This document shows positions 1-56,225 of a stretch of DNA of 56,225 nucleotides, piece by piece. Location of the stretch: the IMG/VR virus record IMGVR_UViG_3300044614_000423, positions 1 through 56,225 of that record; one strand, written 5' to 3'. Positions within the stretch are counted from its first letter, which is position 1, and every line of letters begins with the position of its first letter. The notes below the pieces were generated by a model. It saw only the letters and a list, made by a program, of their open reading frames with translations, had not been told where the DNA came from and did no database searches. Source of the DNA: a virus (taxonomy: Duplodnaviria > Caudoviricetes). Made by a program: the position numbers and the translations under genes.

Positions 1-2
1 GC

Positions 3-251
3 GATACAACGGGTGTAATATACGCTGGCGCGGCGAATCTCGCCGGGTATCAGTTACTTACTGGTGGCACAGCCGGGGAAATCGTATTCCGCGACGGTGG
101 AGCATCCGGTACTGTACTTATGCGGGTTAATATCTCTGCTTCGCCGACCAATCCGTTTTCGACGCTGATTCCCGGCAACGGTATTCGCTTCAACACCAAC
201 ATTCACGTCACGTTGCCCACGGCGGCGGCGGTGACGATTTTCTGCGGCTAA
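3..251 (+). CDS. Partial (5' truncated) small putative virion protein
   Basis: Open frame from the window edge: DTTGVIYAGAANLAGYQLLTGGTAGEIVFRDGGASGTVL...IPGNGIRF...TIFCG*, with TAA at 249-251. Not in the ORF track. Lies in the structural cluster. Confidence 0.75.
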   Translation, partial: DTTGVIYAGAANLAGYQLLTGGTAGEIVFRDGGASGTVLMRVNISASPTNPFSTLIPGNGIRFNTNIHVTLPTAAAVTIFCG

Positions 252-253
252 TC

Positions 254-781
254 ATGCCGAGCAAATCACCAGCTCAGCATCGATTGATGCAAGCCGCCGC
301 TCACACTAAGGGCGGTTTTGGTGGTGTACCTCAAAAGGTCGGTAAAGAATTCATCCGAGCTGACGAGGGTAAAAAATTCAAAGATGGCGGGCTGTATGAT
401 AACATTAATGCGAAACGTGCTAGAATCGCTGAAGGCTCTGGCGAAAAAATGCGCCGAGTCGGTAGCAAAGGTGCGCCAACGGCCGAAGCCTTCAAACAGT
501 CAGCAAAAACCGTCCGAATGAAGGATGGTGGCCCGAGTCTTGCAATAGGTCGAGGCGAGAAGCTCCCGGTCAGTAAAGGGGCGGGATTGACAGAAAAGGG
601 TCGGGCAAAGTATAATCGGGAGACTGGCAGTAATCTGAAAGCTCCACAGCCCCAAGGGGGACCTCGTCGAGATTCATTTTGTGCTAGGATGGAGGGCAAT
701 CCGGGGCCTCTTAAGGACGATCAAGGTCGCCCAACCCGTAAAGCCGCATCACTTAAACGTTGGAATTGCCCGGGGTGGTAA
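254..781 (+). CDS. Basic phage protein of three small modules joined by FKDGG/MKDGG; C-terminal module resembles DUF6321
   Basis: 175 aa, K/R/G rich. C-terminal GRAKYNRETGSNLKAPQP..RRDSFCARM..LKRWNC is typical of DUF6321-like phage proteins (recognised from memory). Confidence 0.75.
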   Translation: MPSKSPAQHRLMQAAAHTKGGFGGVPQKVGKEFIRADEGKKFKDGGLYDNINAKRARIAEGSGEKMRRVGSKGAPTAEAFKQSAKTVRMKDGGPSLAIGRGEKLPVSKGAGLTEKGRAKYNRETGSNLKAPQPQGGPRRDSFCARMEGNPGPLKDDQGRPTRKAASLKRWNCPGW

Positions 782-784
782 CAA

Positions 785-1858
785 ATGGCAACATCTGGGA
801 CAGTAGGATTAACGACAATCAGCGTACAGAATCTGATTGACGACGCGGCGCGGGCTTCAGGTAAGCTCGCCGAGGAATTGACTGTCGAGCAAGTACTCTC
901 TTCCAAGCGTAACCTCTTCTACGTTCTCTCGTCCCTGATAAACAAGGGTATCCAGTACTTCGCGATCAAGAAGACTGTGATCGGACTGAATGCGGATCAA
1001 TATATTTACAACATGCCTGTGGGGTCCAACGACGCGCTTAACGTCTTGTACCGACAGATGGAAAGACCCTCCGGGAGTTACACATCTTCAGCGGGGGGAG
1101 TGGTAGCCAATGTATACGATAATGACACTGCGACGTATTGCCAGCAAACATCTGCCAATGGTAATATATCTGTTAACTACGGCGTTAGCAATCCTGTCTA
1201 CATTGGCTCCATTGGCATTTTACCATTCGTCAGTGGCGGTGGTAGTGCCACTTGGACGATAACGTACGAATACTCCGTAGACGGTTCCACGTGGAACACC
1301 CTTGAAAGCCTTGGCGCGATAGTCGTGTCGGACAATGAATGGGTATGGACTGACATCGATCCCGGACAGAATGTGATCGCATACCGCGTCCGGGCCTCCG
1401 GAGGTACTACGCTTGCGCTTCGTGAATTCTACCTTGGTAATAATAGCCGAGAGATTCAGATGGCCCGCCTGAACCGCGATGACTACACGAACCTGCCCAA
1501 TAAGAATTTTACGGCTAACCAACCCTATCAGTTTTGGTTCGACCGTACCATCCCAGTGCCCACGATCTATCTGTGGCCAGTGCCTTCGGACCCGTTCATC
1601 CAGATGACGGTCTGGTACTCGGCACAAGTCGAGGACGTCGGGGCACTCTCGGGCGAACTCGCAATCCCCGATCGCTGGCTCCTCGCGGTGGAGTCGATGT
1701 TGGCCCACCGGATGTCACTTATTCTCCCTGCCGTGCCACTGGACCGTGTGAAGTACCTTGAAGGCCAAGCCGACCGGAATTTCAACGACGCGGAGCAAGA
1801 GGAGCGCGATAAGTCCCCGATCTACTGGGCACCGAATATCTCGGTGTACACGTCGTAA
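785..1858 (+). CDS. Putative head-tail adaptor with inserted discoidin-like beta domain
   Basis: 357 aa. Helical N-terminus, IYLWPVP motif, central YSVDGSTW beta segment; position in the structural module. Confidence 0.6.
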   Translation: MATSGTVGLTTISVQNLIDDAARASGKLAEELTVEQVLSSKRNLFYVLSSLINKGIQYFAIKKTVIGLNADQYIYNMPVGSNDALNVLYRQMERPSGSYTSSAGGVVANVYDNDTATYCQQTSANGNISVNYGVSNPVYIGSIGILPFVSGGGSATWTITYEYSVDGSTWNTLESLGAIVVSDNEWVWTDIDPGQNVIAYRVRASGGTTLALREFYLGNNSREIQMARLNRDDYTNLPNKNFTANQPYQFWFDRTIPVPTIYLWPVPSDPFIQMTVWYSAQVEDVGALSGELAIPDRWLLAVESMLAHRMSLILPAVPLDRVKYLEGQADRNFNDAEQEERDKSPIYWAPNISVYTS

Positions 1859-2232
1859 TGCCGATATTTCTCGACACCACAGGGCTGACTTCGGTAGCCA
1901 TCGGTGTGTGCGACCGGTGCAAGATGAAATACGCGTTCGTGCGCCTCGGACCCGACCCCAATTTCCCCGGACTCCGGGTATGCGACACGGGATGCCGGGA
2001 CCAGTTTGACCCGTACCGTCTGCCAGCTCGAAAGACTGAGCGCATTAACCTCCGCTTTCCACGCCCCGACGTTAGTGTGGCGGCGAACGATAATTACCTG
2101 ATGACTGGTAGCCAGTCAATGGACGGCTCCAGCCAGTTCCAGATTTCGACGGAGGGGAATACGCAGACGCCGTCGACCAACGGCAACCGGGACACAATCG
2201 CTCCGAGTCCACCCAACAATACGAGTACTTAA
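1858..2232 (+). CDS. Cys-rich hypothetical phage protein
   Basis: CDRC...CDTGC motifs; start overlaps the upstream stop (TAATG). Confidence 0.7.
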   Translation: MPIFLDTTGLTSVAIGVCDRCKMKYAFVRLGPDPNFPGLRVCDTGCRDQFDPYRLPARKTERINLRFPRPDVSVAANDNYLMTGSQSMDGSSQFQISTEGNTQTPSTNGNRDTIAPSPPNNTST

Positions 2233-4386
2233 ATGTCAGCACAAGTAGCCATTACCCAACTCCCCGCCGCTGGTGCGATAACTGGTACTGAGGCGGTTCC
2301 GATCGTACAAAACGGTGTGACGGTTCAGACGACTACGGGTGCGATCTCGGCGTCACCGTCGCAGACTTACCAGTACCTGACCGCGATCCAAACAGCCGCG
2401 TTACCTAACAGCCGATACTTGTCCAGTAGTACCGGAATCGGGCTGACAAACGGAGGTGCGCAGGGTCCTTTGACTATTTCGCTTAATGGTACATCGGGTA
2501 GCCTTGAAGCCGCGAGCGATGGTATCGTCGTAAAAGCCAGCGGGGTGATTATCCCGCGCACGCTTACTGCTTCCGGCACTGGCATTACTGTGACGAACGG
2601 TAGCGGAGTATCGGGGAACCCTACTGTAGCCCTTTCCGGACTCCCCGCCGCACTTGCTTCGGCCAGCGGTACGGGACTCTTGAATATTGTTAGCGGCACA
2701 TCAATCGGGAGCGTTTCGATTCTTGGCACTGCGAATCAAGTCACCGTGGCCAACGGGAACGCTTCGGCCGGTAGTCCAACGATCTCGATCGCGGACAATG
2801 CTATACTGCCCGGGACTGGGTCGATGACTATCCCGAGGGGGACAACAGCTCAGCAACCCGGGGGTTCGGACGGCCAATTCCGGTTCAACACGACTACTTC
2901 AACCTTCGACGGTTACGCGGCCGGGTCTTGGAGGCAGTTTTCGCTGGCCGGTGGCGTAACATCTTTTAGTGCTGGATCAACGGGCTTGACGCCCTCAACT
3001 GGTACTTCAGGCGCGATAACACTTGGCGGCACACTCAATGTAGCGAGTGGCGGTACTGGGGCAAATACCTTGACCGGATATGTATATGGTAACGGTACGG
3101 GTGCGATGACCGCCAGCACTACGATACCTACGACGAATTTGTCGGGCACTGTTACCAACGCACAGCTCGCCAATAGCGCGATCACGATCAACGGATCCTC
3201 TGTAAGTCTCGGCGGCTCTGTGGCCGTGACTGCCACGGCTACGAATGCATTAACAATCGGTACGGGTCTATCCGGTACGTCCTACAACGGATCGGCTCCA
3301 GTCACGATTGCGATCGATTCGACCGTAGCCACGTTGACTGGCACACAAACGCTGACTAATAAGACTATCAGCGGCTCTACTAACACTCTGTCAAACATCG
3401 CCAACGCTAGCTTGACCAACTCGTCATTGACGATTGGTACGACAGCAATCGCTTTGGGCGCATCTAGCTTGACGCTTGGTGGTCTAACATCTGTCGCTGT
3501 CACGCAAGATCCTACCTCTGCGCTTCAATTGGCGACCAAACAATACGTGGATGCTGTAGCTGAAGGTCTTCATGTCCATGCGGCTTGCGCGGCGGCGACC
3601 ACAGGAACGCTCGCATCAATCACAGGTGGCACAGTAACGTACAATAACGGTACTGCTGGTGTAGGAGCTACCCTAACGCTGTCTGTAGCTTTGACCACGC
3701 TAGATGGTTACACCTTGCTCAATGGCGACCGAGTTCTTGTGAAGAACGAAGCCACACAAGCGAACAATGGTATCTACACATGGGCTACAGGTGGCACGGT
3801 TCTAACTCGTGCTACTGACTTCGACACCGCTGTCGAGATGGCCAGTGGTGACTTCACCTTCATCACTAACGGTACGCTGTACGCAAACACTGGATGGGTT
3901 CAAACTGACCCTGTGACTACGGTAGGCACAAGCCTTGTGGTTTGGGTGCAGTTTTCTGGCGCAGGCGCATACACCGCTGGCACTGGCCTGACGTTGACTG
4001 GTACACAGTTCAGCATCACCAACACTGCCGTTACAGCCACTTCGTATGGCTCTGCTACTCAAGTAGGTACATTTACTGTCAATGCTCAAGGTCAACTGAC
4101 AGCGGCAGGAAACACTACAGTAACACCTGCGGTGGGATCTATTACTGGATTGGGTACTGGTGTAGCATCGGCTCTAGCGGTCAACGTAGGCTCTGCTGGC
4201 GCTTTTGTAACGTTCAATGGCGCGTTGGGTACACCGAGTTCTGGTACAGTTACGAATCTGACTGGTACTGCATCGATTAATATTAACGGAACTGTGGGTG
4301 CGACGACACCTACGACTGGCGCATTTACTACTGTAGCCGCGACAACAGTAACAGCAACAACTGGCATCTTTGGAGGAACATTCTAA
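2233..4386 (+). CDS. Tail fibre-like structural protein
   Basis: 717 aa G/T/S/A-rich beta repeats; ATKQYVD, DRVLVKNE..NGIY and RATDFD segments typical of phage fibres. Confidence 0.8.
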   Translation: MSAQVAITQLPAAGAITGTEAVPIVQNGVTVQTTTGAISASPSQTYQYLTAIQTAALPNSRYLSSSTGIGLTNGGAQGPLTISLNGTSGSLEAASDGIVVKASGVIIPRTLTASGTGITVTNGSGVSGNPTVALSGLPAALASASGTGLLNIVSGTSIGSVSILGTANQVTVANGNASAGSPTISIADNAILPGTGSMTIPRGTTAQQPGGSDGQFRFNTTTSTFDGYAAGSWRQFSLAGGVTSFSAGSTGLTPSTGTSGAITLGGTLNVASGGTGANTLTGYVYGNGTGAMTASTTIPTTNLSGTVTNAQLANSAITINGSSVSLGGSVAVTATATNALTIGTGLSGTSYNGSAPVTIAIDSTVATLTGTQTLTNKTISGSTNTLSNIANASLTNSSLTIGTTAIALGASSLTLGGLTSVAVTQDPTSALQLATKQYVDAVAEGLHVHAACAAATTGTLASITGGTVTYNNGTAGVGATLTLSVALTTLDGYTLLNGDRVLVKNEATQANNGIYTWATGGTVLTRATDFDTAVEMASGDFTFITNGTLYANTGWVQTDPVTTVGTSLVVWVQFSGAGAYTAGTGLTLTGTQFSITNTAVTATSYGSATQVGTFTVNAQGQLTAAGNTTVTPAVGSITGLGTGVASALAVNVGSAGAFVTFNGALGTPSSGTVTNLTGTASININGTVGATTPTTGAFTTVAATTVTATTGIFGGTF

Positions 4387-7300
4387 TGGCACAAGCAGGC
4401 TACACGCCCATATCTCTCTACTACAGCACGACTGCATCTGCTGTTCCTACTGCTGGTAACCTCGCTTCAGGCGAGTTGGCGATCAACATTACCGACGGTA
4501 AGCTGTACTACAAGAACAACTCTGGTGTAGTGACTCTGCTTGCTGGTGCAACGGCTGGCCCCGCTGGTGGCTCTAACACTCAAGTTCAGTTCAACTCTTC
4601 TGGTGTGTTGGCTGGTGATGCAGACTTCACATTCAACGGCACTTCTGTAACAATGGCTAACGATGCCTTGATTAGTGGAATGACTGTTGGTAAAGGTACG
4701 GGCGCTGTGTCTACCAATACTGTAGTAGGAAATGCGGCTCTTTTTCTAAATACTACTGGAGCAAGTAACGTAGCCGTTGGTATAAACGCACTCCAATCAA
4801 ATAGTAGTGGAAGTAATAACGTTGCTGTTGGTCAAAATTCTCTTATAGGAAACACAACTGGTTCAAGCAATACCGCTATTGGTAGAGATGCTCTTGTGTT
4901 TAACACTACAGCATTTAACAACACCGCTGTTGGCTACCAAGCTGGGTACAGCAACACTACAGGCACAGGACTTGTTGTACTTGGAAAGACTGCTGGTTAC
5001 GGCAACACCACAGGATCATACAATGTGTTCGTTGGTTTGGAGTCTGGATACACCAACAGCACAGGCGCAAGCAATACTGGCGTAGGTACAGCGGCTTTGT
5101 TTGCAAATACTACAGGTGGACAGAATACAGCCCTTGGTAGAGATGCACTTGTTTCTAACACCACAGCATCATCTAACACAGCCGTTGGTTACCAAGCGGC
5201 TTACAGCAACACAACTGGCTCATTTAATACTGCTGTGGGTAATCAAGCCGGGTATTTAAATACGACAGGAGTAGAGAGTGTTTATATTGGTCGGACAGCT
5301 GGATACAGTAACACGACTGGTAACTACAACTCTGCTCTTGGTGCTGGTGCGTTAGCAAATAACACCACAGCATCTAACAACACTGCTGTAGGTTATCAAT
5401 CGCTTTATGCAAATGCAACTGGCGCTCGGTCAACCGCTGTCGGTCATTCCGCTTTGTATAGCTCTACTGTTAGTGATAACACGGGTATTGGATATTTTGC
5501 GGGTTATTCAATAAGCTCTGGTCAATACAACCTTGCAGTTGGCGGCGGTGATGGCGCAACTGGCTCTACCCTTTCCAACAACACTACAGGCTCAAACAAC
5601 ACTGCGCTTGGTTTCCAAGCACTTCGCTCCAACACCACAGCATCTAGCAACACTGCTGTAGGTTATCAGGCGGGGTACAGCAATACCACTGGCGCATCCA
5701 ATACGGTGCTTGGGGGAACTGCGTTTTACTCAAATACTGCGGGGTTTAATAACACTGCCGTGGGTCGCAATGCCATGTATTTAAACACTACAGGCAATTC
5801 AAATGCGGCTTTTGGCATGGGTGCTTTGGGAAATAACACCATAGGTGTAAATAATACCGCTTTAGGCAAAGATGCGCTTAACGCTAACACCACTGAATCT
5901 AGTAATACTGCGGTCGGTTTTCAAGCTGGTTACTCAAATACAACTGGTTTGTATTTAACTGCTGTTGGTTCTTCCGCACTTTTTTCATGCACAACTGGTC
6001 TTCAAAATAATGCCTTTGGCATTAACACTTTGTATAGCACAACCACTGGTAGTTACAACACTGCGTTTGGTAGTCAAGCAATGTTGTTTAATACCACAGG
6101 TTTTAATAACACGGCAATTGGTTATAAAGCTCTTTACAACAACACAACAGCCGCATACAACACTGCCGTAGGATTTGAGGCGGGAATTGTTAACACGACT
6201 GGACTAATTACAGCGTTCGGTTCGCAAGCCTTGTATTCCAATACAACAGGTGTTGGAAACGTGGCGGTTGGTGGTTATACAACTGGAACAAATTATGCGG
6301 CTCTTACATTTAACACCACTGGCTCGTATAACACAGCTATGGGTACAGGCGCACTTCAAGGCAACACCACAGCAATCAACAATACCGCTGTTGGTTATCA
6401 GGCGGGGTATAGCAATACTATAGGCGAAAGCAACGTAGCTTTGGGTTTTCAAGCTGGATATAGCAATACTACTAGTGGTGGAAATACTACAGTTGGCGCT
6501 CAAGCTGGTCTTGGAAATACTGCTGACAACATTGTTGCAATTGGCGGTAGTGCGCTTCGCAACAATACGGGCGCAGGAAACACTGCGGTAGGTTCTACCA
6601 CTCTTCAAATCAACACATCTGGCATTGCGAATACAGCAGTTGGAACTTATCTAGGCGGTTCTTATTTTGGGGCGCTGTATGCAAACACCACTGGTTCATA
6701 CAATAATGCTTTCGGTGTTGGTACACTTGTAAATAACACCACAGCATCAGCAAACAATGCTTTTGGTTATGCGGCTTTAGCTACAAACACTACTGGCCCA
6801 AGCAATTCAGCGTTTGGCCATGCGGCATTGGTAGCCAACACTACTGGTGGAGAAAATGTCGCATTCGGTCATACAGCCCTGCAAGCCAACACTACAGGTT
6901 CTGTTAATTCCGTTTTGGGCTATCAGGCGTTGTATAGCAACCAAGCGAACTCAGGTAATGTTGCGATTGGCGCTCAAGCAGGCTACAGCACAGTACGAGC
7001 AAACAACAACACTTTTGTCGGCTATCAATCGGGTTACTATTTTAACTTCGGGTCTAGCGTAAACGCTTTCAACACATTTATTGGTGCGGGTGCTGGATCA
7101 CAAATAACAACTGGTCTTAAAAATGTCGTCCTTGGTTCCTACAACGGCAACCAAAATGGCGTAGACATTCGCACATCAAGCAACAACATCGTGATATCTG
7201 ATGGGGATGGAAATTTACGGGGTTATCATGTTGGAAACCAATGGCAATGGATTGCGGGAGGTAATGGTTCTACTACTGTAACTTGGGATGGCAGTGAATT

Positions 7301-7745
7301 TTTTCCAACTCCGGATAACACTGTAAAACTTGGATTTCCGTCATATCGTTGGACAACTGTTTATGCAACGACAGGCACAATTAACACATCAGATGTAAAT
7401 CAAAAGCAAGACATTGCTTTGCTTGATGACGCTGAAAAACGTGTTGCCATTGCAATTAAATCACTCATCAAAAAATATCGTTTCAAAGATGCTGTTGCTC
7501 AAAAGGGTGATGCCGCCCGTATTCACGTTGGTGCTATTGCTCAAGATGTACAAGCCGCTTTTGTTGCTGAAGGTTTAGACCCTACTCGATATGCTTTGTT
7601 CTGCTCTGACACTTGGTATGAAGTTGATGGGAAAGCGGGTATGCCCTCTGACCCATACACAGCAGAAACAGAAGGCGCTATTGAAGTCACTAGACTTGGA
7701 TTGCGCTACGAACAACTCTTGGCATTTGTAATTGCCGCACTTTAA
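4386..7745 (+). CDS. Long tail fibre/spike with NTAVG beta-roll repeats and C-terminal intramolecular chaperone (peptidase S74-like)
   Basis: 1119 aa. Dozens of ~14-aa NTAVGxxAxxxNTT repeats; C-terminal TSDVNQKQDI...HVGAIAQDV...GLRYEQL auto-cleavage chaperone signature. Confidence 0.85.
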   Translation: MAQAGYTPISLYYSTTASAVPTAGNLASGELAINITDGKLYYKNNSGVVTLLAGATAGPAGGSNTQVQFNSSGVLAGDADFTFNGTSVTMANDALISGMTVGKGTGAVSTNTVVGNAALFLNTTGASNVAVGINALQSNSSGSNNVAVGQNSLIGNTTGSSNTAIGRDALVFNTTAFNNTAVGYQAGYSNTTGTGLVVLGKTAGYGNTTGSYNVFVGLESGYTNSTGASNTGVGTAALFANTTGGQNTALGRDALVSNTTASSNTAVGYQAAYSNTTGSFNTAVGNQAGYLNTTGVESVYIGRTAGYSNTTGNYNSALGAGALANNTTASNNTAVGYQSLYANATGARSTAVGHSALYSSTVSDNTGIGYFAGYSISSGQYNLAVGGGDGATGSTLSNNTTGSNNTALGFQALRSNTTASSNTAVGYQAGYSNTTGASNTVLGGTAFYSNTAGFNNTAVGRNAMYLNTTGNSNAAFGMGALGNNTIGVNNTALGKDALNANTTESSNTAVGFQAGYSNTTGLYLTAVGSSALFSCTTGLQNNAFGINTLYSTTTGSYNTAFGSQAMLFNTTGFNNTAIGYKALYNNTTAAYNTAVGFEAGIVNTTGLITAFGSQALYSNTTGVGNVAVGGYTTGTNYAALTFNTTGSYNTAMGTGALQGNTTAINNTAVGYQAGYSNTIGESNVALGFQAGYSNTTSGGNTTVGAQAGLGNTADNIVAIGGSALRNNTGAGNTAVGSTTLQINTSGIANTAVGTYLGGSYFGALYANTTGSYNNAFGVGTLVNNTTASANNAFGYAALATNTTGPSNSAFGHAALVANTTGGENVAFGHTALQANTTGSVNSVLGYQALYSNQANSGNVAIGAQAGYSTVRANNNTFVGYQSGYYFNFGSSVNAFNTFIGAGAGSQITTGLKNVVLGSYNGNQNGVDIRTSSNNIVISDGDGNLRGYHVGNQWQWIAGGNGSTTVTWDGSEFFPTPDNTVKLGFPSYRWTTVYATTGTINTSDVNQKQDIALLDDAEKRVAIAIKSLIKKYRFKDAVAQKGDAARIHVGAIAQDVQAAFVAEGLDPTRYALFCSDTWYEVDGKAGMPSDPYTAETEGAIEVTRLGLRYEQLLAFVIAAL
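4700..7150 (+). repeat. Degenerate ~42-bp (14-aa) tandem coding repeats in the tail fibre
   Basis: Repeated NT(A)VGYQAGYSNTTG units; near-identical DNA copies such as aacaccacagcatcta(a/g)caacactgctgtaggttatca at ~5361 and ~5631. Confidence 0.85.
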
Positions 7746-7762
7746 CCCCTGAAAGGAAAATC

Positions 7763-7984
7763 ATGACTATTGAAACACAAACCCCAACCCCAGAAGAAAT
7801 TGCTCGTCACTACAGTGCCGCAATGGACTCAGTAAACCTGATTAACGGCAACAAGCCCGAGATGATGTCTGACGAAGATTGGGCTGACACTGTTGCTCGT
7901 AACAAAGAGCACCTCAAGATCATGTTGGCTAAAGACTTCTGGACAACAGAAAATCTAGCGCCTCTGCAAGCCGCATCAGCATAA
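7763..7984 (+). CDS. Hypothetical protein (possibly tail-fibre associated)
   Basis: AAGGA RBS, 73 aa, follows the fibre gene. Confidence 0.75.
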   Translation: MTIETQTPTPEEIARHYSAAMDSVNLINGNKPEMMSDEDWADTVARNKEHLKIMLAKDFWTTENLAPLQAASA

Positions 7985-8029
7985 CGGGAAGCCACCACCC
8001 GACCTTGGTGGCGCATTAAAGGAAACATC

Positions 8030-8254
8030 ATGGGAAACGAAAAAAAGACCCCTGTGACAATCGACGGTGTAGAGTACAAGTACGAAGACATGACACAGCA
8101 ACAGCAGATGTTGCTCAACCATGTTGCCGATTTGGATCGTAAACTAGACTCAGCAAGATTTAACGTGGATCAGTTGCAAGTAGGCAGAGACGCCTTCTTC
8201 AGAATGCTGAAGGATGCGTTAGAAGCTAAGCCTGAAGTAGAGGCGATTAATTAA
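8030..8254 (+). CDS. Hypothetical coiled-coil protein
   Basis: AAGGA RBS, 74 aa. Confidence 0.75.
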   Translation: MGNEKKTPVTIDGVEYKYEDMTQQQQMLLNHVADLDRKLDSARFNVDQLQVGRDAFFRMLKDALEAKPEVEAIN

Positions 8255-8263
8255 GGTGCAAAT

Positions 8264-8458
8264 ATGGACTCGGTGGAGACTAAATTGTCGGTACATGAAG
8301 CAATCTGCGCACAGCGTTACGAGCGTATAAACGAATCGCTCGATAGCGGCAAAAAGCGGATGAAAACAATCGAGATATTGCTTTATATCACGATCGCCGC
8401 AGTGCTCCTTGGCCCGGGGGTCGCCGCCGAGTTCGTTAAAAAGTTATTGGGATTGTGA
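8264..8458 (+). CDS. Small membrane protein (lysis region)
   Basis: AAGGTG RBS; HEAICAQRY followed by one hydrophobic helix. Confidence 0.75.
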   Translation: MDSVETKLSVHEAICAQRYERINESLDSGKKRMKTIEILLYITIAAVLLGPGVAAEFVKKLLGL

Positions 8459-8477
8459 TCGGTGTGCGAGTCAATGT

Positions 8478-8978
8478 ATGATCCCAATCGATCCGATCAC
8501 AGCTCTGGAAGGACTACAGACTGCTATTAGTGTAGTCAAGAAGGCAAGCAAGGTCGCAAGTGATCTGGCGGGATTGGCTCCATCCATTGCGCGGCTTTTT
8601 GATGCAAAGAGTACCGCTACCAAGGCAATGCTTCAGGCCAAGCGTACAGGTGGTAAATCCAACCTTGGTGCGGCGTTACAGATTGAAATGGCCTTGGATG
8701 AGGCCAAGCGGTTTGAGGAACAGCTAAAGATGCTGTTCATGCAGGCGGGACGCATAGACGTATGGAATGCGACCAAGGCTCGGCAAGCTGAGATGGATAG
8801 GGACGACGCCCGAGAGATGGCAGAGCTGAAGGCTGAAGAGAAGAAGCGCAAGGAAGCCGAGCAGGAGCAGATGGAGTGGGCGGTCGGAATTGTGGTGATT
8901 GTGATGCTCTTAGGTGCTATCGGCTGGGGGCTTAACGAAATGGCCGAACTGTGTGCCAAGACAAGGTGTGGTCGGTGA
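8478..8978 (+). CDS. Membrane-anchored coiled-coil protein
   Basis: Likely start ATG 8478 (MIPIDPIT); C-terminal TM segment WAVGIVVIVMLLGAIGWGL. Confidence 0.7.
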   Translation: MIPIDPITALEGLQTAISVVKKASKVASDLAGLAPSIARLFDAKSTATKAMLQAKRTGGKSNLGAALQIEMALDEAKRFEEQLKMLFMQAGRIDVWNATKARQAEMDRDDAREMAELKAEEKKRKEAEQEQMEWAVGIVVIVMLLGAIGWGLNEMAELCAKTRCGR

Positions 8979-9124
8979 ATGAGTACCAGAAACAGTTTGA
9001 CCTTTTCCTCAAAGTATTCGTCAGGCTGTGTGTGGCTTGGTGGGTGCTTGGACTGTTGCAGTACCTGCCGGATGAGCTAGCGGGAAAGATTGTTGATAAA
9101 CTACTTGGAATGATTGGACTTTAA
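8975..9124 (+). CDS. Small membrane protein, 49 aa
   Basis: GTG overlaps the upstream TGA: MNEYQKQFDLFLKVFVRLCVAWWVLGLLQYLPDELAGKIVDKLLGMIGL*. Fills the gap exactly; below the ORF-track cutoff. Confidence 0.65.
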   Translation: MNEYQKQFDLFLKVFVRLCVAWWVLGLLQYLPDELAGKIVDKLLGMIGL

Positions 9125-9640
9125 ATGCTGACACTACTTTCTACTTTGATCTCGTTCCTGATGGGTGGCTTGCCCAAACTTTTGGATTTCTTCCAAGACC
9201 GTGCAGATAAGAAGCATGAGCTAAACCTTGCTCAAATGCAGATTACCCGTGAGTTAGAACTGCGTAAAGCGGGTTTTGAAGCCCAAGAGCGGATCGAGCA
9301 CATCAAGTCAGAACAGCTTGAAACAGAGAGCGCGGCTAATACTAAGCAGATTCTGATCGGCGCACAACAGGCTGAGATGCAGGCAATCTACGCCCACGAT
9401 ACAAGTTTGAATGAAGGCACTAGCGAGTGGATGAAGAACCTTCGCGCCAGCGTTCGCCCTGTTATTACTTACGGTTTCTTCTTCTTGTTGCTGTTTGTGG
9501 ATGTTGGATTGTTTGCTTACGGCTGGAGCCGTGATGTGCCATTCACAGAGTTAGCAGAGATGCTGTGGGACTCTGACACCCAAGCCTTGTTTGCTTCCAT
9601 CATTGCTTTCCACTTTGGTGGCCGGGCGTTTGGCAAATGA
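9125..9640 (+). CDS. Putative holin (3TM-holin-like)
   Basis: N-terminal hydrophobic segment, SVRPVITY TM helix, FHFGGR C-terminus; immediately upstream of the lysozyme. Confidence 0.65.
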   Translation: MLTLLSTLISFLMGGLPKLLDFFQDRADKKHELNLAQMQITRELELRKAGFEAQERIEHIKSEQLETESAANTKQILIGAQQAEMQAIYAHDTSLNEGTSEWMKNLRASVRPVITYGFFFLLLFVDVGLFAYGWSRDVPFTELAEMLWDSDTQALFASIIAFHFGGRAFGK

Positions 9641-10113
9641 AGATCTCAGCCAAGTGTTTAAACATGATTCGCCATCACGAGGGTGTGAGGCTAAATCCCT
9701 ACAAATGCCCAGCCAAGCTCTGGACTGTAGGCGTGGGGCACGTAATGTTCCCGGAGCAAGGTAAGCTCAAGATAGATCAGCGGGATGCCTTTGTACCCCC
9801 GCCGGAAGCCATGCGTAAACACTCAATGGAGGAAGTCGATGCAATACTTAGGGCAGACCTTGCTCGGTTTGAGAAAGGCGTGGGTACTTATTGTCCTGTG
9901 CCTCTTACTCAAGGACAGTTTGACGCACTGGTATCTTTTGCTTTCAATGTAGGACTAGGCACTCTCCAGCGTTCGACCCTGCGCCAAAAGGTACTACGTG
10001 GCGATATGGCTGGGGCGGCCGAGGAGCTTTTGAAATACTGCATGGCGGGTGGGAAAGTGCTCAGAGGCCTCCAAAACCGCCGGATCGACGAACGGGCACT
10101 ATTCCTCTCCTAG
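9637..10113 (+). CDS. Endolysin, GH24 (T4-type) lysozyme
   Basis: HEG-x-YKCPAKLWTVGVGH (E-x8-C-x5-T triad), QFDALVSFAFNVG, GLQNRRIDE. Confidence 0.92.
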   Translation: MKISAKCLNMIRHHEGVRLNPYKCPAKLWTVGVGHVMFPEQGKLKIDQRDAFVPPPEAMRKHSMEEVDAILRADLARFEKGVGTYCPVPLTQGQFDALVSFAFNVGLGTLQRSTLRQKVLRGDMAGAAEELLKYCMAGGKVLRGLQNRRIDERALFLS

Positions 10114-10115
10114 GA

Positions 10116-10144
10116 TTGACCAAATGTCAAAGACATGTTATAAT
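10116..10144 (+). promoter_or_regulatory. sigma70-type promoter for tail/ejection genes
   Basis: TTGACC-N17-TATAAT with extended TG, in an intergenic gap. Confidence 0.75.
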
Positions 10145-10179
10145 TTCGTCCAACGTTGCCATTCGTGTGAAGGACTTCT

Positions 10180-10815
10180 ATGACTGCCGCGTCGGTGATG
10201 ACCTACGACTCTCTTGTTGAAAACATCCAGTCCTATCTGGAGCGTAACGACACCTCGACTCTCGACAAGATCCCCCTTTTCATCATGCTCGCCGAGCAGG
10301 TGATCGCATCCAAGATCAAATTCCTCGGAAACCTAACCGTCAACACCAGCACTATGGTGGCCAACAATGCCGTGATCGCGAAACCCGCCCGGTGGCACAA
10401 GACGGTATCGATGAATATTACAGTAGCTGGTCAGCGCGAACCGGTGCTCCTGCGCAAGTACGAATACCTCCGTAACTATGCTCCGGATCCCACTGCTACT
10501 GGTATGCCCAAGTATTACGCGGACTACGACTACTCGAACTGGCTTGTGGCCCCAACGCCTAATGCGGCATATGCTTTCGAAGTACTGTACTACGAACGAG
10601 TACAGCCTTTAGATTCTAGTAACCAGACCAACTGGTTCACTATTTACGCACCACAGGCACTCCTGTACGGCTCGCTCCTGCAAGCGATGCCATTCCTGAA
10701 AAACGACGATCGCGTACCGATGTGGCAATCGCAGTATGAAGCTATTATGGCCACGCTTGCGGAAGAAGATAAACTTCGCCTCGCTGATCGTCAAGCCATT
10801 GCGGTGGATTCATGA
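10180..10815 (+). CDS. Putative tail adaptor / tail tubular protein A-like
   Basis: 211 aa; PKYYA, LVAPTP and ALLYGSL motifs typical of podovirus adaptors. Confidence 0.65.
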   Translation: MTAASVMTYDSLVENIQSYLERNDTSTLDKIPLFIMLAEQVIASKIKFLGNLTVNTSTMVANNAVIAKPARWHKTVSMNITVAGQREPVLLRKYEYLRNYAPDPTATGMPKYYADYDYSNWLVAPTPNAAYAFEVLYYERVQPLDSSNQTNWFTIYAPQALLYGSLLQAMPFLKNDDRVPMWQSQYEAIMATLAEEDKLRLADRQAIAVDS

Positions 10816-12047
10816 GTTACGTCAGCCCTTTCACCGGCGACGTCATCCAACCAACGGATGTAAGCTATCGCGCCGTTACGCTAACAACAAATACCCAGCT
10901 CAACTGGCCATCGAATAGTACCACCAACACTGACTACGCCGCCCGGATCATGCAAGTGACGGCCAGTGGTGCGGGTTTAAGCATGTTCATGCCTCCGGCG
11001 AACCAAGCCTCGGTCGGCAATGATGCACTCATTCGCAACATAGGCGCGAATACCTTTACGGTCAAAGACTACGCCGGTACTAATACTATTGTATCGGTAG
11101 CGGCTGGTGAGTCGAAATATATATACATTACCTCGAATCCCGACGCTCAGGGCACTTGGGGCGTGATCGCATTCGGTACTGGTACATCGTCAGCTGACGC
11201 CGCGACGCTTGCTGGGTACGGGTTAGTCGCCAGTGGTGCGACGCTTAACCAAAGCCACCCGAGCGCGGCGATCACCACCGGTACGACTTTTGCCGCAACA
11301 GATCGCGCACAGACTAGGGTGTGGTCGAGTGGTTCCGGAACCGCAACGCTCCCGGCCGCCGCGACGCTCGGAAACAACTGGTTCACGCTATTCAAGAATA
11401 ACGGCACAGGATCATTCACGATTTCCTGCTCGGGGGCCGAGCTGATTGACGGGAACAGCACGAAAACGTTTAACCCGACGGAATCCGCGTTTATTGTGTG
11501 TACGGGTACGGCCTACGTCACCGTCGGCTACGGCGTCAGTACTCAATTTGCCTTCACCGCGTTGACTAAGAATGTGACTGGTGGTGCTGTAACGCTTACG
11601 AACAATGAAGCGGCGAATAACATTCAGGAGTACGTGGGGTCTTTAACTAGCAACGTTACGGTCACATTCCCACCAATCGTAAACTTGTATGTCATCTCGA
11701 ACCAAACGACCGATAATGGCTTTAGTCTGACTGTCACGACGGGTTTGGGGTTTAGTGCAACAGTGCCGCCCGGTCAGCAAGCCACATTGATATGCGACGG
11801 GGTTAACTTTCTCAACGCTAACACGACTCAAGCTGGTGCGACTACGGTAAGCTTATTGAACGGTACTGTCGGCACTCCATCGCTGAACTTCGCGGCAGAG
11901 ACTGGTACTGGATTGTACCGCCCCGGTGCGGGAGAACTAGCTATCGCCGTTCTTGGCACGAAACGTGTCGGAGTGACCGCTACGGGTGTGTCTGTTACTG
12001 GGTCCGGTACGTTCACTACGGGCATCGCGGGAGGCACGTTCACATGA
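10812..12047 (+). CDS. Tail structural protein
   Basis: 411 aa, T/G/S/N rich, beta-structured; coupled to neighbours by ATGA overlaps. Confidence 0.7.
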   Translation: MSYVSPFTGDVIQPTDVSYRAVTLTTNTQLNWPSNSTTNTDYAARIMQVTASGAGLSMFMPPANQASVGNDALIRNIGANTFTVKDYAGTNTIVSVAAGESKYIYITSNPDAQGTWGVIAFGTGTSSADAATLAGYGLVASGATLNQSHPSAAITTGTTFAATDRAQTRVWSSGSGTATLPAAATLGNNWFTLFKNNGTGSFTISCSGAELIDGNSTKTFNPTESAFIVCTGTAYVTVGYGVSTQFAFTALTKNVTGGAVTLTNNEAANNIQEYVGSLTSNVTVTFPPIVNLYVISNQTTDNGFSLTVTTGLGFSATVPPGQQATLICDGVNFLNANTTQAGATTVSLLNGTVGTPSLNFAAETGTGLYRPGAGELAIAVLGTKRVGVTATGVSVTGSGTFTTGIAGGTFT

Positions 12048-14026
12048 CCAAAAAGGTCTTCGCCCTCGACACCAAACCCGGCGTTCAACGTGATGGTACG
12101 GTATTCGACAAGCAGTTTTACAACTCCGGCCGTTGGGTACGCTTCCAACGTGGACGCCCCCGCAAGATCGGTGGATTTCGCGAGATCGTGAACGACCTAG
12201 CTGGACCCTCCCGTGGTATCTACCTAAATCCACAGCAGAATTTCAACAACGTTTTTAACGGGTACGCTGGCGGATTGCAATTGCTTCCGATCAACAACGC
12301 GGGTACAGGGTCTGGTATTACCGACATGACTCTCACTGGGTTCACAGCAAATGTGAACAATTTGTGGCAATTCGACGCGTTTTTCGACGTCAGCGGATCT
12401 GGTAACAACCTCCTGCTGGCGCATCCGGGCCAAAATGGGACTTTGATCGACAATAATGTGAACACCCCGGTGTTGGGTGGCAATATTACTGGCACGAGCA
12501 TGGCTCCAATTGGTGTGTTCACCCAAGTCGCGGCCACGATCACTTCGGGTTCCCCGAACATCACGTTAACCGCCGCGAACATCCTGATCGGGGCTGGTCA
12601 GTCAGTATCGGGCACTGGGATTCCGTCCGGCGCGACTGTGGTTTCAATCAGCACCACCGCGCTGGTGATTTCAGCTCCGGCGACTGCTAATGGTTCATCC
12701 ATTACTCTTACATTCGACAACGTCATCTCGGTATCCGGTGGTGTGGTGACGCTACACCCATACGTCTTCGTTTACGGGAATGACGGACTTATTCGCAATT
12801 CCTCGGCTGGCAACGCTAACGATTGGGTCTCCGCTGATGCCAACGAGGTATCTGCGGCCACTGGTAAGATCGTGCAAGGTCTCCCAGTGCGCGGTGGATC
12901 GAATGCCCCGTCTGGCCTCTTTTGGAGCTTGGATTCACTTATTCGTGTGTCCTACATTGGTGGCGTGGGCACTCCACCACAATTCTGGCGTTACGACTTG
13001 ATCTCTTCTCAATCCTCGATCTTGTCTTCGCAGTCCGTAATCGAGTACGACGGCGTGTATTATTGGTGTGGCGTTGATCGATTCCTACTCTACAACGGTG
13101 TTGTTAAAGAGATCCCCAACACGTTCAATCAGAACTATTTCTTCGACAACTTGAACTACGATGCTCGCGAGAAGGTGTGGGTGACTAAGGTCCCACGATT
13201 TGGTGAAATTTGGTGGTTCTACCCACGTGGCAATGCGACCGAATGTACTGACGCGATTATCTACAATGTGCGCGAAAACTGCTGGTACGATGCTGGCGAG
13301 TCCCCCGGTGCACAGCGTTCAGCGGGTTTCTTCTCGCAAGTCTTCCATTATCCGATTACAGCCGATTGGAACACCAATGCATCCGGTGGTATTCTTACCG
13401 CGATTATTACTAACGCGGGTTCGGGGTACACTAATGGCACATTCAACAACACGCCACTCACTGGTGGGGCTGGTACAGGAGCAACGGCCAACATCACGGT
13501 CGCTGGCGGCATCGTCACATCTGTGGTAATTAACGGCCACGGAGTGAACTACGCGGTTGGCAACACATTGTCAGCTTCGTTAGCAGGTGGCGCGGGATTC
13601 GTACTCACCGTATCAACACTGATGAGCTTCGTGTCGCTATTCCAAAACGAGATCGGAACCGACAAAGTGTCGGGTTCTACCGCCTTAGCTATCGAGTCTT
13701 TCTTCGAGACCAACGACCTCGGATGGGTTGCCGGTGGTCCATCCCAACCGGCTCCAGTGGGTGACAATAAGTGGTTGCGGTTAGAACGTGTCGAACCCGA
13801 TTTCGTACAAAGCGGCGTCATGGAGCTGTATGTTACCGGACGATCATTCGCGCAATCCTCCGATGTCACTAGTACGGCCTACACGTTTGGCCCGAACACG
13901 AACAAAATCGATATGCGCGAGCAACGTCGCGAGTTGCGCTTAAAATTCGTGTCCAATGTGGCTGGTGGTGACTACCAACTCGGTAAAGTAATTCTCGATG
14001 CCGACGTCGGCGATGTGAGACCCTGA
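12044..14026 (+). CDS. Putative tail nozzle / packaged-DNA stabilisation protein (P22 gp10 / T7 gp12-like)
   Basis: 660 aa; WVRFQRGRPRKIGG, FGEIWWFYP, YNVRENCWY; precedes the ejection proteins. Confidence 0.65.
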   Translation: MTKKVFALDTKPGVQRDGTVFDKQFYNSGRWVRFQRGRPRKIGGFREIVNDLAGPSRGIYLNPQQNFNNVFNGYAGGLQLLPINNAGTGSGITDMTLTGFTANVNNLWQFDAFFDVSGSGNNLLLAHPGQNGTLIDNNVNTPVLGGNITGTSMAPIGVFTQVAATITSGSPNITLTAANILIGAGQSVSGTGIPSGATVVSISTTALVISAPATANGSSITLTFDNVISVSGGVVTLHPYVFVYGNDGLIRNSSAGNANDWVSADANEVSAATGKIVQGLPVRGGSNAPSGLFWSLDSLIRVSYIGGVGTPPQFWRYDLISSQSSILSSQSVIEYDGVYYWCGVDRFLLYNGVVKEIPNTFNQNYFFDNLNYDAREKVWVTKVPRFGEIWWFYPRGNATECTDAIIYNVRENCWYDAGESPGAQRSAGFFSQVFHYPITADWNTNASGGILTAIITNAGSGYTNGTFNNTPLTGGAGTGATANITVAGGIVTSVVINGHGVNYAVGNTLSASLAGGAGFVLTVSTLMSFVSLFQNEIGTDKVSGSTALAIESFFETNDLGWVAGGPSQPAPVGDNKWLRLERVEPDFVQSGVMELYVTGRSFAQSSDVTSTAYTFGPNTNKIDMREQRRELRLKFVSNVAGGDYQLGKVILDADVGDVRP

Positions 14027-14286
14027 TGGCTGAAATTCTCAATCCCGCCCAAGTCTATGATCCTCGCTACCACACTTTCGAGTCGTGGGCGAGTCTTATG
14101 TGCGAACTGTATGCACCCCAACAGCTCTCGATTCCTGACGCCAACACTGACTGGAAACAATGGGCGGCGGGCCTCAAAGCTATCGATGTATTTACGAATG
14201 AAGGCATTCCCGGACCCTATCAATTCGATGACTGGATGGAGTGGGCTGAGGAACTCGTCAACGCTGTGAACCCTGCGGTGAACTAA
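14026..14286 (+). CDS. Trp-rich hypothetical protein
   Basis: 86 aa, TGATG coupling. Confidence 0.7.
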   Translation: MAEILNPAQVYDPRYHTFESWASLMCELYAPQQLSIPDANTDWKQWAAGLKAIDVFTNEGIPGPYQFDDWMEWAEELVNAVNPAVN

Positions 14287-14287
14287 T

Positions 14288-17200
14288 ATGGCACTCAGAG
14301 ATTTTAATATCAGATACGACTTCGAGGACAACGGCGATTTCAACTTTTTCGGCGATGCATACGATCTATTCCCCGGCCTGAATACGTCCCCATTGGCGCA
14401 AGTCGCCCCAGCGCCCGCCGAGACAGATTATTTCGCTAATCAATTTGCGGATGATTTTAAACAGACGCCAGTATCTCCCCTCGCCTCAGTCGCCGCAGAA
14501 TCCGCACCATCCATTCCTCAATCATTCATCGACGCTGAACAACGCGCTTATGAAGATCAACAAATGGTTTTCAGGGATTCGCAAGCAAGGGCACAGGCAC
14601 TCGCCGAACAGCAAGCCGAAGCACAACGTCAGGCGGAAATAGCCGCTGAAGCCGCGAGACGACAAGCAATCGAAGACGCATTTTACGAACAACAGGCAAG
14701 AGCACAAGCTCAACAGCAAGCGGAAGCGCAACGCCAAGCTGAACAACAGGCTGAAGCGCAACGCCAAGCTCAATTAGCTCAACAGGCTGAAGCACAACGC
14801 CAAGCTCTACTAGCTCAACAGCAAGCGGAAGCCGCAAGACAAGCGGAACTTGCAGAGCAAGCTAGACAAGCGCAGTTGGCTGAGCAACGAGCTTATGAAG
14901 ATCAACAAAGAACTTACTTAGAAAATCAAGCTCGCCAAGAAGCCGCACGGGTCGCCGCAGAACAAGAGGCGGCTAGACAAGGTGCACTTCGGCAAGCAGA
15001 AGCTCAACGGCTCGCCGCTGAACAAGAAGCCGCACGGGTCGCCGCAGAACAAGAAGTAGCTAGACAGGGCGCACTCCAACAAGCCGAAGCCGCACGGCAA
15101 GCTGAATTAGCTCAACAGGCTGAAGCGGCGAGGTCGGCCGCCGTCGCTGATGCACCCGCCTCCCGATCACTTTCAGAGTCTGCTGGTGCGTTGGAGCGAG
15201 CCACATCTGAGCTTGGGGATAGTCGAGATGATCCGGTGTCTCGTGTTGATTCTATCGATAGGAGAAATGCAGAATCTGAAGCAAGATTCGAAGCTAATCT
15301 GACATCTGAAGACAGAAAAAACATCGAAACGGCTAATAAATTAGCTACCCAGATTCTTGACCAAAAATTGACCGACAAGTGGACCGGTCAGGGATATGGC
15401 AATGCCGAAGCTAACGCTCGCGACATGGGCAAGATTCTGGCTAGCATTGGTATCACGGACATTAAAGACTTCGGAAAAATCACCAAGACTGTTGATGCCG
15501 AAGTGACTCCACAATATGAGCGTACAATTTCCGGATACGATAACGAGGGAAACCCGATCGTCGATTCAAAAATCGTCGGGTACACGGACCAGTCGGGTAA
15601 CACAGTCGACGCTAGTCTAGTCAAAACCGAATTTGTGAGTGATGGCGAAACCGGGCGAACAGCTTATATGGCTCCCGTAGGCAAGCAAGAAGTGTTCGGT
15701 AATAAGCTCACAGGTCAAGAAGTCCCAAATACTTACAGCGAACGCCAGACTGGTAACTTCTTCGGTGGTACATTCGCCGGTAAAGGTAACACTGGTTACG
15801 GTGTTCAGTTCGATGCCAAAGGAAATCCTTACTTTTACACTGTCGGTGCGTCTTCTAATGATCTAGCGAATTTGATGCAAGATCTTGGTCCACTGGGTCA
15901 GATTGCGATTGCCGTCGCCACTGGTGGATTATCAATCCCACAGCAGATAGCCGCGAACTTAGCAATCAATGTGCTTAGTGGAAAAGATATCGGTGATGCG
16001 ATTAAGGGTGCGGCGATCAGCTATGCGGGAGCGCAGATACCCGGCCTTGAAGCGATTAAAGAGGGTACTAGCTTTCTAAACGGCATCGATTCGACTGGTG
16101 TGCTCGCTAATGCGTTTCAAAACGCCGCAGTATCAGGCGGCACAGCGTTGTTGAGCGGCAGAGACATCGGCGACGCCATGATGAAGGGTGCTATATCCGG
16201 CGGCACTTCGGGTGCGGTAAATGCGCTCATGGGTAACATCGACGGATTTAAAGACCTGACTCCAGCGCAGAAAAATATGGCAATTAATGCCGTCACCGGA
16301 GTGATCTCGGGTCAGCCGTTAGACCAGATCGTCATAAATACTGCGATTGCCGCCGCGAATAATGCGATAGCTCAAGCTAAAAACGAAAACACCGTCATCG
16401 ACCCGTATTTCACACCTTCTACCGATACGACTTCTACTGGTGCGGGGGTGTTCGTACAGGCGAAGCAAGCCGGTGCTACCGACGCGGAAGCTTTGAGTGC
16501 CGCAAATGCTGTCACTGGAGCTAGTACGAACGTCAGTGCTCCGGCGACCACGCCAGACGTGGATACCACTGCCACCAATACTCAGGTCACCAATAACACG
16601 GTGACAGGCGGCACTGGTAGCGATAACGCGACTACTAGCACAATTGGTGGCTTTGATCAAGGTGAATTCGAGGGCGTTGATCGAGCGATTGAACAGCAGT
16701 CTCGTAATACTGAAGTCGAAAGGTTAGTAACCGCCTATGAAAAAACGACTGGAAAATCCTTCGCTAAACTCACCGACAAAGAGGTAGCGGCGTTGGCGTA
16801 TACGGCCAACTCAATGACCGTCGATGAACTCAAGAACGCGTCGATTCAAGACATTTTAAATAAAGTACCCGCTATTGTCGGAAAGGATGATCAAGGCCGA
16901 TGGGTCGATGACAAGGGCTTCGCCTATGATGAACGTGGATTTAGATACGCGCCGGGTAACACGGTCCCGATGTTCGATGTTGTCGGTGTAGGAAATACTG
17001 GTACGCCTACAGCGGCTCAAAATCTAGATACGGCTGGTAACAATTTAGTTAATTGGGCGAACACACTCGAAGGCACTTCTGGTGATGTGGTTCGTCAAAC
17101 TCTGTCGACGCTGATTGGTGCGGGTGGCGAACAAATTGCTGACCTTGGCACTGCACTGGCCAATATGGGAGTGGCCGAACGTTATAACTTGCTTGTGCAA

Positions 17201-19651
17201 CTGGGTCAGGCACTCGAAGGTACTGGGCAAAAGCTCGAGATACCCGGTGTCACTCAAGCCACTGAGAATTTCTGGAACGATATCCAAGGGGCGGATACGT
17301 ACGCTGGAAAGGCGGCCGCCGCGATCAGGTCCGTTCTCAACAACCCATTGGTGCTCACTCAAGTCGCTAAAGAAGGCCTCCAAGAGGTGCTTCCGATCGT
17401 TACCGGTGGTGCGGTATTTAAAATACTAGGTAAAGGCGCAGGTATCGCTACTGACGTTCTAATGAACGCTTCGGAATCCATGGGTTCGCAATCTCGCCAA
17501 AAGTTTAATGAAGAGATCGCCAAGGGCACACCAGTCGATGAGGCTGAGAGGCTGGCCAACGCTGACGGATGGAAGGCGTTTGCTATTACGACTGTTACAG
17601 CGGGACTTGCCGATGCGTCGCTTGTCAAAGGTTACGAAAAAGCGATGGAGAAGTTATTTGGCAAGACTACCACGTCGGTCGGCAAAGAGTGGGCGGAAGA
17701 AGGTTTCGAAGAACTGGCGGTTGCACTTGCTACCGGTGATGACCTTGCGACCGCTATGTCAAAATCTATTGCGGGTAGCACCATAGGCTCTAAAACCTCT
17801 GGTACATTCACTGCTGGTTCTAGCGTCTCCGCAGATATTCAACAAGCATTCGCGTCCGAAGGCCTCACATCCTCCGATGGATCATTCCGTCCCGAAACTA
17901 TTACTAAAATCACCGATGCGAGCACGGCGGGTGCTACTAACACCACTCCCGATGTGGTGACTGGCGGCGCAGATACCGTTGCGGGCACAGATTTCTCGAC
18001 GATCTTCTTGAATACTGGAGATTTAACGCAAGCCATTGATACATCAATTGGCTCCGCGATTAACAGTGGTGTCGATCCAAGCGTCGCGATCACATCAGTC
18101 ATCAACGCCGCGAACAGTGTTGGGGCTGACCCGAACACGGTGGCTGTTGCCGCCGTCAATGCCGCCACAACTGCCACTACTGCACCGTCAACGGCCACTA
18201 CTGCGCCAGCTACGGCCACTACTGCGCCAGCTACAGTGACTACTGCACCGTCAACGGCCACTACTGCGCCAGCTACGGTGACTACTGCACCGTCAACGGC
18301 CACTACTGCGCCAGCTACTGCGACACCGACAACGGCCGGTATTGATACGACTGTGTCGAACACCGTTGCTACTGCCATCAGCTCCGGGACAAATCCGGCC
18401 ACTGCTGTCAATTCCGCTGTTACTACTGCAGTAAGTGCTGGTACTAATCCGGTCGTGGCTATTGGCTCCGCTGTGACCGCGGCAGTAAACGCTGGGACAG
18501 ATCCAACAACTGCTGTGACTGCGGCGGTGACTGCGGCTACAAATTCGGGCGTTGACATGACTGTTGCGACTAATGCCGCGAACAACGCCGCGAACAATGC
18601 CGCGACTGCGGCCGCCGGGATCACTACCAACACTACGGTGGATTCCGGCGCAAATACGACGACGACTACTACGACCAACGCGAATAATAATACAACGACT
18701 ATAGTCAGCACGAACACGAACACGGGCGCAACGACCACTACTAACACTAACAACAACACCGGGATAGACACCAGCATCACCCAAAACCCTGATACCAACA
18801 CTACGAACAAAACGGTAACCAACACTAACACCGATTTGACAGTTAGTGTGAACATTGACGACTCCACCGGCGCAGTCGTAAGTATTAATGGCCCCGGTAC
18901 TGTGATCGACAAAGACACTGTGGTGGTCGATGGTACTCCGATTGACGTGAATACCGGTGAAATTCTGTCACCGGAAGAAGTCGAGAAGCGCAAAAAGGCG
19001 GCAGTCAATAAGACCCCTGTCAGCCCAAGTAGACCCCCCAGCGGAACAGGCAATATAACCATTACTGAACCCACCTACGCCGCCAAAAAGAGTGACATTG
19101 CCGAGACTTGGCTCGGAGGTCGATTCCGTAACATCGCGCCCCTCGCTGGACTCGGCGCATTACTTCCACAAGACTCACCTATGTTTCAAGAAGCACAAGC
19201 AATCTCGGCACTACGCCGCGCCTCTGGGATCGATAACGAGGCCAAGACCCCCGAGGCCGACTATTACGCCTATGGCACTGAACCCTCCTACGCCAAGGTC
19301 CTTGAACCGTTCATGAATGGGGGGACTGTACAGAAATATGCCGAAGGTGGTAAAATAATGGCTTCTCCACTAATGGCGGCGTCGGGCGGCGATGTACCAC
19401 ACAAAGGCTCACACTACGTACAGGGCGCGGGCGGCGGTCAGGACGATCTCATCCCCGCCCAGCTCGCCGACGGCGAGTACGTGTTCGACGCGGATATCGT
19501 GGCGGCACTGGGTGACGGCTCGAACAAAGAGGGTGCCAAAAAGCTGGACGCGATGCGGGAAGCGATCCGCAAGCACAAGCGCGGCGGTTCCATCAAATCA
19601 ATTCCTCCAGCGGCTAAATCGCCCTTGGCATATCTGAAAGGCGTATTATGA
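14288..19651 (+). CDS. Very large putative internal virion/ejection protein
   Basis: 1787 aa: EQAR coiled-coil repeats, T/A/N low-complexity region, C-terminal xxGG motifs and a DDLIPAQLADGEYV domain. Confidence 0.7.
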   Translation: MALRDFNIRYDFEDNGDFNFFGDAYDLFPGLNTSPLAQVAPAPAETDYFANQFADDFKQTPVSPLASVAAESAPSIPQSFIDAEQRAYEDQQMVFRDSQARAQALAEQQAEAQRQAEIAAEAARRQAIEDAFYEQQARAQAQQQAEAQRQAEQQAEAQRQAQLAQQAEAQRQALLAQQQAEAARQAELAEQARQAQLAEQRAYEDQQRTYLENQARQEAARVAAEQEAARQGALRQAEAQRLAAEQEAARVAAEQEVARQGALQQAEAARQAELAQQAEAARSAAVADAPASRSLSESAGALERATSELGDSRDDPVSRVDSIDRRNAESEARFEANLTSEDRKNIETANKLATQILDQKLTDKWTGQGYGNAEANARDMGKILASIGITDIKDFGKITKTVDAEVTPQYERTISGYDNEGNPIVDSKIVGYTDQSGNTVDASLVKTEFVSDGETGRTAYMAPVGKQEVFGNKLTGQEVPNTYSERQTGNFFGGTFAGKGNTGYGVQFDAKGNPYFYTVGASSNDLANLMQDLGPLGQIAIAVATGGLSIPQQIAANLAINVLSGKDIGDAIKGAAISYAGAQIPGLEAIKEGTSFLNGIDSTGVLANAFQNAAVSGGTALLSGRDIGDAMMKGAISGGTSGAVNALMGNIDGFKDLTPAQKNMAINAVTGVISGQPLDQIVINTAIAAANNAIAQAKNENTVIDPYFTPSTDTTSTGAGVFVQAKQAGATDAEALSAANAVTGASTNVSAPATTPDVDTTATNTQVTNNTVTGGTGSDNATTSTIGGFDQGEFEGVDRAIEQQSRNTEVERLVTAYEKTTGKSFAKLTDKEVAALAYTANSMTVDELKNASIQDILNKVPAIVGKDDQGRWVDDKGFAYDERGFRYAPGNTVPMFDVVGVGNTGTPTAAQNLDTAGNNLVNWANTLEGTSGDVVRQTLSTLIGAGGEQIADLGTALANMGVAERYNLLVQLGQALEGTGQKLEIPGVTQATENFWNDIQGADTYAGKAAAAIRSVLNNPLVLTQVAKEGLQEVLPIVTGGAVFKILGKGAGIATDVLMNASESMGSQSRQKFNEEIAKGTPVDEAERLANADGWKAFAITTVTAGLADASLVKGYEKAMEKLFGKTTTSVGKEWAEEGFEELAVALATGDDLATAMSKSIAGSTIGSKTSGTFTAGSSVSADIQQAFASEGLTSSDGSFRPETITKITDASTAGATNTTPDVVTGGADTVAGTDFSTIFLNTGDLTQAIDTSIGSAINSGVDPSVAITSVINAANSVGADPNTVAVAAVNAATTATTAPSTATTAPATATTAPATVTTAPSTATTAPATVTTAPSTATTAPATATPTTAGIDTTVSNTVATAISSGTNPATAVNSAVTTAVSAGTNPVVAIGSAVTAAVNAGTDPTTAVTAAVTAATNSGVDMTVATNAANNAANNAATAAAGITTNTTVDSGANTTTTTTTNANNNTTTIVSTNTNTGATTTTNTNNNTGIDTSITQNPDTNTTNKTVTNTNTDLTVSVNIDDSTGAVVSINGPGTVIDKDTVVVDGTPIDVNTGEILSPEEVEKRKKAAVNKTPVSPSRPPSGTGNITITEPTYAAKKSDIAETWLGGRFRNIAPLAGLGALLPQDSPMFQEAQAISALRRASGIDNEAKTPEADYYAYGTEPSYAKVLEPFMNGGTVQKYAEGGKIMASPLMAASGGDVPHKGSHYVQGAGGGQDDLIPAQLADGEYVFDADIVAALGDGSNKEGAKKLDAMREAIRKHKRGGSIKSIPPAAKSPLAYLKGVL
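18176..18322 (+). repeat. 7 x 21-bp tandem repeat encoding TTAP(S/A)T(A/V)
   Basis: actactgcaccgtcaacggcc / actactgcgccagctacggcc-type units read directly. Confidence 0.9.
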
Positions 19652-20649
19652 GTATATTTCAAGGCGATCCCCTACCGAATATTGACACGACCAAGGTAGT
19701 CGATACCACTGGTCCGGATTGGTACACGACATATCTTGAAGGACTTGCGAAGCCCGGCACGGAATTGCTTGGCAAGACCGGCACGGATTTGGTCGCCCCC
19801 ATGTCCGGATTGCAAACGGATGTGCTCGATGTCGCTAAATCTGGCGGCATTGGCGGATACGAGGGCATGCTGGGTGAAGCTAAAGATACGTCGAGACTCG
19901 CCGCCGCTGGCGTTACCCCCGAGATGATTCAGGGCTTCATGAATCCTTACACGTCGAGTGTGGTGGACGAAATGGAGAGACTCCAACAGCAAAGTATGCA
20001 ACGCTCGCTGATTCCGTCTTTGAAAGGCGCGTTCGCTGGCACTGGTGGTATGGGCAGTCAGCGTATGTTCGGCGCGATGGGTCAAATGGGGGCTGACGCT
20101 CAGGCGAATCTGCTTGGGGCGCAGACCAAAGCTCTATCGTCGGGCTACGACAGTGCGTTGAAGGCCGCAATGGACCAATCGGGACTGTACCGTAGTGCCG
20201 CCGAAACCCAACGAGGACTTGCCGGATCGGAACTCGATCTGAAGCTCAAAGAATTAGAGCGCATGTACAATTTGGGTGGCGAAGAGCAGAAGCTGGAGCA
20301 AACCGGAATCATGGCACCACTAGCCGCCGCGACTGGGGCGGCCAACGTGTTCTCGAATGTTAAAGTACCAAGTACTGTATCCGAGAAAGCTAGTGCCCCG
20401 ATCCCCGGAGCATATTCCACATCGCCACTCGCAACAATCGCAGGCCTTGGTTCACTGTTCGCATCAGGTTCCGGTGGTACAAGTGCCGCGACGGGATTTG
20501 GCAATGCGTTTGGTGCGCTGGGTACATCACTTGGTAAACTATTTAGTAGCCCGAGCTTCGACTCATACTTCACGGGTGGTAACAGTGGCTTCACTGGACA
20601 AACCGACGAATTCGGCGGCATGGAAGAACCTCGAGCACCCGGCGGATAA
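19648..20649 (+). CDS. Putative DNA transfer/ejection protein
   Basis: G/A/S rich, FMNPYT motif, glycine-rich hydrophobic C-terminus; typical podovirus position. Confidence 0.65.
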   Translation: MSIFQGDPLPNIDTTKVVDTTGPDWYTTYLEGLAKPGTELLGKTGTDLVAPMSGLQTDVLDVAKSGGIGGYEGMLGEAKDTSRLAAAGVTPEMIQGFMNPYTSSVVDEMERLQQQSMQRSLIPSLKGAFAGTGGMGSQRMFGAMGQMGADAQANLLGAQTKALSSGYDSALKAAMDQSGLYRSAAETQRGLAGSELDLKLKELERMYNLGGEEQKLEQTGIMAPLAAATGAANVFSNVKVPSTVSEKASAPIPGAYSTSPLATIAGLGSLFASGSGGTSAATGFGNAFGALGTSLGKLFSSPSFDSYFTGGNSGFTGQTDEFGGMEEPRAPGG

Positions 20650-20657
20650 GGACTATC

Positions 20658-22277
20658 ATGGCAGAACCTACTGAAGACACAAGCGGCTACAGCCCACTGC
20701 TCGCGCAGATGATGAAGATCGACCCCGAGAAGATCGGGAGCGTATCGCTTTCGGCTCTTGGACGACAGGCGATGGGTTCCGAATCGGAGTCCTACAAAGC
20801 CGCGAAAGCGGAAGTGGACGCCGCACGCGAGACTATGAAGCAAGCGTTGCAAGACCGCAAGGGCCGAATCGACCCCACTTTCCTCGCATTGGCCCAAGGC
20901 TTCCTCGCCCCTACTCGTACTGGCTCTTTTGGTGAGTCTCTTGGTACAGCCGCTGGTGCTTTCGGGAAAGCGCAAGAAGCGGAAGCGGATCGGAATGCAC
21001 AACTGGCCAAGATGCGCTACGAACTGTCACTTAAAGCCGTCGAAGAGGAAAAAGAGGCGGCAAAGCTCGGCCTCAATGTAGTGTCGAAGCTTACCCCGCA
21101 GATGACCGCGTACCAGAAGCAAGTGCAATCCGAGGGTATTGATCCACGCTCACCGGCTGGGATACTCCGTGTAAAAGAACTGCTTGCGATCGACAAAGCA
21201 ACGCCTGAGATGAAGGCATTCGCTGGACAATCCGGAATCTCACTCACGGACCCAAGCTTCGCGATGAAATTCAAGATGTTCGAGGACACGAAGGGTCTAC
21301 GCGACATCGCTACTCGTCTGAATCTGAATCTGAACGATCCCGCACAACTCGTCACTGCACAACAAGAAGCCCAACGCGAGAAATTCCGCGCCGAAAACAA
21401 GCTTGTGGCCGACGCGTTGCAGACATTTGGTGGCGATCCGCTCAATCCAAAGGACCTTGCCCGCGCACAGAAGATCGTCGATACGAATGTGGCTTTGGAT
21501 CAGCAGAGCAAACGTACCTCAATCGCGGCACAAATCGCACAGACCACCCGGACTAAGCAAGAGATCGACGACCACATACGCAATGGCGATATCAACGCGA
21601 TCGTTACCAAAGCTATGGACGTTGGTGTGCCGATTGACCCGAAGACCTCCTATCGGGGTCTCAACAAGATCGAGATGGCTAAGAAGCGCGAGAGTGACTT
21701 GAATGAATCAGGCAGGTACATACGCGAAAAAATCTCGCCGTTCACTGCCGGAATCGAAGACGATATTCGCAACCTCGAGCGTGCTCTGAAGCTTAACTCC
21801 GAAATAAGCACCGGGTACACCTACGGTATTGGGTTCGGCGTTGGTGACATCGCGAAGCTCACTTCCGGTGACCGTGCCAAGATTAACGAGTTCGATTCGC
21901 TGTCCGCGCTTGCCGCCAAGCAAAACCGTATCCCCGGCGATTCCAATGTGTCGAACTTGGACGTCAAGATGATGCAACTCGGCACGTTCAGCTCCGACAA
22001 AGAGCCGTCTACCAATAAAACCCTGCTCGAGTTCCAGATCGCGCAACGCCGACGCGACGCTGAGTTTAATAAATACATGGCTGACTACGCCGCCGTGAAC
22101 GGTGCTATCACGCCTTTCGCGGAAGCTCAATGGCGCAGGTATTTAGATGCGAACCCGATCACGGTGCGTGATGACAAAGGCCGAGTATCGATTAATCCGA
22201 ACCGGATGACTTACCAGCAATACTTCAGCATGCCCCGCGTGCGTGTTGACAGCCAAGGACGGGAGACTCAGCAATGA
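20658..22277 (+). CDS. Putative ejection protein
   Basis: 539 aa, helical; position in the ejection cluster. Confidence 0.6.
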   Translation: MAEPTEDTSGYSPLLAQMMKIDPEKIGSVSLSALGRQAMGSESESYKAAKAEVDAARETMKQALQDRKGRIDPTFLALAQGFLAPTRTGSFGESLGTAAGAFGKAQEAEADRNAQLAKMRYELSLKAVEEEKEAAKLGLNVVSKLTPQMTAYQKQVQSEGIDPRSPAGILRVKELLAIDKATPEMKAFAGQSGISLTDPSFAMKFKMFEDTKGLRDIATRLNLNLNDPAQLVTAQQEAQREKFRAENKLVADALQTFGGDPLNPKDLARAQKIVDTNVALDQQSKRTSIAAQIAQTTRTKQEIDDHIRNGDINAIVTKAMDVGVPIDPKTSYRGLNKIEMAKKRESDLNESGRYIREKISPFTAGIEDDIRNLERALKLNSEISTGYTYGIGFGVGDIAKLTSGDRAKINEFDSLSALAAKQNRIPGDSNVSNLDVKMMQLGTFSSDKEPSTNKTLLEFQIAQRRRDAEFNKYMADYAAVNGAITPFAEAQWRRYLDANPITVRDDKGRVSINPNRMTYQQYFSMPRVRVDSQGRETQQ

Positions 22278-24328
22278 CCATCGAGCGAGTGATTAACGGC
22301 ACGATTTACGAATTCCCCGAGGGTACATCCGAGGCCACAATTCGCAAGTTCACGCTGAACAAAGCGGGAACACCCGATGCCACAGCACCTGCCGCACCTG
22401 TGCGACCACAGGTCCAACGCCCTGAAGCAATGTTGCCCGGTGCGGCGGGTCAGGCACTCCAAGGCCTCTCCATGGGATTTTCGGACGAGGCTATCGCTCG
22501 GTTACGCTCGCTCAAGGGCGACCGGAGCTACGAGGACTTAGTGAAGGCCGAGCGCGAAGGCTTGCGCAAATACGCCGAGGCTAATCCACGCACTGCAATG
22601 GCTTCCGAACTTGGCGGTGCACTCGTCCCCGCCGTCTTTACCGGTGGCGCGGGCGCGATCCCTCAGGTGTCAAAAGCCGTGGGTCCGAAGTTGGCGAATT
22701 TACTGTTCGGTAAGGCTCCAAGTATCCCTCGAATGATGGGCTACGGTGCTGGGTCCGGTGCAGTGACTGCCGTTGGTACATCCGAAAAACCCGTCGACGA
22801 GCTGGGCGGTGAGGCACTCAAAGGTGGTGCCGCTGGCGCAGTTACTACCGGTGCGGCCGGATTGCTGGGTAAATACGTGGCGATGCCCGCGTTCAACAAG
22901 ATCAAGACCTCGCTCGGATTCGGTGACGCGAACAAGGCGGCCGACATTGCGATTGTGAAGGCACTGGAGAAGGACGGGATGACACCCGACCAAGCACTAG
23001 CCAAGATGCAAGCCATGTCCCGTGGCGAGATCACCCTTGCGGACCTCGGCGAGAACACTGCCGCACTCCTGCGCCGTGCTACCGCCGCGCCGTCCCCCGC
23101 ACGTATTTTGGGCAAGTCCGAACTCGCCGGTCGCGAGCTGGAGCGTATCCCTCGTGTGTCCGAGGACCTTCGCACCCTGATGTCCGGCTCCAAGGACTTC
23201 TACACGGACGTGCTCGACCTGATTAAGAAGCGCAGTGACGAAGCCGACCCACTCTACAAAGCGGCTTGGGCGAGTGCACCGACTTTTAACCCCACTACTG
23301 CCCCCGACATCGCTAGGCTCCGGAATCTACCCACATTCAAGGAAGCGATGAAGATCGGCGCGAAACGCATGGCGGACAACGACCTTAGCATCGCCGATCC
23401 GAGAAATACACTGCGTGCTTTGCACGAGACCAAGATCGCGCTGGACGACATGATCGAGAGTGCGATGCGGGAGGGTAAGGGTGGTCAAGCCGGGACATTG
23501 CTAGAAATGAAGCGGCGACTCCTCACCGACATGGAAAAAGCCTCACCCGAATACCGAATCGCACGGCAGACCTTTGCTGGTGATTCCGAGCTGTTGACGG
23601 CGATGAAAGAAGGCCAGCGGATTTACACGCTCCCCGAGCTGGAAATGCGCAAGCTCATCGACCGCTTTAAGGATTCTCCGTCCGAGTACGACGCCTTCCG
23701 GTCCGGCATCTCGCAGGCGATGCTGGAGAAGCTTCGAGTCGCCGGTCCGACCGCTGACCCCATGAAGTCGATCTTGTCTCGTGACGCCGAGCAAAAGCTT
23801 CGCCGAGCTTTCCGTGACGACGCCGCCTTTGATGAATTCAAGGACCGACTGCTTCAGGAGCGCACGATGCTCCAGACCGAAAAAGCCGGGTTCCGTCGTT
23901 CACCACTGGATACCGACCTTGATCAAGGTGCGGGTGGGGTGGGTGCCGCCGCGAACTTGATGGCCGGACGCCCATTTACTGCCGCCGGGGATGCACTCCG
24001 TGCCCAGTTCCCGAACCTGATCGGGATGTCACCCCGGATTGCCCAGCCCACCACTGAGAAGCTTTTGACGCCGACCGCTAAAGTGGACACGGTTATTGAC
24101 AGTATCATGCAGTCGCTCAAACAGCAAGAGCAGTCATTGCTCACTTCAAGTCGTGTTACGAACGCTGGTGCGACACTTGCGGGGGGACTCGCCGCCGCTC
24201 GAGATCCTAAAGACCAGTACCCCGAGGATACCATGGCCCCCACACGGCCACCGAAGATCGAGCTATCTGGCATGGCGACCCCGCCAGCCGGTCCCCCGCC
24301 CTCTCCCTTAAGCTCCATGGGCCAGTAA
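22274..24328 (+). CDS. Putative ejection protein
   Basis: 684 aa; YEFPEGT N-terminus, QGLSMGFSDE motif, glycine-rich hydrophobic segments. Confidence 0.6.
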   Translation: MTIERVINGTIYEFPEGTSEATIRKFTLNKAGTPDATAPAAPVRPQVQRPEAMLPGAAGQALQGLSMGFSDEAIARLRSLKGDRSYEDLVKAEREGLRKYAEANPRTAMASELGGALVPAVFTGGAGAIPQVSKAVGPKLANLLFGKAPSIPRMMGYGAGSGAVTAVGTSEKPVDELGGEALKGGAAGAVTTGAAGLLGKYVAMPAFNKIKTSLGFGDANKAADIAIVKALEKDGMTPDQALAKMQAMSRGEITLADLGENTAALLRRATAAPSPARILGKSELAGRELERIPRVSEDLRTLMSGSKDFYTDVLDLIKKRSDEADPLYKAAWASAPTFNPTTAPDIARLRNLPTFKEAMKIGAKRMADNDLSIADPRNTLRALHETKIALDDMIESAMREGKGGQAGTLLEMKRRLLTDMEKASPEYRIARQTFAGDSELLTAMKEGQRIYTLPELEMRKLIDRFKDSPSEYDAFRSGISQAMLEKLRVAGPTADPMKSILSRDAEQKLRRAFRDDAAFDEFKDRLLQERTMLQTEKAGFRRSPLDTDLDQGAGGVGAAANLMAGRPFTAAGDALRAQFPNLIGMSPRIAQPTTEKLLTPTAKVDTVIDSIMQSLKQQEQSLLTSSRVTNAGATLAGGLAAARDPKDQYPEDTMAPTRPPKIELSGMATPPAGPPPSPLSSMGQ

Positions 24329-24349
24329 GCTACCAATATAGCTCCCCAC

Positions 24350-24377
24350 CCCTTCGATGCGCTCGAAGGGCTTCTCT
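24350..24377 (+). terminator. Hairpin ending the structural transcript
   Basis: CCCTTCGA-tgcgc-TCGAAGGG followed by CTTCTCT; weak U tract. Confidence 0.45.
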
Positions 24378-24394
24378 CACCCCGGCATACACTC

Positions 24395-24680
24395 AGCTTA
24401 CATGCGCATACACGAGAGAACCCTAGAATCGACTTCCTGTTCCATTAAGATGGTACGGCGTCTGGAACGCCCCAGTGTCTCGAAGCCCGCGTCCTTCGGG
24501 GCTTGAATGTGCCGTGTTCCGTTGTATCCCCCGTTCCATCATATACCCCCCTATTCGAACCACGTCGTTGACAGAGCATTCCCCCCGCGTGCGCATGGAA
24601 CGGTGGAACAGGAGGCCTGTCTGTCGAATGGGGGAGGGTGTTCCATCATGTGTTCCATTGCTATGGAACGGTGGAACAAA
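24395..24680. repeat. Iteron-rich noncoding element A (putative origin); inverted homologue of 45492-45812
   Basis: About ten GTTCCA/TGGAAC motifs in both orientations plus a GC hairpin; lies just upstream of the primase. Confidence 0.8.
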
Positions 24681-24689
24681 CGGTGAGGA

Positions 24690-24718
24690 TTGATGTTCCG
24701 ATGGCGAGATGTTATAAT
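24690..24718 (+). promoter_or_regulatory. sigma70-type promoter for primase
   Basis: TTGATG-N17-TATAAT with extended TG. Confidence 0.65.
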
Positions 24719-24772
24719 TATACCAGCCCACAGAAGTGGTGTCAATATATAGACGCATAGAGAGGTAAAACG

Positions 24773-26335
24773 ATGACTAGTCTAGTTCAAGACTACGCAA
24801 ATCTGTTCGCCGGTAACCTTCGGTCCTTTGGACAGTGGGACCCAGCGACAGGCAAGATGGTGACAGAAAAGAGCGAGGTCACGCTCCAGCATTACGCCGA
24901 CCACTTGGAGGGCCGGATGGGGCTGGGTATAGTCCCAATCACGGACGGCGGCACAGTACTGTTCGGCTGTATCGACGTGGATAACCACGGCAAAGGATCC
25001 GACGGGTCCGACATCGACATTCCGAAGCTTGTGGAAAAGATCGAGCACTATCGGCTCCCGCTAGTGGCTACTCGTAGCAAGTCGGGTGGAGCGCACCTGT
25101 ACCTGTTCGGCGAGGAATACCTCCCGGCCAAGCTTGTGATCCGGCTACTCAATTCGTGGCGCGACATGCTTCAAATCCCGAACCACGTGGATATCTTTCC
25201 GAAGCAGGACTCGCTGACCACGTCCAGTGGTGAGAAGTCGCTGGGGAACTGGATTAACCTACCATTCTTCGACAAAGACCGGACGGTGCGGTACGCGGTG
25301 GATGACAAAGGCCAGAAAATGTCGTTCGAGCTGTTCATCTCGTACGCCCAGTCGCGCCGGGTCACGGTGGCGGCACTGCAGGAGATAGCTCACCGGGAGC
25401 ACTTGGAGGCCCCGCCGTGCATCCAAAAGATGATTCACACGGGCGTCGAATCCGGCTCACGCAATGACTCGATGTACAACGTGGTAGTGTACCTCAAGCG
25501 TGCCCGCCCCGACACATTCTTTGACGATGCGATGGAGCTGAACAAGACCATGTTCGACAAGCCGCTCGGCCCGGCTGAGGCCAAGAAGGTGATCCGCTCC
25601 GCGTCCCGCCGTGACTACCTGTACAAATGTAGCGAGGAGCCGTGCAAGTCGCTCTGCGACCGTAAGGTGTGCGTCACTCGCGAGTTCGGTATCTCGACCG
25701 AGGAGAGCAAGGAGCTGGATGCGCAAGACTCGCTACCCCAGTTCACCGAGCTGATCGAGTACCAGTCCGAACCCCCGCGCTGGGGCATCCACGTCAACGG
25801 GAAGCTCATCGCGAACATACCAACAATTATATTACGTGATCCTGCCGCAATGGGTACGCTGATTTTTGAACAGCTCAAGATCAACATCCCCAAGATCACT
25901 CAAGACTCGTGGCGGCGTCGTATCCTCGATCCGCTCATCCCGACGCTACGGGTGATCGAAGTACCAAAAGAGGCCAGTGCCTCGGGCATCATTGCCGCGA
26001 AGTTCAACGAGTTCGTGCAAAAGGCCGACCTGACCTCCGATGGCACTAATACTGAGGACCGCAAGGCACTGACCCGCAACATCCCGGTGGTGCAAGTCAT
26101 CAACGGCGTGCGGTGCATCGTGTTCCGTGGTACAGCGTTCTCCGAATTCCTTAAGCGCAACAAGGCCGAGGTGATGACGGGCATGGACCTGTGGACGTCA
26201 CTGCGGCGCGACTGCGGCGCGGACCACGACAAGCTCCGAATTCCGGGCGGCAAGCCCATCAACGTTTGGTACGCTCCCATAACTGAAGATCACGAGGTGA
26301 AAGTCGATGAACCCAAGTTCCGATCAGAATTCTAA
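24773..26335 (+). CDS. Archaeo-eukaryotic primase (AEP/prim-pol) with PriCT-like domain
   Basis: Motif I IDVD, motif II SKSGGAHLY, IFPKQ...NLPF, GSRND (PriCT), Cys cluster. Confidence 0.85.
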   Translation: MTSLVQDYANLFAGNLRSFGQWDPATGKMVTEKSEVTLQHYADHLEGRMGLGIVPITDGGTVLFGCIDVDNHGKGSDGSDIDIPKLVEKIEHYRLPLVATRSKSGGAHLYLFGEEYLPAKLVIRLLNSWRDMLQIPNHVDIFPKQDSLTTSSGEKSLGNWINLPFFDKDRTVRYAVDDKGQKMSFELFISYAQSRRVTVAALQEIAHREHLEAPPCIQKMIHTGVESGSRNDSMYNVVVYLKRARPDTFFDDAMELNKTMFDKPLGPAEAKKVIRSASRRDYLYKCSEEPCKSLCDRKVCVTREFGISTEESKELDAQDSLPQFTELIEYQSEPPRWGIHVNGKLIANIPTIILRDPAAMGTLIFEQLKINIPKITQDSWRRRILDPLIPTLRVIEVPKEASASGIIAAKFNEFVQKADLTSDGTNTEDRKALTRNIPVVQVINGVRCIVFRGTAFSEFLKRNKAEVMTGMDLWTSLRRDCGADHDKLRIPGGKPINVWYAPITEDHEVKVDEPKFRSEF

Positions 26336-28049
26336 AGTGCAGATCGCTTATGATGCAAAGACCAGCCGATTCATCATCCACTCGCCGCCGTGGATGGTGG
26401 ACAAGATTCGCCGCATTCCCAATCGACGTTGGGATTCTCGTCGCCGGGTTTGGACAGCTCCTGCTCTACGGGCTAATAGCGAGTTTCTGCTTGGCAATTT
26501 TGACGCTGACGCATTTACAGATGTTGCTCGGACGGTTGCAAATACGACTATCGAACGCGTACACACGAATCAAGTAGCGGCATTCCCGGCCGTCTACACA
26601 TTCAAGACTACGCCCCGGCCTTACCAGCTCAAGGGACTCGACCATGCGTGGAATAAGAGCACCTTCGCGTTCTACATGGACATGGGTACAGGCAAGACCA
26701 AGACTTCGCTTGACCTCTTTGCCGCGTACTTCATGGACAGTAAAGTGGATCGAGTGCTTATCGTCACCAAGTTCAGCACGCGCAAGAACTGGGAGCGCGA
26801 GGTACTCATTCACTGCCCGATGGAGTGCGACACGCTTATCCTCGACACTAGTAAGCCCAAGGCGTTCGAGCAGTGGAATACCACGACCGATGGCCGCCTG
26901 AAGTTCCTAATCGTCGGCACCGAATCGCTCGCGGCTGGTGGCGCGGTGGGCCTCGCGCAGAAGTTTGTGGATTGCAGTACCCGCGTCGGAATGATCGTGG
27001 ACGAAGCGCATATGATTAAGAATCACTCGGCAGTGCGCAGTAAGAACTGCGTGAAGCTGGGTAAATCCGCGAATTACAAGGTGATCATGACGGGCACGCC
27101 AGTGGCGAACGGCCCGATGGACATCTTCATGCAATTCGAGTTCCTCGACCCGAACATCATCGGAATCGGGGATTTCTACTCTTTCCGCAATCGGTACGCG
27201 ATTATGGGTGGATACGAGGATCGGCAGGTGGTGGGCTACCAGAATATGGAAGAGCTTATCGAGCTGATCTCGCCGTTCATCTACCAAGTGCGCAAGTCCG
27301 AGGTGCTGACGGAGTTACCACCAAAAGTGTACCAGACCCGTGAGGTCCAGCTAACTGATGAACAAAGACGACTATATAAAGACATTGCTAAACGTGACAA
27401 GACGGTATCTGGAGATCAAGGAATCACCGTCAAGACAGTGCTCGAGCGAATGCTCCGGCTCCAAGAAATCGCCGGGGGTATCATCACCTTCGAGCGCAAT
27501 CCCGACCTTTACGACGCGGCGAAGTTCTCACACAATCGCATAGCGGGCAAGAACCCGAAGGTCGAAGAGCTACTCGCTATAGCTGAGGAGAACGACGCCA
27601 GCACGATTGTGTGGTGCCGATTCATTGAGGAAATCCGCATGGTGTGCGAGGCCCTCCGCGAGAAATACGGCCACGACTCTGTGGTAGAGATTCACGGCGG
27701 CATTAGCGAAAACGATCGCGACCACAACGTGCAGAACCTATTCCAGACCGGCAAAGCGCGATTCCTCGTGGGTAACGCGGCCACCGGTGGCGTGGGTCTG
27801 AATATGACCCGTGCGGAGTTGGTGGTGTACTATTCGAACTCGTTCTCTTTTACCGATCGCGAGCAGTCCGAGGACCGTGCGCACCGGATGGGGCAGACGC
27901 GGAGCGTGACCTACATCGACATTATCGCCGAAGGCACAGTGGACGCGGCCGTGACTCAAGCGTTACGAGAGAAAAAGGACGTGAGCGAGTTCGTACGGAC
28001 GAGCATCAATGACCGAAACGATCGTAACTTGCTAGGCTCGCTCGCGTAG
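26307..28049 (+). CDS. SNF2-family (SF2) helicase
   Basis: DMGTGKT, DEAH, MTGTP, GVGLN and QSEDRAHRMGQ motifs. Confidence 0.93.
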   Translation: MNPSSDQNSKVQIAYDAKTSRFIIHSPPWMVDKIRRIPNRRWDSRRRVWTAPALRANSEFLLGNFDADAFTDVARTVANTTIERVHTNQVAAFPAVYTFKTTPRPYQLKGLDHAWNKSTFAFYMDMGTGKTKTSLDLFAAYFMDSKVDRVLIVTKFSTRKNWEREVLIHCPMECDTLILDTSKPKAFEQWNTTTDGRLKFLIVGTESLAAGGAVGLAQKFVDCSTRVGMIVDEAHMIKNHSAVRSKNCVKLGKSANYKVIMTGTPVANGPMDIFMQFEFLDPNIIGIGDFYSFRNRYAIMGGYEDRQVVGYQNMEELIELISPFIYQVRKSEVLTELPPKVYQTREVQLTDEQRRLYKDIAKRDKTVSGDQGITVKTVLERMLRLQEIAGGIITFERNPDLYDAAKFSHNRIAGKNPKVEELLAIAEENDASTIVWCRFIEEIRMVCEALREKYGHDSVVEIHGGISENDRDHNVQNLFQTGKARFLVGNAATGGVGLNMTRAELVVYYSNSFSFTDREQSEDRAHRMGQTRSVTYIDIIAEGTVDAAVTQALREKKDVSEFVRTSINDRNDRNLLGSLA

Positions 28050-28057
28050 TGTATAAT
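28029..28057 (+). promoter_or_regulatory. sigma70-type promoter
   Basis: TTGCTA-N17-TATAAT followed by ACATAGAG twice. Confidence 0.6.
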
Positions 28058-28089
28058 AGAGCACATAGAGATTAGAACATAGAGGAAGT

Positions 28090-28431
28090 ATGCAAAAACC
28101 CGTAGTATTCGTGACACAAGAGGTCACGACAGCCAATTATCAGGACGTGGAACGCTTCGGCGAACCCGTGTTCCTGTCCACCAGTGAGGTGTCGAATGTC
28201 CCGGATTCCCTCCATAACCAAAAGCTCATCTCCTTCATCCGAAGCAGATTCGACAAATACGACCCCAGCATCGACTTCATTGCCCCCAGTGGAAGTCCTA
28301 TCGTCGCGGGGTTGGTATTTGCGATGGCTCGAGAGAGAGGAGACACCTTCAACATCCTCAAGTGGAACAACCGCGACCGCCAGTACACCGCGATCCGAAT
28401 CGGAGTAAAGGGAGAAAAGAATGTCTACTGA
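28090..28431 (+). CDS. Hypothetical alpha/beta protein
   Basis: 113 aa, AGAGGA RBS. Confidence 0.8.
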   Translation: MQKPVVFVTQEVTTANYQDVERFGEPVFLSTSEVSNVPDSLHNQKLISFIRSRFDKYDPSIDFIAPSGSPIVAGLVFAMARERGDTFNILKWNNRDRQYTAIRIGVKGEKNVY

Positions 28432-28858
28432 GATGGAAAATGAGTACTCCAAGTACGACGGTGTGTCGCTCGTGGACTTAGTGCACGCGATGTCTACGAT
28501 GCAAAATCGTAAAGAGGCACTGGAAGATCAGCTCAAGATCATTAACAAGGAATTCGACTTCCTGCGCATCACCAAGATTCCCACCAAGATGGAGGAGGAC
28601 GGAGTGGACCGTATCAACGTGACCGGAATTGGCCGCGTATCACTGACGGCGGATATGCACGTGTCGGTGAAAGCGGACCAGAAGTCCGAATTCTTCACAT
28701 GGCTCCGCGACAACGGGCGCGGCGACCTCTTGCAGGAGAATATTAATCCGTCTACACTCAAGGCGGCCGTGAAGAAGATGTTCCGCGAAGGCGAAGAAGT
28801 GCCGGACCAGCTTCTGAATGTGTCGCCCTTTACGCGTGCCTCAATCACGCGGACCTGA
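28421..28858 (+). CDS. Conserved phage replication-module protein
   Basis: Coiled coil followed by WLRDNGRGDL..INPSTLKA motif; GGAG RBS. Confidence 0.75.
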   Translation: MSTEMENEYSKYDGVSLVDLVHAMSTMQNRKEALEDQLKIINKEFDFLRITKIPTKMEEDGVDRINVTGIGRVSLTADMHVSVKADQKSEFFTWLRDNGRGDLLQENINPSTLKAAVKKMFREGEEVPDQLLNVSPFTRASITRT

Positions 28859-28917
28859 ATTCGGCAATGGTGCCGGGTATCCCGCACGCAATGCGTGCAT
28901 GTAACTAGGAGCTAGTA

Positions 28918-29661
28918 ATGGCTAAAAATCAAGTAGCAGTGAAAGAAGAATTCGAACTTGTAACTAACGAGATTCCGGATTTCTTGAAGCAAGGTAACCG
29001 GGGCGCGGAGAATGTCGGCACTGACGACATGATCATCCCCCGCATTGAGCTGATCCAAGCACTGTCCCCAGTGCGCAAGAAAAGCGATCCCGCCTATATC
29101 GATGGTGCTGAGGAAGGCATGCTGTACAATAACGTGACTCGTGCGCTGTACGGCACTGAAGTCACTGTGGTGCCAGTGTACTACACGAAGCAGTACCTCG
29201 TGTGGAAAGATCGCAAAGCGGGCGGCGGCGGTAGTAACGGCTTCCGTGGCGCATTCGCGACCAAGGAACTGGCTGACCGCGCAATCGCGGAGTTGGCCGA
29301 AGAAGCGTTGGAAGTCTCCGACACGGCACAGCACTTCGTGCTCGTGCGCAATGGTGACGACTGGCAAGAGGCGGTGATCTCGATGGCCAAGTCCAAGGTC
29401 AAGGTGTCCAAGCGTTGGAACTCGCTAATGCGACTCACCAACACCGATTCGTTCAGCCGCGCCTACAAGCTGTCGGCTACGACTGAGACCAACGCACGGA
29501 ACGAGAGTTACTTCAACTTCAACGTCGCGGCCCTCGGGTTCGTGAACAAAGAGCTGTACGAGCGCGCTGAGAAGCTGTACGAAACGATCCGTTCCGGCGG
29601 CGTCAAGGTCTCGAACGACTACGACGGCGAAGTGAATGAAGTCGCAGAATCCGAGTATTGA
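28918..29661 (+). CDS. Putative ssDNA-binding/recombination protein
   Basis: IPRIELIQALSP, acidic C-terminal tail, located between two helicases. Confidence 0.55.
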   Translation: MAKNQVAVKEEFELVTNEIPDFLKQGNRGAENVGTDDMIIPRIELIQALSPVRKKSDPAYIDGAEEGMLYNNVTRALYGTEVTVVPVYYTKQYLVWKDRKAGGGGSNGFRGAFATKELADRAIAELAEEALEVSDTAQHFVLVRNGDDWQEAVISMAKSKVKVSKRWNSLMRLTNTDSFSRAYKLSATTETNARNESYFNFNVAALGFVNKELYERAEKLYETIRSGGVKVSNDYDGEVNEVAESEY

Positions 29662-29882
29662 TCATGGATCCATGGAAACACCGTAGCGCTGGTATGCAGT
29701 GCAAAACGTGTATGTGGTTCGCCGAAAAAGTGCGCGACCGCATTGGTTCAGCTGACTCTGATACCAACTCGGTTATGACCGTTGGCCGTTGCCGCCGTCA
29801 TGCTCCCACCATGAACGGCTATCCGGTGGTTTACATGACTGACTGGTGCGGCGATCACAAGCTGAACGAGAACGCTGTTTAA
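29658..29882 (+). CDS. Small Cys-rich metal-binding protein
   Basis: CKTC...GRCRRHAP...DWCG. Confidence 0.65.
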   Translation: MIMDPWKHRSAGMQCKTCMWFAEKVRDRIGSADSDTNSVMTVGRCRRHAPTMNGYPVVYMTDWCGDHKLNENAV

Positions 29883-31297
29883 TGCAAGTTAACGCCATCT
29901 ACGGACCCCCCGGAACTGGCAAGACCACGGAGTTACTCCGGCGTGTGAGAGAGACAAGGGATTCAGGCGTTCAAGCTGAACGTGTGGCCTTTGTATCTTT
30001 CACTCGTGCGGCGGCATCCGAGGCACTCTCCCGGCTGGGCCTTAAGCGATCGGACAATGTGTCCACCATTCATGCGATGGCCTTTCGGCACATGGGCTTG
30101 CGGCAGACGCAAGTCGTGGACCCGATGAAGCTTCGCGAATTTTCAACAGTAATGGGGATACCGATTATTGGTAAGTCCCCGGAAGACGATGAGGAGCGTT
30201 CTGATGGAGACTTCTACCTTGACCTACTCAATTATGCCCGGAACACCTTTTCCAATCCGGCAGAAGTTTACGACATCTCGGACCGGCCGGGTACTCGGGC
30301 CGAGTTCAATGCGTTCATTCGGGCATATGCTGATTGGAAATCTACGTACGGATATTACGATTTCACCGATATGCTTGAACGTGCCGCCCGGGGCGCAGTG
30401 CGATCAGACGCAGAGGTTGTATTTGTCGACGAAGCTCAAGACTTATCACCTCTTCAGTGGGCTGTTATCGAGAAGCTCGTCCGACGTGCTCACGAAGTGC
30501 ATATCGCGGGGGACGACGATCAGGCGATTTATACGTGGGCCGGTGCGGATGTACACGGTATGGGAAGATTTACGGACAAGCACAAGGGTAATAGCCATGT
30601 GCTCTCGTACTCGCATCGACTTCCTGCTTCAGTCCACGCACGATCACAAGAGCTTATCCGTCGAGTCGCATTCCGCGTGGATAAGGAGTTTAGTCCCAAG
30701 CCAGATTTGGGATTGGTCCGAGTACACGGATCGATCAACTCGGTGGAGATCGTCCACGGGGAAGATATATTACTACTGGGACGGACGCATTCAGTCCTCC
30801 GCGAAGTTGAGCAATCGCTCATTGAACGCCGCATCCCGTACACGCGCGAGTCGGGCCGCCCCGGACTGTATCAAAATCGATACGCCGCCGGACTACGAGC
30901 ATTTCGCAAGCTGGGTCGAGGTGAGCGGATTACTGATGGAGAACGAAATGCAATATTCACAATTTCCAGCGCTGAGACAAGGCGGCTACTTGAAGCGGGC
31001 GACCTCGCCACTCTTGGTCGCACCCCATTCTACGTGGCCCTCCAGATTCCCGGCCGAGTCGTGGACTTTTACGCAGACGCTGACCTCGATACTGAGCCGA
31101 CTATCCGACTTTCTACGATCCACGCGGCAAAAGGCCACGAAGCGGATCGGGTTATTCTTCTGACCGACATGACCACGCGGGTTCAGCAGACTGCCGAGAA
31201 GTCACCGGATGACGAGGTCCGAGTGTTCTACGTCGGAATGACCCGCTCCAAGCGTGTGTTAGACATAGTAGAGGGGTACAACGGCTACAAATTGTAG
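29882..31297 (+). CDS. UvrD/Rep-type SF1 helicase
   Basis: GPPGTGKT, VDEAQD, GDDDQAIY, STIHAAKGHE, YVGMTR; start ATG 29882. Confidence 0.92.
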   Translation: MQVNAIYGPPGTGKTTELLRRVRETRDSGVQAERVAFVSFTRAAASEALSRLGLKRSDNVSTIHAMAFRHMGLRQTQVVDPMKLREFSTVMGIPIIGKSPEDDEERSDGDFYLDLLNYARNTFSNPAEVYDISDRPGTRAEFNAFIRAYADWKSTYGYYDFTDMLERAARGAVRSDAEVVFVDEAQDLSPLQWAVIEKLVRRAHEVHIAGDDDQAIYTWAGADVHGMGRFTDKHKGNSHVLSYSHRLPASVHARSQELIRRVAFRVDKEFSPKPDLGLVRVHGSINSVEIVHGEDILLLGRTHSVLREVEQSLIERRIPYTRESGRPGLYQNRYAAGLRAFRKLGRGERITDGERNAIFTISSAETRRLLEAGDLATLGRTPFYVALQIPGRVVDFYADADLDTEPTIRLSTIHAAKGHEADRVILLTDMTTRVQQTAEKSPDDEVRVFYVGMTRSKRVLDIVEGYNGYKL

Positions 31298-31300
31298 TAA

Positions 31301-31329
31301 TTGACAGACAGTATCGCGGGTGGTATAAT
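31301..31329 (+). promoter_or_regulatory. Consensus sigma70 promoter for the SSB-like/polymerase/Z cluster
   Basis: TTGACA-N17-TATAAT with TG extension; ATAGAGGACA leader. Confidence 0.85.
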
Positions 31330-31366
31330 AGCCACTTCAGTAACCAACAGATAGAGGACATTCAAG

Positions 31367-31633
31367 ATGGCAACATACGATAACACCAATTCGGGCATGA
31401 TGGCCCGTAACGAGCGTCGCACCACCGACAAGCACCCCGAATTCTCCGGCTCGATCAACGTCGAGGGCGTGGATTATTGGCTCTCGGCTTGGGTTAATGA
31501 GGGCAAGGCTGGTGGTAAGATGGAAGGCAAAAAGTACTTCTCCATCAAGCTGTCGCGCAAAGAGGGCGGCGTTGGCACTTCCGGCCGATCAGCGAGTGAT
31601 TCGAGCTACGAATCTGACGACATCCCGTTCTGA
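31367..31633 (+). CDS. Small SSB-like protein
   Basis: 88 aa, beta-rich, ends in the SSB-type tail DDIPF. Confidence 0.7.
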   Translation: MATYDNTNSGMMARNERRTTDKHPEFSGSINVEGVDYWLSAWVNEGKAGGKMEGKKYFSIKLSRKEGGVGTSGRSASDSSYESDDIPF

Positions 31634-33468
31634 TGACCGAACTCCCACGCATTGACTACGAACCTGTCGTGGTCATAGACACCGAGACCACGGGACTGAA
31701 GTGGTGGGCCGACAAGCTGTTCGGTATCTCCATCGCATTCCCGGGGTACTCGGGCTACTGGGACGTCCGGTCCGACCCCCACATCGTCGCATGGCTCAAC
31801 GATCTCATCAAAGAGAAGCGTGTCGGGCTGTGGGTCGGCCATAACCTTAAATTCGACTTGCACTTCCTGCGCGAAGCCGGAGTCGCACTGCCACTGGACC
31901 GAATCGACTGCACGATGACCCGTGCCGCCTTGATCTCGGAGCATGAACCTACGTATGCCCTCGACTTCCTCGCTCGCAAATACTGCGGGATGAAGAAGGA
32001 CGAGGAGATCTACGAGGAGATGTCGCGCCTGTTCGGTGGCCGCCCGACTCGCAACGCACAGATGCCGAATATTTCCCGCGCCCCCATCAGTCTCGTGTCG
32101 AAATACGCGATCCAAGACGCCGTGGTGACGCTTGCGTTGTACCAGTGGCAAGAGGAGCAGATGCGAACGCAGAATCTCGCCCAAGTGCACAAGCTCGAGC
32201 GCGACCTGATGCCAGTGATTATGGACATGGAGGAGCAAGGCGTGCGGGTGGACGTCGGGTTGGCTGAGAAGGCCGTCCGTGACCTCACCGTTCGCGTTGA
32301 CACCATGCAGAGGGATCTGAATAGCTTGGCTGGCTTCGAGGTTAACCCGAACCCCTCCGGATCGATCGTAGACCTATTCAAGCCAACGCTCGGGGACGAT
32401 AATGAGTGGTATCTGATTGACGGCACGAAAGCAGACAAGACCGACGGCGGTAAGGCCTCGATTAACGCCGACTGCCTACGCCGCATGAAGCACCCCGCCG
32501 CGAAGATGATTCTCGACTTGCGCAAAATGCTCAAGACCCGTGATACTTTCCTGTCGGGCCACATCTTGGGACACGAACACGATGGTATCATTCACTGCAA
32601 CTACAACCAGACTAAAAACGACGCTGAGGCAGGGACTGGAACTGGACGTCTATCAGTTACCAATCCCGCTCTTCAGCAGATACCATCTAGAGACGTTGCC
32701 ATCAAATCGCTTATCCGGCCGATTTTCAAGGCTGATGTGGGTGCTAAGTGGATGGGGCTGGATTGGTCACAATTTGAATTTCGAGTGGCTAACCATTACG
32801 GTCAGGTTCCCACGATTCTTGAGGCCTATCGTGCAAACCCCGATCTCGACTTTCACCAATTGGTGTCTGACCTCACCGGTATCCCCCGAAACGCCCAGTA
32901 CGCTGGTGGCCCGTCTTCGAAAGCGATTAATCTCGGGCTGGCGTTCAATATGGGGTCTGGGCGGCTAGCGCAGGAGTGCGGGCTACCCTACACCGAGGAG
33001 GTAGGACCCAACGGCAACGTGTTTCTAAAGGCCGGACCCGAGGCGATGGCACTGTTCGAGAAGTACCACGCCGCGAACCCCGGAATGCGCAACACCGCGC
33101 AAAAGGCGAGTAATATTGCCAAGGAGCGCGGCTCGGTGCATTCAGTGATGGGCCGTCGGCTTCGGTTCCCGGGTGGACAATTCGTGCACAAGGCGTCAGG
33201 GCTGATTTACCAAGCCACCAGCGCGGACTGCATGAAGCAAAAGCTTATTGAGCTTCACAAGTATTTAACCGCCGAAGGCTGTGGGCGACTACTGCTGACG
33301 GTACACGACGAGGTGGGCATATCGCTCGATAAAGACTCACTCGATAAAGCGAAAGAGGTAGCACGAATCTACACGACCTTTGACGGTGTAGAATGTCCCA
33401 TTCATCTGCGTGTTCCTATCACGTGCGACTGGGGTATAGGCGAGGACTGGTACGAAGCGAAAGGATAG
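31633..33468 (+). CDS. dpoZ: Family A DNA polymerase, probably Z-selective DpoZ
   Basis: 3'-5' exonuclease motifs (DTETTG, HNLKFD, YAIQD), motif A DWSQFEFR, motif C VHDE. Helix O reads KAINLGLAF (Pol I F762->L, Y766->F) and KASGLIYQ (N845->G), matching DpoZ substitutions as I recall them. Adjacent to purZ. Confidence 0.8.
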   Translation: MTELPRIDYEPVVVIDTETTGLKWWADKLFGISIAFPGYSGYWDVRSDPHIVAWLNDLIKEKRVGLWVGHNLKFDLHFLREAGVALPLDRIDCTMTRAALISEHEPTYALDFLARKYCGMKKDEEIYEEMSRLFGGRPTRNAQMPNISRAPISLVSKYAIQDAVVTLALYQWQEEQMRTQNLAQVHKLERDLMPVIMDMEEQGVRVDVGLAEKAVRDLTVRVDTMQRDLNSLAGFEVNPNPSGSIVDLFKPTLGDDNEWYLIDGTKADKTDGGKASINADCLRRMKHPAAKMILDLRKMLKTRDTFLSGHILGHEHDGIIHCNYNQTKNDAEAGTGTGRLSVTNPALQQIPSRDVAIKSLIRPIFKADVGAKWMGLDWSQFEFRVANHYGQVPTILEAYRANPDLDFHQLVSDLTGIPRNAQYAGGPSSKAINLGLAFNMGSGRLAQECGLPYTEEVGPNGNVFLKAGPEAMALFEKYHAANPGMRNTAQKASNIAKERGSVHSVMGRRLRFPGGQFVHKASGLIYQATSADCMKQKLIELHKYLTAEGCGRLLLTVHDEVGISLDKDSLDKAKEVARIYTTFDGVECPIHLRVPITCDWGIGEDWYEAKG

Positions 33469-33473
33469 AGGTA

Positions 33474-34601
33474 ATGGAAAAGATTAGAATCGTAGTCGAT
33501 CTGCAATACGGGAGCACCGGCAAGGGGCTGATCGTAGGCAAGATCGCTGAAGATGAAGCACCTGATACGGTGATCACCGCGTGGGCACCCAATGCGGGGC
33601 ACACGTACATCAGCAAAGATGGGCGCAAGTTTATTCATACACACCTTGCCAACGGCATCGTGTCGCCCAAGCTCCGTCGAGTGCTCCTCGGCCCCGGCTC
33701 GCTGATCAACCCCCGGCAACTGCTGGCAGAGATCGCCGCGTGTTCGGACTTGCTCGGAAAGGTAGAGATTCTGATTCACCCACATGCCGCTGTAGTGACC
33801 GAGCGTCACATTGAGGAAGAAGCGGGACCGATGACCAAGATCGGCTCGACCAAAAAGGGCGTGGGTGCCGCGATGATTCAACGCATCCGACGCAATCCGG
33901 ACGACCTGAACATCGCCGCCGACTGCGAGGAGCTTGCAAAATACATAGTCACAGTGGCTACCTACCGCGCCGCACTGCGTGACGCCAAGAGTGTGCTAGT
34001 AGAGGGCGCACAGGGCTACGGGTTGTCGATGTACCACGGCTTTTACCCCTACACCACTTCGCGTGATGTGAGCCTGTGGCAAATCCTCGCCGATTGCGGC
34101 ATTCCGCACGACCTACTCCCCGAGGTATTCGGCGATCTGATGATGAACGTGATCGGCACATGCCGCACTTATCCGATCCGAGTGGCCAATCGATTCGACA
34201 CCCACGGGACGCAAGTCGGCTACTCTGGACCTTGCTACGGTGACCAGCTGGAAATCACGTTTGAGGAGATCGGACAGAAGACCGAGCTGACCACAGTGAC
34301 CAAGCTCCCGCGCCGCATTTTTACGTTTAGCCGCAAGCAGATTGAAGAGGCGATCGAGTACAATGGTGCTCGGGAGATCTTCCTGAACTTCGTTAATTAT
34401 TGCAGGTCCGAGGACGAGGTGCGGGATATTGTGGAGTCGATTGAGCGCAGTAAAGACACAGTGGTGCGCTGGATTGGACTCGGACCCGCTTATAAGGACG
34501 TGTACTCGATGCCGCAATACGGTCCCGAGGCACGAATGGCACGAATTCTTGAACTTTGGAGAGCATATGCTACAGGTAGAATCAACAGTACACACGGATG
34601 A
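33474..34601 (+). CDS. purZ: N6-succino-2-amino-dAMP synthetase PurZ
   Basis: PurA fold with GSTGKG instead of GDEGKG, NAGHT, EGAQG, TTVTKLPRR, and NFVNY in place of the GTP-binding TKLD; start ATG 33474. Confidence 0.93.
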   Translation: MEKIRIVVDLQYGSTGKGLIVGKIAEDEAPDTVITAWAPNAGHTYISKDGRKFIHTHLANGIVSPKLRRVLLGPGSLINPRQLLAEIAACSDLLGKVEILIHPHAAVVTERHIEEEAGPMTKIGSTKKGVGAAMIQRIRRNPDDLNIAADCEELAKYIVTVATYRAALRDAKSVLVEGAQGYGLSMYHGFYPYTTSRDVSLWQILADCGIPHDLLPEVFGDLMMNVIGTCRTYPIRVANRFDTHGTQVGYSGPCYGDQLEITFEEIGQKTELTTVTKLPRRIFTFSRKQIEEAIEYNGAREIFLNFVNYCRSEDEVRDIVESIERSKDTVVRWIGLGPAYKDVYSMPQYGPEARMARILELWRAYATGRINSTHG

Positions 34602-35070
34602 AGCCAATGAGACCCCTTGGGCGATACACCCCGAACGGGCGGCTGAAATTGTCGATGCGCACGGCGCAACCGTCGCGACTTTCGAAGTCCGTCACCACCT
34701 CAAAGGTGTTCTCGGCAACTGCGACCGCAATGCGGATCTTGCAGTCCGTGCAGTTAACGCCTACAAAAAGCGCGGGGGTGCGGATATTCGTCAGTTACAG
34801 GATCGGATTACGCGTTGGGCCGATTCTAACTTTCCACAAAGAACGACGCCGGATGTTTTACTCAAGCTCTACGAAGAGGTGGGTGAGTATTGCCGTAACC
34901 CCAAGTCAGCACTCGAAATGGGTGACATCCTTATATTACTCTTTGATGTCGCCCACCTGAACGGTATAGACGTGCATAAGGCGGTAGAGGACAAGATGGA
35001 TATCAACGAAAAACGCGAATGGGAAGTGGACGTCAACACGAGGATCATGCGCCATGTCGAACCGAAATGA
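34567..35070 (+). CDS. mazZ: MazG-like (d)GTP/dATP pyrophosphohydrolase (MazZ-like) with extra N-terminal domain
   Basis: WADSNF..KLYEEVGE..EMGDILILLFD..KMDINEKREW; directly after purZ; GGAGAG RBS and ATG 34567. Confidence 0.75.
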   Translation: MLQVESTVHTDEANETPWAIHPERAAEIVDAHGATVATFEVRHHLKGVLGNCDRNADLAVRAVNAYKKRGGADIRQLQDRITRWADSNFPQRTTPDVLLKLYEEVGEYCRNPKSALEMGDILILLFDVAHLNGIDVHKAVEDKMDINEKREWEVDVNTRIMRHVEPK

Positions 35071-35269
35071 TGAATTCAACAACTGGTACAACGAGACCTT
35101 CGGCCACGTGCTTGGGTCCGAGGACGATGATAACCGCGAAGCGGTAAAAAAGATCTGGAACGGGGCACTGGAGCGGATCGCTCGTAAGTACGAATTCCAG
35201 CTCTTCGACGAGCTTTCAGGCGATCAGATCGCTGACCAAATCAGGCGTCTGCAGGCGGTGAAGTCATGA
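35054..35269 (+). CDS. Hypothetical protein
   Basis: 71 aa, overlap-coupled. Confidence 0.65.
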   Translation: MSNRNDEFNNWYNETFGHVLGSEDDDNREAVKKIWNGALERIARKYEFQLFDELSGDQIADQIRRLQAVKS

Positions 35270-35898
35270 GTTACATCATCGCTTCTCTCCCGCCCATGAA
35301 GTGCTTTGTGCGGCGCGAGTTCTTGTACAACGATCACAAGGGTCACGGGGAGCTGGAACCCGCGATTTGGGTTAGTATTAAAGCCCTCCGAGGCCAAGTG
35401 TTCCGGATCGAGTCGCTACTCCCCGCGTATGGCGCGCTGTACGACAAGCTACCTATTCACGCCTACGTTTGGCAATCGAACTACACCGGTAATCTGCCGA
35501 TCGACGTTTTGCAACTATGGGACTGCATGGGCTACCGATTTACGATCGTCGAGAAGATCGGCTTGCGCAATCTTGGCGTGAAGTTCCTCGGCAAAGACCG
35601 GGAATGGCATTTCGGCCGATACCTATTCACCGTGGACTTCTGTGCTGACGGCATGGATATAGACACGGGATTCACCGAGCAAGCCGAAGAGCACAAGAGC
35701 TTCAACTTTATTGCGCTGGACAACGGCCAATTTGCTTGCCAGCCGAACAATCGGTGCCTGTGGTACGATCAGAGCCTAATTCCCGCCGAGACTAAATTCC
35801 CCGACTTTCAAGCGGCACAACGTATGTGGACCGTCGATGGTACACGCAAATGGAGTGCCGGGGACGACTGGTTCTACGATATCAAGGAGAGAACATGA
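35266..35898 (+). CDS. Hypothetical aromatic-rich phage protein
   Basis: 210 aa; LQLWDC, YLFTVD, EHKSFN..LDNGQFACQPNNR. Confidence 0.8.
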   Translation: MSYIIASLPPMKCFVRREFLYNDHKGHGELEPAIWVSIKALRGQVFRIESLLPAYGALYDKLPIHAYVWQSNYTGNLPIDVLQLWDCMGYRFTIVEKIGLRNLGVKFLGKDREWHFGRYLFTVDFCADGMDIDTGFTEQAEEHKSFNFIALDNGQFACQPNNRCLWYDQSLIPAETKFPDFQAAQRMWTVDGTRKWSAGDDWFYDIKERT

Positions 35899-36116
35899 CC
35901 CCCGCCGAGCTACTGCATATGGATGCCGCAAGGTATGCTACTAACCGAAAGCTTGCTTATATCGGAGCCATGCATAAAAAAGAAGTCGAACCCATGAGTG
36001 AGCAAGAATTAAACGGCAGATGGCTGGCTCACTACGAAGGCTATCGTGAAGGCTACTGGGTCGCAACAGGTGATAATAAATTTACGACTGACCCGTTCAA
36101 GGAGAAAAACACATGA
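35895..36116 (+). CDS. Hypothetical protein
   Basis: AAGGAG RBS, ATG 35895. Confidence 0.65.
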   Translation: MTPAELLHMDAARYATNRKLAYIGAMHKKEVEPMSEQELNGRWLAHYEGYREGYWVATGDNKFTTDPFKEKNT

Positions 36117-36295
36117 AAACCAAGCAAGAGATCAAAGAAGAAATCATTGAGCTATACGGAGCTACCACGGCTTTGAGGGAGGCAATGAACATACTCCACG
36201 CACAAAGCATGGAGAAAAGTAAACAGATGATGGCACTGAATCACATGCTAAAAGAAATGGATGATGACCACGGTATTGAAGGGGCGGGTGTATGA
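36113..36295 (+). CDS. Hypothetical coiled-coil protein
   Basis: AAGGAG RBS, 60 aa. Confidence 0.65.
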   Translation: MKTKQEIKEEIIELYGATTALREAMNILHAQSMEKSKQMMALNHMLKEMDDDHGIEGAGV

Positions 36296-36855
36296 GTTTA
36301 ACAGTATACGAACAGCTCCGCGCTTGCCACGTCAAGCGGTGGCACATCGTGCAGACGTCGCGGGAGCAGACGCTGGCCGAGCACTCTTTCGCAGTCGCGG
36401 TGATCGCGGGATCCCTCGCGGCGGCTATGCGATGGAAGGGCCTGTTGCATGATTCGGGTAAATTGAAGCTCCTGCAGTGGGCACTCGCGCACGACGTAAT
36501 CGAGGTGCGCACCGGAGATATGCCGACGCCGTTCAAGCGTGACCTAGAAGCGGTAGGGGGTAAGGGTATCGTGGAAAAGGCTGAAGACCGAGTTGACAGC
36601 GATACAATGGCGGCTTACCGTCAGGTGAAAGGGACAGATATAGAGACCATAGTCAAGCTCGCGGACCAGATCGAGGCGATCTTTTTCCTGCAGGACAACG
36701 GAGTCGGGGCGCACGCCAAGCAAGTGCTCGATGGCCTTCGTGCGATCCTGTCCGACATGGTGAATGAGGCTGAGCGTTTGCACCCAGCGCTAAACGTTCG
36801 CGAATCGGTTCGCCGCGTGTGCAACGATATAGGAATTACAGGGGGATGGTTATGA
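36292..36855 (+). CDS. datZ: HD-domain dATP triphosphohydrolase DatZ
   Basis: YEQLRACHVKRWHIVQT..AEH, HD..EVRTGDMPTP, KLAD..EAIFFL..NGVGAHA; closely resembles cyanophage S-2L DatZ as recalled; within the purZ cluster. Confidence 0.87.
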   Translation: MSLTVYEQLRACHVKRWHIVQTSREQTLAEHSFAVAVIAGSLAAAMRWKGLLHDSGKLKLLQWALAHDVIEVRTGDMPTPFKRDLEAVGGKGIVEKAEDRVDSDTMAAYRQVKGTDIETIVKLADQIEAIFFLQDNGVGAHAKQVLDGLRAILSDMVNEAERLHPALNVRESVRRVCNDIGITGGWL

Positions 36856-37067
36856 ATTGTATTAAGTGCGGCGAGGAGACCCGAGTCACTACCACATACC
36901 AGAACGCGAATGGCGTCACCCGCCGTCGCCGAACTTGCAACCATTGCGAATTTCGATTCACCACACGCGAAAGGGCCGAAATGCCCGAATCGCTCGAGGA
37001 CGAAAAGAAGGGACTTGACAATCTGTCCCACGTGTGGTATAATGGATCCTCGACCAATAAACCATAG
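36852..37067 (+). CDS. NrdR-like N-terminal zinc-ribbon protein (no ATP cone)
   Basis: MNCIKCG..TRV..RRRRTCNHCEFRFTTRE. Confidence 0.8.
   Translation: MNCIKCGEETRVTTTYQNANGVTRRRRTCNHCEFRFTTRERAEMPESLEDEKKGLDNLSHVWYNGSSTNKP
37015..37043 (+). promoter_or_regulatory. Consensus sigma70 promoter for the deacetylase
   Basis: TTGACA-N17-TATAAT with CACGTGTGG before the -10; ATAGAGGACA leader. Confidence 0.85.
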
Positions 37068-37078
37068 AGGACACCATC

Positions 37079-37948
37079 ATGACGACCAGCACCCCCGTAT
37101 TCTACCACCCGGCCCAAGAGGTCTCCTACGACTTCATCTCGGTAAGGAAGATCCCCGAGTTCATCCACCAGTTGGAGGGTGACGTGCGATCGAACTTCGA
37201 GCCGTACACGGCGGTAGACTTCGAGGAGGCGCACCACCGCGAGTACGTCCGTGGCATCCTGAAGAATGTCGCCCCGAACGGCTTCAACACGATCGATCCC
37301 GAGATCACGAACTCGCTCCTCTACTCGAACGCTGGCCACTGGGCGGCGGCCAAGCACGTGCTCCAGCAAGGCGGCGTGCGTGGTGCCGTGGCGTGCTCCG
37401 CGACTCAGGGCTTCCACCACGCTCACTTCGAGGACGGCTACGGGTTCTGCACGTTCAACGGGCTGATGATCACCGCGATGAAGGCACTCCGGAACGGCGC
37501 GACGAATGTGCTGATTATCGATGGGGATGGACACTACGGCGACGGGACCGAGGACGTACTGGACCACCTGATGGTCCGGGGTCGCGTCACGCACGTCACC
37601 CGCCCCGATATAGGACGCCCTATCCAGTCCGAGTGGAACGCCGCGATGTGGCAGTCGTTTGCTAAGGGATTGATTCGGAACTCGAAGGCGGGTATAATAC
37701 TGTATCAGGCCGGTGCTGACGCTTGGGACCAAGATCCCTACGGAGTCGGATACCTGTCTGTCGAGGGTCTCGCGGCCCGCGATCGTGGCATCTTCACCGC
37801 CGCACGCGAAGCCGGGGTCCCATTAGTCTGGAATCTAGCAGGGGGATACTCGAAGCCGATGCAACACACGATCGACATCCATCTGCAAACGCTGAAGATC
37901 AGCAACGAGGTATACTATGCCACCAGTGAAGAATCTGTCGTTCGCTGA
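37079..37948 (+). CDS. Zn-dependent histone-deacetylase-family amidohydrolase
   Basis: GFHHA, GFCTFN, IDGDGHYGDGT, YQAGADAxxxD, AGGY: the His pair, Zn ligands and catalytic Tyr are all present. Confidence 0.92.
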   Translation: MTTSTPVFYHPAQEVSYDFISVRKIPEFIHQLEGDVRSNFEPYTAVDFEEAHHREYVRGILKNVAPNGFNTIDPEITNSLLYSNAGHWAAAKHVLQQGGVRGAVACSATQGFHHAHFEDGYGFCTFNGLMITAMKALRNGATNVLIIDGDGHYGDGTEDVLDHLMVRGRVTHVTRPDIGRPIQSEWNAAMWQSFAKGLIRNSKAGIILYQAGADAWDQDPYGVGYLSVEGLAARDRGIFTAAREAGVPLVWNLAGGYSKPMQHTIDIHLQTLKISNEVYYATSEESVVR

Positions 37949-39185
37949 CCTAATGGGCGGAGTAGGCAAGGGCCACCGCGCCATTGCCGCTCTCCCGGGC
38001 GCACAGCGCATTCCGCTGGGTATGCGGCAAGCACAAGCTGGCATGCTCCCGAGTGAAGTGCTTGAGCAGTACAATCAAGCCGGGATCTTTGGCAAGACCG
38101 CCAGTGGCGAGCCGATTCGTGGCACAATGTCCTCGACGAATGAGGGTGCGGTACAGCGTGGGTATATGCCCTCCACCGGCAAAATCCGGCTTGACCCCGA
38201 AAGCAAGGCACCGAAGAGTATAGACGAGGCGCACGCACGAGGTATTCATCCAAACATTTCGTGGTCACCCTCTAGGCTCGACAAGGACAAGACCCCGATG
38301 GGTTTTGAGCTGGAGCGTTACATGGCTGAAGCGGCGATGCGTGATCCTAAGTTCAACGCGGCGCGGGCACAATACGGTATGGATATGCCACACCCGACCA
38401 TGACCGACCTCTACGCGATGGACGTAAAGCCCGGGACGTACGGCTTGAAAGACCCCGATTCCGCGTGGTGGAAGAGCCTTCCTGCAAAAGGCAAAGAGCT
38501 GTACGCGCTCGCGTACGACATGATGCGTGCACAAGGGCACGGGAACTTCGCGTCGCACCTGACCGATGTTAACCAAGCCCGACGACTCGGTAACGTATCG
38601 TCGCACTCGCTCGGACACGGCAACCTTGGGTACATCGCCCCAGTCGAAGAGGTGGCGTATTCGCCCGGGATGTCCGGCCAGCTTTTCTCGATGCCTGTTC
38701 AGGCCAGCCACAAGGAAGACTACTACCTAAAGAAGCTATTTGGTGGTCCGAACTTAGTAACCAATAAGAAGACCGACGAATTGATGGACGCGGCACTCGA
38801 TCTGCGCACGCCGAATTTCCTGAAGATGACGCCCGACGAAACGCTCGGTACACTGCTCACACGCGAAGCGCAGATGGCGGGAGCCTACGGTCCCGGAACT
38901 GGTACAGCGTCACCTTTGCGGGTAAGCCAAGTGCGCCCCTACGAAGACGTATTGCTTAAGAACATTGCCGAGCCTCAAGTGCTAGCGAACCCACAGGACC
39001 TAGCGGGTGCTTTCGGCCCTACGACACTTGGACGACAAGCCACGACCGAAGCCCTTATTCGTGGGATGCTCAAGGGGTACGACCCTGCAGAGATCGTCGA
39101 GCGTCTGGTGAAAGAGGCCCCACAGGGTGCTTACAAGAACCGATACAAAAAAGGAGGGCTGGCTCATGCCGCAGTCATCGCTTGA
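37917..39185 (+). CDS. Hypothetical 422-aa protein ending in YKKGG motif
   Basis: GAGGT RBS; long ORF; no recognised domain. Confidence 0.8.
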   Translation: MPPVKNLSFADLMGGVGKGHRAIAALPGAQRIPLGMRQAQAGMLPSEVLEQYNQAGIFGKTASGEPIRGTMSSTNEGAVQRGYMPSTGKIRLDPESKAPKSIDEAHARGIHPNISWSPSRLDKDKTPMGFELERYMAEAAMRDPKFNAARAQYGMDMPHPTMTDLYAMDVKPGTYGLKDPDSAWWKSLPAKGKELYALAYDMMRAQGHGNFASHLTDVNQARRLGNVSSHSLGHGNLGYIAPVEEVAYSPGMSGQLFSMPVQASHKEDYYLKKLFGGPNLVTNKKTDELMDAALDLRTPNFLKMTPDETLGTLLTREAQMAGAYGPGTGTASPLRVSQVRPYEDVLLKNIAEPQVLANPQDLAGAFGPTTLGRQATTEALIRGMLKGYDPAEIVERLVKEAPQGAYKNRYKKGGLAHAAVIA

Positions 39186-39471
39186 TATAGACGGGGTGGT
39201 CGCGGAGCGCGGCGAGTCGTACGGCGACTATACGGTCCAAGCCGAGATCGCACAGACGCTGAAGGACCTCTTTCGCGAGTGCCCGGGCTGGGGGCGGCTG
39301 GAGTACCACCAGCGCGAATCGCTGGACATGATCGCGTGCAAGGCGTCCCGCATTTTGAACGGCGACCCTAATCACCTCGACTCGTGGGTGGACATCGCAG
39401 GGTACGCGACCATCGTGGCGACACGAATACCAAAGGGGGGTATTGACAAGGCTACCCCACCTGTGTTATAA
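39166..39471 (+). CDS. DUF6378-like helical protein
   Basis: ERGESYGD..MIACKASRILNGDPNHLDSWVDIAGYA; GGAGGG RBS. Confidence 0.75.
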   Translation: MPQSSLDIDGVVAERGESYGDYTVQAEIAQTLKDLFRECPGWGRLEYHQRESLDMIACKASRILNGDPNHLDSWVDIAGYATIVATRIPKGGIDKATPPVL

Positions 39472-39472
39472 T
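39443..39472 (+). promoter_or_regulatory. Early sigma70 promoter
   Basis: TTGACA-N18-TATAAT with CACCTGTGT. Confidence 0.85.
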
Positions 39473-39541
39473 ACAGATTCTGGGTTGATAAGACGATCCA
39501 GTAACCACCCAACCGATAGACACTATAGAGGACACATAATC

Positions 39542-39838
39542 ATGGCAAAGACTACTACTAAACCCGTCGCAATCACCACCGACATGGTGGACGAACTCGC
39601 CAGCGTGCGTGACCAGCTCAAGGCGTTGACTGCTCGCGAGAAGCACCTTAAAGAGATCTTCCGCGCCGGTGGCGACGCGATCTACCGTGGCGACCAGCAC
39701 CAGATCGAGATCAAGTTCACCAAGCGTCCCCAGCTCGATATGGATGCCGTCCGTGCGAAGCTCCCGGCTGAGTGGATCGCCGAGAACACCGGCGAAGTCG
39801 AGGTGATGAACATTCGTCAGATGGAGATCGTAAAATGA
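39542..39838 (+). CDS. Hypothetical early protein
   Basis: ATAGAGGACA RBS, ATG 39542. Confidence 0.8.
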   Translation: MAKTTTKPVAITTDMVDELASVRDQLKALTAREKHLKEIFRAGGDAIYRGDQHQIEIKFTKRPQLDMDAVRAKLPAEWIAENTGEVEVMNIRQMEIVK

Positions 39839-40053
39839 AGGTAACCCCCTACACCACGAAGTCCGGTATTCAGATCGGGTGCAACTACCAGCCCCCGCAG
39901 AATTGGGAGGCGAGTGCTGACATGGAAAGGCTCCAGTCATCACTGCTCGATCCCGAGTACCGGCCTACGGCTGAACGCTTTTGGGACGCCGTCCTTTGGA
40001 CTGCCAGTGTCGCATTGCTTGCGATGCTCATTATAGGAGTACACTATGCGTGA
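39835..40053 (+). CDS. Small membrane protein
   Basis: MKVTPYTTKSGIQIG, C-terminal TM helix; ATGA overlap. Confidence 0.7.
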   Translation: MKVTPYTTKSGIQIGCNYQPPQNWEASADMERLQSSLLDPEYRPTAERFWDAVLWTASVALLAMLIIGVHYA

Positions 40054-40237
40054 CGACGATATCGAGCTGGAAGAGGACGAGGGCGCGAACACTTGCCCCA
40101 TCTGCAACGCAGGGATGGCCACCAAGTGTCTGCAGTCAAAGACTGACCCCCGGCACGACATCTTTTGGGCGAAATACGGGTACCAGTGCGAAGAGTGTGG
40201 TCACCAAGGCGACACATGGGAAGTACTGGGCGATTAG
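40046..40237 (+). CDS. Acidic zinc-ribbon protein
   Basis: AGGAG RBS; CPIC...CEECG. Confidence 0.7.
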   Translation: MRDDDIELEEDEGANTCPICNAGMATKCLQSKTDPRHDIFWAKYGYQCEECGHQGDTWEVLGD

Positions 40238-40244
40238 ACGATAC

Positions 40245-40273
40245 TTGACAGGTTATTACACCTGTGTTATAAT
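40245..40273 (+). promoter_or_regulatory. Early sigma70 promoter
   Basis: TTGACA-N17-TATAAT with CACCTGTGT. Confidence 0.85.
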
Positions 40274-40308
40274 TCATTCTTCATCAACACATAGAGGACA
40301 TTCAGATC

Positions 40309-41289
40309 ATGGCACACGAACTTAACTTCAATGCGGCAGGTAAAGCATCAATGGCGTACGCTGGAGAGACCCCTTGGCACGGCCTCGGACAGAAGCTCAC
40401 CCCGGACGCCCCCCTCGACGTTTGGACTCGCGAAGCGGGTCTGGACTGGGAGGTCAAAAAGGGCGCGATCGCCTACGAGGTGCGCGACGAGGAGGACAAT
40501 CCGGTTCGTATGCAGACCGTACCCGCACGCTGGGCACTGTACCGCTCCGACACTGGTGCGCCCTTGTCCGTCATGTCGAGCAATTACTACATCACCCAGC
40601 CCCGCGCCGTGATGGAGTTCTTCCGCGACCTGACTGAAGGCGGCGACTTCAAGATGGAGACCGCCGGGGTCCTGCGCAACGGCTCCACCTACTGGGCGTT
40701 GGCCAAGGCCGAAGATTCGTTCGACGTAGGCGGCGGTGACGTGGTCCTACCTTACCTACTGCTCGCGACGTCTTGCGACGGCTCGATGTCGAACACTGCG
40801 CAGTTCACGACCACCCGTGTGGTGTGCAATAACACGCTGTCGCTGGCCGTGGCGAACAAGACTGGCCAAATCCGCGTGCCGCACAGCACCCAGTTCAACG
40901 CCGACAAGTTCAAGGCCGAGTTGGGACTGTGCGCGGACACTTGGAGCCAGTTCAAGACGAACGCGACCACGCTGTCCAAGCGCAAGGTGTCGAAAGAGGA
41001 GGCGGCTCGCTACTTCCTCGACGTGTTCTACGGCGACGAAGCCGAGTCGATCGACGTCGAAGCCAAGCGTCCAATGATCGAGCTGGTGACAAAGATCTAC
41101 CTCGACGGCGTGGGCCAGCGAGCCAAGACCGCGCAAGGCACCGCGTGGGGATTGCTGAACGCCGTCACCCGCTTCGCCGATCACGAGCGTAAGGCCGCGT
41201 CCCGCGACACCCGCTTGCAATCCGCGTGGTTCGGTGCTGGTGCGCGACTGAAACGCGACGCATTGACACAGGCGATGGCTCTGGTATAA
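40309..41289 (+). CDS. DUF932 / TIGR03299 phage-plasmid protein
   Basis: PWHGLG, AGLDWEV, RVVCNNT, GTAWGLLNAVT. Confidence 0.9.
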   Translation: MAHELNFNAAGKASMAYAGETPWHGLGQKLTPDAPLDVWTREAGLDWEVKKGAIAYEVRDEEDNPVRMQTVPARWALYRSDTGAPLSVMSSNYYITQPRAVMEFFRDLTEGGDFKMETAGVLRNGSTYWALAKAEDSFDVGGGDVVLPYLLLATSCDGSMSNTAQFTTTRVVCNNTLSLAVANKTGQIRVPHSTQFNADKFKAELGLCADTWSQFKTNATTLSKRKVSKEEAARYFLDVFYGDEAESIDVEAKRPMIELVTKIYLDGVGQRAKTAQGTAWGLLNAVTRFADHERKAASRDTRLQSAWFGAGARLKRDALTQAMALV

Positions 41290-41328
41290 TGGGGCCTTCA
41301 TGGAACCCGCAGTTGCCATGGAACTTCA

Positions 41329-41353
41329 AGGGGGCTTCGGCCCCCTCTTTTTT
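41329..41353 (+). terminator. Rho-independent terminator
   Basis: AGGGGGC-TTCG-GCCCCCT followed by CTTTTTT. Confidence 0.9.
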
Positions 41354-41376
41354 AAACACATAGAGGAAACTGTATT

Positions 41377-42123
41377 ATGGCTCGAATAGTCTGGTCACAC
41401 ATCGAAAAAGGCGCAGTCTTCGCCCGCATGGAGCAAGTCTTTCGCCAGTACCCCAATACCACACGCAAACAGGCATTGCGGGAAGCGCAGTCCGTGCTCA
41501 ATTCCAGCCGCTGGGTGAAGATCACCGATCAGCGCGTGTTCAACTACAAAGACCGCATCGACATTGCCCAGCAACGTGCGTTGCAAGCGTCGAGAAGAAC
41601 GCCCGAGAAGGCCGTCGAAGCCCCCGCCCCTATACTAGCCCCGACCCCTGTACCCGAGCGCAAGGAAGACCCCAAGACGAGGCTCGCGGATATACTCGAG
41701 CTACTACTGGACGTCGTCGCCGAGTCCGTGGCGGCCCGGGTTGCGGCGAAGGTAGCGGATCTCCCCGCCCGGCAATTCCAGCCCGGTATCTCTCTTACCG
41801 AACATCGTCCGAAGCACGACCCCCAGCCGATTCCACATCCCACCGGCGTGGCAAAACCCGGCGTGCTAGTGATCGGACTACTACCGGCACAGGCGTACCA
41901 AATTGTCTCGGCAGTCGGCGATCGGCTGGACCTGACCTTCTACACGGCCGAGGATGCTGTGCACAAGCCCAAGCTCGTCCGAGCGCACACGGTATTGATG
42001 ACCAAGTTCATTTCGCACGCCGTGCAGGACAAATACCGAAAGGCCACCGATCTGCGTTTCTGCAACGGTAGCACGGGCGAACTCGTGAAGATACTTGACA
42101 GCATTGTCCCACCTGTGTTATAA
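41377..42123 (+). CDS. Hypothetical two-domain protein
   Basis: ACATAGAGGA RBS; Pro-rich linker; alpha/beta C-terminal domain. Confidence 0.8.
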   Translation: MARIVWSHIEKGAVFARMEQVFRQYPNTTRKQALREAQSVLNSSRWVKITDQRVFNYKDRIDIAQQRALQASRRTPEKAVEAPAPILAPTPVPERKEDPKTRLADILELLLDVVAESVAARVAAKVADLPARQFQPGISLTEHRPKHDPQPIPHPTGVAKPGVLVIGLLPAQAYQIVSAVGDRLDLTFYTAEDAVHKPKLVRAHTVLMTKFISHAVQDKYRKATDLRFCNGSTGELVKILDSIVPPVL

Positions 42124-42124
42124 T
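42095..42124 (+). promoter_or_regulatory. Early sigma70 promoter
   Basis: TTGACA-N18-TATAAT with CACCTGTGT. Confidence 0.85.
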
Positions 42125-42158
42125 ATAACCTTTTTAACAACACATAGAGGACACCACC

Positions 42159-42413
42159 ATGCAGACTACCACTACAAGCGTCGAGCAATCCATGTACGGT
42201 TGCGACATTGAAGCGTTCAAGGACTCCGTTCGCCGTTCGATCACTTACCGATTCACCGGCGGCAACATGGTCGTCGCGGGCCTGATGTCCGACGCCCAAG
42301 AGCTGATGGCTATGGGCCAATCCGAGACCGCACGCCAGTACCTGAACCGCGCAAAGGCGATCCTGTTCGACATCATGGACGGCAAAATGTCCGGCGGCGC
42401 GGAGGTGAAGTAA
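42159..42413 (+). CDS. Hypothetical early protein
   Basis: ACATAGAGGACA RBS. Confidence 0.8.
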   Translation: MQTTTTSVEQSMYGCDIEAFKDSVRRSITYRFTGGNMVVAGLMSDAQELMAMGQSETARQYLNRAKAILFDIMDGKMSGGAEVK

Positions 42414-42634
42414 TGAACCGCACGATCTCCTACACTGACCTCGCGGCGGTCTTCCGTCGCAAGTTCGCCGAGTACGACGCCCATATGTGCGACAACGCTC
42501 TGCGCGACTGCTACGACGCGATGCTCGCCGTGGGCGAGACAACTGACCCCGAATACGCCCGGAAGTTGTGGTGCGAAATCGACGCCATCCGCGACCGCCA
42601 AATGCTGTTGAAGAAAAAAGGAGCCTATGTATGA
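42413..42634 (+). CDS. Hypothetical protein
   Basis: GGAGGT RBS, TAATG coupling. Confidence 0.75.
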   Translation: MNRTISYTDLAAVFRRKFAEYDAHMCDNALRDCYDAMLAVGETTDPEYARKLWCEIDAIRDRQMLLKKKGAYV

Positions 42635-42903
42635 TGATTCAAAACGCTACCATGAACCTGATCGACGCGATCGTTAACCGGGACCTGATCCCTTTCGCCT
42701 ACTCGGGCCGCTTCATGTACGGGCAGGACTGCGTCGCGTGCGTCGTGGACGAGGGGTCCGACATGGAAGGACTGCCGAAAGAGGGGGCCACGGTGGACCA
42801 AATGGGCAAAGGCTACGTGGTCTACTGGTCCCGCGTCGAATGGACCGACGGGGTGCAAGAGTACGTCGACACCCTGCTCGATCCCTCGGGAAAGGCCGAA
42901 TGA
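42631..42903 (+). CDS. Hypothetical protein
   Basis: AAGGAG RBS; YSGRFMYG..C, DQMGKGYVVYW. Confidence 0.75.
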   Translation: MMIQNATMNLIDAIVNRDLIPFAYSGRFMYGQDCVACVVDEGSDMEGLPKEGATVDQMGKGYVVYWSRVEWTDGVQEYVDTLLDPSGKAE

Positions 42904-42927
42904 CCCTATTCGCAGTAGGGTCATTTG
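42900..42927 (+). terminator. Terminator-like hairpin
   Basis: ATGACCCTAT-tcgca-GTAGGGTCAT-TT. Confidence 0.55.
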
Positions 42928-42937
42928 AGGGGGGTAC

Positions 42938-42967
42938 TTGACAAACCCATTGCACCCGTGTTATAAT
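42938..42967 (+). promoter_or_regulatory. Early sigma70 promoter
   Basis: TTGACA-N18-TATAAT with CACCCGTGT. Confidence 0.85.
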
Positions 42968-43034
42968 TCAGTTTCTGGATCGATAAAAAGATCCGGAGAC
43001 CCACAACCCGATAATCTTATAGAGGACACACACC

Positions 43035-43538
43035 ATGAAAATCGCAACACGCACAGCTACTAAGACCCAAGTCGAAATCGTCTCCGTGAACGGCGGCTGG
43101 ACCAAGATCCGCGCAATCGGCCAGCAAAAGATCATCAACGTGCGCAACGGCGAATTGACCGGCCACACCGAGATCACCAAGGCCACGCCCGTGACCGCCG
43201 AACTCGTGATCGAAAAGGCCCGCACCTCCGCTCGCGTCAAGATGGACATCAACGAGCGTAAAAACGGCAAAGTCGATCCGCTCTACTTGCCCCAGTACAC
43301 CGCGTACGCCATCCAGTTGGCCGACGGCACGAAAAAGCGTTCGATCGACAAGGGCGACACCGTGGCCGTGGCACTGCGCAAGCTGACCCTCGACGCCGTG
43401 TACGCGACAGCGTCCAGCGCGACTGGCATCTCCCAAGTCGGCCTCCGCGACCGTTTCGCCCACCTGAACCCCGGCATGCAACGCATGAACCTCGGTAACA
43501 TGATCCGCAAAGCCATGAAGGAAGCCGCAAATGCTTAA
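43035..43538 (+). CDS. Basic early protein
   Basis: ATAGAGGACA RBS; C-terminal HLNPGMQRMNLGNMIRKA. Confidence 0.8.
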   Translation: MKIATRTATKTQVEIVSVNGGWTKIRAIGQQKIINVRNGELTGHTEITKATPVTAELVIEKARTSARVKMDINERKNGKVDPLYLPQYTAYAIQLADGTKKRSIDKGDTVAVALRKLTLDAVYATASSATGISQVGLRDRFAHLNPGMQRMNLGNMIRKAMKEAANA

Positions 43539-43746
43539 TACCAAAAAAGAAGTCCGGGTGCGCTTGCACTCGGCCACCCTCACGGGTGAAATGCTACTGG
43601 ACGGCCAGCGCATCGCCTTCCGCGCCGAAATCGACGGCGGCAAGGTGGATGCGTGGTTCGATCCGGTGAAAGAGGGCCAGCACATCGATCGCTGGCTCGC
43701 TTTCCGCGCCTTGGACCGCTGGATCGACGACAACTTGAGAGGATGA
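43531..43746 (+). CDS. Hypothetical protein
   Basis: AAGGA RBS, 71 aa. Confidence 0.7.
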   Translation: MLNTKKEVRVRLHSATLTGEMLLDGQRIAFRAEIDGGKVDAWFDPVKEGQHIDRWLAFRALDRWIDDNLRG

Positions 43747-43961
43747 ATATGCAATACGAAAAGATGACCCCTAGGACCGTCGCGCACCTGATCGCGGTGG
43801 GCTGGATTGACGACGCCTTCTACGGCAAGACGGCGGACTTGGACGATCTCTCTCCGGCCCGCCAGCGCGACGTGCGCATCCAGCTGGCCAAAATCCGCCA
43901 GCGGCTCACGGACGACGCTAAGCTCGACGGCTTGCCGCTCGATTTGGAGCGCGTGGCGTGA
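43743..43961 (+). CDS. Hypothetical protein
   Basis: ATG 43743 or 43749, GAGAGG RBS. Confidence 0.65.
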   Translation: MNMQYEKMTPRTVAHLIAVGWIDDAFYGKTADLDDLSPARQRDVRIQLAKIRQRLTDDAKLDGLPLDLERVA

Positions 43962-44083
43962 CGCAGACTTGTGCGAAATGCAAAGTCGAGCGACTGGCTG
44001 GCGGCGGCGTCGAAACCCGCCCCGGCCGGTGGCTGTGTGCCCGGTGTTGGGTCCAGTTCACCCAACGGCGACTGGGGTATTGA
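43958..44083 (+). CDS. 41-aa zinc-finger peptide
   Basis: GTGA overlap, GGAG RBS; MTQTCAKCKVERLAGGGVETRPGRWLCARCWVQFTQRRLGY*; below the ORF-track cutoff. Confidence 0.6.
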   Translation: MTQTCAKCKVERLAGGGVETRPGRWLCARCWVQFTQRRLGY

Positions 44084-44109
44084 CAAAGGTATCGCACCTG
44101 TGTTATAAT
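44080..44109 (+). promoter_or_regulatory. Early sigma70 promoter
   Basis: TTGACA-N18-TATAAT with CACCTGTGT. Confidence 0.85.
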
Positions 44110-44144
44110 ACGTCTTTTTTAACCAACAGATAGAGGACAACACC

Positions 44145-44420
44145 ATGAACAAGCAACGCCGCGCCAAAGTAGAAGCCGAAGTACTCGCCGCCCAAACCGC
44201 GATCGAAGCCCTGCGTTTCGCTCTGCAGAACCTGCAAGACCTCGCGAACGAAGAGCAAGAGTGCTTCGACAACATGCCCGAAGGCCTCCAAGCGTCCGAC
44301 AACGGTCAGCGCATCGAAGAGATCGCCCAAGCGTTCGATTCGGCCAATAGCACGTTCGAATCCGCGATCGACGACGTCGAGTCCGCGCTGGAAGAGATCA
44401 CCGAAGCCGTCAACCAGTAA
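44145..44420 (+). CDS. Acidic helical phage protein
   Basis: MNKQRR..EEQECFDNMPEGLQ; ATAGAGGACA RBS. Confidence 0.8.
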   Translation: MNKQRRAKVEAEVLAAQTAIEALRFALQNLQDLANEEQECFDNMPEGLQASDNGQRIEEIAQAFDSANSTFESAIDDVESALEEITEAVNQ

Positions 44421-44433
44421 AAGGAGCCGAACC

Positions 44434-44862
44434 ATGGACTTTGTACCCCTGACCGAACACTCCCCCCGTCCCAGTGGGGACCCCAACTACGTGCCTTGGT
44501 GGGCAAAGGGCGAGTACGCCCGCGCCAACGGCACAAAATACACGACCGAATCGGGCGTCACGATCGTCGGCGGCCGGGCCACCGGAAGGCTTCCCGTGGC
44601 TCCGAGACCCGCCCCGGTACTTACACCCCAACCCCGGGCGGCAAGCGTCCCGGAGACCCCACGGAAGGCCTCGGCGACCCCTCGGGAACCCGATCTGGCC
44701 CAGCGGCTGGTGGCCAAGTGCCCCTTCCCCGTCTTGCGCGTCGCCCTGTGCAACGAGTACGGCATCAATCCGGCGATTCTGGACGCCCCGAACAACGGCG
44801 TCGCGACGATGCGACTGCTCAACGCACTGCGGAAGGCCTTGAAAGATAGGGGGACGGCATGA
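44434..44862 (+). CDS. Hypothetical protein
   Basis: AAGGAG RBS; Pro-rich linker; C-terminal NNGVATMRLLNALRKA. Confidence 0.75.
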   Translation: MDFVPLTEHSPRPSGDPNYVPWWAKGEYARANGTKYTTESGVTIVGGRATGRLPVAPRPAPVLTPQPRAASVPETPRKASATPREPDLAQRLVAKCPFPVLRVALCNEYGINPAILDAPNNGVATMRLLNALRKALKDRGTA

Positions 44863-44976
44863 CACGGAAGCCCTCCGGAGACGCTTGAGATATGCCAAGC
44901 TATTACCATACCGGTACTATATCCTCCAGCGCAAGGAAGACCCCAAGGAAGGCCTCGGAGAGGTATTGGAGCGACC

Positions 44977-45423
44977 ATGCGACTACCTGAACAGAAGCTC
45001 TACGACTGGCTGGTCCGCAAAATCGGCCACCGGGCACTGCTGGAACGTGTCGAGAACCGGGTGAAAAAAGACACCCCGGACCTGTACTTCGCCACCCACG
45101 CCACCGCCTACGCCGACTACCGCCCGGTATCCGGCTGGATCGAACTCAAGGTACTCGACGCCTTCCCCGTCAAAGCCACCACAACCGTCAAGCTTCCCCA
45201 CTGGACCAACGGCCAACGCTACTGGGCGATTCGGCACCGAAAACACGGCGGCAACACGTGGCTCGTGGTCCAAGTCGGCGACGAAGTCTTCGTGTTCAAC
45301 GCCGTGGAAGTGGCTCACAGCGACTGGACCCAAGCCGAATGGCGTACTTACGCCCAAGTGCTCCACCGCCGTGACTGTAGCACCGAAGCCGTACTTGCGG
45401 CACTGCGCGAATTCGTGGTTTAA
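44977..45423 (+). CDS. PD-(D/E)xK nuclease (VRR-NUC / Holliday resolvase-like)
   Basis: E..RVEN..TPD..WIELK..Q..W..GG motif pattern. Confidence 0.8.
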   Translation: MRLPEQKLYDWLVRKIGHRALLERVENRVKKDTPDLYFATHATAYADYRPVSGWIELKVLDAFPVKATTTVKLPHWTNGQRYWAIRHRKHGGNTWLVVQVGDEVFVFNAVEVAHSDWTQAEWRTYAQVLHRRDCSTEAVLAALREFVV

Positions 45424-45491
45424 TTCGTTCACGGCGTGCAATGCGCTGTACTCGCGTCGCGCCCCTCGACGCTGGTGGAACAAGAAAAGCA

Positions 45492-45812
45492 ACGTTCCAC
45501 CGTTCCATTAAGATGGAACGCACAATGGAACGCTCCTCCCATTCGAAAAAAGACCCGGTGTTCCATTGTTACACACGCACGCGGGGGTACTGCCCTGTCA
45601 ACGGCATGGTTTAATATATATGGGTATATGATGGAACGATGGTACACGGGCTGTGTGTCTCGAAACCCGCGTCGGACGGGGCTTGTGAGGCAGTAGTGCG
45701 TTCCATCACCGTTCCATCATTATGGAACACGAGGGGATTTCCAGACGTCGAATATTCTTCCACCACCACTTAGGGCTTCTCTCAGGGCTTCTCGTGTACG
45801 CGCATGAAAGCG
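45492..45812. repeat. Iteron-rich noncoding element B; inverted homologue of 24395-24680
   Basis: About ten GTTCCA/TGGAAC motifs and a shared hairpin; upstream of terS. Confidence 0.8.
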
Positions 45813-45910
45813 TTATAACTCCGCGTTATGCTCCGGCGATTCGTTATAACGGTCCGGCAGACAAAGCCGGGTATTGTGTGCCGCGTGGCATTTGTGGTTT
45901 AATTCGCTCC

Positions 45911-46570
45911 ATGGCCTTACCTGACGAACGCAAACTGCTAAAAGACATCGGACCTGAGACGATCGCCGAATACGAGCGTCGTGCCGGGATTTCTGTGCAA
46001 ACACTGCTGGACGCCGTGGTGCGTGACCGCGTGCGACACCCGCCCAGTCCCTCGTGCCTTATGTCCCACTCTCCCACGTGCAACGACCCAAGCATCACGG
46101 CAACGGACGAGCTTGCACTACTTGAGGAGACAAAGGCGTACAAAATGCTACAGATTATCGCCGAATTCCGTGATGGTCCGCCCGAGTCGCGCTTTTCCTT
46201 ACGCCACGCTTACAACACGGCGGGCATCCATCGGCAAACGCTGATCGGCTGGCGCGGTGACCACAAGCTGTTCGACGGCATCATGGACAGCATTCAGGAA
46301 GAAATGGTCGATACGATGCGTGCCGAAGCGTACCGTCGCTCTGTCGTGGGACACGACGAGCCGATCGTGCATCAGGGCGTCAAAACGGGCGACACAGTGA
46401 AAAAGTTTAGTGATTCACTGCTCCAGTTCACGCTCATGGGGTACGACGCGAAATTCCGCTCGAAAGACGTCAACATGAACGTGTCGGGCCAGCTGGACTC
46501 GAACATCAATATTGAGGGTCTCCGTGATCGCCTTGCCCAACGTCTTAACTCGCGCTCAAAGGCGGAGTAA
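45911..46570 (+). CDS. terS: Terminase small subunit
   Basis: HTH-like GIHRQTLIGW, EAYRRSVVG, KFSDSLL; upstream of terL; start uncertain. Confidence 0.8.
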   Translation: MALPDERKLLKDIGPETIAEYERRAGISVQTLLDAVVRDRVRHPPSPSCLMSHSPTCNDPSITATDELALLEETKAYKMLQIIAEFRDGPPESRFSLRHAYNTAGIHRQTLIGWRGDHKLFDGIMDSIQEEMVDTMRAEAYRRSVVGHDEPIVHQGVKTGDTVKKFSDSLLQFTLMGYDAKFRSKDVNMNVSGQLDSNINIEGLRDRLAQRLNSRSKAE

Positions 46571-47960
46571 AAAGTCGACGATTGTCGACTCGGCGAACTG
46601 GCACGAGTTCGTGGACGAACTGTCGGACCGCGAAGCACTCGAACTCTTTTACGACTGGCAAACGTGGGCACGGCCCAACCAGCTTATTCCACCCGGGGAC
46701 GACTGGACCATCTGGATGATCCTCGCCGGACGTGGCTGGGGAAAGACCCGGTGTGGTGCCGAATTCGTGCGCTACCACGCCGAAAACGGACTAGCGGGCC
46801 GCATTGCACTGATCGCCGAGGACGCGGGCGACGCACGTGACGTTATGGTGGAGGGCGAGTCCGGCATTTTGGCCATCTCGCATCCCAAATGCAAGCCGGT
46901 ATTCGTCCCATCGAAGCGGCGACTCGAGTGGCCCAACGGTGCGATCGCCACGATCTATTCGGACAACGACCCCGAGACACTGCGGGGACCACAGCACGAT
47001 TTGGCGTGGGTGGACGAACTGGCGAAATTCCGCAACGCAGAAGATATGTGGTCCAACTTGATGTTCGGCCTGCGACTTGGGCAAAAGCCCCGCGTTTGCA
47101 TCACCACAACACCAAAACCCATCCCGATCGTCCGTCGCTTGATTAACGAGGACCGCGTGTACGTAACCACGGGCACGACACACGAGAATTTTAATAACCT
47201 CGCACCCACGTTTCGCGACGAAATCGTGTCGCAGTACGAGGGCACACGCATTGGGCGGCAAGAGCTGTACGCGGAGGTCATTGACCCCGAAGACTACGGC
47301 ATCGTCAAGCGCGAGTGGTTCAAGCTGTGGGACGCGAACAAGCCACTGCCCGAATTCATTTATGTGCTCCAGTCTTACGACTGCGCGTACACGGAAAAGA
47401 CGCAAAACGATCCGACTGCGTGCTCAGTGTGGGGCATCTTTCGGCCGAATGAGGACACCGGACTTTGCGCGATGCTCATCGACTGCTGGGAGGACTTCCT
47501 CGCATACCCGGACCTGCGGCCCAAGATCATCGACGAGTACGGCTCCATCTACGGCGAACCCGGCAAAAAGGTGGACCTCGTGCTCGTGGAGGACAAAGCC
47601 TCGGGCATTAGCATTTTGCAGGACTTGCAACGTGCTGGTGTGCCTTGCCGCGCCTACAACCCGGGCCGCGCTGACAAAGTACAGCGTTTGCATTTGGTGG
47701 CAAACATCATTGCACATGGCCGCGTTTACATTCCCGAGTCGCTCGTCCACCGGGGCCAGCCACGCGATTGGGCAGAGCCGCTGGTGTCCCAAGTGTGCTC
47801 ATTCCCCGAGGCAGATCGGGACGACTTGACTGACACGCTGTCCCAAGCGTTGCGATTGCTAAAAGACATGTCATTCCTGCAGATCGATCCGATCCCACCG
47901 GACAACGATTACGTGGACGACGAATATCGACCCAACCGAGGCAACCCTTATGCCCAATAA
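46524..47960 (+). CDS. terL: Terminase large subunit
   Basis: AGRGWGKT, LRGPQ..WVDE, TTTP, YDCAY, EDKASG, DDLTD; start uncertain (GTG 46524 has a GAGGG RBS). Confidence 0.95.
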   Translation: MIALPNVLTRAQRRSKKSTIVDSANWHEFVDELSDREALELFYDWQTWARPNQLIPPGDDWTIWMILAGRGWGKTRCGAEFVRYHAENGLAGRIALIAEDAGDARDVMVEGESGILAISHPKCKPVFVPSKRRLEWPNGAIATIYSDNDPETLRGPQHDLAWVDELAKFRNAEDMWSNLMFGLRLGQKPRVCITTTPKPIPIVRRLINEDRVYVTTGTTHENFNNLAPTFRDEIVSQYEGTRIGRQELYAEVIDPEDYGIVKREWFKLWDANKPLPEFIYVLQSYDCAYTEKTQNDPTACSVWGIFRPNEDTGLCAMLIDCWEDFLAYPDLRPKIIDEYGSIYGEPGKKVDLVLVEDKASGISILQDLQRAGVPCRAYNPGRADKVQRLHLVANIIAHGRVYIPESLVHRGQPRDWAEPLVSQVCSFPEADRDDLTDTLSQALRLLKDMSFLQIDPIPPDNDYVDDEYRPNRGNPYAQ

Positions 47961-49167
47961 CTACGCCGACATACTTGACGATCTCAAAGCGTCACTCCAA
48001 CCCGCCGATGTTCTCACGCTGTTCGCCGGATTGCGCAACGCTATGCCAGTGTACGCCGCACTGGGAGCCACGGGCACGAATGAGGGTCACGATGAGGAGC
48101 TGGCCAGACGCCGTGGACCGCGCACCATGCCAGCACCGCCGCCCATCGACCCTGAGGAGTCCAATCGCCGTGCGAAGATGGACTTCGAGATGCAGTACCC
48201 CGATCCTCGCATTCGCGAACTGTTGATCGCCGAAATGCTCAAGCAGTCACGCGACCCGTACAGCCCGACGACCGCTACACGCCGCCGCGATTTTGAGGTA
48301 GCGCCGATGTCGGCCCCGCAGTTCATGGGTGCCGCACCGAAGAAGAGGAAATTCGCCAATGGTGGCGCGATCGATTTTTCCACGCCCGATATGGCCGACG
48401 GTGGACGATTCATTCCCACCGCACAGCCGTTTAACAAGGGCGGTGCGGCGAAAAAGACGCTGGACCAGATGGCGGCGGAGATGATGCAAAAAGGCGTCAA
48501 GCTCGAATCGCCCGCACGTCGTGGATTTCTCGGCCTTGGTAAGGCGGCGGATTTCCCACTCGCCAAACTGGATACTAAGGCACTGGAGAAGATGCAGTCC
48601 GAGATGAAAGGCGCACCGGCCATCACTGAGAAATCTGTAACCATCGACCCCGGCAAAGGCGCGGCAAAGTCCACGCTAAAGTCGGTGAGCGAAACACCAA
48701 TGACGCGGCGTGAAGTCCTGCAATCGGCGGCGGGTCAGGCGATGCGCGGCATGTTGCCCGATCTCGGTGGTTTGAGTGCTCTTGGTAATGTGGCCAAAGT
48801 CGCAGAGTCTGTGGCCCCACAAGCGTATGAAGCGTCAGCGATCCCGGGCCTCATGGCCGCATTGATGCGTACCGGTATGTCACCCGACGAAGCTGGCGCG
48901 ATGGTAGAAAAGCTCATCCCTAAAGCACCACAGGGTTGGCCGACGATGGTGGGCGATCGGATTAAAGCACCAGCCGAGAATATGCCGCACGTCGGGCAAG
49001 ACACGCCGCTAATGTCGATATTTGGCGAGATGGTGCGCCCCGCGTTCCAGAATGGACCATTCAGCATCCGACCCGAAATGCGTGACCTTCGTCGTCTAAG
49101 TCCTGAGGATTACGCCGCAATAAAAGAAACGGCACGCGACATCAAGCAATATGGTCACGAGAACTAA
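47950..49167 (+). CDS. Hypothetical protein with three xxGG motifs and RRxFL motif
   Basis: 405 aa between terL and portal; FANGG, MADGG, FNKGG. Confidence 0.8.
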   Translation: MPNNYADILDDLKASLQPADVLTLFAGLRNAMPVYAALGATGTNEGHDEELARRRGPRTMPAPPPIDPEESNRRAKMDFEMQYPDPRIRELLIAEMLKQSRDPYSPTTATRRRDFEVAPMSAPQFMGAAPKKRKFANGGAIDFSTPDMADGGRFIPTAQPFNKGGAAKKTLDQMAAEMMQKGVKLESPARRGFLGLGKAADFPLAKLDTKALEKMQSEMKGAPAITEKSVTIDPGKGAAKSTLKSVSETPMTRREVLQSAAGQAMRGMLPDLGGLSALGNVAKVAESVAPQAYEASAIPGLMAALMRTGMSPDEAGAMVEKLIPKAPQGWPTMVGDRIKAPAENMPHVGQDTPLMSIFGEMVRPAFQNGPFSIRPEMRDLRRLSPEDYAAIKETARDIKQYGHEN

Positions 49168-49199
49168 GCCGTGTTAAAATCGCATATTAAAGGCTGACT

Positions 49200-51698
49200 A
49201 TGGCAACTGAATTCCCACAACCGCAGATGGAAGCACCCGCAGGTCCTGAGGACACGGCGGGCATGGTGTTCGACCTCGACATGGAGGACCCCTACGCGGA
49301 AGTGGAAGAGCAACCGGACGGGTCCGCTATCGTCCGCATGGACGAATTCAAAGGGCCGAACGAGGACCAAGACTTTTACGCGAATTTGGCCGACGAGCTG
49401 GACCCTTGGAAGCTCGACAAGCTTGCGATGCACTACCTCGACTTGATCGAGAAGGACAAAGAGGCACGCAAAGAGCGCGACAAGCAGTACGAAGAGGGAC
49501 TCAAACGCACGGGCCTTGGGCATGACGCTCCCGGTGGTGCGCAGTTCCAAGGTGCATCGAAAGTCGTGCACCCAGTCATGGCTGAGGCCTGTATTGATTT
49601 TGAGTCGCGTGCTATTAAGGAGCTGTTCCCACCAGACGGCCCAGTGCGTACGAACATTTTGGGCGACGTCACCGAAGAGGAAACGAAACGGGCCGAGCGC
49701 AAACGCGACTTCATGAACTGGCAACTCACCGAGCAGATCGAGGAATTCCGCGACGAGCAGGAGCAGATGTTGACCCAGTTGCCGCTCGGCGGCTCGCAGT
49801 TCATGAAGCTCTGGTACGACGATCGCAAGAAGAGACCTTGCGCGGAGTTTGTGCCGATTGACAACATCCTACTGCCTTTCTCCGCTGGTAATTTTTACAC
49901 TGCACAACGTGTGACTGAGGTGCAAGACATCACCCAGCAGGAATTCGAGTCGCGTATGTCGTCGGGTCTGTATCGCGACGTCACCTTCACTCGCGCCAGC
50001 ATGGAACCCGAGCCAACGTCTCCCGAGAAGGCGAATAACAAGATCGAGGGTAGACAGTGGAGTGACGACACCGATGGACTGCGTCGTGTGTACCACATTT
50101 ACGCGTTTATCGCTGAAGAAGATGATTCGCACTCTAAAGGCGAATTGGCTCCTTACATTTTGATGATCGACGAGAACAACACGGAAGTCGTCGGCATGTA
50201 CCGGAACTGGGAGCAGGGCGATGAAGCTATGGCGAAGCTCGATCATATCATCGAATTCAAGTTCATCCCATGGCGTGGTGCGTACGCTATTGGACTGCCT
50301 CATCTCATTGGTGGTCTTTCTGCCGCTATTACCGGTGGTCTGCGTGCTCTACTGGACACAGCACACATTAACAACGCCGCTACGATGCTCAAGATCAAGG
50401 GCGCAAAGATCTCTGGACAGTCACAGAATGTTGAAGTGACGCAAATCACCGAGATCGAAGGTGCTCCGGGCGTTGACGATATTCGCAAAATCGCAATGCC
50501 AATGCCTTTTAACCCGCCGAGCGAAGTGCTCTTCAAGCTCGTGGGCTTCCTGACGGATGCCGCGAAGGGTGTGGTGACTACTTCCGAGGAGAAAATCGCG
50601 GAGTTGAATGCCAACACGCCAGTCGGCACTACTCAGGCGTTGATCGAACAGGGTTCGAAAGTATTCTCAGCGATTCACGCACGACTTCACGACTCTCAAT
50701 CGCGTGTCTTGAAGGTACTCCAGCGCATCAATCGCTGGTACTTGGAAGAGATGCGAATGGGCGATATAGTCCAAGAGCTGGACATCCGACGCGAAGACTT
50801 CAATCGAAACACCGACGTGATACCGGTGAGCGATCCGCACATATTCTCCGAGACTCAGCGGATGGCGCAAACACAGGCTGTGATGGCCTACATGGACAAG
50901 TACCCCGATCTCTTCGATCGTCGGGCGGTCGTCCAGCGTGCGTTGAAGCAGATGAAAATACCGAACGTGCAGGAATTGATGCCCGCAACGGCCGAGCCGA
51001 TGGAGATTAATGCGGCAGAAGAGAATGCGGCGATGTCGATTGGGCGTGCCGCGTTTGCGTACCCACATCAGAACCAGCTGGCGCATATTCAAAGTCACCT
51101 CGATTTCGCGCTGAACCCGATGCTGGGGTCCAATCCGATTATCGCGCCAGCGTTCTTGCCCGCTTTCCTCGAGCACTTTAAGCAACACTTGATGCTCTGG
51201 TATCTCGGCCACATGAACGGCTATGTCGAGGAATCGCTTGGCCGTCCCGTGAAGGACTACGACATTGCGGGAATAACCGGCGAGATCGACAAGCTGTACG
51301 CGTTGGCCTCTCAGCACACCCAGATGGACGCGAAAGAGGCGTTTGCGAAGGTTATGCCCGCAATGCAACAGATCTTGGAGACTGTGCAAAAGCTCAAACC
51401 ACAGCCACAGATGGATGGATCGGATCAGGTGATCCTCCAGACATCAATGGCCGAGACCAAACGACGTGCAGAGCGCGACGCGAAAGAACTGGCGTTGCAA
51501 GAAGAGCGTCTGAAAAACGACGCACTGAGCAAAAACCGCGAACAGCAGATCAAGATCGCGCTGAACGCATCGGACAACTTGACCGAAGAACGGATCAAGA
51601 CTGCAGAATTGACGCAAGACGCGGCAGTTCTGAAGAGCGAGCAGGAGCAAACTGCATTGGCCGCGCAAGAGAGCGCACAACGAACTTTAGGAGTGTAA
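49200..51698 (+). CDS. Portal protein
   Basis: 832 aa after terL; HPVMAEAC, LPLGGS.FMK, PVGTTQALIEQG, IHARLH; helical C-terminal extension. Confidence 0.85.
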   Translation: MATEFPQPQMEAPAGPEDTAGMVFDLDMEDPYAEVEEQPDGSAIVRMDEFKGPNEDQDFYANLADELDPWKLDKLAMHYLDLIEKDKEARKERDKQYEEGLKRTGLGHDAPGGAQFQGASKVVHPVMAEACIDFESRAIKELFPPDGPVRTNILGDVTEEETKRAERKRDFMNWQLTEQIEEFRDEQEQMLTQLPLGGSQFMKLWYDDRKKRPCAEFVPIDNILLPFSAGNFYTAQRVTEVQDITQQEFESRMSSGLYRDVTFTRASMEPEPTSPEKANNKIEGRQWSDDTDGLRRVYHIYAFIAEEDDSHSKGELAPYILMIDENNTEVVGMYRNWEQGDEAMAKLDHIIEFKFIPWRGAYAIGLPHLIGGLSAAITGGLRALLDTAHINNAATMLKIKGAKISGQSQNVEVTQITEIEGAPGVDDIRKIAMPMPFNPPSEVLFKLVGFLTDAAKGVVTTSEEKIAELNANTPVGTTQALIEQGSKVFSAIHARLHDSQSRVLKVLQRINRWYLEEMRMGDIVQELDIRREDFNRNTDVIPVSDPHIFSETQRMAQTQAVMAYMDKYPDLFDRRAVVQRALKQMKIPNVQELMPATAEPMEINAAEENAAMSIGRAAFAYPHQNQLAHIQSHLDFALNPMLGSNPIIAPAFLPAFLEHFKQHLMLWYLGHMNGYVEESLGRPVKDYDIAGITGEIDKLYALASQHTQMDAKEAFAKVMPAMQQILETVQKLKPQPQMDGSDQVILQTSMAETKRRAERDAKELALQEERLKNDALSKNREQQIKIALNASDNLTEERIKTAELTQDAAVLKSEQEQTALAAQESAQRTLGV

Positions 51699-51699
51699 C

Positions 51700-51867
51700 A
51701 TGGCTACTAGTGATCAAGAACAGATGGGCATCAACGTACCTTACCACAAGCGAATGGCCATGGGCGCGAAGCTCGACGGTTCCTCGCTTGGTGCAAAAGA
51801 ACCCGCGAAGACGCCCAGTGCGCCCAAGCGTGGCGGCGGTGCATTAGCGCAAGCTAAAAAGAAATAA
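51700..51867 (+). CDS. 55-aa basic peptide
   Basis: AGGAG RBS; MATSDQEQMGINVPYHKRMAMGAK...PKRGGGALAQAKKK*; below the ORF-track cutoff. Confidence 0.65.
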   Translation: MATSDQEQMGINVPYHKRMAMGAKLDGSSLGAKEPAKTPSAPKRGGGALAQAKKK

Positions 51868-52052
51868 TGCGATACGTCAGTGACCTCATTGGTGCTATTG
51901 AGGTCCGCAAATCGGCGATCGCGCAGTCATTGGTGAACGGCAATGCCGTCACTTTTGAGGCCTACCAACGCTTAGTTGGCCAGCACCAAGGGCTTGAAGA
52001 AGCTCTGGTAATTTTAAACGACCTTTTAAATGAGGAAGATGATAATGAGTGA
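51867..52052 (+). CDS. Small helical hypothetical protein
   Basis: TAATG coupling; YQRLVG..GLEEA. Confidence 0.75.
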   Translation: MRYVSDLIGAIEVRKSAIAQSLVNGNAVTFEAYQRLVGQHQGLEEALVILNDLLNEEDDNE

Positions 52053-52479
52053 CACACAACCGGAAGCTTCGAATGAAGCCGCGTTGCGGGAAGCATTTCC
52101 AGCAGTTGATCCCGGTGCTTTGCCTGTAGGTGGACGTATTCTCGTGCAATGGAGAGCCGTTGCAGAGAAACTGACGAAATCAGGCTTAATACTACCAGAA
52201 GAAACGAAGGAAACAGAGAAGTGGAACACGCAAGTCGCGAAAGTGATTATGCTTGGCCCACTGGCTTTCAAGAAGCGCGACACGATGGAGCCATGGCCCG
52301 AGGGCAACTGGATATCCGTCGGAGACTATGTTCGCATGCCAAAATGGGGCGGAGACCGTTGGGAAGTACCTTTCACAATCGACGGACTCGAAGGAAAAGC
52401 CCTTTTTAGTATTTTTAATGATCACGAAGTAATTGCCAAAGTTACGTGTGACCCCTTGAAAGTGAAAGCCTTCTTATGA
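52045..52479 (+). CDS. GroES-like co-chaperonin
   Basis: PVGGRILV..TKSGLILP..VGDYV..KWGG..NDHEVIA. Confidence 0.8.
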   Translation: MSDTQPEASNEAALREAFPAVDPGALPVGGRILVQWRAVAEKLTKSGLILPEETKETEKWNTQVAKVIMLGPLAFKKRDTMEPWPEGNWISVGDYVRMPKWGGDRWEVPFTIDGLEGKALFSIFNDHEVIAKVTCDPLKVKAFL

Positions 52480-53471
52480 CCCCTAATGATAAACTCGATT
52501 TGCAACTTGCGGAAGAACCCGATGGGTCCGCAACGGTGTCTTTGCCCGATGGCGAAGCACCGAATACCGCCGACAATGGCGACGAAGGTCTTCGGACCGG
52601 TGGTCGCGTTGACGCGGATGACGGCGACGATGATGATAATCCCGCCGATAATATACCTCACGCCGATCCCGAGCGCGAAGCTATTCGACTGGCCCGTCGC
52701 GAAGAGCGACAGCTCAAGAAGAAGCTTCAGAAGGCCAAGGCGAATGAGTCGAACCATCTGATCACATCGCTGAAACGTCAGAATGACCACATGGCTGAAC
52801 GCCTTGCGGTTCTGGAAAAGCGCACGGCCGGTTCGGACCTTGCTCGACTGGACAAAGCGATCGAAGACGGTAATTTGCGACTTCAGTACGCCAAGATGAA
52901 GGTGAAAGAGGCCACCGAGATGGCTGACGGCACTTCCGTCGTCGAGGCGCAAGAGGCGTGGTATGAAGCCCGCCGCCAAGTGGAGGCACTCGAAGCACTC
53001 AAGAAGCGTGCTGTAGCCTCCGAACCCTCCCGTAATTCTGTACCCCAAGCTCCGGACCCTCTCCTGAAGCGTCACGCTTCGGACTGGATGGCTCGAAACG
53101 ATTGGTACGACCCGAACGGCAAGGACATGGACTCTCAAGTCGCCACTAAGGTGGACGAGGCACTCGTGGCCGACGGCTGGGATCCGAAGACTGCCGAGTA
53201 CTGGGAAGAATTAGATAATAGATTGACAAAATACCTGCCGCACCGTTATAATAGCGGCAACGACAATCAGTCGTCAAATCGGAGACCTCGCACCGTGGTA
53301 ACAAGTTCAGGCCGTGAATCACAATCGACAGCTCGTGGAAACGAGTTCCGGTTGTCTCCTGAGCGAGTCCGCGCCATCAAGGAAGCCGGTAGATGGGACA
53401 ACATCACCGAGCGTAACAAGATGATTCGTAAATACGCGGAATATGACCGCATGAATGTGAACAAGGGGTAA
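52476..53471 (+). CDS. Putative scaffolding protein
   Basis: Acidic N-terminus, long coiled coil, upstream of the capsid genes. Confidence 0.65.
   Translation: MTPNDKLDLQLAEEPDGSATVSLPDGEAPNTADNGDEGLRTGGRVDADDGDDDDNPADNIPHADPEREAIRLARREERQLKKKLQKAKANESNHLITSLKRQNDHMAERLAVLEKRTAGSDLARLDKAIEDGNLRLQYAKMKVKEATEMADGTSVVEAQEAWYEARRQVEALEALKKRAVASEPSRNSVPQAPDPLLKRHASDWMARNDWYDPNGKDMDSQVATKVDEALVADGWDPKTAEYWEELDNRLTKYLPHRYNSGNDNQSSNRRPRTVVTSSGRESQSTARGNEFRLSPERVRAIKEAGRWDNITERNKMIRKYAEYDRMNVNKG
53223..53252 (+). promoter_or_regulatory. Intragenic sigma70 promoter upstream of capsid genes
   Basis: TTGACA-N18-TATAAT inside the scaffold gene. Confidence 0.6.
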
Positions 53472-53476
53472 AGATT

Positions 53477-54016
53477 ATGAGAGATGACCGATTGAAAAAA
53501 GACCTTTCAGGTGGTGGCCGTGAATCCCGCGCACAGCAGGATAGTGAACGCGGTTCAGCAACTGAGAAACTGGCGAGCGCGCAAGAACGTCGTAGGATGT
53601 TCAGTTCGGAATGGATTCAAGAGTCCCTTCCAAAACCTCCGGATATTCCGGGATTTCACGTATGTTGGCTTTCAACGACCAATGGGTACGACCCTATCCA
53701 CAAGCGAATTCGCATGGGTTACGAACCAGTAAGGATTGAAGAGGTTCCGGGCTTTGAGAACTACAAAGTTAAAGCCGGTGAGCACACTGGATTCGTTGCT
53801 TGCAATGAAATGTTGCTCTACAAGTTGCCTGAGGAAGTTTATCAGGACATCATGGCAGAGTTGCATCATCATGCTCCTCAGGATGAAGCGGACAAAATTC
53901 GCGTTCAGGCTGAGCAGACGATGGGGCGAGACAGTAATGGCAGGCGTCTTGGTCAGATTGAAGGTGAAGGCATCAGTGAACTTGATAAACCTATGCCCAT
54001 CCCCGTGTTCCGGTGA
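53477..54016 (+). CDS. Conserved head-module protein
   Basis: 179 aa; PGFHVCW..GYEPV..LLYKLPEE. Confidence 0.75.
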   Translation: MRDDRLKKDLSGGGRESRAQQDSERGSATEKLASAQERRRMFSSEWIQESLPKPPDIPGFHVCWLSTTNGYDPIHKRIRMGYEPVRIEEVPGFENYKVKAGEHTGFVACNEMLLYKLPEEVYQDIMAELHHHAPQDEADKIRVQAEQTMGRDSNGRRLGQIEGEGISELDKPMPIPVFR

Positions 54017-54048
54017 TGGATTCTGAACCATGATTTGGAGTGACTAAT

Positions 54049-54621
54049 ATGTCTTCAACAAATGCACCGTTCGGTTTGCGCCCCTCGTTCCATCCTTCCG
54101 GTTTGGACCGTGCGGTCGCTTTGACTGACGGTATTCTGTCTGGCTACACCAGCGACATCTTGAAGGGCCAGCCCGTCAAGTTAGCTACCACTGGCCTTTT
54201 GCAAGTCGCCGCCGCTGGCGACGCGTTCTTGGGTGCCTTTGCGGGTGCTCAATGGACCGACACCACCGGCCGTCCTCGTATCAGCAACTATTGGCCCGCC
54301 AATACTGCCTACGTGACTGGCTCGCTTGTGGCTTATTACTACCAAGATCCCGCGATCGTTTATGACATTCAGGCCGACGGCCCATTGGCACAAACTACGT
54401 TGGGTGCACAGTCAGATTTTAGTAATGTGACTGCAGGTTCCACGACCACTGGATTGTCTCAGTGCACAATTAGCACCTCGGTTGTTGCCGCTGGTTCTTC
54501 TGCGCAATTGAAGATTATTGGTTTGACCCCCGGCGTTGATAACGCATGGGGAGATGCATTCACTGTAGTGCAAGTTCAAGTTAATGAGTCGCAGTTCAAT
54601 GCGTCCGTTAACGCTATTTAA
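54049..54621 (+). CDS. Putative capsid decoration/cement protein
   Basis: NAPFGLRP, beta-rich, directly before the major capsid gene. Confidence 0.65.
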   Translation: MSSTNAPFGLRPSFHPSGLDRAVALTDGILSGYTSDILKGQPVKLATTGLLQVAAAGDAFLGAFAGAQWTDTTGRPRISNYWPANTAYVTGSLVAYYYQDPAIVYDIQADGPLAQTTLGAQSDFSNVTAGSTTTGLSQCTISTSVVAAGSSAQLKIIGLTPGVDNAWGDAFTVVQVQVNESQFNASVNAI

Positions 54622-54634
54622 GGAGGACTAAAAA

Positions 54635-55549
54635 ATGGCCGCTCCAATGCGCAGTACCGACTTTCGTAGTATCGTCGAGCCAATTCTGAACGAATGCTTC
54701 GACGGTATCTACGAACAGCGTAAAGATGAATGGTCCCGTGTCTTCCGCGAAGAACAGGGCATTCCCCGTAACTACCATGAAGAACCCGTCTTGTACGGAT
54801 TTGGTGCCGCTCCCCAGTTGCCTGATGGTACTCCCGTCAGCTACCAACAGGGTGGTGTGCTCTTCTTGCAACGCTATGTGTACAATGTGTATGGCCTCGC
54901 TTTCGCATTGACCAAAGTGTTGGTGGAAGACGGCGACCACATTCGTATCGGTCAGGTGTACGCTAAGCATTTGGCTCAATCATTGATTGAGACTAAAGAG
55001 ACTCTGTCCGCAAACGTTTTGAACCGCGCTTTCAACGGTTCTTACGTTGGTGGTGACGGCGTGTCGCTTATCAACACCTCACACCCAATCGTGAATGGTA
55101 CATTCTCTAACCAACTGTCTACAGCCGCAAATCTGTCGCAAACATCGCTTGAGCAGATGTTGATTCAGATTCGCCAAGCAGTGGACAACAACGGCAAGAA
55201 GATCCGTTTGGTGCCCCGCCAGTTGGTGGTCGCCCCCGGCAACATCTTCCAAGCTGAAGTTCTGTTGAAGTCAGTGCTCCGCGCTGGTACAACGAACAAC
55301 GACATCAACCCCGTCAAGTCTATCGGCTTGTTGGACGAAGGTGCCGCAGTCTTGAGCCGTTTGACCAATGCTAACGCATGGTGGGTCCAGACCGATGCTC
55401 CCGAGGGCTTGAAGCTCTTGATGCGTCGTGCATTGGAGAAGACCATGGAAGGTGATTTCGAGACCGACTCGATGCGCTACAAGGCAACTGAGCGTTATCA
55501 AGTGGGCTGGACTGATCCCCGTAGCCTCTACGGTACAGCTGGCGTCTAA
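54635..55549 (+). CDS. Major capsid protein
   Basis: AAGGAGG RBS; DGVSL...HP, PRQLVVAP, YKATERY..GWTDPR..YG. Confidence 0.88.
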   Translation: MAAPMRSTDFRSIVEPILNECFDGIYEQRKDEWSRVFREEQGIPRNYHEEPVLYGFGAAPQLPDGTPVSYQQGGVLFLQRYVYNVYGLAFALTKVLVEDGDHIRIGQVYAKHLAQSLIETKETLSANVLNRAFNGSYVGGDGVSLINTSHPIVNGTFSNQLSTAANLSQTSLEQMLIQIRQAVDNNGKKIRLVPRQLVVAPGNIFQAEVLLKSVLRAGTTNNDINPVKSIGLLDEGAAVLSRLTNANAWWVQTDAPEGLKLLMRRALEKTMEGDFETDSMRYKATERYQVGWTDPRSLYGTAGV

Positions 55550-55558
55550 ACCAATGTG

Positions 55559-55572
55559 GGGGGTTCGCCCCC
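55559..55572 (+). other. UUCG tetraloop hairpin after the capsid gene
   Basis: GGGGG-TTCG-CCCCC without a U tract; possible mRNA stabiliser or attenuator. Confidence 0.55.
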
Positions 55573-55594
55573 TGCTTCATTAAGGAGAAAGACA

Positions 55595-56044
55595 ATGGCA
55601 CAAACCTATATTGGTTCTACCCTGCGTGCAGGTTCTACAGCGTTGACTGACACAGTAGATGGCGGTTTCGTCGTCATGATGCAGACAGCTACTGTTACTA
55701 CAGCCTCTGCAGGTACTGCTACTAGCGTTACTGAAGTCCTTCCCGCAGGTTCACAAATCATCAACATCTTTATTGATACGATGGTTGACGAAGTCGTGGG
55801 TGGCGGTACAGCTACAGCAATTGCGGCAACGGTGGGTACAGCGGCGGCGGGCACTCAATATGTGTCTTCTACCGACGTCTTCGCTGGTGGTCGTTTTGTT
55901 CCGTCATTTACCACAGCCCAACTCGCGGCGATGGCGGATATCGGCACGAACATCAACGTCGTCCTCACGGTTGACCCTAACGGCACGATCAGCACTACTC
56001 AAGGCGTTTACCGCTTGACGGTTGTGTATGCTCAGAAACTCTAA
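55595..56044 (+). CDS. Putative capsid-associated protein
   Basis: AAGGAG RBS, ATG 55595; T/A/G-rich beta protein. Confidence 0.7.
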   Translation: MAQTYIGSTLRAGSTALTDTVDGGFVVMMQTATVTTASAGTATSVTEVLPAGSQIINIFIDTMVDEVVGGGTATAIAATVGTAAAGTQYVSSTDVFAGGRFVPSFTTAQLAAMADIGTNINVVLTVDPNGTISTTQGVYRLTVVYAQKL

Positions 56045-56055
56045 GGAGCACAATC

Positions 56056-56225
56056 ATGGGTGAATTCAAGCCGATGGTAAAAATGATGACCACTGAGCCT
56101 TCAGTTACTCTGAAGCTTAAAAAAGGTGGTTCTGCTACTCACAAGCGTATGCACGCTGAGGGTGCTAAAGAGGGCTTCAAACCCGTCAAGAAGATGGACG
56201 GTGGGATGATGGGCAGTATGGCGGG
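56056..56225 (+). CDS. Partial (3' truncated) basic protein with LKKGG/KMDGG motifs
   Basis: AAGGAG RBS; MGEFKPMVKMMTTEPSVTLKLKKGG...KKMDGGMMG runs off the window. Confidence 0.75.
   Translation, partial: MGEFKPMVKMMTTEPSVTLKLKKGGSATHKRMHAEGAKEGFKPVKKMDGGMMGSMA

Follow-up and report, generated by a model that had tools for sequence, protein, structure and literature searches.

A complete phage genome carrying 2-aminoadenine pathway genes lacks every CCWGG and GCWGC site, probably through restriction-site avoidance

The window, that is, the whole 56,225-bp stretch analyzed, is a complete one-contig phage genome assembly, and its features are collected in Table 1. The polymerase matched 7pbk at 4e-135 versus 6e-40 for Klenow, which places it in the Z-selective DpoZ subfamily; PMC8599892 gives 7PBK as phiVC8 DpoZ. 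PurZ was closest to S-2L PurZ (7odx, 5.8e-84) and phiVC8 PurZ entries (about 5e-79), with cellular PurA reaching 3e-28 at best. Its dGMP/ATP-specific residues S14 (replacing the PurA Asp), T262, F295, and Y298, a key set given in phiVC8 numbering in a preprint, were invariant in alignment A1, and position 12 is Y, like in S-2L. The true PurZ start probably lies near 33474, at the Met aligning with other PurZ N termini. The candidate DatZ had DatZ 6zpa as its best solved relative (5.9e-18), a match that would make it a member of that family. No MazG-like family, and hence no MazZ, was found by Pfam among 49 ORFs in a scan covering ORFs of 100 aa and longer, and the ORF at 34598-34960 between PurZ and DatZ matched neither a PHROG nor a solved structure and did not resemble S-2L MazZ. 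Thus, the Z pathway presumed in the initial annotation is represented by genes for PurZ, DatZ, and a DpoZ-like polymerase, and from these genes we infer that the phage DNA contains 2-aminoadenine (Z).

Table 1. Coordinates of genes, purged words, and residual sites in the window
Feature	Position	Strand	Remarks
Genome-wide purge	1..56225		CCWGG, GCWGC, GRGCYC, GCCGGC, GGCGCC = 0; CCGCGG, CGCGCG, GCGCGC near-absent
Tail-fibre/lysis segment, distinct avoidance history	2465..12000		GGWCC none; RGCGCY kept; CCWGG and GCWGC still missing
Tail fibre gene	4386..7745	+	GC 0.454; Peptidase_S74 C terminus; GCWGC-free
Sole CCGCGG site	18477..18482
Residual GCGCGC	29562, 35432, 53577
Residual CGCGCG	30843
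Family A DNA polymerase, DpoZ-like	31633..33468	+	Pfam DNA_pol_A and 3'-5' exonuclease; best solved relative 7pbk
PurZ (2-aminoadenylosuccinate synthetase)	33393..34601	+	Structure matches, residues
DatZ-like HD phosphohydrolase	36292..36855	+	Pfam YfbR-like/HD
Residual GGTACC	40179
Large terminase	46512..47960	+	Pfam Terminase_6N/6C; query for gathering relatives
Major capsid protein	54635..55549	+	88% identical to the purZ-negative MW202545.1 capsid

Exact counting found CCAGG, CCTGG, GCAGC, and GCTGC zero times each, and these were the only 4 of the 1,024 pentamers absent from the genome, so the total lack of CCWGG and GCWGC noticed by eye holds. Markov models of orders 0/1/2/3 predicted 77/47/39/35 copies of CCAGG, 64/53/55/42 of CCTGG, 77/68/67/58 of GCAGC, and 64/77/80/60 of GCTGC, and the zero counts are far below expectation at every order. 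A codon-aware null, made of 200 synonymous-codon shuffles inside 66 crude plus-strand gene calls that together take up 96% of the sequence, gave 107 ± 8 CCWGG (minimum 87) and 138 ± 10 GCWGC (minimum 108); whole-genome expectations span 94-107 and 138-146, and the initial estimate of over 100 of each was about right. The sites said to be present were indeed found: CCSGG 144, GCSGC 301, GGWCC 116, GATC 332, GAATTC 28, AAGCTT 19, and CTGCAG 12 times. Overlooked, however, were further purged words, namely, GRGCYC (0, all four forms missing; expected 48-57), GCCGGC (0; 23-28), GGCGCC (0; 22-27), CCGCGG (1; 23-26), CGCGCG (1; 26-43), GCGCGC (3; 25-38), RGCGCY (13; 78-83), and GGTACC (1; 10-21). The purged hexamers include the recognition sites of BanII, NaeI, NarI, SacII, BssHII, and HaeII. 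Depletion was confined to palindromes, as none of 2,508 non-palindromic 5-/6-mer pairs tested was purged. Among known Type II sites, CCWGG is that of EcoRII, PspGI, and MvaI, and GCWGC that of TseI and ApeKI (PMC12944874, PMC4924334, PMC3643589).

At the codon level, none of 52 Pro-Gly pairs began with CCA or CCT, though these make up 36% of all Pro codons, and none of 189 Ala-Ala pairs began with GCA or GCT, though these make up 42% of all Ala codons. Likewise, CTG or CAG was never used for Leu or Gln in the NNC_GNN (0/151) or the NNG_CNN (0/111) context. Avoidance thus operates at the DNA level and in all three reading frames. The codon-pair bias had been claimed even for the fibre gene, and for Ala-Ala this is correct: all 11 pairs there begin with GCG or GCC, although GCA and GCT supply 101 of its 152 Ala codons, and GCWGC is missing against an expectation of 9.4 (minimum 2 in 300 shuffles). 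The Pro-Gly half of the claim, which holds genome-wide, is empty for this gene, which has no such pair and a CCWGG expectation of only 1.4.

The word content was then compared with that of 80 relatives of 79-100% terminase identity; PurZ was found in all 10 whose whole records were tested. Three of the 80 relatives, L017, L019, and L022, belong to the 27-row clade of the window (support 99) but retain GCWGC (observed/expected 12/19, 13/16, and 49/61) as well as RGCGCY. L026 has CCWGG at 0/44 but GCWGC at 105/56, whereas L029 shows the reverse (41/41 and 0/49); avoidance is therefore mosaic, turning on and off among close relatives. Where L022 has its 49 sites, 41 of them in aligned coding sequence, the window differs by 30 synonymous and 11 nonsynonymous changes, and at the 12 sites of L017 by 11 and 1; such losses fall on all five positions of the word. 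Depletion beyond composition and codon nulls, mostly synonymous loss, and variation among close relatives are the marks of restriction-site avoidance, and, together with action in all frames, they bear out the proposal that the missing words record pressure from restriction systems.

Biased mutation or repair, for instance through Dcm-type methylation followed by deamination or through the error spectrum of DpoZ, could in principle erode words with no selection by nucleases, and CCWGG is indeed the Dcm target (PMC4924334). Such a bias, however, would not erase both W forms completely in every frame or spread losses over all five positions, GC-only hexamers are purged as well, and two relatives with PurZ and DpoZ (L055 and L065) hold both CCWGG and GCWGC at or above expectation. 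We regard this bias as very improbable. Least credible of all is that the absences arose as an artefact when the sample was taken or assembled, as when a genome is recovered through restriction-enzyme enrichment. A restriction-enzyme cocktail for enriching dZ DNA does exist (bioRxiv 10.1101/2025.10.22.683976), but its enzymes do not cut dZ DNA and so would not select against these sites, and identical absences recur in dozens of independently assembled relatives.

A purZ-negative sister clade, made up of MW202545.1 (Caudoviricetes sp., 57,457 bp) and IMG/VR records, resembles the window in virion/packaging module, size, and GC. MW202545.1 shares 19 of the 66 window genes, all virion or packaging (identity 88% for capsid, 59% for portal, and 48% for terminase), and its whole genome is likewise poor in CCWGG (1/132) and GCWGC (3/224). 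Unlike the window, it is devoid of PurZ, DatZ, and DpoZ, carries early genes unrelated to those of the window, some of them annotated as methyltransferase-like by the depositor, and additionally purges GGWCC (0/109), RCCGGY (0/60), and SAGCTS (0/86). PurZ was found in none of 11 sister-clade records searched (MW202545.1 and 10 others, 5 of these at least 91% complete), and Z-cluster genes in none of 80 loci. Nevertheless, CCWGG was avoided at 54 of 80 sister-clade loci versus 43 of 80 in the PurZ clade, and GCWGC at 33 of 80 in each. Because avoidance is equal when PurZ is missing, Z does not create the gaps, and the idea of Z as their maker fails the comparison with non-Z relatives that the initial annotation had itself proposed. 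The same clade bears on self-immunity, by which the phage or its relatives would encode site-specific nucleases, for instance for host-DNA degradation, and lack their own targets. Total absence would fit this explanation, and many early genes have no assigned family; but Pfam scanning of 49 ORFs, 14 of them also searched in PHROGs, turned up neither a nuclease nor a methyltransferase family, at least seven separate specificities would be required, and the sister clade purges the same sites despite its unrelated early module. Self-immunity is as improbable as the mutational bias.

The two clades differ in what else they purge. GGWCC was avoided at 64 of 80 sister-clade loci versus 0 of 80 PurZ-clade loci (pooled observed/expected 145/1434 versus 2192/1983), SAGCTS at 52/80 versus 6/63, and WCCGGW at 26/39 versus 0/68, although per-locus Fisher values overstate the significance of such contrasts, since loci within a clade are related, and independent specificities effectively number about 10 per clade. 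Pooled observed/expected ratios in the sister versus the PurZ clade were 0.06 versus 0.82 for CAGCTG, 0.35 versus 1.65 for CTGCAG, 0.20 versus 0.98 for GTGCAC, and 0.31 versus 1.04 for TCGCGA. RCCGGY was split, in that A-free GCCGGC was low in both clades (0.16 and 0.20) whereas ACCGGT was low only in the sister clade (0.22, versus 0.98 for the PurZ clade). The contrast was unchanged in a GC-matched subset.

These differences could simply mirror host repertoires, with the clades infecting different hosts and Z playing no part. Purging of CCWGG and GCWGC is equal whether or not PurZ is present, tail fibres diverge strongly even among PurZ-clade members (partial matches of 31-61% identity), and proven Z phages purge GATC despite its fixed A. 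GC-only CCCGGG (PurZ clade 1.08, sister clade 0.20) and CYCGRG (1.21 versus 0.40) differ as well, so that host repertoires must differ at least in part and Z cannot explain those differences. Against this, sites whose purging is peculiar to the non-Z clade mostly contain A/T (GGWCC, CAGCTG, CTGCAG, GTGCAC, WCCGGW, ACCGGT, and TCGCGA), those purged in both have no obligatory A:T pair except GAGCTC, the GGWCC split is absolute on the PurZ side though each clade is internally mosaic for other sites, and the direction agrees with published AvaII and ApeKI results (PMC12944874). Avoidance shaped by host differences alone thus appears unlikely, though a good deal less so than the mutational, self-immunity, and artefact explanations. 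As to hosts, 12 of 28 capsid-bearing contigs were binned in MAGs labelled Betaproteobacteria or Burkholderiales, a weak lead.

Enzymology of dZ DNA accords with partial protection. Of 147 enzymes, 53% were blocked or impaired and 47% still cut (Yang et al., Viruses 2026, PMC12944874); a single dZ blocks AvaII (GGWCC), whereas ApeKI cuts dZ-containing GCWGC, just as GGWCC is kept and GCWGC purged in the genome, although that work used PCR DNA and commercial enzymes in vitro. Only ApoI, BstYI, BsaI, and SalI of the 18 enzymes displayed there digest dZ DNA, so that, by elimination, PstI, NruI, and BamHI are not full cutters. TseI cuts GCWGC carrying a central 2-aminopurine and apparently does so with no base flipping (PMC3643589). 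PspGI and EcoRII-C probe base-pair stability as well as base identity (PMC2577355), a double check that could disfavour cutting at a Z:T pair; section 3.1 and the figure legends of PMC12944874 mention no CCWGG enzyme assayed with dZ substrate. Yang et al. do not take up site avoidance by Z phages, and the word "avoidance" does not occur in the companion preprint.

The initial annotation had held that Z protects sites with a specified A and leaves a blind spot at sites whose only A:T pair is the degenerate centre, which the enzymes flip out. Published ApeKI and TseI results support one half of the blind-spot idea, and the sister clade purges several A/T sites kept by the PurZ clade, but the two rules do not hold. 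W-centred sites are not generally unprotected, since dZ in GGWCC blocks AvaII (PMC12944874) and none of the PurZ-clade loci avoids GGWCC. Nor are specified-A sites generally protected, given the GAGCTC purged here, the GATC purged in phiVC8 and PMBT28, and the many enzymes that cut dZ DNA. The flip-out rationale, conjectural for CCWGG, is inapplicable to GCWGC, considering how TseI apparently acts.

Named PurZ phages, S-2L, phiVC8, SH-Ab 15497, and PMBT28, share with the window PurZ (44-50% identity) and DatZ, and phiVC8 also a DpoZ-type polymerase, but differ in virion types, hosts, and other purged sites. CCWGG is purged in PMBT28 (0/132), SH-Ab 15497 (2/74), and phiVC8 (3/65), as in the window, whereas GCWGC was among the top 14 depleted patterns in none of the four. 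GATC is purged in phiVC8 (4/148) and PMBT28 (2/205), CCGG in SH-Ab 15497, and CGCG and CCGCGG in S-2L. Three observations sit poorly with shielding by Z: GGWCC is depleted in phiVC8 (9/64), within a wider GGNCC depletion (24/129); the PurZ clade purges GAGCTC (0.09) even though its A/T positions are fixed; and both clades are poor in GGATCC (0.37 and 0.33) in spite of the behaviour of BamHI on dZ DNA. Classical palindrome avoidance in phages, exemplified by the few EcoRII sites of T3 and T7, shares with the window the depletion or absence of Type II sites, synonymous removal, and a set that varies with host. The window differs in that two 5-bp sites, with expectations of about 100 and 140 copies, stand at zero, that at least five further specificities are purged with them, and that it carries genes for whole-genome base substitution. 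Restriction-site avoidance in prokaryotic genomes has reportedly been treated in a published study (PMC4687349).

Taken together, the gaps probably reflect classical restriction-site avoidance. The phage has the Z pathway in addition, and Z appears to relax avoidance of some A/T sites. Restriction enzymes would be the selective agent: host Type II enzymes for CCWGG, GCWGC, GRGCYC, GCCGGC, GGCGCC, CCGCGG, and GCGCGC-like sites would cut incoming DNA, and variants losing sites, mostly via synonymous changes, would survive until none remained. At each A:T pair Z would add a minor-groove amino group and so stop only enzymes sensitive to that group; GC-only sites could not be shielded, GCWGC enzymes would accept changes at the central pair, and the hosts' CCWGG enzymes may be Z-tolerant too. 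If both clades meet overlapping host enzymes, tolerance of Z would account for which sites stay purged. The AvaII and ApeKI results and the clade contrast together imply that Z seems to lift avoidance of some A/T sites, but not of CCWGG or GCWGC. PurZ phages would thereby be freed from avoiding GGWCC, CTGCAG, CAGCTG, GTGCAC, WCCGGW, and ACCGGT, which relatives that lack purZ but share the virion chassis would have to avoid.

The tail-fibre/lysis segment has a separate history. It contains no GGWCC against 12.0 expected (Markov order 1) or 5.5 (codon shuffling, never below 1 in 300 runs), forming the longest GGWCC-free gap of the genome (9,537 bp; the second longest is 1,969 bp), and it holds RGCGCY at 8/10.5 versus 5/66.6 in the rest of the genome.

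Tentatively, and with somewhat less than even confidence, we propose that one virion chassis is combined with a Z or a non-Z replication module, so that the differing purge lists make a natural map of Z shielding in real hosts. If this is true, GGWCC, CTGCAG, CAGCTG, GTGCAC, WCCGGW, ACCGGT, and TCGCGA would be shielded, whereas CCWGG, GCWGC, GRGCYC including GAGCTC, and every GC-only site would be unshielded; the 9.5-kb GGWCC-free segment would have come in recently from a non-Z genome and not yet have refilled. The map predicts that Z-DNA would be cut by the hosts' CCWGG enzymes and that gaining the Z module would relax selection on a defined set of sites. Site avoidance, a common phage defence, seems here to serve where the modified base offers no protection.

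Exact counting found no copy of CCAGG, CCTGG, GCAGC, or GCTGC in the window, against 35–77, 42–64, 58–77, and 60–80 copies, respectively, expected under Markov models of order 0 to 3, and these were exactly the 4 of the 1,024 pentamers that were absent. When synonymous codons were shuffled 200 times within 66 crude gene calls covering 96% of the genome, 107 ± 8 CCWGG (minimum 87) and 138 ± 10 GCWGC (minimum 108) were expected, with none of either observed. The total absence of both sites, which the initial annotation had reported from a by-eye scan, was thus confirmed, as was its statement that GGWCC, GATC, and the A/T-containing hexamers it named are present; these occur at or above expectation (GGWCC, 116 versus 105–117 expected; GATC, 332 versus 270). 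GCWGC and CCWGG topped a ranking of 3,328 palindromic IUPAC patterns, followed by seven patterns that the by-eye scan had missed; none of 2,508 non-palindromic 5- and 6-mer pairs was purged. GGTACC, a site with fixed A/T, was depleted in the window specifically; clade-wide it stood at 127/108 observed/expected and so was not depleted.

Palindromic patterns ranking next after GCWGC and CCWGG in the window
Pattern	Observed	Expected
GRGCYC (all four forms)	0	48–57
RGCGCY	13	78–83
CGCGCG	1	26–43
GCCGGC	0	23–28
GGCGCC	0	22–27
CCGCGG	1	23–26
GCGCGC	3	25–38

Avoidance was set by context and not by codon bias. None of 52 Pro-Gly pairs began with CCA or CCT, which make up 36% of all Pro codons, and none of 189 Ala-Ala pairs began with GCA or GCT, 42% of all Ala codons. 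CTG and CAG, both common elsewhere, were never used in two risky Leu/Gln contexts (0/151 and 0/111), and Trp was never preceded by an xCC codon. The codon-pair avoidance had been claimed to extend to the AT-richer fibre gene. This held for Ala-Ala, since all 11 pairs there begin with GCG or GCC despite GCA and GCT accounting for 101 of the 152 Ala codons, but the gene contains no Pro-Gly pair. GCSGC was over-represented in the window (301 versus 211 expected), which is what a conversion of W centres to S would produce.

The window is an entire assembly, a single contig of 56,225 bp with a GC content of 54.5%, and essentially all its long ORFs lie on the plus strand. It is a phage genome, in which Pfam identified a large terminase, capsid, SU10-type adaptors, lysozyme, a primase, helicases of the SNF2 and UvrD types, and a family A polymerase. 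A 24-kb part of it, compared by Megablast with named phages, gave no match. Three genes of the pathway for 2-aminoadenine (Z), PurZ and the DatZ-like and DpoZ-like genes, were present, making Z in this DNA putative. The window PurZ carries all four residues S14, T262, F295, and Y298 (PurZ alignment A1) described as PurZ-discriminating (preprint 10.1101/2025.10.22.683976), and the polymerase match, 7PBK, is the phiVC8 DpoZ (PMC8599892). As listed, the PurZ ORF shares 76 nt with the polymerase gene (33393–33473 region) and has a 27-residue N-terminal extension not found in the other aligned PurZ proteins; judged from the alignment, the protein probably begins at the Met near 33474. MazZ was not found among the 49 ORFs of the window that were scanned, and the 120-aa ORF was rejected as a candidate for it. 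This ORF is the first of four between and after PurZ and DatZ (34598–39185), any of which could be an unrecognized part of the Z pathway.

Features of the window and, where marked, of its relative MW202545.1
Feature	Position	Evidence or content
GGWCC-free segment	2465–12000	Tail fibre (low GC), small ORFs, lysozyme, adaptor gene
1,787-aa ORF	14288–19651	No Pfam family; MW202545.1 matched by its last 63 residues only
DpoZ-like polymerase	31633–33468	7pbk, 4e-135
PurZ	33393–34601	S-2L PurZ (7odx), 5.8e-84; phiVC8 PurZ entries, ~5e-79; cellular PurA, at best 3e-28
120-aa ORF	34598–34960	No relatives
ORF	35266–35898	PHROG annotated "ferredoxin," 2e-73
DatZ-like HD hydrolase	36292–36855	6zpa, 5.9e-18
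ORF	37079–37948	Histone-deacetylase-domain protein
422-aa ORF	within 34598–39185	No family
GGTACC, single copy	40179	10–21 expected
MW202545.1 gene	8360–9889	Depositor: "type I site specific restriction modification protein"
MW202545.1 gene	9886–10704	Depositor: ParB-like nuclease domain protein
MW202545.1 gene	11742–12155	Depositor: PacI-like restriction endonuclease

A terminase search of IMG/VR retrieved 80 loci (79–100% identity, 828 kb in total), here called the PurZ clade, and avoidance among them was mosaic. The closest relatives, like the window, had no CCWGG and no GCWGC. Three loci of 95–96% terminase identity retained GCWGC, namely, L017 (12/19 observed/expected), L019 (13/16), and L022 (49/61), and had RGCGCY at normal levels, yet still lacked CCWGG and GRGCYC. 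Of the two sites, L026 lacked CCWGG alone (0/44; GCWGC 105/56) and L029 GCWGC alone (0/49; CCWGG 41/41); many loci of 80–85% identity had both sites, and CCGCGG was nearly gone from the whole clade (19/554). In a quick IQ-TREE terminase tree of 76 of 81 rows, five with a terminase match below 400 residues having been dropped, the three GCWGC-retaining loci were nested in the window's 27-row clade (support 99), and each avoidance trait changed state several times. Sites present in a relative corresponded mostly to synonymous differences in the window: at 41 aligned coding sites among the 49 of L022, it differed synonymously at 30 and non-synonymously at 11; for L017 the corresponding numbers were 11 and 1 of 12 sites. 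PurZ was found in the whole records of 10 of 10 relatives, including L055 and L065, in which both sites are at or above expectation. Therefore, Z or a Z polymerase alone does not erase these words, and as far as sequence comparison goes, the relatives point to selection and not chemistry. In four of the records (G004, G005, G006, and G009, behind L034, L037, L055, and L029), the PurZ match contains a single in-frame stop codon (TGA or TAG), probably because the alignment runs upstream of the true start.

The closest named relative, MW202545.1 (57,457 bp, GC 0.55), shares 19 of 66 window genes, all for virion or packaging (capsid 88%, portal 59%, and terminase 48% identical), whereas its replication module has nothing in common with that of the window and no PurZ was found in it. 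A search with its terminase brought up a second clade, likewise abundant (80 loci, 853 kb). No PurZ, DatZ, or DpoZ was found in these 80 loci, and no PurZ in 10 whole records of the clade, five of them with a completeness of 91% or more. CCWGG was purged in 54/80 of these non-Z loci versus 43/80 in the PurZ clade, GCWGC in 33/80 of each, and the whole genome of MW202545.1 had 1/132 CCWGG and 3/224 GCWGC. The non-Z clade thus purges both sites as often, the outcome that the initial annotation had named as refuting its Z link, and by that criterion Z is refuted as the cause of the gaps. Judging by the restriction-related genes annotated by its depositor, MW202545.1 may combine its own methylation with site avoidance. 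Caulobacter phage GB2A, which has no PurZ, purges GCCGGC, CCGCGG, and GGCGCC but not CCWGG (27/49) or GCWGC (136/127); it was rejected as a non-Z control, its host and GC content being too different.

Several other sites were purged only in the clade lacking Z, although per-locus P values for this contrast are inflated because loci within a clade are related. The contrast held when 65 PurZ and 33 non-Z loci of matched GC content were compared, and in the capsid gene two GGTCC sites of the window correspond to synonymous alternatives in MW202545.1.

Sites purged in the non-Z clade and kept in the PurZ clade
Site	Measure	Non-Z	PurZ
GGWCC	Loci avoiding	64/80	0/80
GGWCC	Pooled observed/expected	145/1434	2192/1983
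SAGCTS	Loci avoiding	52/80	6/63
WCCGGW	Loci avoiding	26/39	0/68
CAGCTG	Pooled ratio	0.06	0.82
CTGCAG	Pooled ratio	0.35	1.65
GTGCAC	Pooled ratio	0.20	0.98
TCGCGA	Pooled ratio	0.31	1.04

ACCGGT behaved likewise (0.22 in non-Z versus 0.98 in PurZ loci), whereas GCCGGC, the A-free RCCGGY form, was low in both (0.20 and 0.16). The sites purged in both clades, CCWGG, GCWGC, GCCGGC, GGGCCC, and CCGCGG, have no obligatory A:T pair; GAGCTC is the exception, with a fixed A:T yet purged in both (0.09 and 0.08). GC-only CCCGGG (1.08 in PurZ versus 0.20 in non-Z loci) and CYCGRG (1.21 versus 0.40) also differed, indicating that the enzymes met by the two clades are not all the same. GATC was purged in the named PurZ phages phiVC8 (4/148) and PMBT28 (2/205), and in phiVC8 GGWCC was scarce too (9/64), within a wider shortage of GGNCC (24/129). 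It had been proposed that Z protects sites with a specified A and leaves W-centred sites exposed. The first rule fails on GATC in these two phages and on GAGCTC in the PurZ clade, and the second on GGWCC, which the PurZ clade keeps; Z protection is specific to each enzyme. In the GC-matched sets, GTAC was about twofold over-represented in both clades (PurZ 3056/1503, non-Z 1080/513) and GATC also exceeded expectation (1.23 and 1.44), a compositional signature common to both.

Published enzymology agrees in direction with four contrasts, GGWCC, CTGCAG, and TCGCGA being relieved and GCWGC not. Yang et al. tried 147 enzymes on dZ PCR DNA and found 53% blocked or impaired, the other 47% remaining able to cut; AvaII (GGWCC) was blocked and ApeKI (GCWGC) was not. 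Among the 18 illustrated, only ApoI, BstYI, BsaI, and SalI digested it, so that PstI (CTGCAG) and NruI (TCGCGA), by elimination, left it at least partly undigested (PMC12944874). GGATCC, low in both clades (0.37 and 0.33), is a contrary result, because by the same elimination BamHI is not a full cutter of dZ DNA. At the centre of its site, TseI (GCWGC) tolerates A:A and T:T mismatches as well as 2-aminopurine and still cuts, apparently without base flipping (PMC3643589). PspGI and EcoRII-C probe the stability of a base pair as well as the identity of its bases (PMC2577355), so that the three-bond Z:T pair could be a worse, not an equal, substrate for CCWGG enzymes. Cleavage as fast as normal at a site with 2-aminopurine is reported here only for Ecl18kI (CCNGG) (PMC1950555).

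One 9,537-bp interval of the window, holding the tail fibre and lysozyme genes, lacks GGWCC, with 12.0 expected under a first-order Markov model and 5.5 under the codon shuffle; no other such gap exceeds 1,969 bp. RGCGCY is not avoided there (8/10.5, versus 5/66.6 in the remaining genome). The segment resembles a module whose history of avoidance differs from that of the rest, and it may have been imported from a lineage exposed to pressure against GGWCC. Comparison with five PurZ and five purZ-negative complete genomes gave partial matches only (31–61% identity) and identified no donor.

A capsid scan of bacterial genomes and MAGs yielded 28 loci (L168–L195) with capsids 72–95% identical to that of the window. 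The terminase could be typed (at least 150 aligned residues) in nine, eight of which carried a type 36–57% identical to both clades; with only L177 classable, the scan was rejected as an independent replicate of the Z/non-Z contrast. CCWGG was absent from several further contigs (e.g., L181, 0/58; L189, 0/67). The contigs were binned into MAGs of many phyla, and the Betaproteobacteria or Burkholderiales-type labels of 12 of the 28 are a weak host lead. Several of the contigs, at 50–63 kb, seem to be complete phage genomes placed in bacterial bins by mistake.

Restriction-site avoidance is a long-established phenomenon, and the gaps in the window are ordinary in kind but unusually complete. They were not created by Z and very probably reflect avoidance of host Type II restriction sites. 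That Z lifts avoidance at some A/T-containing sites is a reading we modestly favor, and the combined statement of restriction avoidance with Z relief is likely. In such a layered defence, CCWGG, GCWGC, GRGCYC, and GC-only sites would still need removal from the sequence, whereas Z would give relief at some sites that contain A/T. No link between Z genomes and site avoidance was found in the literature outside subscription journals. Whole-genome base substitution would be layered with sequence-level avoidance and not replace it, and from the matched clades with and without PurZ it can be predicted, in testable form, which natural restriction specificities Z defeats. This bears on why Z genomes evolved, on inferring the restriction repertoires of hosts from the genomes of uncultured phages, and on the choice of enzymes for enriching or diagnosing Z-DNA.

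Follow-up and report, generated by a model that had tools for sequence, protein, structure and literature searches.

Analysis of the window, i.e., the whole 56,225-nucleotide stretch of DNA studied here, suggests that the product of gene X (14288..19651; plus strand, as are all of the tail and ejection-block genes and the elements of X given below) is a tape-measure-like, putative ejection (internal virion) protein of 1787 aa, the last ~110 residues of which form a conserved docking/assembly module and not a protease. We put the probability of this reading at roughly one half. The N-terminal part of X would be a variable, extended body that is composed of coiled-coil regions, Gly/Ala-rich hydrophobic segments and disordered Thr/Ser/Asn-rich spacers. 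The module would then comprise an [FYM]AxGG lead, one or two short strand-turn-helix units centred on DGE[YF]V and a family-specific basic tail, HKR ... IPPxAKSPLxY. On its own it would not be stably folded and would become ordered on binding a partner, most likely the product of the next gene, d333, inside a stack of ejection proteins. A parallel would be the C-terminal parts of tape measure proteins that are held by the tail-tip proteins of siphophages.

The C-terminus of X reads as the original prediction had described it, with YAEGG, ASGG, VQGAGGGQDDLIPAQLADGEYVFDADIV and HKRGG (residues 1763-1767), which is followed by 20 residues to the stop codon. Based on the family alignment and phmmer, the conserved region spans aa 1672-1787 (19301..19648). 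When the last 166 aa of X were compared with 1.84e9 cluster representatives, 6760 of them were matched at E<=1e-3, 3285 at E<=1e-10 and 57 at E<=1e-30; because so many representatives match at the first of these thresholds, the module is far from a chance similarity. The position of the module is terminal, with DGE[YFW]V found 53-61 aa from the C-terminus in 146 of the best 150 representatives, in proteins of 111-2000 aa. An alignment of the query with the best 150 phmmer matches (151 rows) placed DGEYV (aa 1728-1732; 19469..19483) at the invariant centre of the unit, with D, E and V in 151/151 rows, G in 149/151 and Y in 140/151. Residues A1724, A1727, D1728, E1730, V1732, V1738, G1742, G1744, G1749, L1753, R1757, R1761, K1764, R1765, I1772, P1773, P1779 and Y1782 are the same in all 151 rows. 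The core unit (aa 1708-1760; 19409..19567), which is the part common with tape measure proteins, consists of a Gly-rich lead, DDLIPAQLADGEYV (a predicted strand-turn region) and a helix that ends in MREAI. It scored 93.3 bits with the unit HMM and, in a six-frame scan of the window with this HMM, occurred once, in this ORF only. Outside the shared unit and specific for the podophage family is the invariant basic triplet HKR (aa 1763-1765; 19574..19582; H 150/151, K and R 151/151). The terminal peptide IPPAAKSPLAYLK (aa 1772-1784; 19601..19639) is a candidate docking peptide, in which I1772, P1773, P1779 and Y1782 were found in all 151 rows and P1774 in 150. X carries the full family signature, with DGE[YF]V 53-61 aa before the C-terminus and, after it, the G-x-G-[SD]-N-K helix, HKR and IPPxAKSPLxY.

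The YAEGG sequence (aa 1684-1688; 19337..19351) is the [FYM]AxGG element on the N-side of the module, and its counterparts are FANGG in DSL-LC04, YAEGG in MinM2, ARGG in GB2A and FATGG in Clawz gp56 and lambda gpH. The stretch from YAEGG to ASGG aligns with a degenerate first copy of the unit, and a full second copy is present in 76/146 relatives. Column counts in the alignment located this degenerate copy in X at GGKIMASPLMAASGG (19346..19390), which corresponds in the alignment to G-D-Y-V...A-A-L-G-(D)-G in the two-copy relatives. The description of the domain as flanked by xxGG motifs applies to the relatives with a caveat: [FY]xxGG lies at most 80 aa upstream in 77/146 representatives, and on the C-side HKR is followed by GG in only 12/146 and by SA in 102/146. 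No name for the module was found in Pfam, NCBIfam or among solved structures, and the best match of its single sequence in the PDB had an E-value of 0.72. When the C-terminal 116 aa were modelled with AF2 as a monomer (pLDDT 54.8), helices were predicted only at 64-71, 76-94 and 108-112, and the disorder elsewhere is as expected of a segment that folds on its partner. The co-folding of three copies of these 116 aa gave a score of 0.09 against a mark of 0.42, which bears neither way on self-association. Among the language-model neighbours, the crAss cargo protein 1 domain (PF25725) was rejected, as its score of 0.85 is in the range that is often chance and no Pfam match was obtained at E<=10; the ESM Atlas neighbours were otherwise unnamed viral clusters. 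The patterns of RTX-like calcium repeats, Hint/intein, M23 and SH3-like motifs were also compared with the module and rejected, as no tool match supported any of them.

The window is a complete 56-kb podophage-type genome in which a Z-base (PurZ) gene is present. Its podovirus type, as originally predicted, is supported by an SU10-type adaptor (10180-10815; PF24175 SU10_adaptor, E 4.8e-27) and a nozzle (12044-14026) that resembles VP1 gp16 (8zkk, E 5e-10), and no tail tube, sheath or tail assembly chaperone family was found among the 48 window ORFs that were scanned. Together with a 411-aa protein (10812-12047) and an 86-aa acidic protein (14026-14286), which is encoded by the small ORF directly upstream of X, these genes make up the upstream tail cassette (10180..14286). 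Gene X is placed after this adaptor and nozzle and not in a long-tail module, where tape measure genes stand between those for tail tube and tail assembly chaperones and those for the distal tail and hub. Downstream of it lie d333 (333 aa; 19648..20649), the ORF of which overlaps the stop codon of X, as well as d539 and d684 (20658..24328), which encode two further putative ejection-block proteins. The order adaptor, 411-aa protein, nozzle, 86-aa ORF, X, d333, d539 and d684 was kept across the related loci: the nozzle and the 86-aa homologue preceded X in 46/46 loci with at least 8 kb of upstream flank, and a d333 homologue followed it in 67 of the 68 loci with enough flank. The position of X is that of the internal-core/ejection genes in the T7 and P22 gene orders, whose products are gp14-gp16 in T7 and gp7, gp20 and gp16 in P22. 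As in those phages, the gene comes right after the adaptor and nozzle genes and is one of several neighbouring genes for large proteins that are helical, in part hydrophobic and devoid of enzymatic domains. No PHROG or Pfam match to the T7 gp14-16 or P22 gp7/20/16 families was obtained for X, d333 or d539. The role of X as an internal virion/ejection protein is putative and is assigned by analogy, solely from the position of its gene. The only PHROG or Pfam match of d684 (684 aa), which has a Gly/Ala-rich hydrophobic stretch, was phrog_5880 (function label: unknown); PDB searches with the 411-aa protein and with d684 returned no match with an E-value under 0.18. GB2A and DSL-LC04 have counterparts of d539 and d684, labelled "lytic tail protein" in the former and "DNA transfer protein" in the latter.

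Unlike the module, the body of X is conserved in its N-terminal part in the closest relatives only, and neither whole X nor its N-terminal pieces matched Pfam, NCBIfam or PHROGs. According to the composition of 60-aa blocks, residues ~80-300 are A/Q/E/R-rich and coiled-coil-like and residues ~540-720 are G/A/I/V/L-rich and hydrophobic, while residues ~1200-1560 are of low complexity, T/S/N/P-rich and accompanied by DNA tandem repeats. Tandem repeats in gene X are located at 14705-15098 and 18168-18318. Across 66 related loci, the open frame of the X homologues ranges from 373 to 2038 aa while the adaptor-nozzle cassette stays the same, which argues against X being a ruler. Among the isolates, homologues of 580 aa were found in the Caulobacter phages RW, RLK, KcrB and GB2A, of 294 aa in the cyanophages MinM2, Pag-Yong1 and Pra-JY27 and of 759 aa in phage DSL-LC04. 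They have in common with X the C-terminal module and the order of a small ORF, X, a ~330-aa, a ~440-640-aa and a large protein, but their N-terminal bodies are much shorter. In GB2A, MinM2 and DSL-LC04, the order adaptor, nozzle, small ORF, X and a ~330-aa helical protein is likewise the same. The module is nearly identical in Caulobacter phages, cyanophages and thousands of metagenomic lineages. The public labels of the proteins that carry it are inconsistent (tape measure, calcium-binding, solute-binding or hypothetical), and as far as the account in PMC11053796 extends, no isolate carrier has been characterised.

The product of d333 is the candidate partner of the module. It is largely alpha-helical (AF2 pLDDT 63), with long helices predicted at 91-131 and 137-236; no family match was obtained, and a Foldseek search against the PDB yielded nothing at E<=1e-3 and only unspecific long-helix matches. 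In 44 loci, the distances between modules tracked those between d333 homologues (Mantel r 0.82; partial Mantel 0.82, with 0/999 permutations as high), compared to 0.24 for the adaptor, 0.20 for the 411-aa protein, 0.29 for the nozzle and 0.18 for the 86-aa protein. Because the genes overlap, tight linkage alone, together with a recombination boundary inside X, may produce this co-divergence.

The original statement that a similar [FY]AxGG..GE[FY]V module lies in siphophage tape measures is supported, since true tape measure proteins of siphophages also contain the unit. With the family profile, the tape measure gp16 of the Mycobacterium phage Douge was matched twice (PDB 8zdo_S, E 6.3e-6), with the shared unit at about 970-1003 and 1413-1449, outside the resolved part of the structure. 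In the Gordonia phage Clawz, gp56, which is encoded between the tail assembly chaperone and the minor tail proteins, scored 23.5 bits (iE 1e-8; hhalign probability 80.9%, E 1.2e-5); here FATGG precedes and YAGGG follows the unit, and xxGG motifs flank both copies. Moreover, 39/42 family members matched phrog_6090, which is labelled as tape measure, and five more PHROGs with this label (3547, 17300, 25241, 5448 and 23013) were matched. The shared pattern is [FYM]AxGG ... G-x-G ... D-x-[IV]-P-A ... GE[FY]V ... helix; the tape measures resemble X in the [FY]AxGG lead, the Gly-rich stretch, D-x-[IV]-P-A, GE[FY]V and a helix that ends in L-D-x-x-R, as well as in a long, helix-rich, partly hydrophobic body of low complexity. 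However, in the tape measures the unit is found inside the protein, within its C-terminal half, and some have two copies of it, whereas that of X is fixed at the extreme C-terminus, and X differs further by the additional HKR...IPPxAKSPLxY tail and by a gene that follows a podophage nozzle and not tail chaperones. A literature search that covered main texts and few subscription journals returned no description of a GEFV/GEYV or FATGG-type motif in tape measures. By cryo-EM, residues 1658-1699 of Douge gp16 were reported to bind the baseplate hub (PMC13033339), and residues 818-849 of lambda gpH to bind the tail-tip protein gpI (PMC12617516). The analogy with tip docking is indirect, because the bound residues of both phages lie outside the shared unit and the lambda match is weak.

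For lambda gpH itself, which the original prediction had named, the pattern is visible by eye and its statistical support is weak. A Gly-rich stretch (702-721) in the reported cut region is followed by FATGG at 733, GEFVF at 754 and YATGG at 778. The unit HMM found the right place but with 1.8 bits, a score that was reached by 18/2000 shuffles; hhalign gave a probability of 6% and BLASTP an E-value of 3.1, and phrog_24, the PHROG of gpH, was matched by only 1/42 family members. The C-terminal fragment gpHC would resemble the module in being held by a partner, here gpI, but the bound residues are outside the visually similar stretch (about 733-782) (PMC12617516). The comparison with lambda also leads to an explanation that we consider unlikely, namely that [FYM]AxGG and the Gly-rich stretch form a maturation cleavage site that is positioned by the adjacent unit. 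An autocatalytic cut, or one made by a separate protease, would separate the long body of X from a C-terminal fragment of ~100 aa, in the way that gpH is converted into gpH* and gpHC. The order of the lambda elements, with the cut region directly before FATGG and GEFVF, agrees with such a site, as do the xxGG motifs on either side of the lambda unit and of each Clawz copy. Additionally, lambda gpK carries a JAB peptidase domain that was proposed to cut after the C-terminal glycine of gpI (PMC1779556), and its activity might extend to gpH. However, apart from the S74 chaperone domain of the tailspike, no JAB or other peptidase was found in the 48/66 window ORFs that were scanned, 69/146 representatives are without [FY]xxGG in the 80 aa upstream, and the only universal residue is the Glu. 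As far as the account in PMC12617516 goes, cleavage is reported for the tape measures of lambda and T5 only.

Another improbable explanation is that the module is the part of X that emerges first from the nozzle, attaches to the host at its membrane, its peptidoglycan or a periplasmic/inner-membrane protein and starts a trans-envelope conduit, as tape measures would also do. Both podophage X and the tape measures have the unit, and both would have to be the first to leave the particle and pass through the envelope; the module has a basic tail (HKR and a K-rich terminal peptide), and X has Gly/Ala-rich hydrophobic segments similar to those of tape measures. No known wall- or membrane-binding domain was matched, however, and the module co-diverges with a phage protein, d333. 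A phage partner also fits better than a host-specific target, because the module is nearly the same across Caulobacter, cyanobacterial and metagenomic phages.

It is very improbable that the basic tail keeps the front end of the genome in place within the portal-nozzle channel: the terminal 25 residues of X are rich in Lys, Arg and Pro and tape measures were reported to abut the DNA in the tail (PMC13033339), but they do so in siphophages by the N-proximal end and not by the C-terminal part (PMC13033339, PMC12617516), and no DNA-binding family was matched by the module. We give hardly any credence to the original proposal that the module, as a small reader or peptidase, binds or cuts in trans the [FY]xxGG tags dispersed over other virion proteins, and an action in cis is not supported either; despite the invariant D, E, H, K and R in the podophage family and the [KR][FY]xxGG-like motifs in ORFs 254-781, 37917-39185 and 47950-49167, no peptidase match, JAB/MPN included, was found in Pfam (E<=10), NCBIfam (E<=1) or the PDB (E<=10), the tag is only marginally more frequent in the 66 called ORFs than expected (14 vs 8.8±2.9; 28/500 shuffles reach 14), in the relatives the [FYM]AxGG beside the unit belongs to the module, at its N-terminal side, and is not a separate tag, the module was not predicted to fold alone (AF2 monomer, pLDDT 54.8), the H, K and R are not found in the units of the tape measures and lambda has neither Asp, and the podophage, actinophage and lambda sequences share no more than the Glu of GE[FY]V. 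Where the frequent form, G-Q-S-D-D, has a Ser, X has an Asp.

The module is very common, with thousands of 50%-identity metagenome clusters, and yet it is without a Pfam, NCBIfam or structural description. Culturable carriers exist in the Caulobacter phages of the Riverwalk cluster, whose host is C. vibrioides CB15. The mechanism of the gpH cut is an old question to which the visually similar stretch may give an entry, and because this stretch directly follows the cut region, the unit of gpH and its xxGG flanks are cheap targets for mutagenesis. Tape measure and podophage ejection proteins are usually regarded as functionally analogous only, and the unit is a concrete sequence link between the tape measure proteins and a podophage protein that is encoded at the ejection-gene position. 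A bolder and doubtful extension is that the unit is a cassette of ancient origin, which the tape measures of long-tailed phages would share with the ejection protein that comes first in nozzle-type podophages. X would then be a descendant or an ancestor of a tape measure minus the ruler role, and the unit would mark the site at which such proteins are anchored to the next component and also undergo a maturation cut, as in the conversion of gpH into gpH* and gpHC. If an ancient cassette that both anchors and is cut does exist, it would offer a way, through the sequence, into the mechanism by which tape measures are processed.

The open reading frame at 14288-19651 on the + strand, which carries all of the long ORFs of the complete record (56,225 bases; CheckV 100%), encodes a protein of 1787 aa (X), and its end was confirmed to read as the original prediction had given it: YAEGG (aa 1684-1688) on the N-side of the C-terminal module, then ASGG and VQGAGGGQDDLIPAQLADGEYVFDADIV, and finally HKRGG (aa 1763-1767), with 20 residues beyond before the stop. 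The 333-aa protein d333 is encoded by the next ORF (19648-20649), whose start overlaps the X stop codon. The conservation of the module exceeds chance; when 1.84 billion cluster representatives were searched with the last 166 aa of X by phmmer, 6760 matched at E<=1e-3, of which 3285 reached <=1e-10 and 57 reached <=1e-30. The best 150 of these 6760 matches lay in proteins of 111-2000 aa and always ended at most 10 residues from the C-terminus. In the module alignment of 151 rows, the (near-)invariant positions were the A-x-[IL]-A-D-G-E-Y-V block, followed by V...A-[LI]-G-x-G-[SD]-N-K-x-G-A-x-x-L-D-x-M-R-E-x-[IL]-R-x-H-K-R and, at the terminus, I-P-P-x-A-K-S-P-L-x-Y, and DGE[YFW]V was placed 53-61 aa (median 56) from the C-terminus in 146 of the 150 best representatives. 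Additionally, a word-indexed search of 5.8 billion proteins gave 781 relatives out of 1575 candidates. Among the 120 relatives listed, all were unnamed or 'hypothetical' except one with the source label 'mucin-2', 118 had no Pfam domain and many were located on contigs of 52-59 kb. Three cyanophage records in GenBank (OQ594354, OL906435 and PP438419), listed under the hosts Synechococcus, Planktothrix and Planktothricoides, are all 65,014 b long and give identical match statistics for the module, which lies at differing coordinates. The three seem to be permuted versions of a single genome, and their X homologue was annotated in three different ways.

The module had been described as flanked by xxGG motifs. 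The GG after HKR is present in X, but it is rare in the family (12/146 representatives, compared with SA in 102/146), while [FY]xxGG occurs within 80 aa upstream in 77/146 and hydrophobic-xxGG in 104/146. In 76/146 representatives, the unit (the core [FYM]AxGG...GE[FY]V plus a helix) has a further copy upstream, which reads G-x-G-Q-S-D-D-I-P-A-x-L-x-D-G-D-Y-V...A-A-L-G-D-G-S-S-K-A-G, and the stretch YAEGGKIMASPLMAASGG of X aligns with it in the 151-row alignment as a degenerate version. A six-frame scan of the window with the unit HMM detected one unit only, in the X ORF (93.3 bits). The module had no match in Pfam (E<=10), NCBIfam (E<=1) or a single-sequence search of the PDB. In an AlphaFold2 monomer model of the last 116 aa of X (42-row alignment), the segment was not folded (pLDDT 54.8), and helices alone were predicted, at residues 64-71, 76-94 and 108-112.

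The genes around X are of podophage type. The SU10-type adaptor (10180-10815; PF24175, E 4.8e-27) is followed by a 411-aa protein, the nozzle (12044-14026), an 86-aa ORF, X, d333 and the proteins of 539 aa and 684 aa. The stretch from 46.5 to 55.5 kb contains the genes for terminase, portal (49200-51698) and capsid. The nozzle matches nozzle gp16 of the Vibrio podophage VP1 (8zkk, E 5e-10; identity of VP1 according to PMC13730344). Families of tail tubes, sheaths or tape measures did not appear among the 48 window ORFs scanned. In a synteny sample of 80 related IMG/VR loci out of 565 confirmed relatives, the nozzle and a homologue of the 86-aa ORF were present in 46/46 loci with at least 8 kb upstream, and a d333 homologue in 67/68 loci with at least 1.2 kb downstream, at a median gap of 9 nt. 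The gene order was also kept in Caulobacter phage GB2A, cyanophage MinM2 and phage DSL-LC04, whose X homologues have 580, 294 and 759 aa. Culturable carriers include the Caulobacter phages RW and GB2A, with C. vibrioides CB15 as the host. Across 66 loci, the open frame of X ranges from 373 to 2038 aa, and its N-terminal part is recognisable in the closest relatives only. The body of X comprises an A/Q/E/R-rich region (aa ~80-300), a hydrophobic G/A/I/V/L-rich region (aa ~540-720) and T/S/N/P-rich low complexity underlain by DNA tandem repeats. In T7 and P22, the internal-core/ejection genes occupy the same position as X, right after the adaptor and the nozzle; no sequence similarity to the T7 or P22 internal-core/ejection proteins was found. 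Within the putative ejection block, residues 244-275 of the 539-aa protein (20658-22277) match PF09392, the type III secretion needle family, below the threshold (E 3e-5; 24.6 bits vs a cut-off of 29.4).

Several other genes of this phage deserve mention. The region 31633-36855 holds a gene set that is typical of 2-aminoadenine (Z-base) genomes, i.e., a family A DNA polymerase (31633-33468), a PurZ-type adenylosuccinate synthetase homologue (33393-34601; phrog_1211 E 2e-88) and an HD-domain dATP triphosphohydrolase-like protein (36292-36855; phrog_7076 E 2e-31); A is probably replaced by Z in the phage DNA. A 289-aa protein (37079-37948) has a histone deacetylase-type domain (PF00850, E 2e-26), which is unusual for a phage replication/early region, and a GroES/Cpn10-like protein (52030-52479; PF00166, E 8.5e-8) is encoded between the portal and capsid-assembly genes. 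The archaeo-eukaryotic-type primase (24773-26335; phrog_21866 E 2e-126) also matches the AEP domain PF22548 (E 7e-14), whose Pfam name refers to the TOTE conflict system.

According to the original prediction, a similar module lies near the C-terminus of many siphophage tape measure proteins, including lambda gpH. Against the PHROGs, the module gave weak matches to families labelled as tape measures (phrog_6090, E 2e-5; seven more at 0.003-0.19). Among 42 family members, phrog_6090 was matched by 39 (best 9e-9), phrog_3547 by 14, phrog_17300 by nine, phrog_25241 by six, and phrog_5448 and phrog_23013 by five each. Such labels carry a risk of circularity, as automatic annotation also calls X homologues in GenBank tape measures; independent cases were therefore sought. 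The family profile found one significant sequence in the PDB (8zdo_S, E 6.3e-6), namely gp16, the mycobacteriophage Douge tape measure, whose 1699 aa contain two unit copies (~970-1003 and ~1413-1449), each preceded by an xA(G/N)GG-F lead; its structure is described in PMC13033339 as resolved at 1658-1699 only, held in the baseplate hub. Moreover, gp56 of the Gordonia phage Clawz (1727 aa), encoded between the tail assembly chaperone and the minor tail proteins, matched the unit HMM at 1205-1249 (23.5 bits, iE 1e-8), with FATGG (1198) before and YAGGG (1269) after this copy; a second, weaker copy near 901-930 has MRRGG and YATGG (947) on either side. Using hhalign, the family alignment was matched to the Clawz segment over 43 columns including the helix (probability 80.9%, E 1.2e-5). 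In lambda gpH, a Gly-rich stretch (702-721), FATGG (733), GEFVF (754) and YATGG (778) can be seen by eye, but the statistics were weak: E 3.1 in BLASTP, 1.8 bits at 750-769 (equalled by 18/2000 shuffles), a probability of 6% in hhalign and only 1/42 family members touching phrog_24, its own PHROG. The original statement is therefore right for tape measures generally and only suggestive for lambda.

Pairwise distances were compared over 946 pairs from the 44 loci in which all six genes are present. The correlation between module and d333 distances was r 0.82, compared with 0.24 for the adaptor, 0.20 for the 411-aa protein, 0.29 for the nozzle and 0.18 for the 86-aa ORF. With the adaptor/411-aa background regressed out, the partial Mantel r was 0.82 for d333, a value that 0/999 permutations reached; for the nozzle it was 0.19 (2/999) and for the 86-aa ORF -0.02. 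Because its distances track d333 far more closely than the tail genes, the module belongs evolutionarily with the genes downstream, and the variable body of X is crossed by a mosaic boundary. In loci L031-L039, the genes from the adaptor to the 86-aa ORF are 82-89% identical to the window, the module just 56-57% and d333 35-36%. Such co-divergence is as expected from the co-adaptation of two contacting parts, which it would support without being decisive since the tight linkage of two overlapping genes predicts the same. The d333 model consists mostly of long helices (pLDDT 63), no fold match was found for it, and the protein is best conserved in its N-terminal ~35 residues.

We propose, at a probability of roughly 0.5, that X is a tape-measure-like ejection protein and that its module gains order by binding a partner, with d333 the likeliest candidate, and thereby fixes X in the ejection-protein stack. 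The variable body would serve as an extended, partly membrane-active spacer, the last ~110 residues would be an assembly module that orders upon binding, and once bound it would hold X within the stack. Such docking can be likened to the C-terminal parts of tape measures that are held by gpI in lambda (PMC12617516) and by the hub in Douge (PMC13033339), an indirect analogy because the residues bound there are not the shared unit. It is unlikely that the unit is instead a processing element, even though the reported cleavage region of lambda gpH directly precedes it and a cut after a C-terminal glycine was proposed for the JAB peptidase domain of lambda gpK (PMC1779556). The catalyst and the site of gpH cleavage are given as unknown in PMC12617516. 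Among the 48 window ORFs scanned, neither a JAB nor any other peptidase was recognisable beyond the chaperone domain of the tailspike. That domain (Peptidase_S74, E 9e-8), the sole one of peptidase type, is the C-terminal intramolecular chaperone of a 1119-aa tailspike/fibre (4386-7745) in which nine repeated stretches match virion-protein PHROGs. A contact of the module with the host envelope appears similarly improbable, and binding of DNA ends by it very improbable. In the original prediction, the module may act in trans as a reader or peptidase of dispersed [FY]xxGG tags, which were probably the motifs in the proteins encoded at 254-781, 37917-39185 (RYKKGGL) and 47950-49167 (KFANGG/PFNKGG). 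The first, a 175-aa protein with a C-terminal DUF6321 domain (PF19846, E 6e-22), has FKDGG and MKDGG in a basic context, and pieces of it match many PHROGs of unknown function. We regard this activity as scarcely credible, as no peptidase similarity was found, a single acidic residue is universal, the module alone is predicted not to fold, and the [FY]xxGG count across the window proteome is only marginally enriched (14 vs 8.8±2.9 expected; 28/500 shuffles reach 14).

Neither the unit nor this X-type podophage family was found described in our literature search, and a Caulobacter phage paper (PMC11053796) lists only a 'tail tape measure protein'. It is doubtful, though conceivable, that the unit would be a common anchoring-and-cleavage site uniting tape measures and podophage ejection proteins. 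Automatic annotation already gives its carriers the loose label 'tape measure'; in the family described here, a module of tape-measure type has a fixed place at the C-terminal end of a podophage protein that is probably not a ruler.
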